In this document: positions 1-55,068 of the stretch, one piece after another
Numbering within the stretch: the stretch's first letter is position 1
Layout: each line of letters starts with the position of its first letter
From: an uncultured Gammaproteobacteria bacterium
GTDB taxonomy: Bacteria; Pseudomonadota; Gammaproteobacteria; Steroidobacterales; Rariloculaceae
Length of the DNA: 55,068 nt
Reading direction: 5' to 3'
Assembly (NCBI GenBank): GCA_964384125.1
Contig: CAYLKA010000008.1
Location: 2,999-58,066, forward strand
Program-made: the position numbers and the translations under genes
The notes under the pieces: generated by a model
Databases searched by the model: none
What the model was told of the DNA's origin: nothing
The model's input: the letters and a program-made list of their open reading frames with translations, nothing else

Positions 1-42
1 GGATGTAAGCGTACGAAGTTCGGAAGACGTGAAGCATCTCAA
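1..42 (-). CDS. Probable 5' end of a gene running off the left edge of the window
   Basis: Strong SD (GGGGGAGG) on the minus strand followed by TTG (42) or ATG (37); both frames stay open to position 1. Too short to identify. Confidence 0.35.
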   Translation of the reverse strand, partial: MRCFTSSELRTLTS

Positions 43-170
43 GATTGCCTCCCCCTGAAGCTACGGGTCCTGGCCCTAATTCTAAACAGTAGACAACTCA
101 CAGCGGCTAGCGGTCCCTAGACCACTGTGCACCGCTCACGGAATTTTCACATCCATACACTCACTGGTCT

Positions 171-1214
171 TCAATAGCTCTCAAAGACACTTTCGAGTGC
201 GTCGACCGGCACCCCGCGCGCAAGCGCGAGCATAAGCAGAATCCGAGCCTTTTGGGGGGTCAAGTTGTCAGCGGACACGAATGGGCGACCCGTCTCCACT
301 CTCCCACGCCCACCCCGATGACTCATGACGATAGCGACACCTAGAGCCTCGGCATCCTCGAGCGCGGTCCCAATGGCCGGTGTGGGCGTACCGGTTGCAA
401 AACCGGCGACCACAATCCCCTCTGCGCCTGCAGCAACAGCGGCCTCGACCAGCTCAGGACCGGCATCCGCATAGGTATAGACAATGTCGACGCGCGGCAG
501 GCTACCCGCTTGAGTGATACTGTCGAGATGCAAATCGCTGTTGAAGGTGTGCCGGCTCGTCGGTGTACGGTAGAAGCGAATTCGATCAGAGTCAGCGAGC
601 CCGAGTGCACCAAGATCACCCGAATCCCATGTCTCAGGCCGATAACTGATCGTTTTTGTCACATCTCTCGCGGCGTGGATCATTTCGTTGACCACCATCA
701 GAACACCGTGACCACGAGCGCCGGGATGGGCCGCGACACGCACGGCATCGAACAGGTTACGTGAGCCATCCTCGCTCAGAGTCGTCCTTTCGCGTTGCGC
801 AGCGGCGATGACCACCGGAACCTGTGTATTTAGCACCAAGTTGAGAAAGTAAGCAGTCTCCTCCGATGTATTCGAACCATGCGTGACGACAACACCATCG
901 GTATCCGGATGGTCTGCGAGCTCATCGGTGATCAGATTCGCAATGTCTATCCAGTTTTGTAGCGAAATCTCTGAACTACCGATGCGGACGTAGTCCCGGA
1001 TCGTGATATCAGCAACATCGCCGATGCTGGGAATCTGCTCCAGGACAGTCTGTACTGCCATGCGCCCGTCGGGCGAGTTGGCGATCGTGCCGCCCGTCGC
1101 AATGATCCTGACCTGCGGTTTTTCAGTCTCGAGTTGAGCTCCGGTCAAGCCTGTATACAGCAGTAGGCAAAAGAGGATAGTTGTTGTGAGGGACTTGCAG
1201 TACCGCATGGCCAA
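171..1214 (-). CDS. Secreted L-asparaginase/glutaminase family protein (type II-like) with a variant active site
   Basis: Signal peptide; ATGGTIA motif; THGSNTSEETAYFL (canonical HGTDT); ARDVTK; C-terminal DNLTPQKARILLML. Confidence 0.9.
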   Translation of the reverse strand: MAMRYCKSLTTTILFCLLLYTGLTGAQLETEKPQVRIIATGGTIANSPDGRMAVQTVLEQIPSIGDVADITIRDYVRIGSSEISLQNWIDIANLITDELADHPDTDGVVVTHGSNTSEETAYFLNLVLNTQVPVVIAAAQRERTTLSEDGSRNLFDAVRVAAHPGARGHGVLMVVNEMIHAARDVTKTISYRPETWDSGDLGALGLADSDRIRFYRTPTSRHTFNSDLHLDSITQAGSLPRVDIVYTYADAGPELVEAAVAAGAEGIVVAGFATGTPTPAIGTALEDAEALGVAIVMSHRGGRGRVETGRPFVSADNLTPQKARILLMLALARGVPVDALESVFESY

Positions 1215-1392
1215 ACTCCCCGTTTGATACTCGCATCAGGCCCCAATTAAACCGGTTTCGCACTAGCAAGGCAGTGGAAGCCACATGACCGATCACATCA
1301 AGCCACAGACCAGCCGATAGGCTAATAACCCGATGCTCAGAACTTGAGGAGCGAGGAGCCTACCCGAGTCTTACAGTACTACCCGACGTTAC

Positions 1393-2841
1393 TCAATCCT
1401 TAGTCACTTCGAATGCGAAGTGGAAAGCCGGCAAGTCCTCACCTGGGTGGTCCGCCTCATAGGTTAGCTGCGGCATGCGGAAGTTGTCGGGAGTCTCATT
1501 CACTCCTTTGTAGATGCCGGGGTAGAGATCGATGTAATGCATGCCCGGTGCCCCGGTCGCCTGCATGTAGATCGTCAAATCGCCCTGGCTGTTGAAACCG
1601 CACGCATAACCAATATAGCTATTGTCATAGACGATATGCATGATGTTCGAAGTCTCGGTCCAACCTATACCCTTCAAATTAACCGTGAACGTGGTACCCA
1701 CCGGCCCGCTCGTCACATCGAGGGGATATGCCGTTGGCTTCACCCAGTGAGTGCCGCGCTTCATCGTGCCATCCACATCGATCCACAACCCATGTATACC
1801 GCCGAGATCCTCAGGCGTCTCGAATTCGAAATCGATCTTCCCGTCAATACCAGCAGTTGCTTCGGCGACAGGTGTCGAAGATTCGGCCCAACCACGGCCG
1901 TCGATACGGTTGCCGATCACTCGCGTCCAGTTGAGCTCATAACTCTTGCCAGCCTCTAAACCCGTGGCGCTTACCGTAACCCTCTCACCGACCCCGGAAA
2001 AACGTGGGCTTGAGATCAACTCACCCACAGGCGGCGCCAAGCGTACCTTTCTCTGCTCTTGGGCCTTAGCCGGCGGCGGCAAAACCGGCTCGCCCGGCGT
2101 CACCGTAAAGGTCATGGCGAATCGCGGCCGATCCGGCGAGGGGCTCTGCTGTGGGTTGCGGTAGGGAGAGCCGAACTCTCCGTGCAGGACTTCGACGATA
2201 TGATCGCCTATATGGCCGGTGGCTGGGATAGTGAAGTTAGCGGAACCGTGCGTCGTTATCGACGAAGCCCAGCCGGTAAAATTATTGTCGTACAGAACAT
2301 TCCAAGAGCGTTCCAGCGCCCGGTAGCCGATACCTTTTACGTCGAAGTTGATCGGCGTACCAACCGGACCGCTCTTTGGAGACATCTCGATCGACATATC
2401 GATTGAATAGGCAACCCGGGTAAACTGGCGATCGCCCTGCTGCAAGATGATATCGTGCAGGAACCCGAAATCCTCCGGTGTCTCGAAGGTCGCTTCCAAT
2501 CGACCGTCCGCATCAGTTGTCACTCGCGCCATTTCGTAATCGACACGAACGAACTCACGGCCGTTGTATTCTGACTCAGTTACCTTCCAATGCCCCTCCG
2601 CAGTACTCCAGACCAGCTGGAATTCCTCGTTGGGTGGTAGACCTTCAGCTGAAACGGTGAAGGGCGCTCCAACCTCACCGTGAAGCGGATCAACCTGCAT
2701 CCGGCCGACAAAACCGCCCTGTGGCGAAGAGACTTTGACCTCAGGTCCAAAGTCGGCAGCGGGCGCGGAAAATACCGCCGGAGCAAACAAAAGGGTAAAC
2801 GCGAGAGACAGACTAGCCACTAGCCCGCTATGAATCCTCAT
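1393..2841 (-). CDS. Secreted hypothetical protein with a duplicated beta-rich (Ig-like) two-domain module
   Basis: Start reassigned to ATG 2841 (GGGAGAGG SD, signal peptide MRIHSGLV..AVFSA). Internal repeats FETPEDFG/FETPEDLG, SGPVGT x2, KGIGY/KGIGW, YDNN/YDNS. Confidence 0.8.
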   Translation of the reverse strand: MRIHSGLVASLSLAFTLLFAPAVFSAPAADFGPEVKVSSPQGGFVGRMQVDPLHGEVGAPFTVSAEGLPPNEEFQLVWSTAEGHWKVTESEYNGREFVRVDYEMARVTTDADGRLEATFETPEDFGFLHDIILQQGDRQFTRVAYSIDMSIEMSPKSGPVGTPINFDVKGIGYRALERSWNVLYDNNFTGWASSITTHGSANFTIPATGHIGDHIVEVLHGEFGSPYRNPQQSPSPDRPRFAMTFTVTPGEPVLPPPAKAQEQRKVRLAPPVGELISSPRFSGVGERVTVSATGLEAGKSYELNWTRVIGNRIDGRGWAESSTPVAEATAGIDGKIDFEFETPEDLGGIHGLWIDVDGTMKRGTHWVKPTAYPLDVTSGPVGTTFTVNLKGIGWTETSNIMHIVYDNSYIGYACGFNSQGDLTIYMQATGAPGMHYIDLYPGIYKGVNETPDNFRMPQLTYEADHPGEDLPAFHFAFEVTKD

Positions 2842-2860
2842 TGGACCTCTCCCATCCAGA

Positions 2861-2883
2861 AAGAGTTGGAAAGAGTTGGAAAG
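2861..2883. repeat. Short tandem repeat (AAGAGTTGGA x2 + AAG) in the spacer between the two hypothetical genes
   Basis: Read directly from the sequence. Confidence 0.7.
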
Positions 2884-2903
2884 TGTTAAGTTGGCGACCG
2901 CTA

Positions 2904-3437
2904 CTAGTTTCCTGATGATGGAAGCCACTCGTAGGGAGCGTTATCAGCCATATCCGGTTCACCGTCAATCACCCATAGCAGACTGTTGGGGCGGGTGAAT
3001 GGCTCCCACGTCACGACCGTACCGTCGTTCATAGTGGCCAAAACCCTGTAGCCCAGCGATCCAGTCGGATAGCTTTCAGGGATGGTGTAGGAGCTGGCCC
3101 AGAAGAAATCCGTCGGCGGATTGCCGTGGGGACCGTAAACTAGCGGGAAACTGTCACCGTTACCGAGCTCTACTACAAGACTGCTAATCACCGAATCGTC
3201 GGCGTTAGCGCCGTCAGGAGTCATCGTTCGCATGCGCCACGCAATTCCTTCGCCGCGCTTAAATCGACTAGCCAGCACGCACCACGGACCAATCTGTCCG
3301 TCCAATCGGTGACGAACAATATCGCCCTCAAAGAAAAGCACTCCTGGGGGCTGGGTGGTATCTTGCGCTGCAGCGGTACCAGAAAGCCCAGTGAGCGCGA
3401 TTGCGAAAACTAAGGCCGAGAACGCGACTGATCTCAT
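2904..3437 (-). CDS. Secreted hypothetical protein, beta-rich
   Basis: Start reassigned to ATG 3437 (AAAAGGGG SD). Signal peptide MRSVAFSALV..TAAA|Q. Co-oriented with the downstream gene. Confidence 0.8.
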   Translation of the reverse strand: MRSVAFSALVFAIALTGLSGTAAAQDTTQPPGVLFFEGDIVRHRLDGQIGPWCVLASRFKRGEGIAWRMRTMTPDGANADDSVISSLVVELGNGDSFPLVYGPHGNPPTDFFWASSYTIPESYPTGSLGYRVLATMNDGTVVTWEPFTRPNSLLWVIDGEPDMADNAPYEWLPSSGN

Positions 3438-3456
3438 GAGAACCCCTTTTGCTATA

Positions 3457-3529
3457 CCGAAGCGGCCCTTACCTAGGCTCGCTTCGGGGCAGGATACCGG
3501 GTTCGAGGCCCTGCTGCAAAGAACCCGAT
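3457..3529 (-). promoter_or_regulatory. Two stem-loops in the 5' leader of the 3437/2841 gene pair
   Basis: Minus strand: ATCGGGTTC/GAACCCGGT (9 bp, one G-U) and CCGAAGCG/CGCTTCGG (8 bp), ending just upstream of the SD. Confidence 0.45.
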
Positions 3530-4053
3530 TACCGCACACGACCGTTCTCCGATGAAACCAGCGAGGGAACATAACTAGCTGTTATAACGAGTATTTTCAG
3601 GCATTCGCCTGAGAGCCTCTTCCGCTTGGATCTGGAACGATACGGCGCACGCCCCATTGCGCGGGCCAGGGAACCGTAATTAGGGCCGACAGCAAACCTA
3701 CCAATCGGCGCCAGATCACCGCATTTTCTTTCCACGCCTAACTGTCAGCAGGCAAAAAAGAGTCAGTTAGAAGGAGAAGTTCATATAGCTTCTAGAATTA
3801 GGTGCCGTGTATTCCTGATCGGGTTTCGGCGGCGCCGGTTATTAATTAGAGTGAACGAATGAATCCGGCAGCACGGCATGCGCTCACGGCGCATGAAGTA
3901 CGTCGAAGTACGACAAGGGCACAATTGGAATAACTGGAGACCTTTAATCGACAACGTTCCACTATTTTTCTACGGAACCGATGATCCGGGCTCTGAATAA
4001 GTTGCGAACCAGCGTGGACGTTTGAACGCTCAGATGAATGAGGGAGAAGCAGA

Positions 4054-4770
4054 ATGAGAGCATTCATATTTATCATGATTCTCGTTGGCGTCACCAACCA
4101 CGTGGCGGTGAACGCTCAAGCACCCGACGTTGGAATGGGCTTTTCAGGAATCTACGCCCCCCCGGTTTTCGTGGACACAATCGCAGTCATTGAACCCGAA
4201 GTGTATCCATTCACGCCGGAAGGCAAGCGGTCCTTCGACGCCTACGATCCACTCGTCTTGTCCCCCAACCAGGCCGATGATTGCACGCCTGACCTCATGC
4301 CCGGAATACTCTGGTCAAACAGTCCCATGCAAATCGGGCAAGAGAGCGGACAGGTTTCGATCCGTTATGAGCGTGGCAATACCATTCGCCCCATCCCCCT
4401 CGAAGGTCCGGCCGCGTCATCTGACCAGTCTCATACCGAACTCGGCTACTCGATAGGGCGTTGGGTGGGAGACGTGCTGACTATCGAGACAACACATATG
4501 ACATCGAACGTGGTACGTAACAATAGAGGCTATCCGATTAGCGAGGGCGCACAAGTCACAGAGCGTTACTGGCGTGAACCCGGAGAAAATAATTTGCACA
4601 TGGAGCTAACAGTCAACGACCCGACAAACTATACCGACACCTTCTCACTCAGTCGGGAATGGGTTTGGGCACCCGATGAGGAGCTTCAGGAATACGAATG
4701 CATCAACCTGGGTCCCCGAGGGGATGAACCGGACATTGACGAACTAGTCCGAATGTTGGAAGCACTCTAA
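4054..4770 (+). CDS. Secreted hypothetical protein (GxSIGxWxGDxLxIET family)
   Basis: GAGGGAG SD; signal peptide; motifs DCTP, LGYSIGRWVGDVLTIET, VTERY, VNDP, EYEC shared with the C-terminal domain of 6120-7124. Confidence 0.8.
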   Translation: MRAFIFIMILVGVTNHVAVNAQAPDVGMGFSGIYAPPVFVDTIAVIEPEVYPFTPEGKRSFDAYDPLVLSPNQADDCTPDLMPGILWSNSPMQIGQESGQVSIRYERGNTIRPIPLEGPAASSDQSHTELGYSIGRWVGDVLTIETTHMTSNVVRNNRGYPISEGAQVTERYWREPGENNLHMELTVNDPTNYTDTFSLSREWVWAPDEELQEYECINLGPRGDEPDIDELVRMLEAL

Positions 4771-4793
4771 CAGACGGAGGCCTTTGACCGCTT

Positions 4794-6095
4794 TTGGCCA
4801 ATAACTCACGTCTTCCTCGGGAAAAACTACCTCGAAGCCTCGGCGTTTGGGGCATTTGGCTATTGGCGATCAACGGCCTGATCGGCGCTGGCATCTTTGG
4901 CCTTCCGAGTAGCGCAGCAAGACTCGCTGGCGAATACAGTCCACTAATCTATGTGCTCTGTGCCCTATTAATTCTCCCGGTCGTTTTGTGTTTTTCCGAG
5001 CTGGCCAGCTATTTCCGCAGCACCGGCGGACCAATTCGCTACAGTACTGAGGCGTTTGGAGCACTCATCGGTTTCCAAGCCGGCTGGCTGTACTACGTAT
5101 CCCGCGTTGGCGCTTTCGCTGCCAACAGTGCGCTGCTATTAGACAGCATCGGCTATTTTTGGTCAGGCGCAGTAAGCGGTGCAGGACGAGTCATCGCGCT
5201 CGCGTTGATTTGCGGTGGGCTCGTCTTTATCAATGCCATCGGCTCAGTGCGGGCGATTCGTTCACTGGCAACGCTCACGGTGGTAAAGCTGGCCTCCCTA
5301 TTCCTACTGGTAATCGTCGGTGCCGGCTATCTCGGTGGTGATCTCCTACCGCGTTTCGATGGCGAGATCCCAAGTGCCAGCAACATCGGCCTCGCCGCTT
5401 TGCTCCTCACCTATGCTTATGGCGGTTTCGAGTTTGCCGTTATTCCTGCGGGCGAATCACGAAATCCGGCTCGCGACATGCCAGTGGCCTTACTGCTGGC
5501 CCTCGGCGTTGTGGCATTGCTTTACCTATCGATCCAGCTGGTCAGCACGGCTGTGGTGCCTGAGATAGCAACCTCCACTTCACCGCTGCTGGATGCAGCG
5601 AGTGCCCTCATGGGACCGGCAGGAGCTGTCATGCTGATGCTAGGCCTTGTCGCCTCGGTAGGCGGCAATCTCGTCGCCGGAATGTTTTCTACGCCGCGCA
5701 TCACCTACATGTTATCGCTGGACGGTTGCCTACCCCGTTGGTTCGGCGAGGTTCACAAAGTGGCGCTGACGCCGGCGAATTCGATCGTATTCTTCGGTCT
5801 CCTGTCCTTTTTGTTCGCGGTCTTCGGCTCCTTCATATGGCTAGCCGCCACCGCAGTGTTTTCGCGACTGATCGTCTATATCCTGACGTGTGCGGCTGTA
5901 CCAACGTTGAGAAAACGTTACGCCGACAGGGGAGGGTTTGTACTACCGGGCGGGTATCTCCTACCCCTTCTCGGCATCGCCGCAAGCGGCTGGCTGACGT
6001 TGCAGGTCGGTCTAGACTCTCTCGTTCTAACCATGCTGCTCATACTAATAGGTTCTGCTCTGTATGCAGTGGCGCGTCACCACAACAGTGAGTGA
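4794..6095 (+). CDS. APC-family amino acid permease
   Basis: About 12 hydrophobic segments; IGAGIF, ELAS..TGG, AYGGFE, GESRNPARDMP motifs. Confidence 0.92.
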   Translation: MANNSRLPREKLPRSLGVWGIWLLAINGLIGAGIFGLPSSAARLAGEYSPLIYVLCALLILPVVLCFSELASYFRSTGGPIRYSTEAFGALIGFQAGWLYYVSRVGAFAANSALLLDSIGYFWSGAVSGAGRVIALALICGGLVFINAIGSVRAIRSLATLTVVKLASLFLLVIVGAGYLGGDLLPRFDGEIPSASNIGLAALLLTYAYGGFEFAVIPAGESRNPARDMPVALLLALGVVALLYLSIQLVSTAVVPEIATSTSPLLDAASALMGPAGAVMLMLGLVASVGGNLVAGMFSTPRITYMLSLDGCLPRWFGEVHKVALTPANSIVFFGLLSFLFAVFGSFIWLAATAVFSRLIVYILTCAAVPTLRKRYADRGGFVLPGGYLLPLLGIAASGWLTLQVGLDSLVLTMLLILIGSALYAVARHHNSE

Positions 6096-6119
6096 CCACC
6101 GCTAAACGCAAGCCTCAGA

Positions 6120-7124
6120 TCACTCCCCAAGATAGCGGCGAGCAATCTCCGGGTCGCAAGACACCCTCACGAATGGGAGATCGGGTCTGTAAATCAAATC
6201 CAATACCCCGATCATGGGCTCCAGCAGGTATTCGGGATCCTCAACCCTAGAGGTATAAGTCAACCCGCTTCGGTCTGCGTTTAACTCAAAGCGTTCGATG
6301 TGATGCCTTTGCCGACCGGATGACAGTCCCCGGGCATTTCCGGTGCGATGCTCAGAAAAATGCGCAGTATCAACCACCAAAATGTCGTCTTCCCACCAGC
6401 CAATCGAATGACCCTGGTTCGTGTACGGCGCGCCTTCGTGTGAATCGAGGTTCATATGAACCGTGCGCGGGGGAGCCTCGTCGGACCGAATCATGGTCAC
6501 CTCCTCCCCAATCTCAATCCTCTTTACGGCTGGAAACAACATTATCCAAGGTGGGAGCTGGGGGACACAGTTATTGCTGGGACTCATGGAAAGCTCGTCG
6601 TAACTTTCCACTGCCGCAAGTCCTTTATCCGTCAATGACCACGAAATCTCTGGTTGTTGATATCGTGAGAGAACCTGGAGAGACGTCCGGGTCTCCCAGT
6701 TCCCCGACAACTCGTCTGCCACAAACGTAGTGGGTGAAGTCCCCGCGGCACCTTCTTCCCCAGGTCTCAATATATTCAGGAGCGTGCCATCTCCCTTGAT
6801 CACAGTTAGGCCTAATGCAATTTTTCTGTTTGCATTTCTTCCGGGATTAGCGGCTACCGTAACCTGCTCGCCAATCGCTAGCGAGTTCCGGGACCAACCC
6901 AATTTACTCATGGCGGATGGCGGACGGCCCTCGACGAGCCACATGACGCTTTCACCGCCTTCGTCCTCCGTCTCGACCCGGATGTAGACGTGTGGGTCCG
7001 CCCACTCGAACTCCCCGACGACACCCTCCAATCTAATGTCCTGCTGCTGGTCGTACATAGCAGGACTGTGATGCGCTGACACCGATAGCGCGACAAAAAA
7101 TAACGCGGCCGTGAGCAACCTCAT
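6120..7124 (-). CDS. DUF6152-like protein fused to a GxSIGxW domain, secreted
   Basis: Start reassigned to ATG 7124. Signal peptide then AHHSPAMYD..LEGVVGEFEWADPHVYI (DUF6152-type); C-terminal GHSIGWWEDDILVVDT..IERF..EDPEYL. Confidence 0.8.
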   Translation of the reverse strand: MRLLTAALFFVALSVSAHHSPAMYDQQQDIRLEGVVGEFEWADPHVYIRVETEDEGGESVMWLVEGRPPSAMSKLGWSRNSLAIGEQVTVAANPGRNANRKIALGLTVIKGDGTLLNILRPGEEGAAGTSPTTFVADELSGNWETRTSLQVLSRYQQPEISWSLTDKGLAAVESYDELSMSPSNNCVPQLPPWIMLFPAVKRIEIGEEVTMIRSDEAPPRTVHMNLDSHEGAPYTNQGHSIGWWEDDILVVDTAHFSEHRTGNARGLSSGRQRHHIERFELNADRSGLTYTSRVEDPEYLLEPMIGVLDLIYRPDLPFVRVSCDPEIARRYLGE

Positions 7125-7192
7125 GTTTTCTCTTACGCTAATTGGATGATCGATGTTTTTGCTAGGTGACAAAGCCATAGAACGCCCACATC

Positions 7193-8203
7193 TCAACAAC
7201 CGGCCACACACTGCCCTTGCCCGTTGAACTCCATCGTGCGTCCGCTGATGGCCAGATGAACCGGCGGTTCTAACTGCTCAATGAGCGCGGCCGTACGCGA
7301 CTGCGGGCGCACCCTCCCACCGTCTGTCGCGGGTTCGTTCGCATGCGTGAGAATGACTGACGCGGGTTGGAGCAACTCGTTGATCGCATGCGCCCCGGAG
7401 AAGTAGATGCCCGGATTATTCCCTAGATTGAGCATGGCGAGGTTGGCACGATGATATTCGTTGATGACGGTTCTCATCTCGGAATGGATGCCGGTATCGC
7501 CCGATAGATAGGCAGTAAGACCGTTGGTAAACCTGACTACATATCCAGTGGGCGGGCCGTACTCTAGAACGGCGCCATTGGCCTCAAGTGCCACACGTTG
7601 TGCGTCAGAAAGAAGTGCAGGAGGGGCATTATTCACGTGTGACGCGTACACGATCGTTATCTCTACACCCTGCGCTGCATCAGCCATAGTCGCGACAAAC
7701 CTGCCGCCTATGTCCATGCTGGACCTGCAAGCCACCTCGACAGGCACGGTAGCAGCAACGGGCTGCGAGCATACGCTCAGAGGGCGCCCTACCATGCCTT
7801 CGACCTCACTGGCCACGAACCCAGCCATGGCACGGGTCGTTACGAGCACAGCATTTTTTGCGACAACGACCTCGGAAGTCATGGAGTTCGGAGCGGGCAC
7901 ACGCTCGGAGTTTGCGCAAGTACCGGCCCCCTCGGCTCGCAGTCTACGATCTCCCAGGTGGTCTCCATGCATGTGGGTGAGCAGCACGACGTGAATGTCG
8001 CCGAGTCTTGGGTCATCTCCGGCGGTAAGGTTGTGGGCTGGATCGTATAGCAAACGTACGCCGGTGGGGTCCTCGAACAGGGTCGCTCGATCGTTCGCAC
8101 AAAGCTCGCCTGGGTGAGAACCGATTGGGGTGATATGCACATTCTGGGCAAAGCCCGTTAAAGCCGTAAGCGTGAGGGCGAGAGCTGCACAAACCGTTTT
8201 CAT
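7193..8203 (-). CDS. Secreted metallo-beta-lactamase-fold hydrolase
   Basis: Start ATG 8203 (GGAGG/AAGGA upstream). Signal peptide; THMHGDH (HxHxDH), ASH, YLSGDTG, ILTH. Confidence 0.88.
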   Translation of the reverse strand: MKTVCAALALTLTALTGFAQNVHITPIGSHPGELCANDRATLFEDPTGVRLLYDPAHNLTAGDDPRLGDIHVVLLTHMHGDHLGDRRLRAEGAGTCANSERVPAPNSMTSEVVVAKNAVLVTTRAMAGFVASEVEGMVGRPLSVCSQPVAATVPVEVACRSSMDIGGRFVATMADAAQGVEITIVYASHVNNAPPALLSDAQRVALEANGAVLEYGPPTGYVVRFTNGLTAYLSGDTGIHSEMRTVINEYHRANLAMLNLGNNPGIYFSGAHAINELLQPASVILTHANEPATDGGRVRPQSRTAALIEQLEPPVHLAISGRTMEFNGQGQCVAGC

Positions 8204-8500
8204 GTCCTTCCTCCAGACATCCAGCAAATGTATTCAAGCCACAAGCTATAGCATGCACTGCAGAAGTTCGCCACCCGGGCGCGTGGGTACCGTCCAATAG
8301 GGCTGATCAGAACCAACGGACCGCCTCCGGCCGGAAAGGGACGTTCCAAATAGTAGTAAAATCCCTAGACTCAGCCTCCGAGGTCAACCCCATGGGGAGG
8401 TTCATTAGCCTTCCAGCACTCCTTCTAACTGTGATCCGAACTGGGGAAACCGGCCCCTAGCTCGAATAGACGTCCCGCACTGACGCGAGATTCGCACCAA

Positions 8501-9658
8501 ATGAAGAAAAAGACAGGCTTGCTCATTCTGATCTCGTACGGGGCGATCGTCTCGCTCGGCTGCACTGGGATCAGTTCCAACGTACGCGACGTTTTGACCC
8601 TACCTGTGGGGGATGCTGAGCGCAGTGACCAAAGGGTCGCCGTCCAAGTCGACACCGTAGTAAATACGCTAAGCGGTAACGCACTATCACCCCAAGCCTT
8701 GAGTGAGCACCTGACCGCTGCACGTCTCGTTCTCGTCGCCGAGCAACACACCAGTTTGGAAGACCACCGGGTCCAACTACGCGTGCTGGAGTTGCTTAAA
8801 GAAGCGCAACGACCTCTTGTCATCGGGTTGGAGATGTTTGTAGTTGATAACCAGCCAACCTTAGATGCCTGGGTCGCTGGACAACTCACTGAGACGGAAT
8901 TCGTCGAACAATCTGACTGGTACTCCACGTGGGGATATCACTGGGGTTACTACCGAGAGATTCTTTTGTTCGCTCGAGCACACGCTATTCCCCTGGTGGG
9001 GCTGCGCGGACCTTCCGAGGTCCTGACTGAGAACGGGGTTTCTCCGGACTTATCCTCGCAAGACCATCGGACGCTTTTCAGTGCATTCTTCGGCACGGAT
9101 GACCCTGTACATGGGGGACTGCCGGAAGATCAGTTGGAAGCGCTATTCATGGCTCAGTGCAGAAGGGACGCGGTTATGGCCTATCACGCAGCCGAAGCCC
9201 TCAAGGCACACCCCGAGGCAACGTTGGTTGTTTTAGCCGGCGCAGGGCACGTGGTCTATGAGCTCGGTATCGCACGCCAGATAGCCGAGTGGTACGACGC
9301 ACCGGCGACCACCATCGTACCCGTGTCGGTACAGAGCCCCGAGACGCGTGTGCAAGCGAGCGTAGGAGACTTCGCATGGGGTGTCCCCAACGAGACGGAC
9401 CCAGCCTTCCCCAGCCTGGGCGCCATCTCCGTGAGCGTGGACGGGGGACTGCATGTTATTCACGTGAACCCTGACTCGACAGCCGAGCGTGGTGGGCTGG
9501 AACCGGGCGATATATTGACCCACTTCAAGGACACGGCCATAGCGGCAAGCTCGGATTTAAATCGGATATTGGCTACTGTCGAGTGGGGCGATGAGGCACC
9601 CCTCATGATCCGTAGGGACGGAACCCTAGAAGAGATTACGCTAACGTTCCGACGCTAG
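8501..9658 (+). CDS. ChaN/EreA-like lipoprotein with a C-terminal PDZ domain
   Basis: Lipobox-like SLGC; LVAEQH..H, IGLEMF, AQCRRDAVMA, LAGAGHV; PDZ-type V..DSTAERGGLEPGDIL..IRRDG. Confidence 0.8.
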   Translation: MKKKTGLLILISYGAIVSLGCTGISSNVRDVLTLPVGDAERSDQRVAVQVDTVVNTLSGNALSPQALSEHLTAARLVLVAEQHTSLEDHRVQLRVLELLKEAQRPLVIGLEMFVVDNQPTLDAWVAGQLTETEFVEQSDWYSTWGYHWGYYREILLFARAHAIPLVGLRGPSEVLTENGVSPDLSSQDHRTLFSAFFGTDDPVHGGLPEDQLEALFMAQCRRDAVMAYHAAEALKAHPEATLVVLAGAGHVVYELGIARQIAEWYDAPATTIVPVSVQSPETRVQASVGDFAWGVPNETDPAFPSLGAISVSVDGGLHVIHVNPDSTAERGGLEPGDILTHFKDTAIAASSDLNRILATVEWGDEAPLMIRRDGTLEEITLTFRR

Positions 9659-9757
9659 GTCAAAAACTGCTGGGAGGTGGCCAAACTGTCCGAGGGCGGT
9701 CGATGGGCCGAGCACCAGCATTAAGGGCCCGAGTACACACCTCGTAAATCGATATCG

Positions 9758-10138
9758 TCAGGCAGGATCGTAGTAGTGCATCTCTAGCAGGACGCATCCA
9801 CCGTCGGAGGCGAACGGACCGTGATAGGCGCCCGGCGGGCGGCAAGCGTAGGTGAAGGGCTGGAATGGGGTACCGCCTTCGCCGTTCTGGTCGTTGCCGA
9901 CCGTTAGATCACCTGAGACAAGGAAAACTTCTTCCCAGTACTCATGCACAAATGGTGCAGTGGTGTATACGCCGGGCGCAAACCTTAGGAGCCGCGTGCG
10001 GCTACCGGTCTTGGTAATCTCGTCAATTTCGCCGGACAAAACTTTCTGTTCTATCCCCTCCGGATAACCATCCAGCGTTTCCCAACCGACGTTCATATCA
10101 AGCTCGTGGAACTCGTCATGAGCCTTGTTAATTGCCAT
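9758..10138 (-). CDS. Cupin-domain protein (ChrR-like)
   Basis: Start ATG 10138 (GGAGG SD). HEYWEEVFLVSGDL and YACRPPGAYHGPF cupin motifs. Confidence 0.85.
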   Translation of the reverse strand: MAINKAHDEFHELDMNVGWETLDGYPEGIEQKVLSGEIDEITKTGSRTRLLRFAPGVYTTAPFVHEYWEEVFLVSGDLTVGNDQNGEGGTPFQPFTYACRPPGAYHGPFASDGGCVLLEMHYYDPA

Positions 10139-10183
10139 AGCGTTGAGACCTCCGAGTTCGGGCAACTCTCATTCGTCACCCGT

Positions 10184-11110
10184 TCAGGATTGCCAGAATT
10201 CCGAGAACTCGGTAGCAACAACCTGATCGTAACTGACGTCGGTCTCGAGTATACCGACACCGCAAGCGAAATCGTTCATACCGGCGACTGACCGCTCGGA
10301 GATAGCCACATCGTAATAGGGAAGATCGCGCCTTATAAGTTCCGCAATCAGTGCCGCTTCCTGGGGTGGGAACAGTGCGTCACCTACCTTAGTGGCAAGT
10401 GAAACATCGGCCTTGAGGACCTTTTGAGTCCTTACAATCGCGCGGATTACAGCGGCAACCGTCTCAGGAGAGCCCTCAATAAGGCGCTCGGTCGTGGCGA
10501 TAGAAGCCATCGTGTAATCGAAACATCCTTTCGGTCCGTCACCACGTCGGACATCGAGCACGACGGTCCCCGCACCGCCCCTGACCGCGACCTCGGTTCC
10601 CATGCCATTCGCCCAGAATCCATCGATCTTGCCAGCCTCGAGAGCCCGAGCAGCCGTCAAACCGAAGTTAGTCGTAGAACCCACCGCACCTGGAACCGGT
10701 GCGATATTGATCTGATCGCGCTCAAGGTCATAACCCGCCTCGACTAATAGGGCTTTCAAGCCCATGTCGACCCACGGTGCAGCACCAATATTGCGGCCCT
10801 TTACGATGTCGAGATCTCCGTGCACTGCATTGAGGTCGCTCCTCATGACCAGAAACCAGTACATCCCTCGCCCCTGGGCCGCGATGAGTCTGACACCCTC
10901 CCAATTAGGAAATGCCGAAAGAGCAGAGTGTGCGGAACCACCGACGAAATCGACCCCACCGGATCGCAGCTCTGAGTAACACTTGTCGACTGGAAAAACG
11001 AGCTCAAGCTCCATATCGAGCCCTTCCGCGGCGAAGAAACCGAGCTCGATGGCCGCCACTGCTGGAAAATAGGAATTAGAAATCAGATCTGGTACAGCAA
11101 GTTTCATCAA
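10184..11110 (-). CDS. NitT/TauT (NMT1/SsuA-like) ABC substrate-binding protein
   Basis: YFPAVAAIELGFFAAEGLDMEL, L.SGGVDF, L.G.NIG, ALEAGKIDG, PETVAAVIRAI pattern. No clear signal peptide. Confidence 0.82.
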   Translation of the reverse strand: MMKLAVPDLISNSYFPAVAAIELGFFAAEGLDMELELVFPVDKCYSELRSGGVDFVGGSAHSALSAFPNWEGVRLIAAQGRGMYWFLVMRSDLNAVHGDLDIVKGRNIGAAPWVDMGLKALLVEAGYDLERDQINIAPVPGAVGSTTNFGLTAARALEAGKIDGFWANGMGTEVAVRGGAGTVVLDVRRGDGPKGCFDYTMASIATTERLIEGSPETVAAVIRAIVRTQKVLKADVSLATKVGDALFPPQEAALIAELIRRDLPYYDVAISERSVAGMNDFACGVGILETDVSYDQVVATEFSEFWQS

Positions 11111-11127
11111 ACTCTCTGCTCACGTCC

Positions 11128-12816
11128 CTAGTCGTCTGTAACCGAAGGGTCATTTTCGAATACGACCGGCTCGTTCATTGCTACGTCACCACGACGTCCA
11201 GCGATTAGCTCGTCAGACAAATCAAAGTACTCGCTGCGAGTCGCCTTCTCCGCTTGTCTCTCGAGCTGCTGTGGCCACACGCCAAGGTTATAACCATGCC
11301 AGGGCGACTCCGGCTTGAGCGGGGGAAGTCCGAGACGATTCCAGATCTCACCAGCACGCTCCATGTATTCCCGTTTTGGCAAGGCAACCGGTGCGTAGTC
11401 AGTTTTTAGAACCGCGTTGATCAGAACGGATGCGCTCTCACCATCGTCAAGCGGCCCCCTGGGTCCGTGACCGGGATCCTTACGACCCAACACCTTCATA
11501 TCGTGTTGCGGCTGACAGCGGTAGGACATGGCCCAAAACAAGGCATCTGCGTTATGTGGATCGATATCCTCGTCGACCGCTACGACCCATTTTCCAGCAA
11601 ACCGGTGCAGTGTCGCCGCCCCATAGAGCGCTCGCCAAACCTCTGTCTCCGGCACATCGCGTTCGAACTGCACACCAATCACTGCATATAGATTCGTCAG
11701 CGGCTCATGCATCGCGACCTGCTTGACGCCGGCTATACCCATATTTGAACGCAAGTGATTGAGGTATACCGGCTCCATCGCCACCTTGCGAATGACGCTG
11801 GACTCGCTCGGAGCTACCTGACTAATGAAAGACGTTACGATCGGTCTGCGCCGGTGGGTGATAGCGGTAACATCCATGAACGCGTTGTACTCAGCTAAGT
11901 TGACGTAACCGTGTGATTCACCAAATGGAGCTTCCGGCTCGAGGAGTTCGGTATTAATAAGGCCTTCGATAACAAACTCGGCTTCGGCCGGGACCAAAAC
12001 ATCGACCGTCTTTGCTTTCACAACATTGATAGGCCCTCCGGCCAGACCACCGGCAACCGCAAGCTCGTCCAAGTGCCGTGGCATCTTCTGCACCGAAGCG
12101 TATGAGACGGCGGGTGGGCAACCAACGGCTACAGCACATGGCATGGGCTCGCCACGTTCCTTGTATTTCATCCAATGACCGTAAATCCCAGCACCCAACT
12201 CGACCGACGGATTCATACCGAGACGTCTGGGTGCCTTGATCTGACCACGGTAGTTACCCATATTCTGAAGCCCGGATTCTGGGTCCCGAGTGATGTAGTG
12301 ACCCGCCGACAGATACGGAGCGTTATCCCAGCCCGGTGTGGAAATCGGCACCGGCAAACGCTCGAGGGCATTACCGGGTGTATCCAGCTCAGCACCACTG
12401 ATGACCACATCATGGCAGGGTGCGACCTTTACAATGCGGGGATCGATAGGATTGGCAATCGCCTTGATCCAGCTCTCACCGATCCCCTCAAGCGGTGAAC
12501 CGAATCCAACGCGGTATACCTGTGGCGAACCTGCAAGCCCTGCCACGAGCACGGCGCTCTCGAAGTTGCGCCCCTTACTGTCGGTGGGTTTAACAAAGAG
12601 AAAAGCCTTGCGTTCAGATTCCGGGATGCCGCCTCGATACTGCCAGCGAACAAGCGGATGCATCTCCGTATCTTTGTTTATCGGCTCAGTTATCACATAG
12701 AGCAGGTCCTCGCGCGCCAGTGCGAGAACGTGCTCGTGTAAGTCCGGATAACTGCGTTCAGGCTGCCCGTCGGTGTCTGCATAAGGTTCGAGCGCAGGCG
12801 GAACTTGCGTCGTCAT
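11128..12816 (-). CDS. UbiD-family (prFMN-dependent) decarboxylase, copy 1
   Basis: GNYR, VPAEAEFVIEG, EPEAPFGESHGY (catalytic Glu pair), VAVDEDIDP..WAMSYR. Confidence 0.92.
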   Translation of the reverse strand: MTTQVPPALEPYADTDGQPERSYPDLHEHVLALAREDLLYVITEPINKDTEMHPLVRWQYRGGIPESERKAFLFVKPTDSKGRNFESAVLVAGLAGSPQVYRVGFGSPLEGIGESWIKAIANPIDPRIVKVAPCHDVVISGAELDTPGNALERLPVPISTPGWDNAPYLSAGHYITRDPESGLQNMGNYRGQIKAPRRLGMNPSVELGAGIYGHWMKYKERGEPMPCAVAVGCPPAVSYASVQKMPRHLDELAVAGGLAGGPINVVKAKTVDVLVPAEAEFVIEGLINTELLEPEAPFGESHGYVNLAEYNAFMDVTAITHRRRPIVTSFISQVAPSESSVIRKVAMEPVYLNHLRSNMGIAGVKQVAMHEPLTNLYAVIGVQFERDVPETEVWRALYGAATLHRFAGKWVVAVDEDIDPHNADALFWAMSYRCQPQHDMKVLGRKDPGHGPRGPLDDGESASVLINAVLKTDYAPVALPKREYMERAGEIWNRLGLPPLKPESPWHGYNLGVWPQQLERQAEKATRSEYFDLSDELIAGRRGDVAMNEPVVFENDPSVTDD

Positions 12817-14043
12817 CTAAGGCGTCTCCAAAGTAATCGAGTTGGCACGTCGCTGCATTGCAATCATGGAGGTTTCCAACAAAAACTCGCGCGCCCTTTC
12901 TGGATTGGCAGCGGTCTGCGCCAACTCTCTAAGATTTCGTCTGCGCGTCTCTGGGTCGCGCGCTTCCAACCGTTTCTTATTCGCGATCGTCTGCTGCTGG
13001 ACGAATTCGTGTGTGACCGTGCGCCGTTGTTTGTCGTATAGGGCGAGCTGGGATTTCGAGGTCTCCCCCAGAATGACATTCGCTAGGTTCTCTGCAAGGC
13101 AGGCAGCATCCTGAAACCCCCCATTTAGGCCCATTCCACCGATGGAGTTGTTCACGTGCGCGGCATCACCGGCAAGTAAAACGCGCCCTTTGACAAACGT
13201 TGCAGCTACGCGTTGATGGGTGACGTAAAGATTTCGATGGACGATCTCATAGGGCTCTGGTCGCGCGAAGAACTTCTGTAATCGAAATTGCACAGCCTCG
13301 TCGCTCAAGATCTGCTCATTACTTTCATCGCGAACCGTTGGGAAAACCGTGCGCCAAAGCCCTGGAGGCCCATCACCAGAGACCTTGAAACAGTTACACC
13401 ACTCCTCAGGGTCGGCAATGTACGTACGATAACAGAACCCTCTGTGAGCCTCGAAATCAAACGGCGTCGTCAAAACCAGAAAGCGCTCGGGGTAAGTAAA
13501 ACCCTCAAAGTCAATGCCCGCTTGCTTGCGGACGGTGCTCGTCCCGCCGTCCGCACCTATGAGATATGAACCCGAAAAGGTCTCTACACCTTGTGGGGTC
13601 ATCACCGAGACTGTTACGGAGTCCTCATCCTGCTCAAACGCTTCGACGGTGTGCGCAAACAGAACCTCCACATTAGGCAATTCGTTAAGGCGCGCAAGAA
13701 TGAGCTTCGCCGTCTTGAACTGCTCACACTGAATCACGAAGGGAAAATCCGTGTCCTCTCCAAGGAGCCTATGATCGAATTCGGCAATCTTTGAAGCTGA
13801 CGGTCGATCCCAGAATTGGAAAACATGCGCGACCAACCCAACCCGCGCCATGTCCTCCACCAAGTCATCGACATTCAGGATTTCGAGCGTTCCAGGATGC
13901 GTGGTCGCTGCCCGTGGATCTTCTTGCAAGCAGTCGTTTTCATCGAAGACGGTGACTTCGATACCACGCCGACCCAACAGCAGAGCCGCAAACAGTCCCA
14001 CAGGCCCACCGCCAGAGATCAGCACATGTTGACTGTGACCCAT
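12817..14043 (-). CDS. FAD-dependent monooxygenase (group A, MhpA/PheA-like aromatic hydroxylase)
   Basis: GGGPVG, LIGADGGTS.VR, LAGDAAH...GGMGLNGGFQDA fingerprints. Confidence 0.92.
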   Translation of the reverse strand: MGHSQHVLISGGGPVGLFAALLLGRRGIEVTVFDENDCLQEDPRAATTHPGTLEILNVDDLVEDMARVGLVAHVFQFWDRPSASKIAEFDHRLLGEDTDFPFVIQCEQFKTAKLILARLNELPNVEVLFAHTVEAFEQDEDSVTVSVMTPQGVETFSGSYLIGADGGTSTVRKQAGIDFEGFTYPERFLVLTTPFDFEAHRGFCYRTYIADPEEWCNCFKVSGDGPPGLWRTVFPTVRDESNEQILSDEAVQFRLQKFFARPEPYEIVHRNLYVTHQRVAATFVKGRVLLAGDAAHVNNSIGGMGLNGGFQDAACLAENLANVILGETSKSQLALYDKQRRTVTHEFVQQQTIANKKRLEARDPETRRRNLRELAQTAANPERAREFLLETSMIAMQRRANSITLETP

Positions 14044-14078
14044 TCCGAGTGACCCGCTACGGTGTCTAATACCGCACC

Positions 14079-14759
14079 TTAAGCGGAGTAAGGCAGACGC
14101 GCGACACTGTAACGATGAGAGATCCGCCGACCCAACACTGGGTCTTCAATCTCGAATTCGAAGGTGTCCGAAGGCCTAACGCCGCCTCGAGCAGCAAGCG
14201 TGCCACAAAACATCATGCACCCTTCCGGCAGCCCCGACGAACCCGTGTACATGCTAATGGTCTCGAGAGGGTCGAGCATCGCGAGAACAGAACCTTCCTG
14301 GTAAAGCACACGCTCACCCGCCTCCACTATGTATGAACGCAAGCGAAGCTCACCCCAGTGGGGCGCTACTTCCGCGTGTTCCCAAAAAATCGGAGCGATG
14401 GGCTTTTCGCACATCTGCTTCGACGCCGTGACATCGTAAGTCTCGGCTCCTCTATCGGTATGGTCAGAACCAACACCAACCCAGAGTTTCCCAGCAGCAG
14501 TGAGTAAAACGAACTCCACCTCACCGCTCGTCTCGCCGCTCGTCACCTCGATCTGTGTGCCGAGCGTGGCCCGGTTCACCGATACGTGATAAAAAATCGG
14601 CGTCGTACTGGGGCGCTTGACTCCAAGCGCTTCAAGCTCAGCGATATGCCGTTCCAGAGCCTCTGGATCGCGTCCGGTCCAGCCCGCTATAACAAGCTGA
14701 TGAAGTGCCTGCGAATCCGCCTGCACACTATCGTCACCGAGGCATAACGACAATTCCAT
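14079..14759 (-). CDS. DUF2848-family protein (FAH-superfamily-like)
   Basis: Start ATG 14759. IAGWTGRD..HIAEL, TSGEVE, GVGSDHTDR..E....SKQMCEKP, LYQEG, MFCGT, DPVLGRRISHRY. Confidence 0.85.
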   Translation of the reverse strand: MELSLCLGDDSVQADSQALHQLVIAGWTGRDPEALERHIAELEALGVKRPSTTPIFYHVSVNRATLGTQIEVTSGETSGEVEFVLLTAAGKLWVGVGSDHTDRGAETYDVTASKQMCEKPIAPIFWEHAEVAPHWGELRLRSYIVEAGERVLYQEGSVLAMLDPLETISMYTGSSGLPEGCMMFCGTLAARGGVRPSDTFEFEIEDPVLGRRISHRYSVARLPYSA

Positions 14760-14781
14760 GAGACCCCTACGCGTTCGCAAA

Positions 14782-15957
14782 TCAGCGCCGATCAACTCTG
14801 ACCCTATGGACACCGTCGGTCCGGCCCTGATATTTCCCCGTCCTCAGCCACTCCATAGACACGTCTTGCATGAACTTGTAGTGGAAACTCTCCCAGAACG
14901 GATAATGCGTTGCGCATTCCATGTTGATAAGCGCCTTGCTCGCGGTACCGGTCAGGTCTGCGTACAAGGGCTCTGCGGCCTCGTACAGGAAGTCCTCTTC
15001 TCCCACAAGAATGAGTGTCGGAGTCTGCACACGCGCCGCATATTCTCTATTCCATCCCCATTGGGTTGCAGTACTCACACGAAGGACACCATCCGGCGGC
15101 CCCCAAACCGAGCCGAGTGAATCAACACCCATGATGGTCTGCCAAACCACAGGCTCGACATCCGAATCGACCTGCCCCTCACAGGCGACAGCGCCATGCC
15201 AGCGCTCCCCCATATACATCTGCCGCGTCATCAGCGTCATTGGGGTCCCTACCTCTGGCACATCTTCGGGCGCGCTGGCAGGGCCGCTCGGTGAGTACAC
15301 CGGGGCCAGCAGAATCAATTTGTCTACCTTCTCCGGATGGCGGGCAGCGTAGCCCGCCGTGCGAGGCCCACCCCGCGACCAGCCCACTAGACTCACGCGG
15401 TCGATGCCCCGCAATTCCCTGATGTAATCAACCACCGTGTCAATCTCGTCCCAGTCCGACTGGCTGGTCGTCAATTTGTACCCGTAACTTGGCTCGCAAG
15501 GAGCCGACAATGGGTTCGGGCTCACCACCGACTGAGCCTCGACAGCAAAATTGCAGGGGTCATCCATTTCGGGCTGTGGCGAACGGCCAAACCCCGTGTG
15601 ATCCATAGCGAAAGCGTCGAAACCAGCTTCGGCGAATACGCTCATCCAACTGTAGTCCTCGAAGGGCAAATCGAATACGGGCAGGGAAGGCGCTAATGAA
15701 CCATGCACAAATAATACGGCCCGCCCAGGTGGCAGCGAGCCAGCTTCAAGCTCTTCCTGTAGACCTTCCGAGATTTTCTCTCTGACAAAAATGCCGACCT
15801 TCTTACTAGCATTGGCCGGGACTGTGGAAACATGCGGGACAAACACGTCAACTGTCGCCACCCTCTCCTGAGCGAGACTCGCTGTGTAGTTCAGAAGAAC
15901 TAGCGTGCCCATGACCGCCGTTGTTATACCTGTACTGCCTGGTATCAACCTTTTCAT
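14782..15957 (-). CDS. Secreted alpha/beta-fold hydrolase
   Basis: Signal peptide; LFVHG, DHTGFGRS, nucleophile elbow GWSRGG, GEED, ATH. Confidence 0.88.
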   Translation of the reverse strand: MKRLIPGSTGITTAVMGTLVLLNYTASLAQERVATVDVFVPHVSTVPANASKKVGIFVREKISEGLQEELEAGSLPPGRAVLFVHGSLAPSLPVFDLPFEDYSWMSVFAEAGFDAFAMDHTGFGRSPQPEMDDPCNFAVEAQSVVSPNPLSAPCEPSYGYKLTTSQSDWDEIDTVVDYIRELRGIDRVSLVGWSRGGPRTAGYAARHPEKVDKLILLAPVYSPSGPASAPEDVPEVGTPMTLMTRQMYMGERWHGAVACEGQVDSDVEPVVWQTIMGVDSLGSVWGPPDGVLRVSTATQWGWNREYAARVQTPTLILVGEEDFLYEAAEPLYADLTGTASKALINMECATHYPFWESFHYKFMQDVSMEWLRTGKYQGRTDGVHRVRVDRR

Positions 15958-15997
15958 CGCCCGCCCCCAATCGTTCTTTGTTCTATCCCTCGACCCA

Positions 15998-17623
15998 TCA
16001 CTGCCGGTATTCGCCAGATCGGAGCACCCGCCCGGGCCGCGCGCCCGTCATCTCGCCGTTAAGAAGCACTGCCTCACCCGACAGAAAAACGTGGTGCATG
16101 CCTTCCGCATACTGGTGTGGATCCTCGAATGTCGCTTTATCAATCACCGTTTGTGAGTCGAACACCGCGATATCGGCAACCGCATCAACTTCGATGCGAC
16201 CGCGGTCGGTGAGACCCATACGCTCTGCCGGGAGACGCGTCATCTTATGAATCGCCGTGTGAAGCGGTAGGAGATTCTCTTCTCTGACGTAACGTCCGAG
16301 GACGCGCGCAAACGCCCCATAGTATCTGGGATGCGGCTTTCTCTCTGTCGGTGCTTCGATACCGCCATCGGATGCGGTCATCGTGACAGGATGCTGCATG
16401 ATTCGCCTGACATCCTCCTCGCTCATCGCATGGAAAACTGCTCTGCAGTTACTCCCCTCCACCAACTCCATCAAGAGCTCCGCGGCATTCTCGTGCGAGG
16501 CGTCGCGTCCTTGCTGGCGCAGGATCTCTGAGAGATTCAAGCCGTTGAGCGTGCTGTCGTGAGCGCAATCCGCAAGCACAACATTCGCAGGATCGTTGCC
16601 CCCCCGATCTACCTCAATATTGTGGACGATGTCCTCTTTGATTTGAGCCCTTTGTTCGCCGTCCTGCAGCCGGGCGATGAGCGCCTCTCTCCCGCCGTCC
16701 AGGCTCCATCCCGGAAACATAATCGACAGTGTGCTAGAGGAAGCTGTATACGGGTATTGATCAATTGAGACGTCGACGCCTCGTGCGCGAGCATCATCGA
16801 CCAGCGCCAACGTGTCTAACGACCTCCCCCACATGGGCGCGCCAACGACCTTGTGGTGCGTAATCTGAGTCGGCAGCCCGCCCTCCTCGCCGATGCGGAT
16901 GGTCTCCGCCACACTATCCAAGACCTCAAGACCCTCCTGGCGCATATGACTAATGTAGATCCCTCCGTACTGGCCGGCGACTTTTGCCAACTCGATGACT
17001 TCGTCGGTCGACGCAAACCGACCTGGCGGATAAATCAAGCCCGAGGACAAGCCGAACGCGCCCTGCTGCATCGCTAGAGCAACCTGATCGCGCATTTCTT
17101 GCAACTCATCATCCGAGGGAGATCGATCGTCCTCGCCCATGACGTATGCGCGGATCGATCCATGCCCAACGAAGGTCCCGAAATTGACCGCGGCGGGATT
17201 CGCATCGAGGACCGCCAACGTATTACCTATAGGCAACGGAGAGCCCCCGTCCGGGCCACTCATAACCGTCGCCACACCCTGTCGAATAACGTTCTCCGCA
17301 TCCGGCCACCGAAAGATGCCGTCATTAGGGTCATCACGAACCGCATGGGTGTGAATATCGATGAAGCCGGGAGCAACGACCAAACCACTCACTTCGAGGG
17401 TCAGCTGCGCGTCATGCCCACCAAGATCACCAACGGCAGCAATCCGATCTCCGCTGATGGCCAGATCGGCGATCAACGGTTCAACGTTCTCCCCGCTATA
17501 GACCGTCCCGCCCAACAACAGGATGTCGAAGGGCTCCTCCGAAATACCCGCGTCCTGGGCTTGGCGCTCAACGGAGCACGCCGTTAACAAAACAATCAGC
17601 GATAACAGACAGCGTTTACACAT
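15998..17623 (-). CDS. N-acyl-D-amino-acid deacylase (D-aminoacylase) family amidohydrolase, lipoprotein
   Basis: Lipobox LTAC; PGFIDIHTH, GLSSGLIYPPG, YISHMR, ITHHK, DQYPY, ASDG, HPRYYGAF. Confidence 0.9.
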   Translation of the reverse strand: MCKRCLLSLIVLLTACSVERQAQDAGISEEPFDILLLGGTVYSGENVEPLIADLAISGDRIAAVGDLGGHDAQLTLEVSGLVVAPGFIDIHTHAVRDDPNDGIFRWPDAENVIRQGVATVMSGPDGGSPLPIGNTLAVLDANPAAVNFGTFVGHGSIRAYVMGEDDRSPSDDELQEMRDQVALAMQQGAFGLSSGLIYPPGRFASTDEVIELAKVAGQYGGIYISHMRQEGLEVLDSVAETIRIGEEGGLPTQITHHKVVGAPMWGRSLDTLALVDDARARGVDVSIDQYPYTASSSTLSIMFPGWSLDGGREALIARLQDGEQRAQIKEDIVHNIEVDRGGNDPANVVLADCAHDSTLNGLNLSEILRQQGRDASHENAAELLMELVEGSNCRAVFHAMSEEDVRRIMQHPVTMTASDGGIEAPTERKPHPRYYGAFARVLGRYVREENLLPLHTAIHKMTRLPAERMGLTDRGRIEVDAVADIAVFDSQTVIDKATFEDPHQYAEGMHHVFLSGEAVLLNGEMTGARPGRVLRSGEYRQ

Positions 17624-17769
17624 AACCCCATCCTATCCGAACGGCTCGAACCCTTTGGAGCCCGACCGCCTCCCCGAGTAGCTTGAGACCTCAAGTTTAC
17701 ATCCCAGAGGGTTGCAGGGCCCCGATCACAACCAGCCTAGACTTAGTCTAAGTCTGAACGCCGCAAGCC

Positions 17770-17805
17770 TTGACGTGAGTCACGCGGGCATGAGTAACTC
17801 TCGCC
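17770..17805. promoter_or_regulatory. Candidate operator in the divergent promoter of the UbiD cluster
   Basis: TTGACG (-35-like) overlapped by palindromes GTGAGTCAC and GAGTAACTC, which also form a TGAGTnAC direct repeat with a 15-nt period. Confidence 0.4.
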
Positions 17806-17846
17806 CTCCTCTCCCTCATCAAATCGAATAGCGGGAAAAACAGACG

Positions 17847-18851
17847 ATGAAAGCAGTCATTCTCTCCCAGCACGGAAACTTGCAGGACCTCGAATACGTG
17901 AGCGACTTCCCGGACCCGACCATTCAGGACGGCCATGTCATCATCCGAGTGAAAGCGACATCGTTCAACTATCACGATGTTTTTACCGTTCACGGAATGC
18001 CGGGCATCAAGGTACCGATGCCTATGATCATAGGGCTCGATATGGCCGGCGAGATCATAGAGGTCGGGGCGGGCGTGAACGGCTGGAACGTGGGCGAGCG
18101 CGTACTCGTGAACCCAGTCAATCAGGGAAAAGGGCTCATGGGAGAAATGATGCATGGCGGTCTCGCAGAAAAGTGCCTCGTCGCCGAACATCAACTGATT
18201 CGCATGCCCTCCAAGGTATCGTTCGAGGATGCCGCCTCTTTGCCCGTGGCTTACGGCACCGCTCACCGGATGCTGATTACACACAACACGGTCAGGTCGG
18301 GCGACAAAGTCCTTGTCCTGGGCGCAAGCGGGGGCGTCGGCACCGGGTGTGTCATTCTCGCCAAGATGCTAGGCGCGGAGGTGATCGCGTGCACTTCGAG
18401 CGAGGAAAAAGCCGAACGCCTAAAGTCGCTTGGTTCGGATCACGTGATCAACCATCAGGAAGTAAACTTTTCCAAGTGGGTCATCGAGCACTTTGGCAAA
18501 CCGCAGCGGCGAACGCATGAGGGTGGGGTCGACGTCGTTATTAACTTTACCGGAGGGGATACCTGGGCACCGACACTGCGCTGCGTGAAGCGTGGTGGCA
18601 AGATACTCGTGTGCGGTGCAACCGCTGGCTACGACCCCAAAGAGGACCTACGCTACGTCTGGACTTTCGAATTGCAGATCAGGGGCTCGAACAGTTTTTA
18701 TGACGATGATTTACGGGCACTCCTCAGCCTTGTGAAAAACGGTAAAATTAAGCCCGTCATAGACGAGGTACTGCCGCTAGAACGCTCAGTCGAAGGCCTT
18801 CGGCGCATCGAAGACCGTGAGGTGTTCGGAAAAGTGATCGTCGCCCCCTAA
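17847..18851 (+). CDS. MDR-superfamily (quinone oxidoreductase-like) NAD(P)H-dependent oxidoreductase
   Basis: IIGLDMAGEI, GGLAE, LPVAYGTA, LGASGGVG, GKILVCGAT. Lacks the Zn-binding Cys cluster. Confidence 0.9.
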   Translation: MKAVILSQHGNLQDLEYVSDFPDPTIQDGHVIIRVKATSFNYHDVFTVHGMPGIKVPMPMIIGLDMAGEIIEVGAGVNGWNVGERVLVNPVNQGKGLMGEMMHGGLAEKCLVAEHQLIRMPSKVSFEDAASLPVAYGTAHRMLITHNTVRSGDKVLVLGASGGVGTGCVILAKMLGAEVIACTSSEEKAERLKSLGSDHVINHQEVNFSKWVIEHFGKPQRRTHEGGVDVVINFTGGDTWAPTLRCVKRGGKILVCGATAGYDPKEDLRYVWTFELQIRGSNSFYDDDLRALLSLVKNGKIKPVIDEVLPLERSVEGLRRIEDREVFGKVIVAP

Positions 18852-18872
18852 CCACTAAACGGCGATCCTCTG

Positions 18873-20402
18873 ATGACTGTTCACCAACCAGAGCCGCGTG
18901 GATATTCGGGTAATCTGGGATCACTTTTCGCAGAACATGCCGAAGAAGATCGAACCGCGCTTCTAGACCTACGAAATCCCCAGATCAGCCGGCCGGTAAC
19001 CTACCAAGAGCTCGACTCCACGTGTAACGCCGTCGCGCGCGGCCTAGCTCGCGAGGGACTGGGACCCGGCGATCGCGTTGGAATCCTTTCACTCAACAGA
19101 ACCGAATTTATCGCCACTCTACTCGGTGCCATGAGGGCCGGCATTATCCCGGTTCCAATCAACGTCAAATTCTCGGCTAACACGATCGCTTACATACTTG
19201 CCGACGCCAAAGCTCGAGTGGTTTTCGCGGAACCCGACCTCACTCCCTTGCTACCAACCGACATCCCCGTTGTGGAGTTCGACGGCGAGTTTGAACAGTT
19301 CCTTGACTCCGGACCGTTCGAACCCTTCGAGCCCAAGTCAGATTCCATCGCGATACAACCGTACACGTCGGGCTCGACTGGTCAGCCGAAAGGCGTCTTG
19401 CTAACCCACTATGGGCAAAACTGGAGCAGACGCATACTTGCCCACACGCGTAACACCACCGAAACCGATGTGATCCTGGTAGCCGCACCCCTGTACCACA
19501 AGAACGCATTGAACGCAGTCAAACAGGGCCTTACTGCGGGTGCGATGCTGCCATTGCTGCCACGGTTTTCGGTGGAACGCTACATCGACGCAATCGGACG
19601 TCATCGTTGCACGGTCATCTCCGGCGTGCCCACGATGATTTCGATGGTACTCGCATCCAAGGAGCTACTTACCGACACGGAAACCGGTTCGGTGCGCACG
19701 GTCATGATGGGCTCGGCGCCGTCTTCACCCCAACTACTTGCCGAGATCCGAAATCATTTCCCCAATGCTGAAGCGCTTGTCGTTTACGGCGTCACCGAGG
19801 GTGGTCCCGTGCCATTGGGGTCACACCCGCTGGGTAAGCCGCGGCCGCCCGGCTCATTGGGCGTGCCGTATGCTGGAACCGAGGCTAAGCTCGTCGGCGG
19901 CAGCTCAGCGAATGAAGGCGAGTTGGTGGTCAAGAATCCCGGCATCTTGGCTGCCTACCACAATCTCCCGGAGGAAACCGCCAAACGACTCCGAGGCGGG
20001 TGGTACTACACCGGGGATATCTGTCGGCGCGATGACGACGGTTTTTACTACTTCATCGGTCGTACCGATGACATGTTCGTGTGCGGCGGCGAGAATGTTT
20101 ACCCTATTGAGGTGGAGACGCTATTGGAGCGTCATCCGATGGTGCACCAATCCCTGGTTATGCCATTCGAGCACGACTTAAAGGGATATGTGCCCTATGC
20201 TTTCGTGGTCCCGCGCTCGGGCGCCCAGATCACAGAAGACGAAGCCAGACAATTTGCACTGGAGAACGGACCAGCGTACATGCATCCGAGACGTGTTTTC
20301 TTTCTCGAGCGGTTGCCGCTGACCGGCACCAACAAGGTGGATCGAGACCTGTTGAGAACTTGGGTTACCGAAAAGCGCCTCGATACGGCGGTCGGGGACT
20401 AA
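18873..20402 (+). CDS. Acyl/aryl-CoA ligase (class I adenylate-forming enzyme)
   Basis: YTSGSTGQPKG, YGVTEG, WYYTGD, GRTDDMFVCGGENVYP.E.E, LPLTGTNKVDR. Confidence 0.93.
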   Translation: MTVHQPEPRGYSGNLGSLFAEHAEEDRTALLDLRNPQISRPVTYQELDSTCNAVARGLAREGLGPGDRVGILSLNRTEFIATLLGAMRAGIIPVPINVKFSANTIAYILADAKARVVFAEPDLTPLLPTDIPVVEFDGEFEQFLDSGPFEPFEPKSDSIAIQPYTSGSTGQPKGVLLTHYGQNWSRRILAHTRNTTETDVILVAAPLYHKNALNAVKQGLTAGAMLPLLPRFSVERYIDAIGRHRCTVISGVPTMISMVLASKELLTDTETGSVRTVMMGSAPSSPQLLAEIRNHFPNAEALVVYGVTEGGPVPLGSHPLGKPRPPGSLGVPYAGTEAKLVGGSSANEGELVVKNPGILAAYHNLPEETAKRLRGGWYYTGDICRRDDDGFYYFIGRTDDMFVCGGENVYPIEVETLLERHPMVHQSLVMPFEHDLKGYVPYAFVVPRSGAQITEDEARQFALENGPAYMHPRRVFFLERLPLTGTNKVDRDLLRTWVTEKRLDTAVGD

Positions 20403-20443
20403 ACCGACACTGATTAAGAGTGAGTTAAGCGAGGCGTTAATAG

Positions 20444-20866
20444 ATGACTAAACAGGTAATTGGCGTGGAATCCCTGCAAGAGCTCCTTTCACGTGGGCCC
20501 TTCAACCAGTGGCTGAATTTCACCGTGCTAAGCGCTGATGAAGAAGGCATTGAAGTCCAGGTGACCTGGCGGGAGGAATGGGTCGTCAACCCGGACCGCC
20601 GCTACACGCATGGCGGCATCCTTGCCGCGATCGTAGACACCGCTGCTGATTACGCAATCGCGGCCAACCTCGGGCGCCCCGTACCTACGATAAGTGTTAG
20701 GGTCGACTACCACAAAGCGGCCATGCCAGGGGACCTGATCGCGAAAGCGCGAGTCGTCCGGATGGGAAGCCAGTACTCCACGGCGGAAGCTTACGTCTAT
20801 GACACGGATGACAACCTGGTGGCCAGTGGACGCGGAACCTATTTCACAGCGCCGCCGCGATCATGA
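20444..20866 (+). CDS. PaaI-family hotdog thioesterase
   Basis: NP...THGGILAAIVDTA motif; 140 aa. Confidence 0.9.
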   Translation: MTKQVIGVESLQELLSRGPFNQWLNFTVLSADEEGIEVQVTWREEWVVNPDRRYTHGGILAAIVDTAADYAIAANLGRPVPTISVRVDYHKAAMPGDLIAKARVVRMGSQYSTAEAYVYDTDDNLVASGRGTYFTAPPRS

Positions 20867-20908
20867 GCTTAATCAAACCAGACGTGTGAAACAGAGTTGC
20901 AATCCGGT

Positions 20909-22534
20909 ATGAATAATTCAGATACGAAACACGAGAACTTCCGCGAATTCTTGGACCGACTGCGCTCTGAGCACGAGCTCGTAGACATCAAGCAAGCAGT
21001 CGACATCCGACACATCGCTACCCTCGTAGATCAAGCGGACACAGCCCTCCTCTTTCATAACGTGAACGGATACGAGATTCCAGTCGTCTCCGGCATCCTC
21101 CGCTCACGCAACCGCGCCACTCTGTCCATGGGTTGCAGCGATTACTCCGAAATTGAGCACCGACTGGCACAAGGTATAGAGAATCCGATCTCACCACGAC
21201 AGGTCGAGACTTCCAGCAACAAACAAGTCATCGAGATCGGGGACGACGTGGATCTCTATCGCCTGCCGATTCCCATGTCATCCATCTATGACGGTGGACC
21301 TATGATCACCGCTGGGGTCGTGATCGCAAGGGATCCGGAATACGGTTTCAACTCCGGGATGTATCGCTTTATGGTCAAGGAGCGGAACCTCACCGGTATC
21401 GACATCGTCACGCCCAACAACATGCGGCTGTTCGCACAGCGCGCCCATGAAGCGGGCAAGCCCTGCCCGATCTCGATCTCGATCGGTACGCACCCGTTCG
21501 AGATCATGGGCTCCGGTTTCCGATCACCACTCGGAGTCGACGAGATGGCCATCGCGGGCGGCATCCGGGGTGCGCCGGTGGAACTTGCGCAGTGCGAGAC
21601 CCTGGATCTACCGTGTATCGCCGACGCAGAGATCGTGCTTGAGGCCGAGATACTTCCCACCGGTTGGGTGCATCCCGAGGGCCGTTTCGGCGAGTTCACG
21701 CGCCTCATGGGTGGGCTCCACTGGAACCCGTTGGTGAAAGTAAAGGCCATCACGATGCGCAAGAACGCTGTCTACTATGCGTTGCACATGCCGTGGGAGA
21801 ACACCTGGCTGGCAGCACCCACTCGTTACACGGCGATTCGTAGAGCATTGAAGAGTGCCGGCATCGACGTCAAAGACATCAATGTGACGCTTGGTGGCTG
21901 CGGGTTCTGGCACGCTATCGTGTCTATCAGGAAACAAGCCGGCGAAGGCAAAAACGCCCTCCTCGCAGCATTGACCGCTCAGGACATAAAGCACGTCGTG
22001 GTCGTCGATGACGACATCGATGTTAACGACGCAACGAATGTCGAGTGGGCCATCGCCACCCGCGTACAAGGAGACAGAGACGTGATCGTCGTGCCCGGCG
22101 CGCGGGCAAAACCTCTAGATCCAAGTCTTCCCGTCACACCTCCCGGCGTTGTACCGACAGGAGCAAAAGTGGGGATAGATGCCACTATCGGCGAAGGAAT
22201 TCCTCGCGAGCGTTTTGAACGCATCGCGTACGCGTATGCCGACCGGGCCAAGATCGGTGAATATCTCAGCGGCAAGACCGATAACCCGTTAAAGCAACCA
22301 AGACACGACGACACGCTCACGGCCAAACTGGCGCAAGAAATCCTAAAACTGATCGAGGACGAGCCCAGGTATTACCAGGAGATCGCAGAGCATTTATCAA
22401 AATATGAGTTCCAAGTAGTGGCGCGCGCAATGGGCCAACTTCACGCCGAAGAAAAGCTCTGGCAGGACGAACGTGGCCGCGCCTGTGTGCGCGACTCCGA
22501 TCACGCGGCAAAAGCACCGGTAAAGTCCCACTAG
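20909..22534 (+). CDS. UbiD-family (prFMN-dependent) decarboxylase, copy 2, with a C-terminal extension
   Basis: FREFLDRL..E, DLYRLPIP...DGGPMIT, NSGMYR, AEIVLE, EGRFGEF, VVVDDDID..VEWAIATR, LDPS, KVGIDAT; about 90 extra C-terminal residues. Confidence 0.92.
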   Translation: MNNSDTKHENFREFLDRLRSEHELVDIKQAVDIRHIATLVDQADTALLFHNVNGYEIPVVSGILRSRNRATLSMGCSDYSEIEHRLAQGIENPISPRQVETSSNKQVIEIGDDVDLYRLPIPMSSIYDGGPMITAGVVIARDPEYGFNSGMYRFMVKERNLTGIDIVTPNNMRLFAQRAHEAGKPCPISISIGTHPFEIMGSGFRSPLGVDEMAIAGGIRGAPVELAQCETLDLPCIADAEIVLEAEILPTGWVHPEGRFGEFTRLMGGLHWNPLVKVKAITMRKNAVYYALHMPWENTWLAAPTRYTAIRRALKSAGIDVKDINVTLGGCGFWHAIVSIRKQAGEGKNALLAALTAQDIKHVVVVDDDIDVNDATNVEWAIATRVQGDRDVIVVPGARAKPLDPSLPVTPPGVVPTGAKVGIDATIGEGIPRERFERIAYAYADRAKIGEYLSGKTDNPLKQPRHDDTLTAKLAQEILKLIEDEPRYYQEIAEHLSKYEFQVVARAMGQLHAEEKLWQDERGRACVRDSDHAAKAPVKSH

Positions 22535-22568
22535 CATCGGAGCACTGCGTCTCCGACGCACTCACGAT

Positions 22569-23501
22569 ATGCCCACCTCGATCGCCGCCGCACAGGTCCC
22601 CGCTCCCGGCGAGCTAAACGTGGACCACGTGGCACACTTCGTACCGAAAATGGACAACGCGCGTCTCGAACTCGAGCGACTCGGCTTCAAGGTGACGCCT
22701 TTTTCATCCCAATCGCACCGTACCCAACCCGATCATCCACTGGAGCCTGCGGGCGCCGGAAACTGTTGCGTCATGCTTGAGCGTGGCTATCTCGAGTTCC
22801 TAACGCCAACAGGCGACACGCCGATCGCCGCTCAGCTTCGCGCCGGTATACAACGATACGTGGGCATGCACCTGATCGCCTTCGGTAGCGCTTCGCCCAA
22901 GGAGGACCATGCGCGCTTAGCCCAAGCAGATTTCTCCCCACTTGAGCCTCTTGCGCTACAGCGCTCGATCGACACAGAGTCTAGCGAGGAAACCGCTCGT
23001 TTCACGGTCGTGCGCGTGCCGCCGGGGACGATGGCCGAAGGCCGCATCCAGTTCTGCCAACATCTGACACCGCAATGGCTATGGCAAGATCGCTGGCTCG
23101 AGCACCCCAACCATGCGGTCGCATTGAAGGGAGTCATCGTGTGCGTAGCTGATCCCCGGGAGGCGGCAGAGCGTTTCGGTCGCTTTACCGGATTGGCCCC
23201 GATAACAAGCGGCAATTGGCACTGCGTCTTAACCAGTCGAGGTTATTTGCTTTTCGCCGACGCTACGAACCTAACGCGGCGATTCTCCGTCACCCCCCCC
23301 TCGCTGCCATGGCTTGCCGGTTATGTTCTCGAGAGCCGAGACCTCGAAGCGACGGCCAACCATCTCCAAATCTCGGGAGTTCAGCCCCGGACGCTGGACC
23401 ATGGGCGAGTACTGGTGGAGCTACAACCAGAACTGGGAGGGATCGCGATCTTTGAGGCCGCGAATTCCGAGATGCTAGACTTCGGTGGATATGTCGATTA
23501 A
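22569..23501 (+). CDS. VOC/glyoxalase-like family protein
   Basis: VDHVAHFV..LERLGF, N..V.L..GYLEFL, EHPN.A..L. Confidence 0.85.
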   Translation: MPTSIAAAQVPAPGELNVDHVAHFVPKMDNARLELERLGFKVTPFSSQSHRTQPDHPLEPAGAGNCCVMLERGYLEFLTPTGDTPIAAQLRAGIQRYVGMHLIAFGSASPKEDHARLAQADFSPLEPLALQRSIDTESSEETARFTVVRVPPGTMAEGRIQFCQHLTPQWLWQDRWLEHPNHAVALKGVIVCVADPREAAERFGRFTGLAPITSGNWHCVLTSRGYLLFADATNLTRRFSVTPPSLPWLAGYVLESRDLEATANHLQISGVQPRTLDHGRVLVELQPELGGIAIFEAANSEMLDFGGYVD

Positions 23502-24498
23502 ATCAAGAAGCCTTTTTATCGCCTGGATAGGCGCGGGGATTATCTTCGCAGCTCCCATTCACGCCGTGCACGCCCAACTTGGGCAGGTGACCATTGGCAC
23601 TAATCCGGCGGGCACTCATTCCTATGTGGTGGCCGGAGCGGTGGCTCGACTGTTGCAGAACGAGACCGGCATTCGATCGATCATCCGACCTTTCTCTGGA
23701 TCATCGGTCTACATGCCTTTGTTGCACAGAGGCGAGATCACACTGGGCATGAACACGAATATCGACTCGTATCTCGTCTACAACGGCCGCGAACCCTACA
23801 ACGTGGCCATGTCCAATGTGCGCCTTCTAACCCGAGCGTTCCCGCTTTATATGATGTACATGGTGCGCGGCGATTCGGACCTTCACCGCATCGAGGATCT
23901 ACGAGGCCGAAGAGTAGTTGTCAGCATTCGTGCCAACCGCGCACTGGAGTTTTTGTTTAGGGCCATTCTCGCTACGGGCGGATTGAGCGGGACTGACTTC
24001 GATGAGATTACCGTGGGCGGCTTGGCAGACGGCGCAAGACTGTTGACTGAAGGCCGGGTGGACGCGGTCGCCATCGGCGTGGACACCGCTCTCACCCTGC
24101 AGGCACATGCCACCATCGACGGCGGCGTTCGCTACCTCACCATGGGTCAGGATGAATCCCGGCTCTCCGAGCTGATGCCGGGCTCCAAGGTGTCCCCTGC
24201 GCCGCTGGGACCCGTCACCGAAAGTATCGGCGGAGTCCCTCGGGTCTCGGAGATAAGCCACTACGTCAATACGGGCGTTCATCTAGCGGAGCAAGACGCC
24301 TACTTGCTTACCAAGACTATCCACGAGAATTGGCAGATGCTTCGTGACAATTTCGCTATGCTGGCCAACATGCCACCCGAAGGGCTAGCCCCCGCAGATA
24401 ACCCAATCCCCTACCACGAAGGTGCGATCAGATATTTCAGAGAGGTGGGCGTGTGGACCGAAGAGCATCAAAATAATCAGGCAGGACTCCTGGAGTAA
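23491..24498 (+). CDS. TAXI-family TRAP transporter solute-binding subunit
   Basis: Signal peptide; TIGTNPAGT, GSS, DLRGRRV, L.EGRVDA, IPYHEGAIRYFREVG. Confidence 0.88.
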   Translation: MSIKSRSLFIAWIGAGIIFAAPIHAVHAQLGQVTIGTNPAGTHSYVVAGAVARLLQNETGIRSIIRPFSGSSVYMPLLHRGEITLGMNTNIDSYLVYNGREPYNVAMSNVRLLTRAFPLYMMYMVRGDSDLHRIEDLRGRRVVVSIRANRALEFLFRAILATGGLSGTDFDEITVGGLADGARLLTEGRVDAVAIGVDTALTLQAHATIDGGVRYLTMGQDESRLSELMPGSKVSPAPLGPVTESIGGVPRVSEISHYVNTGVHLAEQDAYLLTKTIHENWQMLRDNFAMLANMPPEGLAPADNPIPYHEGAIRYFREVGVWTEEHQNNQAGLLE

Positions 24499-24503
24499 TA
24501 TTA

Positions 24504-25586
24504 GTGAACACAATTTCAAAAAATGTAGTCAATATTGACCGACGGCGTGTACTGACAGCTGTAGCAGGCGCCGCAGTAGCACCTTTTATTTCCCGACTTG
24601 CCTCCGCACAAGAGACAATGTCACTTGAGGCGATTACCTCAGCCCCAACAAGCCGTGACTGGTCAGGACAAAACCCTATTCGTTACCCTGATCCAGATGT
24701 AATTGCTCTAGATGAGCGTTTCAATCAATACATAGTCGGAAATACCACAATACAAAAACTGTATAGCGGGTCACTCTGGTCTGAAGGCCCAGCCTGGAAC
24801 GGAGTGGGCCGTTATCTTGTATGGAGTGACATTCCGAACAATCTTCAGCGCCGTTGGATAGAGGACGATGGGCGTGTTGCAGTGTTTCGTCATCCCTCTG
24901 GCAACAGCAATGGCAATACGTTTGACTTCAGCGGGAGACAGCTATCATGTGAGCATGGAGGACGACGGGTGGCTCGCTATGAAACCGATGGCACAGTCAC
25001 GACGATAGCTGATCAATATAACGGTAACCGACTCAATTCTCCCAATGATGTGGTTGTCCATCCAGATGGCAGCATCTGGTTTACTGACCCTCCCTACGGA
25101 ATCAGACGCAGCCAATATGAAGGCTTCTATGCTGAGTCAGAAACAAAGCCTGCTGTTTACAGAGTTGATGGTGAGACCGGGCAAATCGCGATGGTAACGG
25201 ATGAAGTAGTAGGCCCTAACGGACTGTGTTTTTCCCCAGATTATTCTCTGTTATATGTTGCAGACACAGGATCTCGTCCCCGGGAAATAAAGGTCTGGGA
25301 TGTTGACGGGACAACGCTTCGTAACGGCAGAGAATTTGCCCAAATTAACGTCCCTAATGCTGGAGCTGATGGTATTCGTTGCGATACTGATGGAAATATA
25401 TGGGCAGGAGTCCCCTTTGGGGTCCAGATTATTGCTCCAGACGGTGATGCGATTGGAGTAATCCGACTACCTGAGCGTTGCGCCAACATATGCTTTGGAG
25501 GCGCAAAAAGAAACCGCCTCTTCATGGTGGCCAGTCAATCACTCTATTCCGTCTATGTCGGTGCTGCAGGTGCACATATCTGCTAG
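24504..25586 (+). CDS. SMP-30/gluconolactonase/LRE-family protein, Tat-exported
   Basis: DRRRVL Tat motif; WSEGPAW, WSDIPN, SNGNTFD, LNSPNDVVV, PNGLCFSPD, ADGIRCD, ANICFGG. Confidence 0.92.
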   Translation: MNTISKNVVNIDRRRVLTAVAGAAVAPFISRLASAQETMSLEAITSAPTSRDWSGQNPIRYPDPDVIALDERFNQYIVGNTTIQKLYSGSLWSEGPAWNGVGRYLVWSDIPNNLQRRWIEDDGRVAVFRHPSGNSNGNTFDFSGRQLSCEHGGRRVARYETDGTVTTIADQYNGNRLNSPNDVVVHPDGSIWFTDPPYGIRRSQYEGFYAESETKPAVYRVDGETGQIAMVTDEVVGPNGLCFSPDYSLLYVADTGSRPREIKVWDVDGTTLRNGREFAQINVPNAGADGIRCDTDGNIWAGVPFGVQIIAPDGDAIGVIRLPERCANICFGGAKRNRLFMVASQSLYSVYVGAAGAHIC

Positions 25587-25679
25587 CCAGCTCGCGCGCG
25601 ATGTTGGCCAGAAGGCGGCTCTCAGTGCCATAATGCCAGAGTCCGATTCGCGCCCGGTCAACGACGTTATAGAGGCCAT

Positions 25680-26462
25680 TTGAGAACCCAACCGCGCATG
25701 CCCGCAGGAATTGCCGCCGTGACCGAAATCGTGGTCGCGGCGACCCTCTGGCTAAACGTCGCCGAAGGGCAAGGAGCAGATTCCCGGCTCGAAGGTCCAC
25801 CCACCGCCGAGTTTCACTTCGCACGGCTCTGGTACAACCAGAACCCCTCGAGCCGTCGCGGCTGGGGCGGGGGCTGGAGAACCGATTACGCCGATGCCGA
25901 ATACCACCTCATGCAGGGCATCAACCGGCTCACGCGGGTGGATGGGCAATCTGTCGAGTGGTCCGGGGAGGGGGGACGCATTATCCAACTCACCGACGAT
26001 AGGGTGTTCGACTACCCATGGCTCTACGCCGTCGAAGTGGGGCAGTGGTATCTGAGCGATTCCGAAGCGGCACGGATGCGAGAGTATCTTGACCGCGGCG
26101 GATTCCTGATAGTGGACGATTTCTGGGGCCCCTATGAGTGGTCCGTTTTCGTGGAATCAATGTTACGAGTGTTTCCAGATCGCCCCATCGTCGAGCTCGG
26201 CGAAGATCACGCCCTGCTACACGTGCTATACGATCTCGACCAGCGAACCCAGATTCCAGGTAGAGGAGGAAATCGCCGTGGAACTGTGCCCCACTGGCGC
26301 GGCATCTTCGACGACGAGAACCGGCTAGTGGTCGCCATCAACTTCAACATGGACATGGGCGATGCGTGGGAACACGCGGACGACCCCTGGTATCCGGAAC
26401 CTTATACCGCCCTCGCTTATCGCTTCGCCGTCAACTACCTGATCTACTCAATGACTCATTGA
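25680..26462 (+). CDS. DUF4159-domain protein
   Basis: EFHFARL.Y, W.TDY..AE, YPWLYAVEVG, YLDRGGFLIVDDFWG, N.DMGDAWE. Start uncertain (TTG 25680 or ATG 25698). Confidence 0.82.
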   Translation: MRTQPRMPAGIAAVTEIVVAATLWLNVAEGQGADSRLEGPPTAEFHFARLWYNQNPSSRRGWGGGWRTDYADAEYHLMQGINRLTRVDGQSVEWSGEGGRIIQLTDDRVFDYPWLYAVEVGQWYLSDSEAARMREYLDRGGFLIVDDFWGPYEWSVFVESMLRVFPDRPIVELGEDHALLHVLYDLDQRTQIPGRGGNRRGTVPHWRGIFDDENRLVVAINFNMDMGDAWEHADDPWYPEPYTALAYRFAVNYLIYSMTH

Positions 26463-26625
26463 CACCTCGGCGAACCTGCCCGCGGACAAAGACCCCTCGC
26501 AAACTTATCGAATCGCGATCTACTGCGACAGCTACGCCACAACCAGTCGAAACCGACGTAGAAAACTACTTCCTAGGGGTCGAAATGAGCCGAACCTGGA
26601 GGGCAGATACTAGCTGAAGGGAAGT

Positions 26626-26697
26626 GCCACCGGGCACCCGCGGTATGACCTCATTTCTCTGGGGGAGTTTAAATGAAGAGCGGGGACCCGGTGACGG
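26626..26697 (-). ncRNA. Candidate small structured RNA (element B) with a CUCCCCC apical loop
   Basis: GUCACCGGGUCCCCGC/GCGGGUGCCCGGUGGC stem (15 of 16 positions paired, 2 G-U), inner CUUCAUUU/AAAUGAGG stem; begins just after a sigma70-like promoter. Confidence 0.55.
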
Positions 26698-26703
26698 CGT
26701 CGC

Positions 26704-26732
26704 ATCCTACAGAGATGCAATCGATTGCGCAA
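26704..26732 (-). promoter_or_regulatory. Sigma70-like promoter with an overlapping LacI-type operator
   Basis: TTGCGC (26732-26727), 17 nt, TAGGAT (26709-26704); perfect palindrome GCAATCGATTGC at 26717-26728. Confidence 0.55.
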
Positions 26733-26859
26733 GAGGTCTTTTTTCTGGCCCCGGCTGCACGTTTCTCGGACCTATTCCGGCACCAGCCTCAAGGTACCCG
26801 GTCGGTGTCGAGCGACCCGAATGCCCCGGCAGTCACGGCAGATCACTCGGGTCAGCGAC

Positions 26860-27393
26860 CTAACGCGGTGTCCTCTCCGGGAATCGAACAATGAACCCAT
26901 CCCGGTTCGGCATCTGAACCTGCGGGAGCGTGTCAGCATTCATCACGTCGTCTTCTTCGATGATTCCGTTCAGAGCCAAAAGGTACGCGGTCAGTGCATA
27001 CACTTGATCGTCCGTAAGCGTTCGCGGGGCCAACCAGGGCATCGCTCGACGCGTATAGTCGAATATCGTCGTCGCATAGGGCCAGAAGTTGCCTATAGTC
27101 TTCGCCGTGTCAATGCCGTTGGTGAGCGGCTCTCCCCCGGTAAGCGCGAAGCTGATCCCACCTTCGGCATTAACGCCGTGGCAGGCGGCACACTGCTGTG
27201 CGTAGATCGGGGCACCTTGCTCAGCGGTCCCCCTGCCCGGCGGGAGGCCAGTACCATCCGGAAGTATATCGATATCCCACCCGGCGATATCCTCCTCATC
27301 GATCGGAACGCCCAGATTTGGACGCTGCGCAAAACTGGCACTCCAGAGGAGCGCCAATACCACGAGCAGCAGCGGAGCCCTAGGCGTAGACAT
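26860..27393 (-). CDS. Monoheme cytochrome c, SoxD-like
   Basis: Signal peptide; WDIDILPDGTGLPPG.G, CAACHG, TIGNFWPYATT.FDY.RRAMP, QMPNRDGF. Confidence 0.9.
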   Translation of the reverse strand: MSTPRAPLLLVVLALLWSASFAQRPNLGVPIDEEDIAGWDIDILPDGTGLPPGRGTAEQGAPIYAQQCAACHGVNAEGGISFALTGGEPLTNGIDTAKTIGNFWPYATTIFDYTRRAMPWLAPRTLTDDQVYALTAYLLALNGIIEEDDVMNADTLPQVQMPNRDGFIVRFPERTPR

Positions 27394-28693
27394 GGGTCAC
27401 CTCGCCGTCGGCGTCGACACGCCAGCTCGTTGGCCCGTTGTAATGCTGACTGGGGAAACCGTTGACACTCGGCACGCGTGAAGCCTCACCGCGAGCAGCA
27501 ACGATCTCAGCGCGGGTGGGCTGCACGTGCCCAGCTTCATCCCAAGCCCGACTCTGCAAGACGGCGGGACCCCCGTCCCAGCGCCACGGTGCACGAAAGC
27601 GGGTGAACGCCTTCGGCAACACTGGCTCCTGCAGCGCGGCCGGGGCCCAGGTCTGACCACCATCGGCCGAGACCGAGACCTTGGAGATACGCCCGTTAGC
27701 AGAGTACGCAACACCGGAAATCTCGTAGAACCCCGCACCGTTCATTGTCAAGCCCGGGGAGGGTTGGGTGATGAAAGATTTTACCTCCTGCAGGAAGTAA
27801 AACTGATAGGCCCGCCCATCCGGCAGGATCGGCGCGTAGGTCCTGGCTTCGTAGATACTCATCGCAGGCTGGTTGACAAGTTCGATCCGGCGCAGCCACT
27901 TGACGTTCATATTACCTTCCCAGCCCGGAAGGAGTAGCCGCATCGGATAACCGTTACCTGGCATCAGCCGCTCACCATTCTGGTAAAGCGCGATCATGGC
28001 ATCATCCAGTCCCTTAGAAAGCGGCGCGCTGCGGTGCAGCGCCAGAGAGTCGGCCCCTTCGGCGATAAGCCAGGTCGCACTCGGGTCGATACCAGTCTCT
28101 TCCAGCAATGTGGAGAGCATGACACCGCTGTACTCAGCGCAGGAGACGAGCCCGTGGAGCTGCTGCGCACTCGCATCGAGCGCTTCCGGCGACCACATCG
28201 GTGCACTGTTCCCGCCACACTCGACGAAGGTCATTCGTGACTCTCTGGGGTAGCGCATCAGTGAGTCCATCGTGAAGACCATCGGTTGGCTCACTAGACC
28301 GTGGATGACCAGACGATGCTGATCCGGGTCGATATCGGGCGGACCCGAACGTGAGATGACGAAATGTAGGCCATTCGGCGTAAACGTCCCGTCGAGCAGA
28401 TGGTGCGGTGTGCGCGATTGCTGGGCCCGGGGCTCACCGTTCGGGTTGGTCATCGTCCGTACGACATGAGCCTCGAATCGTGAAGGCGACTCATAGGGCC
28501 CGGTCGGCGTGCCCGGCACCCGGCTCCACGAATCATCGATAAGCGCCTGTGAACGTGCAGAACCGCCCAGCGTATAACCCGTCATGCCCGCAGCGAACGC
28601 TGCGCCTCCCTTGAAAAATGCTCGGCGATCGAACAGCCCGTTCGCAGCCACCAGCCCAAGGTCTTCCCACTTTCGAGAGTCTTCTTTCGGCAT
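27380..28693 (-). CDS. soxC: Sulfite-oxidase-family molybdoenzyme, SoxC-like, Tat-exported
   Basis: DRRAFFK Tat motif; TPNGLHF, ECGGN (Mo-Cys), QNGERL.P.NGYP.RL..PGWEG..NVKWLRRI, KS.IT.P, SRA.DE.G.VQP. Overlaps the cytochrome gene. Substrate may differ from SoxC (see findings). Confidence 0.85.
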   Translation of the reverse strand: MPKEDSRKWEDLGLVAANGLFDRRAFFKGGAAFAAGMTGYTLGGSARSQALIDDSWSRVPGTPTGPYESPSRFEAHVVRTMTNPNGEPRAQQSRTPHHLLDGTFTPNGLHFVISRSGPPDIDPDQHRLVIHGLVSQPMVFTMDSLMRYPRESRMTFVECGGNSAPMWSPEALDASAQQLHGLVSCAEYSGVMLSTLLEETGIDPSATWLIAEGADSLALHRSAPLSKGLDDAMIALYQNGERLMPGNGYPMRLLLPGWEGNMNVKWLRRIELVNQPAMSIYEARTYAPILPDGRAYQFYFLQEVKSFITQPSPGLTMNGAGFYEISGVAYSANGRISKVSVSADGGQTWAPAALQEPVLPKAFTRFRAPWRWDGGPAVLQSRAWDEAGHVQPTRAEIVAARGEASRVPSVNGFPSQHYNGPTSWRVDADGEVTHVYA

Positions 28694-28726
28694 GACGCCC
28701 CCCGTCCTTCGGCAATCTGGAGAAGC

Positions 28727-28811
28727 GCCACCGAGCGCCTGGAGTTCTTGCCTGTGCGGCCCCCACTTCTTAGCGATGGGTTTAGCTACTGGTCCGCAGG
28801 CGCCCGGTGAC
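28727..28811 (-). ncRNA. Candidate structured RNA (element A) in the soxC-like 5' leader, homologous to element B
   Basis: 15-bp stem GUCACCGGGCGCCUG/CAGGCGCUCGGUGGC (2 G-U); preceded by TTGCTA-19nt-TATCTT. Confidence 0.55.
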
Positions 28812-29009
28812 AGGTCGAAGATACACCTAAAATGGGCCGATTTAGCAAAAAAACCTGAAAACCTGTAAAAATTTTCAGAATCTCTCTCCGATCATGGGGT
28901 CAGCTAGGCTGGGAATATTCCATCTGCCTGCGCTAAATGGGAGGATATCGAGCGAGCGTCACCCCGCCGCCGAACGGGAATTATTGCTACCGAGTAAGGA
29001 CTAATTTGG

Positions 29010-30440
29010 ATGAGAGAGTTCTTGAAGTTTTACGTGAACGGACGTTGGGTCGACCCAGAGACGCCCAGCCAATTGGATGTCATCAATCCGGCAACGGAGA
29101 AACCCTGCGGCAGCATCAGCCTTGGCAACGCCAAAGACGTCGACAAGGCGGTCGCCGCGGCCAAGGCTGCCTCGGGCAGCTTTGCAGCTAGCTCCCGAAA
29201 GGACCGCCTCGGGTTATTGCAGGCCATCCTGGACGGCCTTTCGTCACGCGCCGATGAGATCGCGACCGCGATCATGGAAGAGATGGGTGCGCCATATCAG
29301 CTGGCGCAAGCTGCGCACGTCCCCGCAGGGACTCGACATTTTCGAACCGCGTTGGAGGTACTGGAGACTTTCGAGTTCGAAGAACGCCAGAGCACAACGC
29401 TCGTTGTCAAAGAACCGATTGGACCCTGTGCGCTAATTACGCCTTGGAATTGGCCACTTAATCAGGTGGCCGTCAAAGTCGCGCCCGCCCTGGCGGCGGG
29501 CTGCACCATGGTCTTAAAGCCCAGCGAGATAGCGCCGTTCGACTCGATGATTCTCGCAGAAATTATCGACGCTGCCGGCGCACCGGCCGGCGTCTTCAAC
29601 CTCGTCAACGGTGAGGGGCCCACGGTAGGTTCGGCCATGGCATCTCACCCCGATGTCTCCATGGTCTCGTTCACCGGCTCCACGCGCGCCGGTGTCGACG
29701 TTGCCGAGAGGGCAGCACCCTCAGTAAAGCGCGTCGCCCAGGAACTCGGGGGTAAGTCCGCTAACATCATTCTCGACGATGCCAATCTTGAGAAAGCTGT
29801 GGGCCGTGGCACCTCGAGCTGCTTCAACAACTCCGGTCAATCCTGCAATGCACCAACACGAATGCTCGTGCCCAAACATCTCCTTAAGGATGCGGTTGAA
29901 ATTGCAGTTGCCAGAGCAAAAACCACTATCGAAGGCGACCCACGGGACGAAAACACGACAATTGGGCCAGTCGTCTCCGAAACACAGTGGCGGAAGGTTC
30001 AAGAACTAATCGAGAAAGGCATCAGCGAGGGCGCAACTTTAGCGGCAGGCGGGCCGGGACGTCCTGATGGCCTTGATAAGGGCTATTACGTGCGACCAAC
30101 CATTTTTTCCGATGTAACAAACGAAATGACAATTGCGCGCGAAGAAATATTCGGTCCGGTCCTATCGATGATTCCCTATGAGGATGAAGACGATGCCGTC
30201 CGCATTGCGAACGACACCCTATACGGGTTGTCCAGCTATATCAGTTCCGAGGATCTCGACCGAGCACGCCGTATTGCCGCACGGCTGCGAACGGGGATGG
30301 TACACATTAACAATGCGCCACTTAATCCCCGAGCACCCTTCGGCGGCTACAAACAGTCCGGAAACGGTCGGGAATGGGGTACGTTTGGCATGGAGGAGTT
30401 TCTCGAAGTTAAGTCCATCTATGGCTTCGAGGAACGGTAA
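29010..30440 (+). CDS. NAD(P)-dependent aldehyde dehydrogenase
   Basis: ITPWNWP, LKPSE, SFTGST, ELGGKS, NSGQSC (catalytic Cys), EEIFGP, PFGGYKQSGNGRE. Confidence 0.95.
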   Translation: MREFLKFYVNGRWVDPETPSQLDVINPATEKPCGSISLGNAKDVDKAVAAAKAASGSFAASSRKDRLGLLQAILDGLSSRADEIATAIMEEMGAPYQLAQAAHVPAGTRHFRTALEVLETFEFEERQSTTLVVKEPIGPCALITPWNWPLNQVAVKVAPALAAGCTMVLKPSEIAPFDSMILAEIIDAAGAPAGVFNLVNGEGPTVGSAMASHPDVSMVSFTGSTRAGVDVAERAAPSVKRVAQELGGKSANIILDDANLEKAVGRGTSSCFNNSGQSCNAPTRMLVPKHLLKDAVEIAVARAKTTIEGDPRDENTTIGPVVSETQWRKVQELIEKGISEGATLAAGGPGRPDGLDKGYYVRPTIFSDVTNEMTIAREEIFGPVLSMIPYEDEDDAVRIANDTLYGLSSYISSEDLDRARRIAARLRTGMVHINNAPLNPRAPFGGYKQSGNGREWGTFGMEEFLEVKSIYGFEER

Positions 30441-30584
30441 GCGAACCAATCAACGGGCCTCGACACTGTCAACCGACCGGCCAAACCAGCCTAATCTAAC
30501 CGCCGACCGAAACGTAACTCACGTGGGAGGAGGCTACGAGAGTTTATTGCTCTTGCCCTTCGGCGCTTCGGGCGAATAACCCCG

Positions 30585-32888
30585 TCAACTGACGGTTTCG
30601 AGCGCTGAACGGATTCGCTCGGGCGTGAACGGCACCCGCCTGATGCGTAACCCCGTTGCGTCAAAAATCGCGTTCGCGATCGCCGGAGTCACCGTCCGCG
30701 TAGAAGGCTCGCCCGCACCATAGACGGGTAGCTCCGGCCGGTTGATGATCACGACGTCAATCTCTTCCGGCGCAAGATCCATCTCCAATATCGGGTAACT
30801 CACCCAGTCGACGCTGGTGACGTGCTCTGGAGAGAATCTGACTTCCTCGTGCAGTGTTCGACTCGTCGCGTGAATGATATTTCCCTCGAGGGTCCGTTCG
30901 AGCCACAGAGGATTGACTACCAACCCCTGGTCGGCCGCAACGACGAACTTCCGTGGCCACACACGACCCGTATCGAGGTTCACTTCAACCTCGGCGATGA
31001 CCGCTACGACGGAGTCGCCCCGACGGGTATAGGCCACGCCACGACCCGTGACGAGACCGCCGGCGGGAATAGAAACGGGCCCCGAAACTCTAGGCTCCCA
31101 ACCGTAACGTTCCGCTGCCGCCCTCAACACGTCAACATCGCGCACTTCTTTGAGGTACTGCAACCTGAATTCCACCGGATCGGCGGCCACAGCGGTCGCC
31201 ATCTCATCGATGAAGGACTCACTAGCGAAATGATTCTGCGGCCCGAGCGGATCACGAAGGTGTGCCGTTCGAAGCGGAGATGCTTTCTCTAGTAGAGGCG
31301 CAATCGTCTGCCAATAGCGAACCTTGTGCGGGAATTCGTAACGATCGCCCGGATTGTTTAACCGATGTACGCTGGCGTTTGGCCACCCCGTCAGCATACC
31401 GGCGAGTGTGTGACTGGGGTCGCTCTCATTGCTCTCCGTATCACCGGCAGAAAAAGCCTTCATCCGAAACTCGTAGCCCACCACGTTGCCCTCGGAGTCG
31501 AATCCTGCGCGGACGTAGTGCACCGAGGCGGGTCCTTTCGGGTCCCATGCGGTCCCCTCGTCACGCATCCCCTGCACGCGAACCGGTCGCCCCACTGCAC
31601 GGGACATCAACGCGGCATCCATCGCGGCATCTCCAGCATCACTGCGACCATAGCTACCCGGGCCGAGCACCCAGATTCCCCTGACGTTCTCGACGGGCAG
31701 GTCCAAGAGCTTCGCTACGCCTTCCGCGGCATAGTGGGGCTTCTGGGAACCGGTCCAGAGCGTAGCGCTATCACCTCGGTAGTCACATACAGCGCAGGCG
31801 GGAGCCATACACCCGTGTGACTGGAACGGGAATTCGTACTCCGCTTCGATGACCCGATCCGCCGCCGCCAAGGCAGACTCAACGGACGCTTTGTCCGGTG
31901 CGACGTCAGGGGCTCGGCCTCCTCCCGCGCTCTCACGGACGACAGGCGCGCGGCGAATATAGCTGTAAAGCTCGTCCATCTCCGGAAACGGCGGCTCAAC
32001 TTCTGACCAAGTCACCTCAAGCTGACGTGCCGCTCGGATCGCGTCCCACTCACGCTCCGCCACCACTCCAAGGAAATCGCCCTCGTGCACAACGCTCGCA
32101 CCCAGGATCGAGCGGATCGAGTCTTCGTTTACCGCCATGGGGACACTACCAGCCACTGGAGGACGCACGACGCGCCCGTGCACCATATCGGGCACTTTCA
32201 CATCGCCGATATATTGATGGGTGCCCATCACGATACCCGGCAGGTCACGCCGTAAAGCCGGCTGCCCGACGACCTGATACTCAGATGGATGCTTCGGGTT
32301 CGCAATGCCCTCTGCGCGAAGGGCGTTGCCGTAGCGCCCGTTCCACTCGAGCCTTATATCGAAGTGGCGTCCTCCGATGAGTTCCCCGTAGCCAAGCTGG
32401 CGGATCGGGTCTCGCCCAACGACAACCGCACCATTCTCCGTTACAAGCTGTGCGACGGGGACCTCAAGCTTCTCTGCCGCGAGATCCATGAGTACGCGTC
32501 GGGCCTCAGCCGCTGCGTTGCGCAAGGGAATCCCACCCTCCTCCAAACCGCTACTGCCGCTCGCACCGCCTTGATTCACGGTCAGTGCCGTATCGCCCAT
32601 AACGACCTCAACGTGATCGAGCGGCACGTCCAACTCGTCGGCGACAATCTGAGCAATCGAGATGTCGACGCCCTGGCCCATATCCATCTTGCCGAAAAAG
32701 GCCGTAACGGCGCCTTCCTCGCTGATCTTTAGATAGGTGTCCAACTGGCCTGGAGAGAGCTGCCGCCAAAGAGGTTGATCCGCGGCAGCCGCTTGGGAAA
32801 CGAACCCCGGAACCGAGCCGGAAACAACGAGAGCACCGGCACCCTTCAAGACGCTCCGCCTCTGGACGCGAGTCTCTAGCCACTTCAT
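30585..32888 (-). CDS. Xanthine-oxidase-family molybdopterin subunit (IorB/NicB-like), Tat-exported
   Basis: RRSVLK Tat motif; GKMDMGQG, HGCMAP, GSYGR, LRDP...NHFASESFIDE, GAGEP, NAIFDATGLRIR. Confidence 0.9.
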   Translation of the reverse strand: MKWLETRVQRRSVLKGAGALVVSGSVPGFVSQAAAADQPLWRQLSPGQLDTYLKISEEGAVTAFFGKMDMGQGVDISIAQIVADELDVPLDHVEVVMGDTALTVNQGGASGSSGLEEGGIPLRNAAAEARRVLMDLAAEKLEVPVAQLVTENGAVVVGRDPIRQLGYGELIGGRHFDIRLEWNGRYGNALRAEGIANPKHPSEYQVVGQPALRRDLPGIVMGTHQYIGDVKVPDMVHGRVVRPPVAGSVPMAVNEDSIRSILGASVVHEGDFLGVVAEREWDAIRAARQLEVTWSEVEPPFPEMDELYSYIRRAPVVRESAGGGRAPDVAPDKASVESALAAADRVIEAEYEFPFQSHGCMAPACAVCDYRGDSATLWTGSQKPHYAAEGVAKLLDLPVENVRGIWVLGPGSYGRSDAGDAAMDAALMSRAVGRPVRVQGMRDEGTAWDPKGPASVHYVRAGFDSEGNVVGYEFRMKAFSAGDTESNESDPSHTLAGMLTGWPNASVHRLNNPGDRYEFPHKVRYWQTIAPLLEKASPLRTAHLRDPLGPQNHFASESFIDEMATAVAADPVEFRLQYLKEVRDVDVLRAAAERYGWEPRVSGPVSIPAGGLVTGRGVAYTRRGDSVVAVIAEVEVNLDTGRVWPRKFVVAADQGLVVNPLWLERTLEGNIIHATSRTLHEEVRFSPEHVTSVDWVSYPILEMDLAPEEIDVVIINRPELPVYGAGEPSTRTVTPAIANAIFDATGLRIRRVPFTPERIRSALETVS

Positions 32889-32891
32889 TGC

Positions 32892-33365
32892 CTAGACCTC
32901 CCGTGCTTGAATTTGCTCCGCGGCACGTTTAACCGCGCGTAGGATGGCCGAATGAGCACCGCAGCGACACTTTAGTCCCGCAAACTCCTGACGAATCGCC
33001 TCATCCGTTGGAGTCGGGTCGCGTTCCAGCAAAGCGACCGAGTACATAATCCACCCGTTCACGCAGTAGCCGCAGAACGGCACTTGCTCGTCGATAAATG
33101 CTTGCTGCACAGGATGGGGCTTATCGGCAGTGCTAATCCCGTTCAGGGTCTGTAATTCACCAGTGGCAGCGGCAACCGGCACCACACAGGCTCGGATCGG
33201 CTGTCCGTCCATGAGAACAGTACACGCGCCGCACTGCGCCAAACCACAACCGAAACGCGGATTATTCAGCCCAAGCTCGTCGCGCAAGGCGTACAACAAA
33301 GGCATGTCCGGTTCGACGTCGATGCTGTGTGTATGGCCGTCTACCGACAGGTTCACCAAAGCCAT
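32892..33365 (-). CDS. 2x[2Fe-2S] small subunit of the Mo-hydroxylase (IorA/NicA-like)
   Basis: GCGLAQCGAC..C and CGYC..CRC motifs; 3 bp from the large subunit. Confidence 0.93.
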   Translation of the reverse strand: MALVNLSVDGHTHSIDVEPDMPLLYALRDELGLNNPRFGCGLAQCGACTVLMDGQPIRACVVPVAAATGELQTLNGISTADKPHPVQQAFIDEQVPFCGYCVNGWIMYSVALLERDPTPTDEAIRQEFAGLKCRCGAHSAILRAVKRAAEQIQAREV

Positions 33366-33605
33366 AGTGAAATTCCTCTGATCCGAGCGAAATCTCGATT
33401 AGCCTAGCACACCCGCCAACTGTCCGATTTAAGCGCTTTCCCACGCCGACGTCGCACTGTGTTGCACCAAGTTTAGGGGAACAACTTTCAGTCAAATCAA
33501 TAGAATAGAAAAGATCAGCTTGCCACCCTCCACGCTCGTCTGGACACCAAGTATCATGGCGGCGGCAGGACAACCGTTCCAACCAATCCTTTAGGGGGAA
33601 TAACA

Positions 33606-34166
33606 ATGAAATTCGCATCCGCAGCGACGTTAATGGCGTTGCTCCTAGTCGGCCAACAGGCCACTGCTCAGATGTCCCTTTTCGACGGCTCGAACCTCGA
33701 TAGTTTCAATCAACTCGGGGACACGAATTGGACCGTCTCGGGCAACATCGTGGAAGGAACCGGCGACAGCGGCCACCTGATCACTAAAAGCTCCTATTCC
33801 GACTTCGTGTTGACGTTAGAATTCTGGGTCGACGATCCAGCCAACAGCGGAATCTTCATTCGCTGTCAGGACCCCGAAATGGTCTCGCCGAACAACTGCT
33901 ACGAGGTGAACATCTATGACCAACGCGCGGACCAAACCTATCGCACAGGTGGGATCGTCTACTTCGCAGCACCGGCCGCGCAGATCGACACTGGAGGCCA
34001 ATGGAATACCTACGAGATCAGGGCCGAGGGCGACCGCATCATGGTCACACTAAACGGCACGGTAACCGTTGATTTCGAGGATGACACCTATTCGGACGGC
34101 CCACTCACACTGCAATATGGCAACGGAATCGTGCGGTTCCGGAACGTACAGATCCAGAGGCTCTGA
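33606..34166 (+). CDS. DUF1080 (3-keto-disaccharide hydrolase family) secreted protein
   Basis: Signal peptide; SLFDG, DF.L.LEF....NSGIFIR, YEVNI.D, GQWNTYEI, G.L.LQ...VRFRNVQI. Confidence 0.85.
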   Translation: MKFASAATLMALLLVGQQATAQMSLFDGSNLDSFNQLGDTNWTVSGNIVEGTGDSGHLITKSSYSDFVLTLEFWVDDPANSGIFIRCQDPEMVSPNNCYEVNIYDQRADQTYRTGGIVYFAAPAAQIDTGGQWNTYEIRAEGDRIMVTLNGTVTVDFEDDTYSDGPLTLQYGNGIVRFRNVQIQRL

Positions 34167-34173
34167 TACCGAC

Positions 34174-35466
<1,293 letters not shown>

Positions 35467-35470
35467 TCAG

Positions 35471-35848
35471 TCATGAACCTAAGACTCGCTCGACGCGCTG
35501 GCACCATCCGGCTAGAACCAGCAATGACAAGCAAAGCCCGAGCAGGATTCCGGTCGCGTTTGCGACGAGATCTAGTAGATCGAATTGTCGATAGGGCAGC
35601 TCCGCCTGGATGAATTCCAGGACGATCCCGAACAGAATTAACGTGAGCGCGATTGCCGCCTGTCGACGCCTCGCGTACATACCGGAGAACCACACCATCA
35701 ACACGAAATACGAGAGCATGTGCACGACCTTGTCAGCGGCATCGTATTCGCTGACCACCACGCCAGGAATCACGCTGCCCGTCGCTACTAATAGCAGGAG
35801 CGCCCAGCCGAGTAGCATCCACAACAAGGGATGTCGTAGAGATATCAC
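35471..35848 (-). CDS. VanZ-family membrane protein
   Basis: DKVVH...Y, G..LEFIQ..LPYR.F...DLVAN..G. Confidence 0.85.
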   Translation of the reverse strand: MISLRHPLLWMLLGWALLLLVATGSVIPGVVVSEYDAADKVVHMLSYFVLMVWFSGMYARRRQAAIALTLILFGIVLEFIQAELPYRQFDLLDLVANATGILLGLCLSLLVLAGWCQRVERVLGS

Positions 35849-35853
35849 CGGAT

Positions 35854-36558
35854 CTACCTCGTCACCACAGCCGGCTGTCCGATTACGTCAACGTTTTCGG
35901 GCGGGGAAAACTGGAACGAGTCGTTCGAAATTTCGGGGTTGACCTCAACCTCACGGAATTCAATCTCGGTTAACTGATCCAGCCCGTCAAGCAGCTCTAG
36001 GCTATCAAGCAAACCCGCCCTGAAGCCGATGAGCACGTTGCTAAAATCAGTACCCTCAAGCCCAGGGGCAAGCCTGACCCACTCGATCCCTTCCGCGGTA
36101 AAACTCTCCATAACATCAAACCCATCTCGCACTGCTTCATCCCCGCTAAGCAACATAGCGGGTGTCGCCGCAATAGAGTCATCCAGTGGATGTACAGTCA
36201 CCTGACCCAGCTCCATATCGTATATCCAAAGATTTTCGCCGTCCCCGACAATCAGTTGCTCGAACGGCTCACGGTAATTCCAGAGAAACCTATTGGGACG
36301 CTTTAGCCAAAGCGTCCCAACCGCGGTTTCGATAAGTCGCCCTTCCGAGTTCCACAGTTCCTGCCGAAACTCAGCACGCAAAGTTCGCGTCGTCTCAATG
36401 AACGTATCGAGTGACGCGACTCCGTCGACACCGAATACAGGTGCTTCGCCCTGAGCGCAGACCGAAGAAGACAGAGCGAGCGCCCACAATGGGACGAGAT
36501 AATGACAAAACCTAATTGTCTCCGGCGGGCGGCGGCGCGAGAACTTCCCTGGATCCAT
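35854..36558 (-). CDS. lolA: Outer-membrane lipoprotein carrier LolA
   Basis: [42 protein letters not shown]; immediately after ftsK. Start codon uncertain. Confidence 0.92.
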
Positions 36559-38809
36559 TCGTTTGCAAACTTCCAACGATGCCGGCCTCCTCCATGGTTT
36601 CGACCATCCGAGCCGCGCGGTTGTATCCGATTTTCAGGCGACGTTGAACGCTGGAAATCGACGCTTTGCGGGTCTCGGTAACGATCCGCACAGCCTGATC
36701 GTAAAGGGGATCCTGCTCACCGTCCAACTCTCCGGACGGCGGCATGGGGTCAATCCCGGGAATGGCCTCGTTAGGACCGGAGAGAATCTCTTCGATAAAC
36801 GATGGTGTACCGCTGGCTACAAGGCTCTTCACTACCGAATGGACTTCGTTGTCAGACACAAAAGCGCCGTGGATACGCGTGGGTGTCGAGGTTCCCGCAG
36901 GAAGAAACAGCATATCGCCGTGGCCGAGAAGATTCTCCGCACCGATCTGATCAAGGATCGTCCGTGAATCAACCTTTGCCGAGACCTGGAACGCAATTCG
37001 ACATGGGATGTTGGCCTTGATGAGACCCGTAATCACATCCACAGACGGTCGCTGAGTAGCGATAATCATGTGGATTCCCGACGCGCGGGCCTTTTGAGCC
37101 AACCTCGCAATAAGCTCCTCAACTTTCTTACCCACCATCATCATCATGTCGGCTAACTCATCGATGATGACAACTATGTTGGGTAGAGGCTGCAACGAAG
37201 GAACTTCCTGATCAGGTTCTCCATCTAACTCAAAAGTCGGATCCGGAATCGGCTCGCCCTTGTCAGCAGCTTCGGTGACCTTACGGTTGTAGCTGGAAAT
37301 GTGGCGCACACCCAACCCCGCCATCAGTGCGTAACGCCGCTCCATTTCGGCGACACACCAGCGAAGGGCATTGGCCGCCTCTTTCATGTCCGTCACGACC
37401 GGCGCGAGCAGGTGCGGGATGCCCTCGTAAACAGATAGTTCGAGCATCTTAGGATCAATCATAATCAGTCGCACGTTCTCAGGAGAGGACTTGTACAACA
37501 GACTCAACACCATCGCGTTTAACGCGACGGACTTACCCGAGCCCGTGGTACCGGCGATCAGCAAGTGGGGCATCCTGGCCAGATCGGCCACCACAGGTTG
37601 GCCGCCAATGTCCTTACCTAAGGCCAGGGTGATCGGCGAACTCAGTTTGTCGTAGACCTGCGACTTGACGATTTCGCCTAAGGCAACCAGTTCTCGTACT
37701 TCGTTTGGAATTTCGAGACCGACATACGGTTTGCCCGGGATGACATCCACCACGCGTACGCTGACGGTCGACAGTGAACGGGCGAGATCCTTCGAAAGGT
37801 TGCTGATCTGGCTTACTTTCACGCCGGGCGCGGGCTTGAGCTCGAATCGTGTCACAACCGGTCCGGGTTGAACCGAGACGACCTCCACTTCGATCCCGAA
37901 ATCAACGAGCTTCAACTCTACCAGTCGTGACATTGCTTCCAGCGCCTCGGCCGAGTAGCCACCCACGCTGGGCGGGGGATCATCAAGCAAGGCCAAGGGC
38001 GGTAGCTCGTTCGAGGCCGGCGGCTCAAATAACGGTACCTGCCTCTCTCGTTCCGACCGAGCGCTGGGAGGCGCGGCACTGAACGAAGGCTCGATCCGGG
38101 GCGTCTCGACTCTCGTTTTCGCCCGAGATCTCAAGACCAGGTCTTGGCGCTGCTGTTTAGCCCGACGCCCTTCGAGCCAAACCTGAACGCGATTGATGAA
38201 CATCTCGCCCTTGATGATGGCCGCAAGGACGCCGCGGCCGATGTAATCCATAACGGCGAGCCAGGAGACGCCTGTAGCGAGCGAAACGGCCGCAAGCCAA
38301 AGCACCAGCAACAATACCGTAGCGCCTAGCAGCCCCAGAATCTGCTCAAGTCCACCGCCCACCAACTGGCCAATGATGCCACCGGCAGTCTCCCGCATCT
38401 CTGGCACAAAGAAATGCAGTGTGGCCAGCCCGCAGCTCGTGGTTAGCACCAAGAAGAATCCGCCGGCTCGCCACCACACAGCTGAGCGGAGTGGTACGGC
38501 CGATCCCGACCGAGTTCTGAACAGGAACACACCGACCAGTAAAACCAACGCGGGAAAAAGATAAGCCGGTCGCCCGAACAGCAGGTACGCCAAATCCGCA
38601 AACCATGCCCCGGCCGGCCCCATCCGATTCTCAATGGTAGGGCTATCGGCCGACACGCTGAAAGCCGGATCACCGGAGTCGTAGGTCGCCAGGGCAAAGA
38701 ACAGGATGATCGCGAGTCCAACAAACAGCCACATTGCCGACTCTCGCAGGCCCCGAATCCGGGGAACCAATACGGAGGATGTCGCGCTGCTGGCTTTCAC
38801 TCTGCTCAA
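36512..38809 (-). CDS. ftsK: DNA translocase FtsK
   Basis: N-terminal TM domain; [35 protein letters not shown]; gamma domain [13 protein letters not shown]. Confidence 0.98.
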
Positions 38810-39013
38810 GTTTTACCCGAATATATTAAGTTAACGTCCTGATTATACAATTAACTCAACTGATGAAAACATCGATGGATCAGCCTCTCCGCAGCTCCCC
38901 CGAGTCTCACGGGTGGTGATAATAGCGCGCCTGGCTCTTGATAGAGAGTAGGCGCGTCAATGTGCGGGCCAGCGGTTCCCGTGGCAGACTCCCGACATCA
39001 CAGTGGAGACAGA

Positions 39014-40216
39014 ATGAAGCTTCTAGTCCAGCAGCATCCGAGTATCCTCGACATCGATGCGTCGGAGTGGAACGTCATTGCAGGTGATTCCCCGTTCCTT
39101 CGCCACGAATTCCTCGGTGCACTCGAACGGTCGGGGTGTGTGGGCCCAGGCACCTCCTGGGAACCAACCCATCTCACGGTCATCAACGAGGCCGGCAACC
39201 TTGCTGGCGCCATGCCCCTATATATCAAGCATGACTCCCGCGGTGAGTTTGTATTTGACTGGAGTTGGGCGAATGCCTACGACCAAGCCGGCCTCTCCTA
39301 TTATCCCAAGCTCGTGTCCGCAGTTCCCTTTACACCCGTCACCGGTCAACGGCTCCTAATAAAAGAACGTGAGAATTTCTCGAGTATCGCCGAGGAGCTG
39401 CTAACTGCCACAAAGAAGCTCGCCGAGGAAGCGGACGCGTCGTCCCTACACGTGCTTTTCCCAACTGAAACGGATCGGAGCTTTCTCTCCAAACAAGATT
39501 TACTGCAACGCAAGGACTGTCAGTTTCATTGGCATAACGATGGCTATGATAATTTTGACGAGTTTTTGGCACGTTTCGTTTCAGCGAAGCGAAAGAAGGC
39601 CCGCAGGGAACGACGTCGCGTGACCGAGGCGGGTGTTCAGTTCGAACACCTCTTGGGTAACGAGCCAAGCGAGGGTGATTGGGACACCGTTTTCGACTTC
39701 TACTCGCGCACTTTTCTACGCCGCGGGCGTACACCGTACCTCAACCGCGAGTTCTTCCGAGAAATCTGCGAGAGCATGCCGGAAAACCTTTTGATTATCC
39801 TGGCGCGCTTCAAGCGCGAACCGATAGCGACCGCAATTTGTTTCCGCAGCCAGGACACCCTGTATGGTCGGTATTGGGGCAGCCTCGCTGATTTCCACAG
39901 CCTGCACTTCGAAACCTGCTACTACCAGGGAATCGAATACTGCATAAACCAGGGTCTCAGCCGGTTCGAGCCTGGAACCCAGGGAGAACACAAGCTTGCT
40001 CGGGGCTTCACGCCGACGGCAACCTGGTCGAACCATTGGATCCCCGATCCGGAGTTTAATCATGCCGTCGCGGAGTTTCTCGATCGAGAGCGAACATATG
40101 TGGATACATATATGGATGAGCTTACGAACCACGCTCCTTATAAAAAGGACCAGACGCTCCCGTCACCCGAACGCGTGACGACACGACACCACAACCGGGT
40201 TACCGCGCGACAGTGA
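39014..40216 (+). CDS. DUF482/FemAB-like GNAT-fold protein
   Basis: Start ATG 39014 (GGAG SD). PFLRHEFL.ALE.SG, S.GEFVFDW.WA.AY, YYPKL..VPFTP, LYGRYWG, LHFETCYYQGIE, GTQGEHK. Confidence 0.88.
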   Translation: MKLLVQQHPSILDIDASEWNVIAGDSPFLRHEFLGALERSGCVGPGTSWEPTHLTVINEAGNLAGAMPLYIKHDSRGEFVFDWSWANAYDQAGLSYYPKLVSAVPFTPVTGQRLLIKERENFSSIAEELLTATKKLAEEADASSLHVLFPTETDRSFLSKQDLLQRKDCQFHWHNDGYDNFDEFLARFVSAKRKKARRERRRVTEAGVQFEHLLGNEPSEGDWDTVFDFYSRTFLRRGRTPYLNREFFREICESMPENLLIILARFKREPIATAICFRSQDTLYGRYWGSLADFHSLHFETCYYQGIEYCINQGLSRFEPGTQGEHKLARGFTPTATWSNHWIPDPEFNHAVAEFLDRERTYVDTYMDELTNHAPYKKDQTLPSPERVTTRHHNRVTARQ

Positions 40217-40935
40217 TCCACTTTTTGTCTCCCGGCGGTGCCCCTGACTCTTTTCCGTCTCCCGGGGACGCACTGACGGAACCCAACGGACTGCTCGCCA
40301 TCGGTGGCGATCTCAGTCCTGAAAGGCTTCTCGCTGCCTATCCCAAAAGCATATTCCCATGGTATGAGGAAGGTCAGCCTATCCTTTGGTGGTCTCCGGA
40401 TCCGCGTACGGTATTGTTCCCAGCAGAACTACATATTTCCAGGCGGCTCACGCGGACACTTCGCCAGTCGCGCCTGCGACTCAGCGCGGACTGCGCGTTT
40501 AGCGCCGTTGTCGAAGGTTGCGCCGCGCCGCGCCAGGATACGGAAGAGACTTGGATAACACCGGAGATGCAAAAAGCCTATGGACGGCTCCACGACCTCG
40601 GTTGGGCGCATTCGTTCGAAGCGTGGGACGGAGAGGTACTGATCGCAGGAATGTACGGAGTCGCTATCGGAAAGGTTTTCTTCGGGGAATCCATGTTTGC
40701 TCGAATGAGCAACTCCTCGAAGGTCGTCTTCGTTAGATCCATCGAGTACCTCCAATCGAGGGGGTTCGAGTTGATCGACTGCCAGGTCTGGTCGGATCAT
40801 TTGGAGTCTTTAGGAGCGCGGACGCTCCCGCGTAACGTATTTCTCCAACAACTCGGCAGGCTCTGCGAGCCACGTGGCGAGTCCGGTTCATGGAACCAAG
40901 ACCATGAACGGTACACGACTGTCAGAGATGACTAA
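40213..40935 (+). CDS. aat: Leucyl/phenylalanyl-tRNA--protein transferase
   Basis: [48 protein letters not shown]. Confidence 0.96.
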
Positions 40936-41017
40936 CGCGCCATTGCGGGAATCTTCTTGGATATGCAACAATTCGCGCCGCAGTCGGGAAGACGAGTGTT
41001 ACGGATCGGTGCAGGTG

Positions 41018-41236
41018 ATGGCTAAAGAGGAAGCACTACAGATGGAGGGGGTGGTTGCGGAGACGCTACCCAACACCACTTTTCGTGTGGAACTGGAAAA
41101 CGGTCACCTCGTCACGGCCCATATCTCCGGGAAAATGCGTAAGAACTACATTCGGATCCTCAAGGGCGACAAAGTCACAGTCGAACTAACACCCTATGAT
41201 CTCAGCAAAGGACGGATCATCTACCGATCCCGTTAA
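41018..41236 (+). CDS. infA: Translation initiation factor IF-1
   Basis: 72-aa [58 protein letters not shown]. Confidence 0.98.
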
Positions 41237-41255
41237 AGCCAAGAATCAACCCGAC

Positions 41256-43541
41256 TCACGTTTCAGGAAGATGCTCCAGTTCTCGTGTTGCTGCCTCTGG
41301 AATGAGAATGAGGTCGTCGCCCTCTGAGTTCAGCGCAACGCGAACATGTCCGCCCTCCACCAGCTTGCCGAACAGCAACTCCTCCGCCAGGCGCCGTTTA
41401 ATGTGCTCCTGAATCACTCTCGCCATGGGTCGAGCACCCATTTTCTGATCGTAGCCTCTCTCGGCAATCCACGCTCTAGCCGGCACCTCAAGCTCGATGC
41501 TGACATTGTTCTTGTAGAGCTGGGCCTCTAGCTCAACGATCAGCTTGTCGACGACACGCGCAATGGAGGTCTCGTCCAGCGAATCGAATTGAATAATGGC
41601 GTCCAGCCGATTACGGAACTCCGGCGAGAACATTTTCTTTATGACTTCGATGGTATCGCTGGAGTGGTCCTGGAGCGTGAATCCGACAGACGTGCGGCTT
41701 GCCTCCTGCGCGCCGGCATTCGTTGTCATCACGAGAATCACATTGTGGAAGTCCGCCTTGCGACCATTGTTATCCGTGAGCACTCCATGGTCCATCACCT
41801 GAAGGAGAATGTTGAAAACTTCAGGATGCGCCTTCTCGATCTCATCCAACAGCAACACACAGTGCGGATTCTTCGTTATTGCCTCGGTCATGAGCCCACC
41901 TTGATCGAATCCGACGTAGCCTGGCGGCGCACCGATCAACCTCGACACAGTATGTCTTTCCATGTACTCGGACATGTCGAAGCGAACGAGCTCCACACCC
42001 ATTGCCAGGGCTAACTGCCGAGTGACCTCAGTTTTACCCACTCCCGTCGGCCCGGAAAAGAGGAACGAACCCACTGGGCGCTGCTCGTCTCCGAGCCCAG
42101 ACCGCGACATCTTGATCGCCGAGGTCAAGGCGCCGATGGCGCGATCCTGCCCGAATATGACCAGCTTCAGATCCCGTTCCAAGTGACTCAGCACGTCCCG
42201 ATCGGATGCCGAAACGGTTTTCGGTGGAATCCGCGCCATCTTGGCAACAATGTTCTGCACTAGCTCGACGTCAACCACCTCCCTGCGCTCGGCTTCCGGC
42301 TGCAGGCGCCTGTTGGCCCCCGCCTCATCGATAACATCGATGGCCTTATCGGGGAGTTGACGGTCGTTAATATGCTTTCCGGAGAGCTCGGCTGCCGCCT
42401 GAAGTGCATCATCGTCATAGCGAACATTGTGATGCTCTTCGAAGCGGGTCTTGATTCCATGCAGAATCTGGACGGTCTCGTCGATACTCGGCTCGACAAG
42501 GTCGATCTTCTGAAAGCGACGGGCCAACGCGTGATCCTTCTCGAAGATGCCACGGAACTCCGCGTAAGTCGTCGACCCAATACAGCGAATGTCCCCGTTT
42601 GCGAGCACAGGCTTGATGAGATTCGAAGCATCCATGACGCCACCGGAAGCGGCCCCTGCACCGATGACCGTGTGTATCTCGTCAATAAATAGGATCGCAC
42701 CCGCTTCGCGTTTCAGCTCATTGATGACGCTCTTCAGGCGTTTTTCGAAGTCCCCTCGATACTTAGTCCCAGCAATGAGAGAGCCCATGTCCAGCGCGTA
42801 GATAGTGCTCTCGTGCAGAACCCCGGGAACGTTACCTTCGACGATCAGCCGTGCCAAACCCTCAGCGAGGGCCGTTTTACCAACTCCGGCTTCACCGACA
42901 AATAGCGGGTTGTTCTTTCGGCGACGACACAGGATCTGGACGGTACGCTCAATCTCAAGCTCCCGGCCGATGAGAGGGTCGATCCGCCCGTCTTCAGCCT
43001 GACGATTAAGGTTGGTAGTGAACCGCCCAAGGGCCTCCGCCTCCGAGCCGCCAGGCTGGCCTTCCATGGCATCCGTCGTTTCCTCTTGTTCAGGCGTGCC
43101 GTCCCGACTCTTCGAGACACCGTGGGAGATATAGTTGACCACATCTAATCGCACGACATCATGCTCATCGAGGAGATAAACCGCCTGCGCCTGCTTCTCG
43201 CTGAAGATAGCCACCAACACGTTCGTCGGTGTCACCTCCTTCTTACCGCTAGACTGAACGTGGAAGACCGCTCGTTGCAACACTCTCTGGAAACCTAACG
43301 TGGGCTGCACGTCGACTTCCTCATCCTCGTCGTGCAGTCTCGGAGTCGACTCAGAAATAAACTCTTTAAGCTCTCGGCGTAGCTGCGCAATGTCCGCGCC
43401 ACAGGCCTTTAGAATTTCGATAACGTGCTGCGTGTCCAAAAGCGCAAGCAGCAGATGCTCGACGGTGATGAACTCGTGCTGCTCATCTCGCGCGCGTTGG
43501 AACGCTTCATTCAGACAGTACTCGAGCTCATTCGACAACAT
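41256..43541 (-). CDS. clpA: ATP-dependent Clp protease ATPase subunit ClpA
   Basis: Start MLSNELE at 43541 (TAATG overlap with clpS); [13 protein letters not shown]; two Walker A motifs GEAGVGKT and GPTGVGKT. Confidence 0.97.
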
Positions 43542-43870
43542 TAATTCTCTTCCATCGTGCAAAGTAACGGGTGCTGGTGTTGTTGAGCGAGCCCAGTCAC
43601 CTGCGCCACTTTGGTCTCGGCAATCTCATAACTGAAAACCCCACACACACCTTTCCCCCGGGTATGGACCTGCAGCATGGTGCGCGTAGCCGAGGAGCGA
43701 TCCATCGAAAAGATCTTTTCCAGGATCTGGACCACAAAATCCATGGGCGTGTAGTCATCATTCAATAGCACGACACGGTAGAGTGGCGGCTTCTTGATTC
43801 GTGGACGAGCCTCTTCGATGGCCAGGCCATGATCACCGTCGGCTCCTAACCTTCGAGGGTCCTCAGACAT
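43541..43870 (-). CDS. clpS: Clp protease adaptor ClpS
   Basis: [40 protein letters not shown]. Confidence 0.97.
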
Positions 43871-44120
43871 ACTGGATATTATCGGGCCTTCTCGGGGAAT
43901 TTAAACCCGCCATCGCCATAAAGAATTAACGTAAACACCGGAAAAATCGCGTAGATACTTGAACTGTCGCCCGAAATTGACTTCTGGCTTACTTTTTCAG
44001 GTGCCCCACCGTGCCTAATATCGATGGCTGAGCCGACAAGCCTGGGGCTATGAACGCACCCATGAACCTCGCGACACGATTACTCCGGTGCAGCGAGCAA
44101 CCACCCGAGGGTTTTTCAGG

Positions 44121-47100
44121 TTAATGGAAGTCTCGAGATTGAACAGGCAATTCTCCAAGCAGCGCACTGTGATCACTCAACTGTTTAGCGATGACATTAA
44201 CGACCTCTCCCTCCTTCTGCACTCTCCCCGAAACCCCCAGTAGGGTCGAACCCAATAGAATCTGACGCTGGCGCTCGGCTACGTGCCCCCAAACCACCAG
44301 ATTCAAGTACCCCGTCTCATCTTCGATAGTCACGAAGGTGACGCCGGCAGCGTTGGAGGGACGCTGACGAATGATGACCAAGCCAGCAGCGTGGACAATG
44401 CTCCCATGGGGCAATTCCAGTACCTGAGCCGCCTTCGTAAGATCCATGGAACTCAATCGCGCTCTCAGCAAGGCAAGAGGATGCCGACGCAGACTCAACC
44501 CCAAATTCCGGTAATCCGAAATAATATCTTCACCCTCGGTCGGGGCTCTCAGCATCGGGATCCCTTCGGCGATGCGAAAGTGGCCAAAAAGTGGCGTTGA
44601 TTCCTGAGCACCGCTTATGTTCCAGTGTGCACGATGGCGATTTCTTACCAGGGAATTGAGGGCACCGCTTCCAGTAAGTGCATCCAGATGTTTTTTATTG
44701 AGCTGGGTTCGTTCCACCAGGTCTTGAGTGCTCGTAAAAAGACAACTGCGACGGGCATCGGTTACGCGGTAAACCGTATCTTCGGCTAGCCCTTTTACCA
44801 ATTGGAACCCCATCCGCAACGCAGGCCTGCCTTCCACATCCCGTTCCAACGTCGATTCCCACTCGCTGTGATTAACATCCACCGGCCTGACCTCCACCTC
44901 GTGCTCTCTGGCACAGCGCACCAATTGGGCGGGTGCGTAAAACCCCATTGGTTGACTGTTGAGTAGTGCGCAGAAAAAGACAGCCGGCTCATGATGTTTC
45001 AGCCAAGCCGACACATAGACGAGGAGCGCAAAACTCGCCGCGTGAGATTCCGGAAAACCGTATTCCCCGAATCCCTTGATATGCTTGAAAACCTGCTTAG
45101 CAAACTCCTCCGGATAACCCCGTACAACCATACCCTCAGTCAATCTGCGTTCGAAGACCTCCAACCCTCCTCGCCGACGCCAGGCTGCCATAGCTCGGCG
45201 AAGCTGATCCGCTTCTCCGGGTGTAAAGCCTGCAGCAACCATAGCAAGCTGCATAACCTGCTCCTGAAAAATAGGCACCCCAAGCGTTCGCTCTAATACG
45301 CGCTCAACTTCGGGGCTGGGATACGTAACCGGCTCCTCACCGTTACGACGTCTCAAATAGGGGTGCACCATATCGCCCTGAATGGGTCCGGGCCTGATAA
45401 TCGCCACCTCGATGACCAGATCGTAATAGCACCGGGGCATCAGTCGCGGGAGCATCGCCATCTGAGCACGAGACTCAACTTGAAAAACACCTACGGTATC
45501 GGCTCTGGAAATCATTGCGTAAACGGCTGGATCCTCTGCAGGCAGGGTCGCCATCGTGTATTCATGACCGTAAAAATTACGGATCAACTCGAGACTGCGA
45601 CGAATCGCGCTCAACATCCCCAGCCCGAGCACATCCACCTTTAACAAGCCCAGATCCTCAAGGTCGTCCTTGTCCCATTGGATGATCGTTCGATCTGCCA
45701 TAGCCGCATTCTCGATGGGAACAAGCTCATTCAGAGGTCCCTGCGAGATAACGAAACCACCCACATGTTGGGAAAGATGCCGTGGGAAACCCACCAGTGC
45801 ACTGACTAATCTCATTAGGCGACGGATGACGGGACTATCCGGATCCAACCCCGCTTCCTCGATCTTCCCAGACGCGATTCTCTGTCCATCCCACCACTGC
45901 ATCAATTTAGCAAGCGTCTTTACCTGCAGCTCTTCCAATCCCAGAGCCTTACCCACATCCCGTACGGCGCTCCGCGCCCTGTAACTAATAACCGTAGCAG
46001 CCAGTGCAGCACGCTCACGCGAATACTTCCGGTAGATGTACTGAATCACTTCCTCACGGCGTTCATGCTCGAAATCCACGTCGATATCAGGCGGCTCATT
46101 GCGCTCTTTGGAAATAAATCTTTCCATCAACATCTCCATACGAGCGGGATCTACCTCGGTTATTCCCAGGCAGTAGCAAACAGCTGAATTAGCCGCTGAT
46201 CCTCGCCCCTGACAGAGGATGCCCTCGGCACGAGCGAACTGAACAATGTCGTGAACGGTTAGAAAATAGGACTCATAATTCAACTCTGCGATGAGCCGTA
46301 GCTCGTGCTCCACGAGTTCCACAACCTTTTGCGGTGCGCCTTCGGGCCAACGCCACCGTATACCTCGTTCGGTGAGATGACTCAGATGACTGGCTGGCGT
46401 TACCCCAGTCGGAACCAACTCGCGCGGATATTCATAACTCAGCTCATCTAGAGAAAAATCCATGCGCTCAGCGAGCGCGATGGTTTCCTTCAAGAGGCTC
46501 TCGGGATAAATCCGAGTCAGTTCATCGATGGATCTGAGGAAACGTTCGCCGTTGGAATAGAGCCCAAATCCCACTTTCGCGAGCGGTGTCCTGAGCCGAA
46601 TGGCTGTGACGGTATCCTGAAGCTCTCGTCGTTCACGACGATGCATGTTTACATTCCCACTCGCAACCATGGGAAAATCTAGCTTCGTTGCGTAAGTCCT
46701 CCACCGGCTCAGTAACTCCCTGTCCCGCCCGGTAATCAGCAACTCCGCCGCCAACCAAAGGCGGTCGAAAAACCGCTCTTTGAGCCAGATACCGGCCCGC
46801 TGATCGGGAACCTCACCCGGCAACCACAGGACCAAACATTTCGAGGACACGAGATAATCCTCGACATCCTTTCGGGTCAGACAATAGGAACCCTTGTCGG
46901 CACCCCGCCGCCCGTGGCTGATAAATGCAGAGAGCGTTCCGTAAGCCTCTCGGCTCGGAGCAAGCACGACGATTCTCAAGCCGTCTGTGAGTTCGAATTC
47001 GCTACCGATAATGAGTTTTAGAGGGAGATCTCTGGCCGCCGAATGCGCACGCACAACACCGGCCAATGAACACTCATCCGTCAAAGCGAGAGCTGCGTAC

Positions 47101-47219
47101 CCCAGTTCGGCGGCCTGCTCCACTTGCTCCTCGGGATGGGAGGCACCACGAAGAAAAGTGAAATTGCTAAGACAGTGCAACTCCGCGTAGCGAGATCCTC
47201 GCTTCACCCCATCTCTCAC
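44121..47219 (-). CDS. dnaE2: Error-prone DNA polymerase DnaE2 (ImuC)
   Basis: YAELHCLSNF.FL.GAS, GRGSAANS, PPDIDVDFEH, HLSQHVGG, KVDVLGLG, FPESHA, C-terminal SRDFH. Confidence 0.97.
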   Translation of the reverse strand: MRDGVKRGSRYAELHCLSNFTFLRGASHPEEQVEQAAELGYAALALTDECSLAGVVRAHSAARDLPLKLIIGSEFELTDGLRIVVLAPSREAYGTLSAFISHGRRGADKGSYCLTRKDVEDYLVSSKCLVLWLPGEVPDQRAGIWLKERFFDRLWLAAELLITGRDRELLSRWRTYATKLDFPMVASGNVNMHRRERRELQDTVTAIRLRTPLAKVGFGLYSNGERFLRSIDELTRIYPESLLKETIALAERMDFSLDELSYEYPRELVPTGVTPASHLSHLTERGIRWRWPEGAPQKVVELVEHELRLIAELNYESYFLTVHDIVQFARAEGILCQGRGSAANSAVCYCLGITEVDPARMEMLMERFISKERNEPPDIDVDFEHERREEVIQYIYRKYSRERAALAATVISYRARSAVRDVGKALGLEELQVKTLAKLMQWWDGQRIASGKIEEAGLDPDSPVIRRLMRLVSALVGFPRHLSQHVGGFVISQGPLNELVPIENAAMADRTIIQWDKDDLEDLGLLKVDVLGLGMLSAIRRSLELIRNFYGHEYTMATLPAEDPAVYAMISRADTVGVFQVESRAQMAMLPRLMPRCYYDLVIEVAIIRPGPIQGDMVHPYLRRRNGEEPVTYPSPEVERVLERTLGVPIFQEQVMQLAMVAAGFTPGEADQLRRAMAAWRRRGGLEVFERRLTEGMVVRGYPEEFAKQVFKHIKGFGEYGFPESHAASFALLVYVSAWLKHHEPAVFFCALLNSQPMGFYAPAQLVRCAREHEVEVRPVDVNHSEWESTLERDVEGRPALRMGFQLVKGLAEDTVYRVTDARRSCLFTSTQDLVERTQLNKKHLDALTGSGALNSLVRNRHRAHWNISGAQESTPLFGHFRIAEGIPMLRAPTEGEDIISDYRNLGLSLRRHPLALLRARLSSMDLTKAAQVLELPHGSIVHAAGLVIIRQRPSNAAGVTFVTIEDETGYLNLVVWGHVAERQRQILLGSTLLGVSGRVQKEGEVVNVIAKQLSDHSALLGELPVQSRDFH

Positions 47220-47276
47220 CAGGTACTGGCCCTGATCCAGCTCTGGCTTGGAGCCATTGGGACTGGCGAAATATGA

Positions 47277-48773
47277 CTACCCAAATAGCCCATGAAGAAA
47301 CCAACCTCGGTCAGAACAACGATCTCGATAAATCCAAAGCTTCTCGCCCTTACTGCCGAAAGCGATGTAATAGTCCCTACTTATATCCCGCCCCTGCCAC
47401 CAACCCGCTTCGATTCGCTCCGGCCCGGACTCCAACCGCAAAGCGCTTCTACCCTCATGCTGAGGCCCTCCCTCAGCAGTACTGGATAGCCGAACCGGTG
47501 AGGGCAATATCCAAAGAGGTCGCAGCGGACTTTGGGAAGCATTCGACGCGGGGCTCAGCCCGTCACGCTGCAAAGGATCCGGGCATTTGCTCCAAGCCCG
47601 CTCAGGCCGGTGCTCCTCAACCGACGCAACGCCATAGATATCCTCCGCTCCGAAACGCAGACGCAAGCGCTCGATCAGCTCACCCATGGTGGCTCTGACC
47701 GCTGCCGGAGCACGGTTCTGGAATAAAGCCGTATTCAGCCCGACCATAGGCTCGATTGATCCCGTCGTAAGACTCAGGGAAATTACGGGATCGGGCAAAG
47801 AGACTGTCTCCAGCTTACCGAGAAAAAGCCTCGAAATCCTTTCCGCTTCATAGGTCGGCGCTACCAGATTGATGCGCTCTATCGTTATCGGCTTCCGCAA
47901 GTGATGGAAACCAAACTCGAGGCTCGCTACCTGAGCCTGGTGTTTCTGAAGTGCTCTCACGAGTTTTCTGATGAGCTCTTGCCCGGCATTAGCGAGAATT
48001 TCGGGTTCGGTCACCTCATCCTGAAACTCGAGCATGGAGCTCAGTCGTTGTGCCGGCTCGAACACGGGCCTGATATCAGGCTGACCCAATAACCTATCGA
48101 GATCTTGCAAATATTGCAGACCCACTCGACGGGCTAATCCACCACGAGGCAACCGCAAACAATCACCGATTGTCTTTACGCCCATCTTTCTAAGAAGCTG
48201 TTGAGCACTATCCGACCAACCCGAAACTCTCAAGGGGAGAGCTCCTAAACGCCCCACCAGCTCATCACGAGACAACACGTCCTCTTGTTGATGACGAGAC
48301 AACCAAAGCGCTGCAAGCGCGGTGGGTGCGACGCAAAGATGGGCAGTGATCCGTCGATGTTGAAATTCTTCTTTAAGGACTCCCTTGATCGGATCGATGC
48401 CGCCCCATAACTTTAAGCTCCCTCGAACCTCCAATAACAAAGCACAGGGCGGTTCTAGGCTAACCGACGGCGTGACCCGTCGAGCCCATTGAGCTACTGA
48501 GGTTAGCTTGAGGTGTTCAGCCTCCGAAGACCGTTCCAAAACAGTCAGTGTGCTACTCAGCGCAAGCGCGGCGCTCAGCTTCAAACCTGGAGCAATCCCC
48601 TGGGCTAGAGATTTCTCGTTGGCAGCGATGATCCAGCGGTGTCCCTTCCGGGGTTCTACGACGACAGACGCTGGAGCAGCATCGGGAACCGATAAAGCCT
48701 CGAGTGGAAGCACCGGCATATGAACCGCGAGCCACAATTGGTTCCGCCGCGCCCCCTGCAAACCTAAATTCAA
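47277..48773 (-). CDS. imuB: ImuB (catalytically inactive Y-family polymerase-like protein)
   Basis: LWLAVH.P.LPL, LEV.GSL.L.GG, APT..AA, G..TIGD...LPR..L..R, H.PE, RPLW.L, GPERIE.GWW..RDYY..LW.YRD..WFLHG.F. Confidence 0.92.
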   Translation of the reverse strand: MNLGLQGARRNQLWLAVHMPVLPLEALSVPDAAPASVVVEPRKGHRWIIAANEKSLAQGIAPGLKLSAALALSSTLTVLERSSEAEHLKLTSVAQWARRVTPSVSLEPPCALLLEVRGSLKLWGGIDPIKGVLKEEFQHRRITAHLCVAPTALAALWLSRHQQEDVLSRDELVGRLGALPLRVSGWSDSAQQLLRKMGVKTIGDCLRLPRGGLARRVGLQYLQDLDRLLGQPDIRPVFEPAQRLSSMLEFQDEVTEPEILANAGQELIRKLVRALQKHQAQVASLEFGFHHLRKPITIERINLVAPTYEAERISRLFLGKLETVSLPDPVISLSLTTGSIEPMVGLNTALFQNRAPAAVRATMGELIERLRLRFGAEDIYGVASVEEHRPERAWSKCPDPLQRDGLSPASNASQSPLRPLWILPSPVRLSSTAEGGPQHEGRSALRLESGPERIEAGWWQGRDISRDYYIAFGSKGEKLWIYRDRCSDRGWFLHGLFG

Positions 48774-48861
48774 ACCCAGAGGCGAACTTCCAGGGAGGGC
48801 GGCTATTGCAGGCTCTCCAGGAAAGATGAGGAGATGATCTGAGGGGCTGGGTCATACCACC

Positions 48862-49614
48862 CTACCACTCAGAGCTCCCTAGACACCCTCCCTGGGCCTC
48901 GTTTTGATCCTGCAGTTGAATTGGAATCACCCCCGGCCGTCCACCACGACACTTGAGTATTTTGACGTGGGTCAATCCATTCGCTCGCATCAACCGAATT
49001 CGCAAGACCGCGGGTGATCTCTGATTCAATGCCTCAAGAGGACGAAATAACACAGCCCAGCATTGACCTTCCTCGGCCGCAAGCTGTAACCGCCGTAATG
49101 CGGTTTCATCTGCGGATTGGACCCAAGCCAGTACCACCGCGCAGGAACCGAAACGGAGGGCTTGCTCCATGGCCCAAAGGCTGTCGTGACGCCTACCTGG
49201 AAGGGTACTGAAGAACTCAGGATCGGGGCTGTCCCAGGATCCGCAACGAGATCTATAGGTGGGCCTATCACGGCCTTGGGCTGCAGCTTTGTGTACCAGG
49301 AGCACCCGACTCAAATCGAGACCCTGCCTGTGTAAGGCCGGAGCATAGGGGATGAATGGCGGGGAAACCCAAACTATCCAGCCTCCGCCCTGTTCTGAAG
49401 GCTGACTCGCACGCACCAGAGCCGGCATCAGTAGGCTCAGCTCACCGATGCCATACTGATCTACAACAATCTCGGTCAAGCCCGTCGCCGGCCAACCCCC
49501 TCCCGGCAAATGCTGATCTAAAGCCTCAAACCCAGTCGAACACGTATTCCAGGAGGGCTGTCTTCCCTCTCCCCGCCAAATATAGGGATGATTGATGAGT
49601 TTCTCGATATCCAC
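48862..49614 (-). CDS. imuA: ImuA (RecA/SulA-like translesion-synthesis accessory protein)
   Basis: TGF.ALD..LPGGGWP..LTE, GIGEL.LL.PAL, PP..PYAPAL, LWA.EQAL, LRRLQLAA, SPA.LR, LKCRGG. Confidence 0.92.
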   Translation of the reverse strand: MDIEKLINHPYIWRGEGRQPSWNTCSTGFEALDQHLPGGGWPATGLTEIVVDQYGIGELSLLMPALVRASQPSEQGGGWIVWVSPPFIPYAPALHRQGLDLSRVLLVHKAAAQGRDRPTYRSRCGSWDSPDPEFFSTLPGRRHDSLWAMEQALRFGSCAVVLAWVQSADETALRRLQLAAEEGQCWAVLFRPLEALNQRSPAVLRIRLMRANGLTHVKILKCRGGRPGVIPIQLQDQNEAQGGCLGSSEW

Positions 49615-49685
49615 AACGTGCTTGAATTGCTCATACTGTATTGTTTTAAATAACTATTTTACCTTTTTTCCATCCCCCTAAAGTC

Positions 49686-50294
49686 TCAAATAGCATTACG
49701 CATGACTCCAACGACAACCCCCTCTATAGTCATGGGCTCCTCTCTGAGATCAATTTGAATCGGATCGAAATCCGGATTTTCCGGCATGAGCCAAACCTCA
49801 TGCCCAATCTGGCGATAGCGTTTAACAGTTACTTCGTCTTCCAAACGAGCAACGACGATTTGACGATTTCTTATGTCTGCCGAACGGTGCACCGCCACCA
49901 AATCACCATCCAAAATCCCTGCATCCCGCATGCTCATACCTTGAACACGAAGTAAAAAGTGCGGCTCTGATTTAAAAAACGCGGGATCGATCTGATAGTG
50001 CGCCTCTATGTGCTCTTCCGCCAAGATGGGCTCACCCGCCGCAACTCGGCCTACCAAAGGCAAACCCATTTGCTCTCTTAAGGCATCTTTCAAACGAATA
50101 CCGCGGGAAGTGCCGGGTAAAAGTTCAATGACGCCCTTGCGTTCCAAGGCCCTCAGGTGCTCTTCTGCGGCATTGACGGAACGAAAACCCAGTTCTTCGG
50201 CGATCTCTGCTCGAGTGGGCGGTAGGGCCGTCTCTCTAATAACTCTCTGAATTAAATTAAAAATTTGTTGCTGTCGAGGGGTTAGATCATGCAT
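49686..50294 (-). CDS. lexA: LexA repressor
   Basis: [33 protein letters not shown] cleavage site, GMSM (Ser), VTVKR (Lys). Confidence 0.97.
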
Positions 50295-50302
50295 ATTAAT
50301 AA

Positions 50303-50337
50303 CTGTATATAAAAACAGTTACTGATACTATATACAG
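50303..50337. promoter_or_regulatory. Two tandem SOS boxes (CTG-N10-CAG) upstream of lexA
   Basis: CTGTATATAAAAACAG (50303-50318) and CTGATACTATATACAG (50322-50337). Confidence 0.93.
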
Positions 50338-50354
50338 TCATCCTCTATGGTCAA
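50327..50354 (-). promoter_or_regulatory. Sigma70 promoter of the lexA-imuAB-dnaE2 operon
   Basis: TTGACC, 16 nt, TATAGT; the -10 lies inside the distal SOS box. Confidence 0.7.
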
Positions 50355-50515
50355 CCTACCGGAGCAAAAAAGTACAGGGTTTGATCAACAGATATCCGAA
50401 GCGTCGAACAGGAAGACCCTCGGATTCCTTCTATCACCATCCATTCCGGTAGCTGATCATAAGCCTCCTTTCAGGACATACTGTCTATCAAAAACGACAG
50501 AGCATTCCTTCTTAA

Positions 50516-50544
50516 TTGCAGTAAAGCCCGCTTTAGGAAATAAT
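50516..50544 (+). promoter_or_regulatory. Candidate promoter of the lipoprotein gene
   Basis: TTGCAG, 17 nt, AATAAT; the spacer contains palindrome TAAAGC-CC-GCTTTA. Confidence 0.4.
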
Positions 50545-50582
50545 CACGCACAGATCTGTAACTTCAGTCACAGGGGAACTCT

Positions 50583-50867
50583 ATGAGCAGGAAACTCCAG
50601 CTAGGCGCGCTATGTGCCGTCCTGGTAATTGCTACCGGATGCGCAACAATTACTGAGCAGGATTTGGCTGCTGTGCGCTCAATCGCGGAAGGCGCACAAA
50701 GCACAGCCGATGATGCGGCACGCCAGGCAGGTGAAGCCCGTCAGATGGCTTCGGGCGCTCAAAGCACTGCCAACCAGGCACTCTCCGCAGCTAACGCAGC
50801 TCAGGCCTGCTGCGATGCCACAAACGAAAGAGTGGATCGTATGTTCGAGGCGAGCCAAACAAAATAG
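50583..50867 (+). CDS. Lpp/OprI-family alanine-zipper outer-membrane lipoprotein
   Basis: AGGGG SD; lipobox ATGC (Cys20); Ala-rich heptads; NERVDRMFE; C-terminal Lys. Confidence 0.9.
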   Translation: MSRKLQLGALCAVLVIATGCATITEQDLAAVRSIAEGAQSTADDAARQAGEARQMASGAQSTANQALSAANAAQACCDATNERVDRMFEASQTK

Positions 50868-50886
50868 TTTTTAGATTACTGGATTC

Positions 50887-50917
50887 AAAAACGCCGCTGG
50901 ATAGCGGCGTTTTTTTT
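50887..50917. terminator. Rho-independent terminator, probably bidirectional
   Basis: AAAAACGCCGCT-GGAT-AGCGGCGTTTTTTTT between convergent genes. Confidence 0.9.
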
Positions 50918-50937
50918 GGATCGGTCCTGACAGGCCA

Positions 50938-51873
50938 TTATTCCTGCATTCGCGCGGCCAGCCTATCAGAGGAAACAAACTCCGGAACACCCAACGACCG
51001 CGAAGCAACGACTTCAGCCAGTTCCCAACTAAAGGTCTCACCCTGACCTTCTTCGGTCGCCGCAACGAAAGCACGCGTCAACTCGGTCATCGACCAAGAA
51101 TCGGCCATGGTGTGCTCATCCAAAGGAGGATGTGCTTCGAGATAGAAGCCATCGTCTGTCCAGCCGAGCTTATAGGGCTGATTGACGATGAGCACCGGCG
51201 TTCCGATCGGCACGTCTTCGAAAAGTGCCTCGATGTCTTCGGGGAACATCCGGATACAACCGTGTGTCACTCGCATTCCGAGGCCCGACGGTTTGTTGGT
51301 ACCATGAATAAGATAACCCGGAAGGCTGAGTCGCAACGCATGGTTCCCAAGGGGATTGTCAGGTCCCGGCGGTACGACCTTCGGTAGGAAACGATTGTCA
51401 GCCGCATGCTCTTCCCGGATCGACTCAGGCGGATACCAGGTGGGATTGACCGTTTTCGAGATAATCTCGGAACGACCCAAAGGCGTTCGCCACTCCATCC
51501 GTCCGATGCTGATTGGATGTGTGATCACACGCCCCGACTCACCATCGGGATAGTAGTACAACCGCAGCTCAGGCAGATTAAGCACGATACCCTGCCGCGG
51601 CGTCTTAGGAAGCACGAAATGGGTAGGCAAAACAATCTCGGTCCCCTCACCGGGCAACCAGGGATCGACACTAGGGTTAGCCTGGATAAGCTCCTCGTAA
51701 CCGAGGTTATACCGGCGGGCCAGCTTGATGAACGTGTCTTCGTGCTGCGCGTTGATGACCTGGATCTCGCCGACAACGTCGCTGTCCGCCGAGAGCTCGA
51801 GCTCGATAGCCGAGGCACCACTCAGAAGGGTTGATCCCAAAAAACCCCAGAAGATTGAAGCTGGCCTACCCAT
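50938..51873 (-). CDS. L,D-transpeptidase (ErfK/YbiS/YcfS family) with a LysM-like domain
   Basis: Signal peptide; ANP.VDPWLP, INLPELRLYYY-like, PISIGR..TP, PPGPDNPLG, LIHGTN..THGCIRM (His/Cys dyad). Confidence 0.93.
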   Translation of the reverse strand: MGRPASIFWGFLGSTLLSGASAIELELSADSDVVGEIQVINAQHEDTFIKLARRYNLGYEELIQANPSVDPWLPGEGTEIVLPTHFVLPKTPRQGIVLNLPELRLYYYPDGESGRVITHPISIGRMEWRTPLGRSEIISKTVNPTWYPPESIREEHAADNRFLPKVVPPGPDNPLGNHALRLSLPGYLIHGTNKPSGLGMRVTHGCIRMFPEDIEALFEDVPIGTPVLIVNQPYKLGWTDDGFYLEAHPPLDEHTMADSWSMTELTRAFVAATEEGQGETFSWELAEVVASRSLGVPEFVSSDRLAARMQE

Positions 51874-51989
51874 ATATCAGCGTATTATACGCCGTACCTG
51901 GAAAAAATATGAGGACTGAAATCAGGTGACCGGACCCACCACCCATCCAAAGGAGGGTCGAATCGATCGTTTGGCGAAGACCGGCAAGA

Positions 51990-52946
51990 TCAGTACCGGA
52001 GCAGGCTGGAGCCCCAGGTAAAACCCCCACCGAAAGCCTCAAGCAGTAAAAGGTCACCCCGCTTGATTCGCCCGTCCCTGACTGCCGTATCCAATGCCAT
52101 GGGTATCGAGGCGGCGGAGGTATTCCCGTGGTCTTTGACGGTCAAGACGACTCGCTCCATGTCTAGACCCAGCCGTTTTGCGGTCGCCGTTATAATCCGG
52201 AGGTTCGCCTGGTGGGGCACGAACCAATCAATGTCTCCCTGCTCGAGATTGTTGTCGGCGAGGACTTTGTCGGCCGTCGCCTCCAACGTTCGCACTGCGA
52301 CTTTGAAGACCTCGTTACCTTTCATCTTCAGCTCCGCGGACCCACCACCTTCCTTCTCCTGAGAAACCCCGGCATCCGCATAGAGAAGCGACCGGTACCG
52401 TCCGTCGGCACCGATATCGGAGTAGATCACGCCCTGCTCTTCCGAGGCTTCCAGGATCACCGCCCCGGCACCGTCACCGAATAGGACACAGGTTTCTCGG
52501 TCCGTCCAATCAATGAGGCGCGACATAGTTTCTGCACCAATAACGAGCGAGCGTTCCACTTGTCCCGAGCGGATGAACTGATCAGCGATTGTAAGCGCAT
52601 AGACGAAACCGCTGCACGCGGCTTCGACGCTGAATGCCGGACCAGTCATCCCCATTCTTTCCTGCAGCAGACAAGCGGGGTTTGGTAAAACGAGATCGGG
52701 CGTGCACGTGCCCACCACCACCATCTGGATATCATCGGGCCCTAGACCAGCCGAGTCGAGAGCCTCCCTGGCCGCTTTCTCAGCGAGGTGGCTGGTAGCT
52801 TCACCCTCAGCGGCAATATGACGCCTTTCGATGCCAGTACGCGCACGGATCCACTCATCGGAAGTGTCAACCATTTTCTCAAGATCATGGTTCGTTAGGA
52901 TCTTCTCGGGGAGGTACTTCCCTGTACCGGTTATCCGCGAATACAT
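51990..52946 (-). CDS. fabH: 3-oxoacyl-ACP synthase III
   Basis: AACSGF, LFGDGAGA, M.GNEVFK.AV, PHQANLRII, GNTSAASIP, FGGGFTWG. Confidence 0.97.
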   Translation of the reverse strand: MYSRITGTGKYLPEKILTNHDLEKMVDTSDEWIRARTGIERRHIAAEGEATSHLAEKAAREALDSAGLGPDDIQMVVVGTCTPDLVLPNPACLLQERMGMTGPAFSVEAACSGFVYALTIADQFIRSGQVERSLVIGAETMSRLIDWTDRETCVLFGDGAGAVILEASEEQGVIYSDIGADGRYRSLLYADAGVSQEKEGGGSAELKMKGNEVFKVAVRTLEATADKVLADNNLEQGDIDWFVPHQANLRIITATAKRLGLDMERVVLTVKDHGNTSAASIPMALDTAVRDGRIKRGDLLLLEAFGGGFTWGSSLLRY

Positions 52947-53962
52947 TCTATTCCCTGCTCCTCAATCAGCCTTCCAATCTGCACCGGTACACCCTTACGC
53001 GCTTCTACGATAGCCGTCTGAACCGCGATCTCGAAAGCGAGCTTGTCCGCCCCACCGTGACTCTTGATCACCACGCCATTCAAACCTAGCAGGCTCGCAC
53101 CATTGTAACGTCGCGAATCCAATCGGTTGCAGACAGCGTTCAACGTCGAGCGAGCGGTGAGCCCCTGGACCTGCCGGAGCGGGTTTCGACTAAACTCCTC
53201 GCGAAGGATCGCCGAAATGAGCCCGGCCACTCCCTCCATCGTCTTGAGCGCTACATTGCCAACAAACCCGTCACTAACGATGACGTCCGCTTTACCGCTG
53301 AAGACGGCATCCCCTTCGACAAAACCGATGTAGTTCAAAGCGCTCTGGCTTAGCAACTCACCCGCCTCGCGAACAACTTCGTCACCCTTGATGTTCTCTT
53401 GACCAATATTTAGTAACCCGATTCTCGCGCGTTCTATATCGAGCATGTCCTCGGCCACGACGGAACCCATGAGTGCAAACTGAAGCAGATGCTGCGCGTT
53501 ACAGCCGACGTTGGCGCCCAGATCCAACATGAAGGTATACCCCCCGGACAACGTCGGTATTGCGGAAACGATGGCGGGTCTATCCACGCCGGGCAGCATC
53601 TTTAGAACGTGACGCGCGATCGCCATCAACGCACCGGTATTACCTGAACTCACGCATGCATCTGCGTCGCCGCGTTTTAACGCTTCGATCGCGATTCGCA
53701 TAGAGGATTTCGTCTTTCGGCGTAATGCCTCAGCAGGATGTTCATCCATGTCCACAACTTCGGTTGCGCTGACGAAACTCAACCGATTCCCGTATTTCTC
53801 CCCGGCTTCGGCCCGTGCCTTATCCAGTGTGTCGGGGTATCCCACCAGCAGCAAGTTAACCGAGTCGTCTTTCTCCAATGTCGCGAGCGCGGCAGGAATA
53901 ACCGCCTTCGGCCCTTGATCGCCGCCCATGGCGTCCAGCGCAATTGTGACCTTGCGAGTCAT
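52931..53962 (-). CDS. plsX: Phosphate acyltransferase PlsX
   Basis: IALDAMGGD, SSM, SGNTGALM, DRPA, LDLGAN, DGFVGNVALKT.EG, KSHG. Confidence 0.97.
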   Translation of the reverse strand: MTRKVTIALDAMGGDQGPKAVIPAALATLEKDDSVNLLLVGYPDTLDKARAEAGEKYGNRLSFVSATEVVDMDEHPAEALRRKTKSSMRIAIEALKRGDADACVSSGNTGALMAIARHVLKMLPGVDRPAIVSAIPTLSGGYTFMLDLGANVGCNAQHLLQFALMGSVVAEDMLDIERARIGLLNIGQENIKGDEVVREAGELLSQSALNYIGFVEGDAVFSGKADVIVSDGFVGNVALKTMEGVAGLISAILREEFSRNPLRQVQGLTARSTLNAVCNRLDSRRYNGASLLGLNGVVIKSHGGADKLAFEIAVQTAIVEARKGVPVQIGRLIEEQGIECIRG

Positions 53963-54024
53963 TAAGGCAGCTGCTGTGGGTAGAGTGCTAAGCGCTCAGC
54001 TGGAGCAATAAGGGGAAATCGTAT

Positions 54025-54219
54025 CTACTCTTCGGCTTCTTCGGGCTCGGGAATATCAAGAACCTTTTGTCCACGATAGAACCCCTCAGCCGTGATGTGG
54101 TGTCGCATGTGAGTCTCACCTGTATTGGGGTCGACGGAAAGCGTCGTTTTTTTCAACGAGTCGTGGGATCGCCGCATGTCCCGTCGTGACGGGGTCTTAC
54201 GCCCTTTCTGAACAGCCAT
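54025..54219 (-). CDS. rpmF: 50S ribosomal protein L32 (Cys-free type)
   Basis: MAVQK.RKTPSRR.MRRSHD, GE.H.RHH....G.YRG. Confidence 0.96.
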
Positions 54220-54231
54220 TATCAGTTCTCC

Positions 54232-54741
54232 TCAGTGACTTCCGAGCGATGGGTCGACCGGTCGAGCTTCGTTATCGTATTTCAAAACTTCGGGGTTACG
54301 GGCCAATCTGCCACATTCGTCTATTCGCTCATGACGAGGAATGAGCGGCAGAGAAACGATGAGTTCGTCTTCGATAACTTCCGCCGGCTGAAATCGACCA
54401 CCCGACAGCATGACCGGTTCGTAACCAGCAGGCACGCCCGCTACCATTGAGTCGTCTTCCAACACAACAAACAAGACATGACCGGATTCTTTTTCCTTCA
54501 TGGGTTCCAGGCACCGCTGACAAGCTAGCTCGAGATTAGCCTCATAATGTAAATCCACAGTTACGTAACCCTCACGCTGGCCAAATTTCAGACTAGCTCG
54601 TACACTCCCTTCGTCGGAGCACAGTGACTCACGAAGTCGGGTCAGCCGTGTCGCGCCGATCTCTCCATTAAGCTGATCTTTACGTTGGCCAAGCGCTTCG
54701 AGTTCGTGCGGGCTGTACCAAGCGTACAACGTGTGGGGCAT
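54232..54741 (-). CDS. yceD: YceD/DUF177 protein
   Basis: CQRCLEP, IEDELIVSLP.IPRH; conserved position upstream of rpmF. Confidence 0.9.
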   Translation of the reverse strand: MPHTLYAWYSPHELEALGQRKDQLNGEIGATRLTRLRESLCSDEGSVRASLKFGQREGYVTVDLHYEANLELACQRCLEPMKEKESGHVLFVVLEDDSMVAGVPAGYEPVMLSGGRFQPAEVIEDELIVSLPLIPRHERIDECGRLARNPEVLKYDNEARPVDPSLGSH

Positions 54742-54815
54742 AATCGACTAATGATAGGGACAAGACTTTCCACTGTCAAAACCGAGAGTTACGATCATCC
54801 AAGGTTATCCCGACC

Positions 54816-55068
54816 ATGGCACAACTGATCCTCGCGTCGACTTCCCGCTATCGCCTCCAACTGCTAGGGCGCCTGGGACTGCCCCTCAAGACACAAGATC
54901 CGAAGGTCGACGAAAAGCAGCACGCAGGGGAAGAAGCCTCAGCGCTCGCCATCAGATTAGCCAACGCGAAGGCAAGCAGTGTCGCGGACCGAACAGACTC
55001 AACTGATGCGATCATCATCGGCGCCGACCAAACAGCCGCTCTTGACGGAGCCTTACTCAGAAAGCCTG
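54816..55068 (+). CDS. maf: Maf-family nucleotide pyrophosphatase (YceF-like), truncated by the window edge; missing from the ORF track
   Basis: My translation: MAQLILASTSRYRLQLLGRLGL..VDE..RLANAKA..IIGADQ..RKP; divergent from yceD as in other gammaproteobacteria. Confidence 0.92.
   Translation, partial: MAQLILASTSRYRLQLLGRLGLPLKTQDPKVDEKQHAGEEASALAIRLANAKASSVADRTDSTDAIIIGADQTAALDGALLRKP

What the first reader, a model, noticed from the sequence alone, without database searches (positions are those of the whole stretch)
9758..24498. Divergent dual-UbiD, CoA-linked catabolic cluster of unknown substrate
Seen: left arm (minus) is D-aminoacylase, alpha/beta hydrolase, DUF2848, FAD monooxygenase, UbiD-1, NitT-type SBP, cupin. 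Right arm (plus) is MDR reductase, CoA ligase, PaaI thioesterase, UbiD-2, VOC, TAXI SBP. Genes in each arm are tightly spaced (monooxygenase and UbiD-1 abut with no gap). Both UbiDs keep the Arg and Glu-x4-Glu catalytic set yet are very divergent from each other. Established: UbiD plus CoA activation occurs in phthaloyl-CoA decarboxylation, HmfF acts upstream of furoyl-CoA ligase, and paired UbiD subunits occur in phenylphosphate carboxylase. This gene set matches none of those pathways as I know them. Inference: an undescribed route for an aromatic or heteroaromatic (di)carboxylate using two (de)carboxylations or a heteromeric UbiD, hydroxylation, cupin/VOC ring chemistry and an FAH-like final step.
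Basis: partly seen in the sequence, partly recalled or inferred. Interest (0 to 1): 0.78.

Follow-up and report, generated by a model that had tools for sequence, protein, structure and literature searches.

The report
Two separate UbiD decarboxylase modules
Two widespread but uncharacterised gene modules, each built around a flavin-dependent (UbiD) decarboxylase, lie back to back in this marine bacterium; elsewhere they almost never sit together, so they are most likely two separate acid-degrading routes and not one dual-decarboxylase pathway.

Summary
The gene content is as described, with corrections. The left-arm "NitT-type SBP" has no signal peptide here or in 20 of 21 intact orthologues with a well-called start. 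The aminoacylase-like and alpha/beta hydrolases are exported and are never found with UbiD-1 elsewhere (0 of 80 loci).

Within 10 kb, 0 of 80 UbiD-1 loci carry a right-arm orthologue and 0 of 80 UbiD-2 loci carry a left-arm gene. Syntenic relatives of this organism have other genes to the left of the right arm.

- **Module A:** cupin, cytoplasmic NMT1-like protein, UbiD-1, PnpA/HspB-like monooxygenase, FAH-fold DUF2848. An amidase is inserted in 34 of 80 loci.
- **Module B:** Zn-less MDR, 4CL-like CoA ligase, PaaI, HmfF-branch UbiD-2, VOC. UbiX sits beside UbiD-2 in 47 of 80 loci.

UbiD-2 orthologues occur in 21 of 55 UbiD-1 genomes, mostly UbiD-rich ones, on other contigs in 9 of 10 checked. 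Substrates remain unknown. The scan had already noted module B on other DNA (e1-2127256). The finding is of moderate interest: two large unassigned UbiD subfamilies with defined partner sets.

The parts
9758..10165 (-). Module A: small monocupin (Cupin_7). Conserved H-E...E and PxGxxH stretches suggest a metal site.
   Evidence: Pfam. Orthologue at 62-76% identity in 35 of 80 UbiD-1 loci and 19 of 40 full-flank loci. Conservation.
10184..11110 (-). Module A: cytoplasmic NMT1/THI5-like PBP-fold protein with no signal peptide and no ABC partner. Its role is unknown.
   Evidence: Pfam. N-termini. Found in 26 of 80 loci. Nearest solved sequence is 3qsl, E 3.7e-8. Atlas.
11128..12816 (-). Module A: UbiD-1, a prFMN-type decarboxylase with a conserved C-terminal extension of about 120 residues (DNA 11131-11487).
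   Evidence: Pfam. Nearest solved relative is HmfF 6h6x, E 1e-45. At least 578 related stretches in species genomes. Invariant R190 and E295/E300.
12817..14043 (-). Module A: class A FAD monooxygenase of the PnpA/HspB type. Its stop codon abuts the UbiD-1 start.
   Evidence: Pfam. PDB 6ain PnpA 6e-63 and 7da9 HspB 5e-45. Found in 27 of 80 loci. Junction read.
14079..14813 (-). Module A: DUF2848 with an FAH-superfamily fold. The true start is probably the internal Met near 14759.
   Evidence: Pfam. Model pLDDT 88. Foldseek to Cg1458, FAHD1 and fumarylpyruvate hydrolases. Found in 23 of 80 loci.
14782..15957 (-). Local addition, not part of the conserved module: exported alpha/beta hydrolase.
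   Evidence: Pfam. Signal-like N-terminus. Found in 0 of 80 UbiD-1 loci.
15998..17623 (-). Local addition: lipoprotein-type Amidohydro_3 (D-aminoacylase-like) hydrolase.
   Evidence: Pfam and NCBIfam. N-terminus. Found in 0 of 80 loci. Best outside homologue is 48% identical, in 300 sampled genomes of the class.
17624..17846 (.). 223-bp divergent intergenic region between the two arms.
   Evidence: No promoter-like site above chance.
17847..18851 (+). Module B: MDR-family reductase. It has GLD where Zn-ADHs have GHE, so it is probably an ene/enoyl-thioester reductase.
   Evidence: Pfam. NCBIfam hits to PIG3, Ccr and acryloyl-CoA reductase models, all below cut-off. PDB 2eih and Ccr. N-terminal sequence. 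Found in 13 of 15 full-flank UbiD-2 loci.
18873..20402 (+). Module B: AMP-forming CoA ligase, 4CL/feruloyl-CoA-synthetase-like.
   Evidence: Pfam. PDB 8wev/8weu 6e-63 and 5bsm 2e-61. Found in 13 of 15 full-flank loci.
20444..20866 (+). Module B: PaaI-type hotdog thioesterase.
   Evidence: Pfam. TIGR00369 above cut-off. Found in 15 of 15 full-flank loci and 53 of 80 overall.
20897..22534 (+). Module B: UbiD-2 of the HmfF branch, with Asn where HmfF has His297. It carries a C-terminal winged-helix-like domain (DNA about 22301-22489).
   Evidence: Pfam. PDB 6h6v 1e-80. At least 556 related metagenome stretches. Tail model pLDDT above 90 over about 65 residues, and its Foldseek hits are almost all winged-helix domains.
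22569..23501 (+). Module B: 310-aa Glyoxalase_3 (VOC) protein.
   Evidence: Pfam. No solved sequence relative. Found in 8 of 15 full-flank loci and 19 of 80 overall. Also next to module B in G401 and G404 at 34-35% identity.
23485..24498 (+). Local addition: TAXI-type TRAP solute-binding protein with a signal peptide and no membrane partner on this contig.
   Evidence: Found in 2 of 80 UbiD-2 loci, syntenic relatives only. The genome has 18 DctM matches, none on contig C8.
24504..26462 (+). Local additions: Tat-signal SGL lactonase-like protein (24504-25586) and exported DUF4159 (25680-26462).
   Evidence: Pfam. N-termini. Shared only with L112 and L114.

Best explanation
The region is a juxtaposition of two independent prFMN-decarboxylase (UbiD) catabolic modules plus lineage-specific exported proteins. 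It is not one dual-UbiD pathway.

**Module A** (9758-14813, minus strand, all cytoplasmic). Inferred mechanism:
1. UbiD-1 removes CO2 from a hydroxylated aromatic or N-heteroaromatic carboxylate. In 34 of 80 related loci an amidase gene sits directly upstream, so the substrate there may be the corresponding amide.
2. The PnpA/HspB-like flavin monooxygenase hydroxylates the product para to an existing hydroxyl, giving a hydroquinone or dihydroxypyridine-type compound.
3. The metal-cupin and the FAH-fold DUF2848 open the ring and hydrolyse the product.
4. The signal-less NMT1-like protein is a conserved cytoplasmic companion of unknown role.

**Module B** (17847-23501, plus strand). Inferred mechanism:
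1. UbiD-2, of the HmfF branch, decarboxylates an imported dicarboxylate to a mono-acid.
2. The 4CL-like ligase makes the CoA thioester.
3. The Zn-less MDR reduces a C=C bond of that thioester.
4. The PaaI thioesterase releases or proofreads the acyl-CoA, and the VOC protein acts on the product.

prFMN comes from the single ubiX-like gene elsewhere in the genome.

**What is shown:** gene content, separate conservation of the two modules, folds and nearest relatives. **What is inferred:** all substrates and the order of the reactions.
For: **Separate conservation**
- UbiD-1 loci (n=80; threshold of 45% identity or more): cupin 35, monooxygenase 27, NMT1-like 26, DUF2848 23, amidase 34. Every right-arm orthologue scores 0.
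- UbiD-2 loci (n=80): PaaI 53, UbiX 47, ligase 38, MDR 27, VOC 19. Every left-arm gene scores 0.
- Loci with 6 kb or more on both sides. Module A, of 40: cupin 19, monooxygenase 18, DUF2848 14, NMT1-like 13. Module B, of 15: PaaI 15, MDR 13, ligase 13, VOC 8.

**Module B survives rearrangement**
- G401 and G404 have the order UbiD2-ligase-PaaI-MDR with VOC nearby, at 49-57% identity (VOC 34-35%).
- The window has the order MDR-ligase-PaaI-UbiD2-VOC.

**Syntenic relatives**
- L112 and L114 share module B, TAXI, SGL and DUF4159 with the window (L114 also the sulfite-oxidase-like gene). L115 ends after UbiD-2. All three lack every left-arm gene.
- Left of the MDR gene, L114 and L115 have M20-like and cytochrome c genes.

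**Chemistry leads**
- Monooxygenase: nearest solved relatives are PnpA and HspB.
- DUF2848: FAH fold.
- 14 of 80 module A loci carry an HpaB-type phenol hydroxylase.
- 13 of 80 module A loci carry a Mo-hydroxylase large-subunit match.
- The 50%-identical UbiD-1 paralogue on contig C19 sits between TTT transporter genes and a Mo-hydroxylase, followed by another NMT1-like gene without a signal-like N-terminus.
- Ligase: nearest to feruloyl-CoA synthetase and 4CL.
- MDR: nearest models are Ccr and acryloyl-CoA reductase types.

**Cofactor supply**
- One UbiX-like gene at C4:7682-8194.
Against: - The two arms share one 223-bp divergent intergenic region, and neither arm has a regulator gene in the window. 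Module B in Burkholderiales-type loci has a GntR gene.
- Genome-level co-occurrence is far above a random sample. 21 of 55 UbiD-1 genomes have a UbiD-2 orthologue at 56-77% identity. In the order sample, 1 of 250 other genomes has one, and the 3 of 250 with a UbiD-1-like gene do not overlap with it.
- One genome (G673) has UbiD-1 and UbiD-2 about 17 kb apart on the same contig, with 13.6 kb between the cupin of module A and UbiD-2.
- The loci reach only 10 kb each side, and many are cut short.
- No substrate is shown for any enzyme. The cupin is small for a ring-cleaving dioxygenase.
- Module A partners are present in only a third to a half of full-flank loci, so the module is loose.
Confidence: 0.62

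Rival explanations
1. One reading: both arms form one pathway for an aromatic or heteroaromatic dicarboxylate. UbiD-2 and UbiD-1 remove the two carboxyl groups in turn, with CoA chemistry in between.
For: - Adjacency with a shared divergent intergenic region.
- Genome-level co-occurrence in 21 of 55 UbiD-1 genomes, against 1 of 250 in the order sample.
- G673 has UbiD-1 and UbiD-2 about 17 kb apart on one contig.
Against: - 0 of 160 loci link the arms within 10 kb.
- Three syntenic relatives have module B without any left-arm gene, and two of them show other genes left of it.
- 9 of 10 genomes with both UbiDs hold them on different contigs, some longer than 200 kb.
- Genomes with UbiD-2 have more UbiD candidates (mean 23.8, n=18) than those without (13.3, n=32), as expected for unspecific co-occurrence in UbiD-rich genomes.
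- Chance adjacency of two of the 7 UbiD genes is about 11%.
Confidence: 0.12
2. UbiD-1 and UbiD-2 are subunits of one heteromeric carboxylase or decarboxylase, like the alpha and beta subunits of phenylphosphate carboxylase.
For: Only the adjacency of two divergent UbiD genes. Both match the phenylphosphate carboxylase subunit models weakly, at 90-122 bits against cut-offs of 469-565.
Against: - The genes lie on opposite strands in different operons.
- Orthologues are never neighbours in 160 loci.
- Each has its own complete catalytic R/E-x4-E set.
- UbiD-1 genomes lack UbiD-2 in 34 of 55 cases.
Confidence: 0.03
3. Module B is a true Hmf pathway: UbiD-2 is a furan-2,5-dicarboxylate decarboxylase, and the ligase and thioesterase stand in for HmfD and HmfE.
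For: - HmfF is the nearest solved relative (275 bits).
- JGI names many orthologues '2,5-furandicarboxylate decarboxylase 1'.
- UbiX (the HmfG equivalent) sits beside UbiD-2 in 47 of 80 loci.
- A ligase and a thioesterase are present.
Against: - HmfF His297, reported as key to furan specificity (PMC7976604, passage read), aligns with Asn in UbiD-2.
- No Mo-hydroxylase large subunit (the HmfA equivalent) lies within 10 kb in 0 of 80 UbiD-2 loci. The query was a distant IorB-like protein, so sensitivity is limited.
- An MDR reductase and a VOC protein have no place in the described hmf route (PMC8091172, passages read).
Confidence: 0.08
4. UbiD-2 acts on a CoA thioester, like phthaloyl-CoA or isophthaloyl-CoA decarboxylase. 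The ligase acts first, then UbiD-2, then the MDR reduces the product.
For: - The ligase, PaaI and UbiD-2 are tightly linked (PaaI in 15 of 15 full-flank loci).
- The linkage survives gene-order changes.
- A thioesterase fits as a safeguard against CoA trapping.
Against: Phthaloyl-CoA decarboxylase is a distant relative (72.5 bits, against 275 for HmfF). No CoA-binding feature was tested.
Confidence: 0.15

Closest known systems
HmfF/HmfG furan-2,5-dicarboxylate decarboxylase (PDB 6h6v, 6h6x) and the hmf pathway
   Same: - HmfF is the nearest solved relative of both UbiDs (UbiD-2 E 1e-80, UbiD-1 E 1e-45).
- Both keep the catalytic Arg and E-x4-E.
- UbiX is adjacent in many UbiD-2 loci.
- A CoA ligase follows in the same module.
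   Different: - Asn (UbiD-2) or Ser (UbiD-1) stands at the His297 position.
- Both carry C-terminal extensions of about 90-120 residues that the 448-residue HmfF chain lacks.
- There is no furoyl-CoA dehydrogenase.
- The partners (MDR, PaaI, VOC; or monooxygenase, cupin, FAH-like, PBP-like protein) are not hmf genes.
Phthaloyl-CoA and isophthaloyl-CoA decarboxylase systems (PDB 8oz5, 8pmk)
   Same: A UbiD enzyme combined with CoA activation of an aromatic acid.
   Different: - The sequence relation is weak (72 and 61 bits).
- Module B has an AMP-forming ligase, an ene-reductase-like MDR and a thioesterase.
- The same genome has a separate phthaloyl-CoA-like cluster according to note e1-2140268, which I did not test.
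PnpA (p-nitrophenol 4-monooxygenase) and HspB (6-hydroxy-3-succinoylpyridine 3-monooxygenase) routes to hydroquinone and 2,5-dihydroxypyridine
   Same: The module A monooxygenase is closest to these two enzymes. An FAH-fold hydrolase fits the lower part of such routes.
   Different: - The described routes, as I recall them, contain no UbiD, no PBP-fold protein and no small cupin.
- The known ring-cleavage enzymes of those routes are absent here.
Lumazine degradation cluster I of Cupriavidus sp. LA-1 (xanthine-8-carboxylate decarboxylase XCDC, a UbiD; PMC12391406)
   Same: - A UbiD of no known clade decarboxylates an N-heterocyclic acid made by a Mo-hydroxylase and a hydrolase-type enzyme (abstract, sections 7 and 8, and passages read).
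- Mo-hydroxylase genes lie next to UbiD-1-type genes in 13 of 80 loci and on contig C19.
   Different: - The LA-1 isomerase is of the Amidohydrolase_2 family, not an amidase-signature or Amidohydro_3 enzyme.
- No monooxygenase, cupin or DUF2848 is described there.
- I could not compare sequences: none was at hand, and the supplements are closed.
Phenylphosphate carboxylase alpha/beta (paired UbiD subunits)
   Same: Two divergent UbiD-family genes lie close together.
   Different: - The genes are on opposite strands.
- They are never neighbours elsewhere.
- Scores lie far below the subunit model cut-offs.

Membership tests
UbiD family (prFMN-dependent decarboxylases) | UbiD catalytic domain plus C-terminal domain | tested here: met
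   PF01977 and PF20696 match both proteins (E 5e-51 and 6e-53); UbiD-2 also matches PF20695. UbiD-2 passes TIGR00148 (299.7 bits against a cut-off of 244.85). UbiD-1 does not (195 bits).
UbiD family (prFMN-dependent decarboxylases) | Catalytic Arg and Glu-x4-Glu. The residue roles are recalled from Fdc1 work, not taken from a call. | tested here: met
   UbiD-1 has NMGNYR and EAPFGE; UbiD-2 has NSGMYR and EGRFGE. They align with the HmfF motifs and are invariant in 24 of 24 UbiD-1 sequences.
UbiD family (prFMN-dependent decarboxylases) | A UbiX-type flavin prenyltransferase available | tested here: met
   There is none in the window. One UbiX-like match lies at G000:C4:7682-8194; a second Flavoprotein match in a 423-aa frame is probably CoaBC, which is inference. 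UbiX is adjacent to UbiD-2 in 47 of 80 related loci.
HmfF-type furan-2,5-dicarboxylate decarboxylase (for UbiD-2) | His297, reported as key for furan-type substrates (PMC7976604) | tested here: not met
   His297 aligns with Asn of the PWENTW stretch in UbiD-2 (paper passage read). My residue count along the chain is off by one from the paper's numbering.
HmfF-type furan-2,5-dicarboxylate decarboxylase (for UbiD-2) | Association with furoyl-CoA dehydrogenase genes hmfABC | tested here: not met
   tblastn with the window's Mo-hydroxylase large subunit found 0 of 80 UbiD-2 loci. One partial small-subunit match lies at the edge of L115. The query is distant, so sensitivity is limited.
Phthaloyl-CoA decarboxylase type | Close sequence relation to Pcd | tested here: not met
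   72.5 bits (UbiD-2) and 61.6 bits (UbiD-1), against 275 and 159 bits for HmfF.
Heteromeric UbiD pair (phenylphosphate carboxylase type) | The two UbiD paralogues are conserved as neighbours | tested here: not met
   0 of 80 plus 0 of 80 loci at 45% identity or more. They lie on different contigs in 9 of 10 genomes holding both.
Periplasmic NitT/TauT-type ABC substrate-binding protein (left-arm NMT1-like protein) | Signal peptide, with a permease and an ATPase next to it | tested here: not met
   It has no signal peptide in the window, nor in 20 of the 21 orthologues with a 300-318 aa frame. The window has no BPD_transp or ABC_tran gene. The fold family itself is met (PF09084).
FAH superfamily (DUF2848) | FAH fold | tested here: met
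   AlphaFold model with pLDDT 88.1. Foldseek gave 98 matches at E 0.001 or better; the top ones are Cg1458, FAHD1, fumarylpyruvate hydrolases and KdaD, with probability 1.0 and TM about 0.6. There is no match at sequence level.
FAH superfamily (DUF2848) | Metal-binding acidic residues in place | tested here: inconclusive
   E98, E100, D117 and D120 are invariant in 18 of 18 sequences. They were not mapped onto the metal site of a solved FAH.
Class A flavoprotein monooxygenase, PnpA/HspB group | FAD_binding_3 domain and closest relation to para-hydroxylating members | tested here: met
   PF01494 at 8e-59. PnpA 6ain at 6e-63 and HspB 7da9 at 5e-45 are the two best solved relatives.
Zn-dependent alcohol dehydrogenase (for the MDR protein) | Catalytic Zn ligand His in the GHE motif (motif recalled, not from a call) | tested here: not met
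   The sequence reads GLDMAGE at that place. The nearest models are quinone-oxidoreductase and enoyl-CoA-reductase types. The motif was placed by eye.

The most novel reading that the evidence does not exclude
The UbiD-1 clade may work as a new kind of UbiD system that needs a cytoplasmic PBP-fold (NMT1/THI5-like) partner, either to bind or present the substrate or as an enzyme, for breaking down hydroxylated N-heteroaromatic acids.

The pairing recurs twice in this genome: in module A, and on contig C19 with a Mo-hydroxylase. It also recurs in 26 of 80 related loci.

A second reading is not excluded: the conserved winged-helix tail of UbiD-2 could let this decarboxylase bind DNA or a partner and so couple catalysis to regulation. 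The window version of module B has no GntR gene.
Probability: 0.12. Interest if true: 0.75.

Novelty: new variant of a known kind. Interest (0 to 1): 0.45.

Why it matters
Only a handful of UbiD enzymes have been characterised in detail (abstract of PMC8988006, seen in the listing). Here two very large subfamilies are given defined, conserved partner sets:
- UbiD-1: at least 578 related stretches in species genomes.
- UbiD-2: at least 556 related stretches in metagenome contigs.

Some soil alphaproteobacterial genomes hold 9 to 22 UbiD genes.

The partner sets turn "unknown decarboxylase" into two testable pathway hypotheses and give short candidate lists for substrate screening. The work also guards against over-reading adjacency: in UbiD-rich genomes two UbiD modules can lie together without forming one pathway.

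Tried and rejected
**Complex prediction of UbiD-1 with the NMT1-like protein** (alignments A2 and A3). The result was no verdict (score 0.00). This is evidence neither for nor against binding, and I did not repeat it.

**Literature searches**
- 'DUF2848': 0 papers.
- 'UbiD, prFMN, CoA ligase, thioesterase': 1 paper, on triacsin biosynthesis, judged unrelated from its title and abstract start.
- 'UbiD, amidase, monooxygenase, catabolism, gene cluster': 2 unrelated papers.
- 'UbiD, sequence similarity network, decarboxylase, uncharacterized' (at least 3 of the 4 terms): 117 papers, 20 listed. This led to the lumazine paper. Its partner enzyme is of the Amidohydrolase_2 family, so it is not the same system.

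**Other checks that led nowhere**
- Sequence search of solved structures for DUF2848 and for the VOC protein found nothing useful.
- The Atlas look-up of the NMT1-like protein gave only generic 'ABC substrate-binding protein' names.
- The promoter and terminator scan found nothing above shuffles.
- My first greedy ORF clustering of module A loci was spoiled by antisense shadow frames in high-GC DNA. I replaced it with tblastn counts.
- The search for the amidohydrolase in 300 other genomes of the class found only distant homologues of 48% identity or less, and I did not pursue it.

**Not done**
Bit scores against solved structures stand in for it.

Full report
**1. What is there**

The window is part of contig C8 of a 2.84-Mb, 186-contig assembly that is 92.5% complete.

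The monooxygenase stop codon is followed at once by the UbiD-1 start. The arms are separated by 223 bp.

The two UbiDs share 31% identity over 239 residues. Both keep the NxGxYR arginine and the E-x4-E pair. In UbiD-1 these positions are invariant in 24 of 24 sequences.

The flanks hold unrelated genes. To the left lie ChaN-like, MBL-fold and DUF6152 genes. To the right lie SGL, DUF4159, a sulfite-oxidase-like gene, an aldehyde dehydrogenase and an Ior-type Mo-hydroxylase, followed by seryl-tRNA synthetase, FtsK, ClpA-like and DnaE2-LexA genes.

**2. Corrections to the observation**

- The left-arm NMT1/THI5-like protein begins directly with its first strand and has no signal peptide. The same holds for 20 of the 21 orthologues whose frame is 300-318 aa; the remaining one has a 12-residue basic extension. 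No permease or ATPase gene is nearby. It is therefore a cytoplasmic PBP-fold protein and not a periplasmic binding protein.
- The alpha/beta hydrolase has a signal-like N-terminus and the Amidohydro_3 protein a lipoprotein-type one. TAXI, SGL and DUF4159 are also exported.
- DUF2848 has no solved relative by sequence. A model built on 18 orthologues (pLDDT 88.1) matches FAH-superfamily structures with Foldseek probability 1.0: Cg1458, FAHD1 and fumarylpyruvate hydrolases. 'FAH-like' therefore holds as a fold.

**3. Do the arms belong together?**

*UbiD-1 loci.* UbiD-1 has at least 578 related stretches in a collection with one genome per species. The best 80 (61-81% identity) came with up to 10 kb of flank on each side. 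tblastn with all cluster proteins gave these counts out of 80:

| Gene | Loci of 80 |
|---|---|
| cupin | 35 |
| monooxygenase | 27 |
| NMT1-like | 26 |
| DUF2848 | 23 |
| alpha/beta hydrolase | 0 |
| amidohydrolase | 0 |
| PaaI | 0 |
| TAXI | 0 |
| MDR | 1, at 27% identity |
| ligase | 3, at 26-27% identity |
| VOC | 1, at 30% identity |

UbiD-2 appeared only as cross-matches or other paralogues at 33% identity or less. With a threshold of 45% identity, every right-arm gene scores 0 of 80. An amidase-signature gene lies directly upstream of UbiD-1 in 34 of 80 loci. It is absent from the window.

*UbiD-2 loci.* UbiD-2 has at least 556 related stretches in metagenome contigs, and the best 80 are 74-87% identical. 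The counts out of 80 were PaaI 53, ligase 38, MDR 27 and VOC 19, and UbiX directly upstream in 47. Every left-arm gene scores 0 of 80.

*Full-flank loci.* Among loci with 6 kb or more on both sides:
- Module A, of 40: cupin 19, monooxygenase 18, DUF2848 14, NMT1-like 13.
- Module B, of 15: PaaI 15, MDR 13, ligase 13, VOC 8.

*Syntenic relatives.* L112 and L114 share module B, TAXI, SGL and DUF4159 with the window, and L114 also the sulfite-oxidase-like gene. L115 ends after UbiD-2. All three lack every left-arm gene. In L114 and L115 the genes left of the MDR gene are an M20-like gene, two cytochrome c genes and an NHL-repeat gene.

**4. Genome-level co-occurrence, which counts against my reading**

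- Of 5 UbiD-1 genomes, 3 hold a UbiD-2 orthologue at 56-71% identity.
- Of 50 more, 18 do, at 71-77% identity. The total is 21 of 55.
- In an even sample of the order of Rhodoplanes roseus, 1 of 250 other genomes has a UbiD-2 orthologue, 3 of 250 have a UbiD-1-like gene at 54-58% identity, and the two sets do not overlap.
- In the window's own class, no other genome among 400 has an orthologue of either. The best are 38% for UbiD-2 and 50% for UbiD-1.

So the two modules share a set of genomes. These are genomes with many UbiD genes: 9 to 22 matches in four of the first five. The 18 genomes with UbiD-2 have a mean of 23.8 first-look UbiD candidates, against 13.3 for the 32 without. They are also kin of one another.

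In 10 genomes holding both, the two genes lie on different contigs in 9. Some of these contigs are long: one UbiD-2 gene sits beyond position 771 kb of its contig. In the tenth genome, G673, UbiD-1 and UbiD-2 are about 17 kb apart on one contig. The gap between the cupin of module A and UbiD-2 is 13.6 kb and holds none of the queried cluster genes.

I read this as co-residence in UbiD-rich generalists, not as one pathway. A tree-aware test is still missing.

**5. Module B**

The ligase-PaaI-MDR-UbiD-2 link survives rearrangement. G401 and G404 have the order UbiD2-ligase-PaaI-MDR, with VOC nearby, at 49-57% identity (VOC 34-35%). Rhodoplanes roseus has MDR and UbiD-2 placed divergently.

In L142, a Burkholderiales-type locus, the order is GntR, MDR, ligase, PaaI, ABC permease, UbiX, UbiD-2, ABC ATPase, NMT1-type binding protein, D-2-hydroxyacid dehydrogenase, VOC, TauD. 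Across the 80 loci a 2-hydroxyacid dehydrogenase follows UbiD-2 in 29, and a TctC-type binding protein occurs in 20. Uptake systems therefore vary (ABC, TTT, TAXI), which fits an anionic acid substrate. The scan had already described this operon on other DNA (e1-2127256).

Nearest solved relatives:
- UbiD-2: HmfF (275 bits), then AroY (191) and AnInD (182). Phthaloyl-CoA decarboxylase is far off at 72 bits.
- Ligase: a feruloyl-CoA synthetase and 4-coumarate ligases.
- MDR: it has Leu where Zn-ADHs have the catalytic His (the motif is recalled), and is nearest to a Thermus ADH-like structure and to crotonyl-CoA reductases. Its NCBIfam hits are quinone-oxidoreductase, Ccr and acryloyl-CoA reductase models, all below cut-off.

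HmfF His297, reported as key for furan-type substrates (PMC7976604, passage read), aligns with Asn in UbiD-2. No Mo-hydroxylase large subunit lies near any of the 80 UbiD-2 loci. The hmf route as summarised in PMC8091172 (passages read) needs hmfABC. Module B is therefore not an hmf cluster.

Inference: a dicarboxylate is decarboxylated, the mono-acid is activated with CoA, a C=C bond of the thioester is reduced, and the thioesterase releases or proofreads the product. The alternative order, with the ligase first and UbiD-2 acting on the thioester, is not excluded.

**6. Module A**

All five conserved proteins lack export signals.

- The monooxygenase is closest to PnpA (E 6e-63) and HspB (E 5e-45). 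From my own knowledge, both add a hydroxyl para to an existing one.
- In 14 of 80 loci an HpaB-type phenol hydroxylase is nearby.
- A Mo-hydroxylase large-subunit match lies within 10 kb in 13 of 80 loci.
- The 50%-identical UbiD-1 paralogue on contig C19 sits between a TTT transporter and a Mo-hydroxylase. That is followed by another NMT1-like gene whose N-terminus is also not signal-like.
- The cupin keeps H-E...E and PxGxxH stretches.

Inference: decarboxylation of a hydroxylated aromatic or N-heteroaromatic acid, then para-hydroxylation, ring opening and FAH-type hydrolysis. Where the amidase is present, the route may start one step earlier, at the amide. My own odds are about 40% for an N-heteroaromatic acid, 35% for a phenolic acid, and the rest for something else.

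The Cupriavidus lumazine route pairs a Mo-hydroxylase with a novel UbiD, but through an Amidohydrolase_2 isomerase, so it is an analogy and not a match. I read the abstract, sections 7 and 8, and passages of PMC12391406. I could not compare its sequences, and its supplements are closed.

**7. Extras**

- The last 95 residues of UbiD-2 are conserved: 20 columns are invariant in 40 sequences. They fold with pLDDT above 90 over about 65 residues into three helices and a hairpin.
- Almost all of the listed Foldseek matches are winged-helix domains (Rpa2 WH, IclR, Z-alpha, PadR, MarR-type). The best has E 2.6e-3 and TM 0.63/0.73. That is weak in E-value but consistent in kind.
- UbiD-1 has its own conserved tail of about 120 residues, shared with the C19 paralogue.

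**8. Verdict**

The one-pathway and heteromer readings are not supported. The claim that the gene sets match no described pathway stands for each module separately.

Adjacency of two of the 7 UbiD genes within 8.1 kb is expected by chance in about 11% of random placements.

I class this as a new variant of a known kind, UbiD-centred acid catabolism, of moderate interest.

Noticed in passing
window 22301-22489 (+), C-terminus of UbiD-2: UbiD-2 and its orthologues carry a conserved C-terminal domain that folds as a winged helix. The model has pLDDT above 90 over about 65 residues. Almost all listed Foldseek matches are winged-helix domains, and the best E-value is 2.6e-3. Pfam does not detect it.
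   Followed up: partly
window 11131-11487 (-), C-terminus of UbiD-1; also G000:C19:7237-8928: UbiD-1 has a tail of about 120 residues beyond the UbiD_C domain, with many positions invariant in 24 sequences (P505, W506, H507, G508, Y509 and others). It is shared with a 50%-identical paralogue on contig C19. Its role is unknown.
   Followed up: partly
L187 (G000:C19:1-19000): This is a second long-tailed UbiD module in the same genome. Its order is TctA/B and TctC, UbiD-1 paralogue, Mo-hydroxylase large subunit (792 aa), then an NMT1-like gene without a signal-like N-terminus. A 663-aa ThDP enzyme and a DctP gene follow.
   Followed up: partly
window 23485-24498 (+): The TAXI binding protein has no TRAP membrane gene on its 58-kb contig, although the genome has 18 DctM matches. 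A 53%-identical TAXI paralogue on C50 lies next to a fused TRAP permease, which may be shared.
   Followed up: partly
genomes G401, G403, G404, G405 (behind L013, L053, L010, L041): These soil alphaproteobacterial genomes show large UbiD expansions: 22, 11, 13 and 9 UbiD-family matches at E 1e-30 or better. The window's own 2.84-Mb genome has 7.
   Followed up: partly
window 29010-33365: An aldehyde dehydrogenase and an Ior-type Mo-hydroxylase pair (767 aa and 157 aa) lie between the sulfite-oxidase-like gene and the 3-keto-disaccharide-hydrolase and SerRS genes. In the syntenic relative L114 these three genes are missing from that gap.
   Followed up: no
window 6120-7211 (-) and G000 contigs C2, C20, C31, C80: The DUF6152 protein has at least 11 paralogues in this small genome, seven of them on contig C20. 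DUF4159 has 6 further paralogues.
   Followed up: no
window 44121-50294 (-): LexA, two frames without any Pfam match (250 and 498 aa) and a DnaE2-like polymerase (1032 aa) lie in a row. From memory, this looks like an imuA-imuB-dnaE2 mutagenesis cassette.
   Followed up: no
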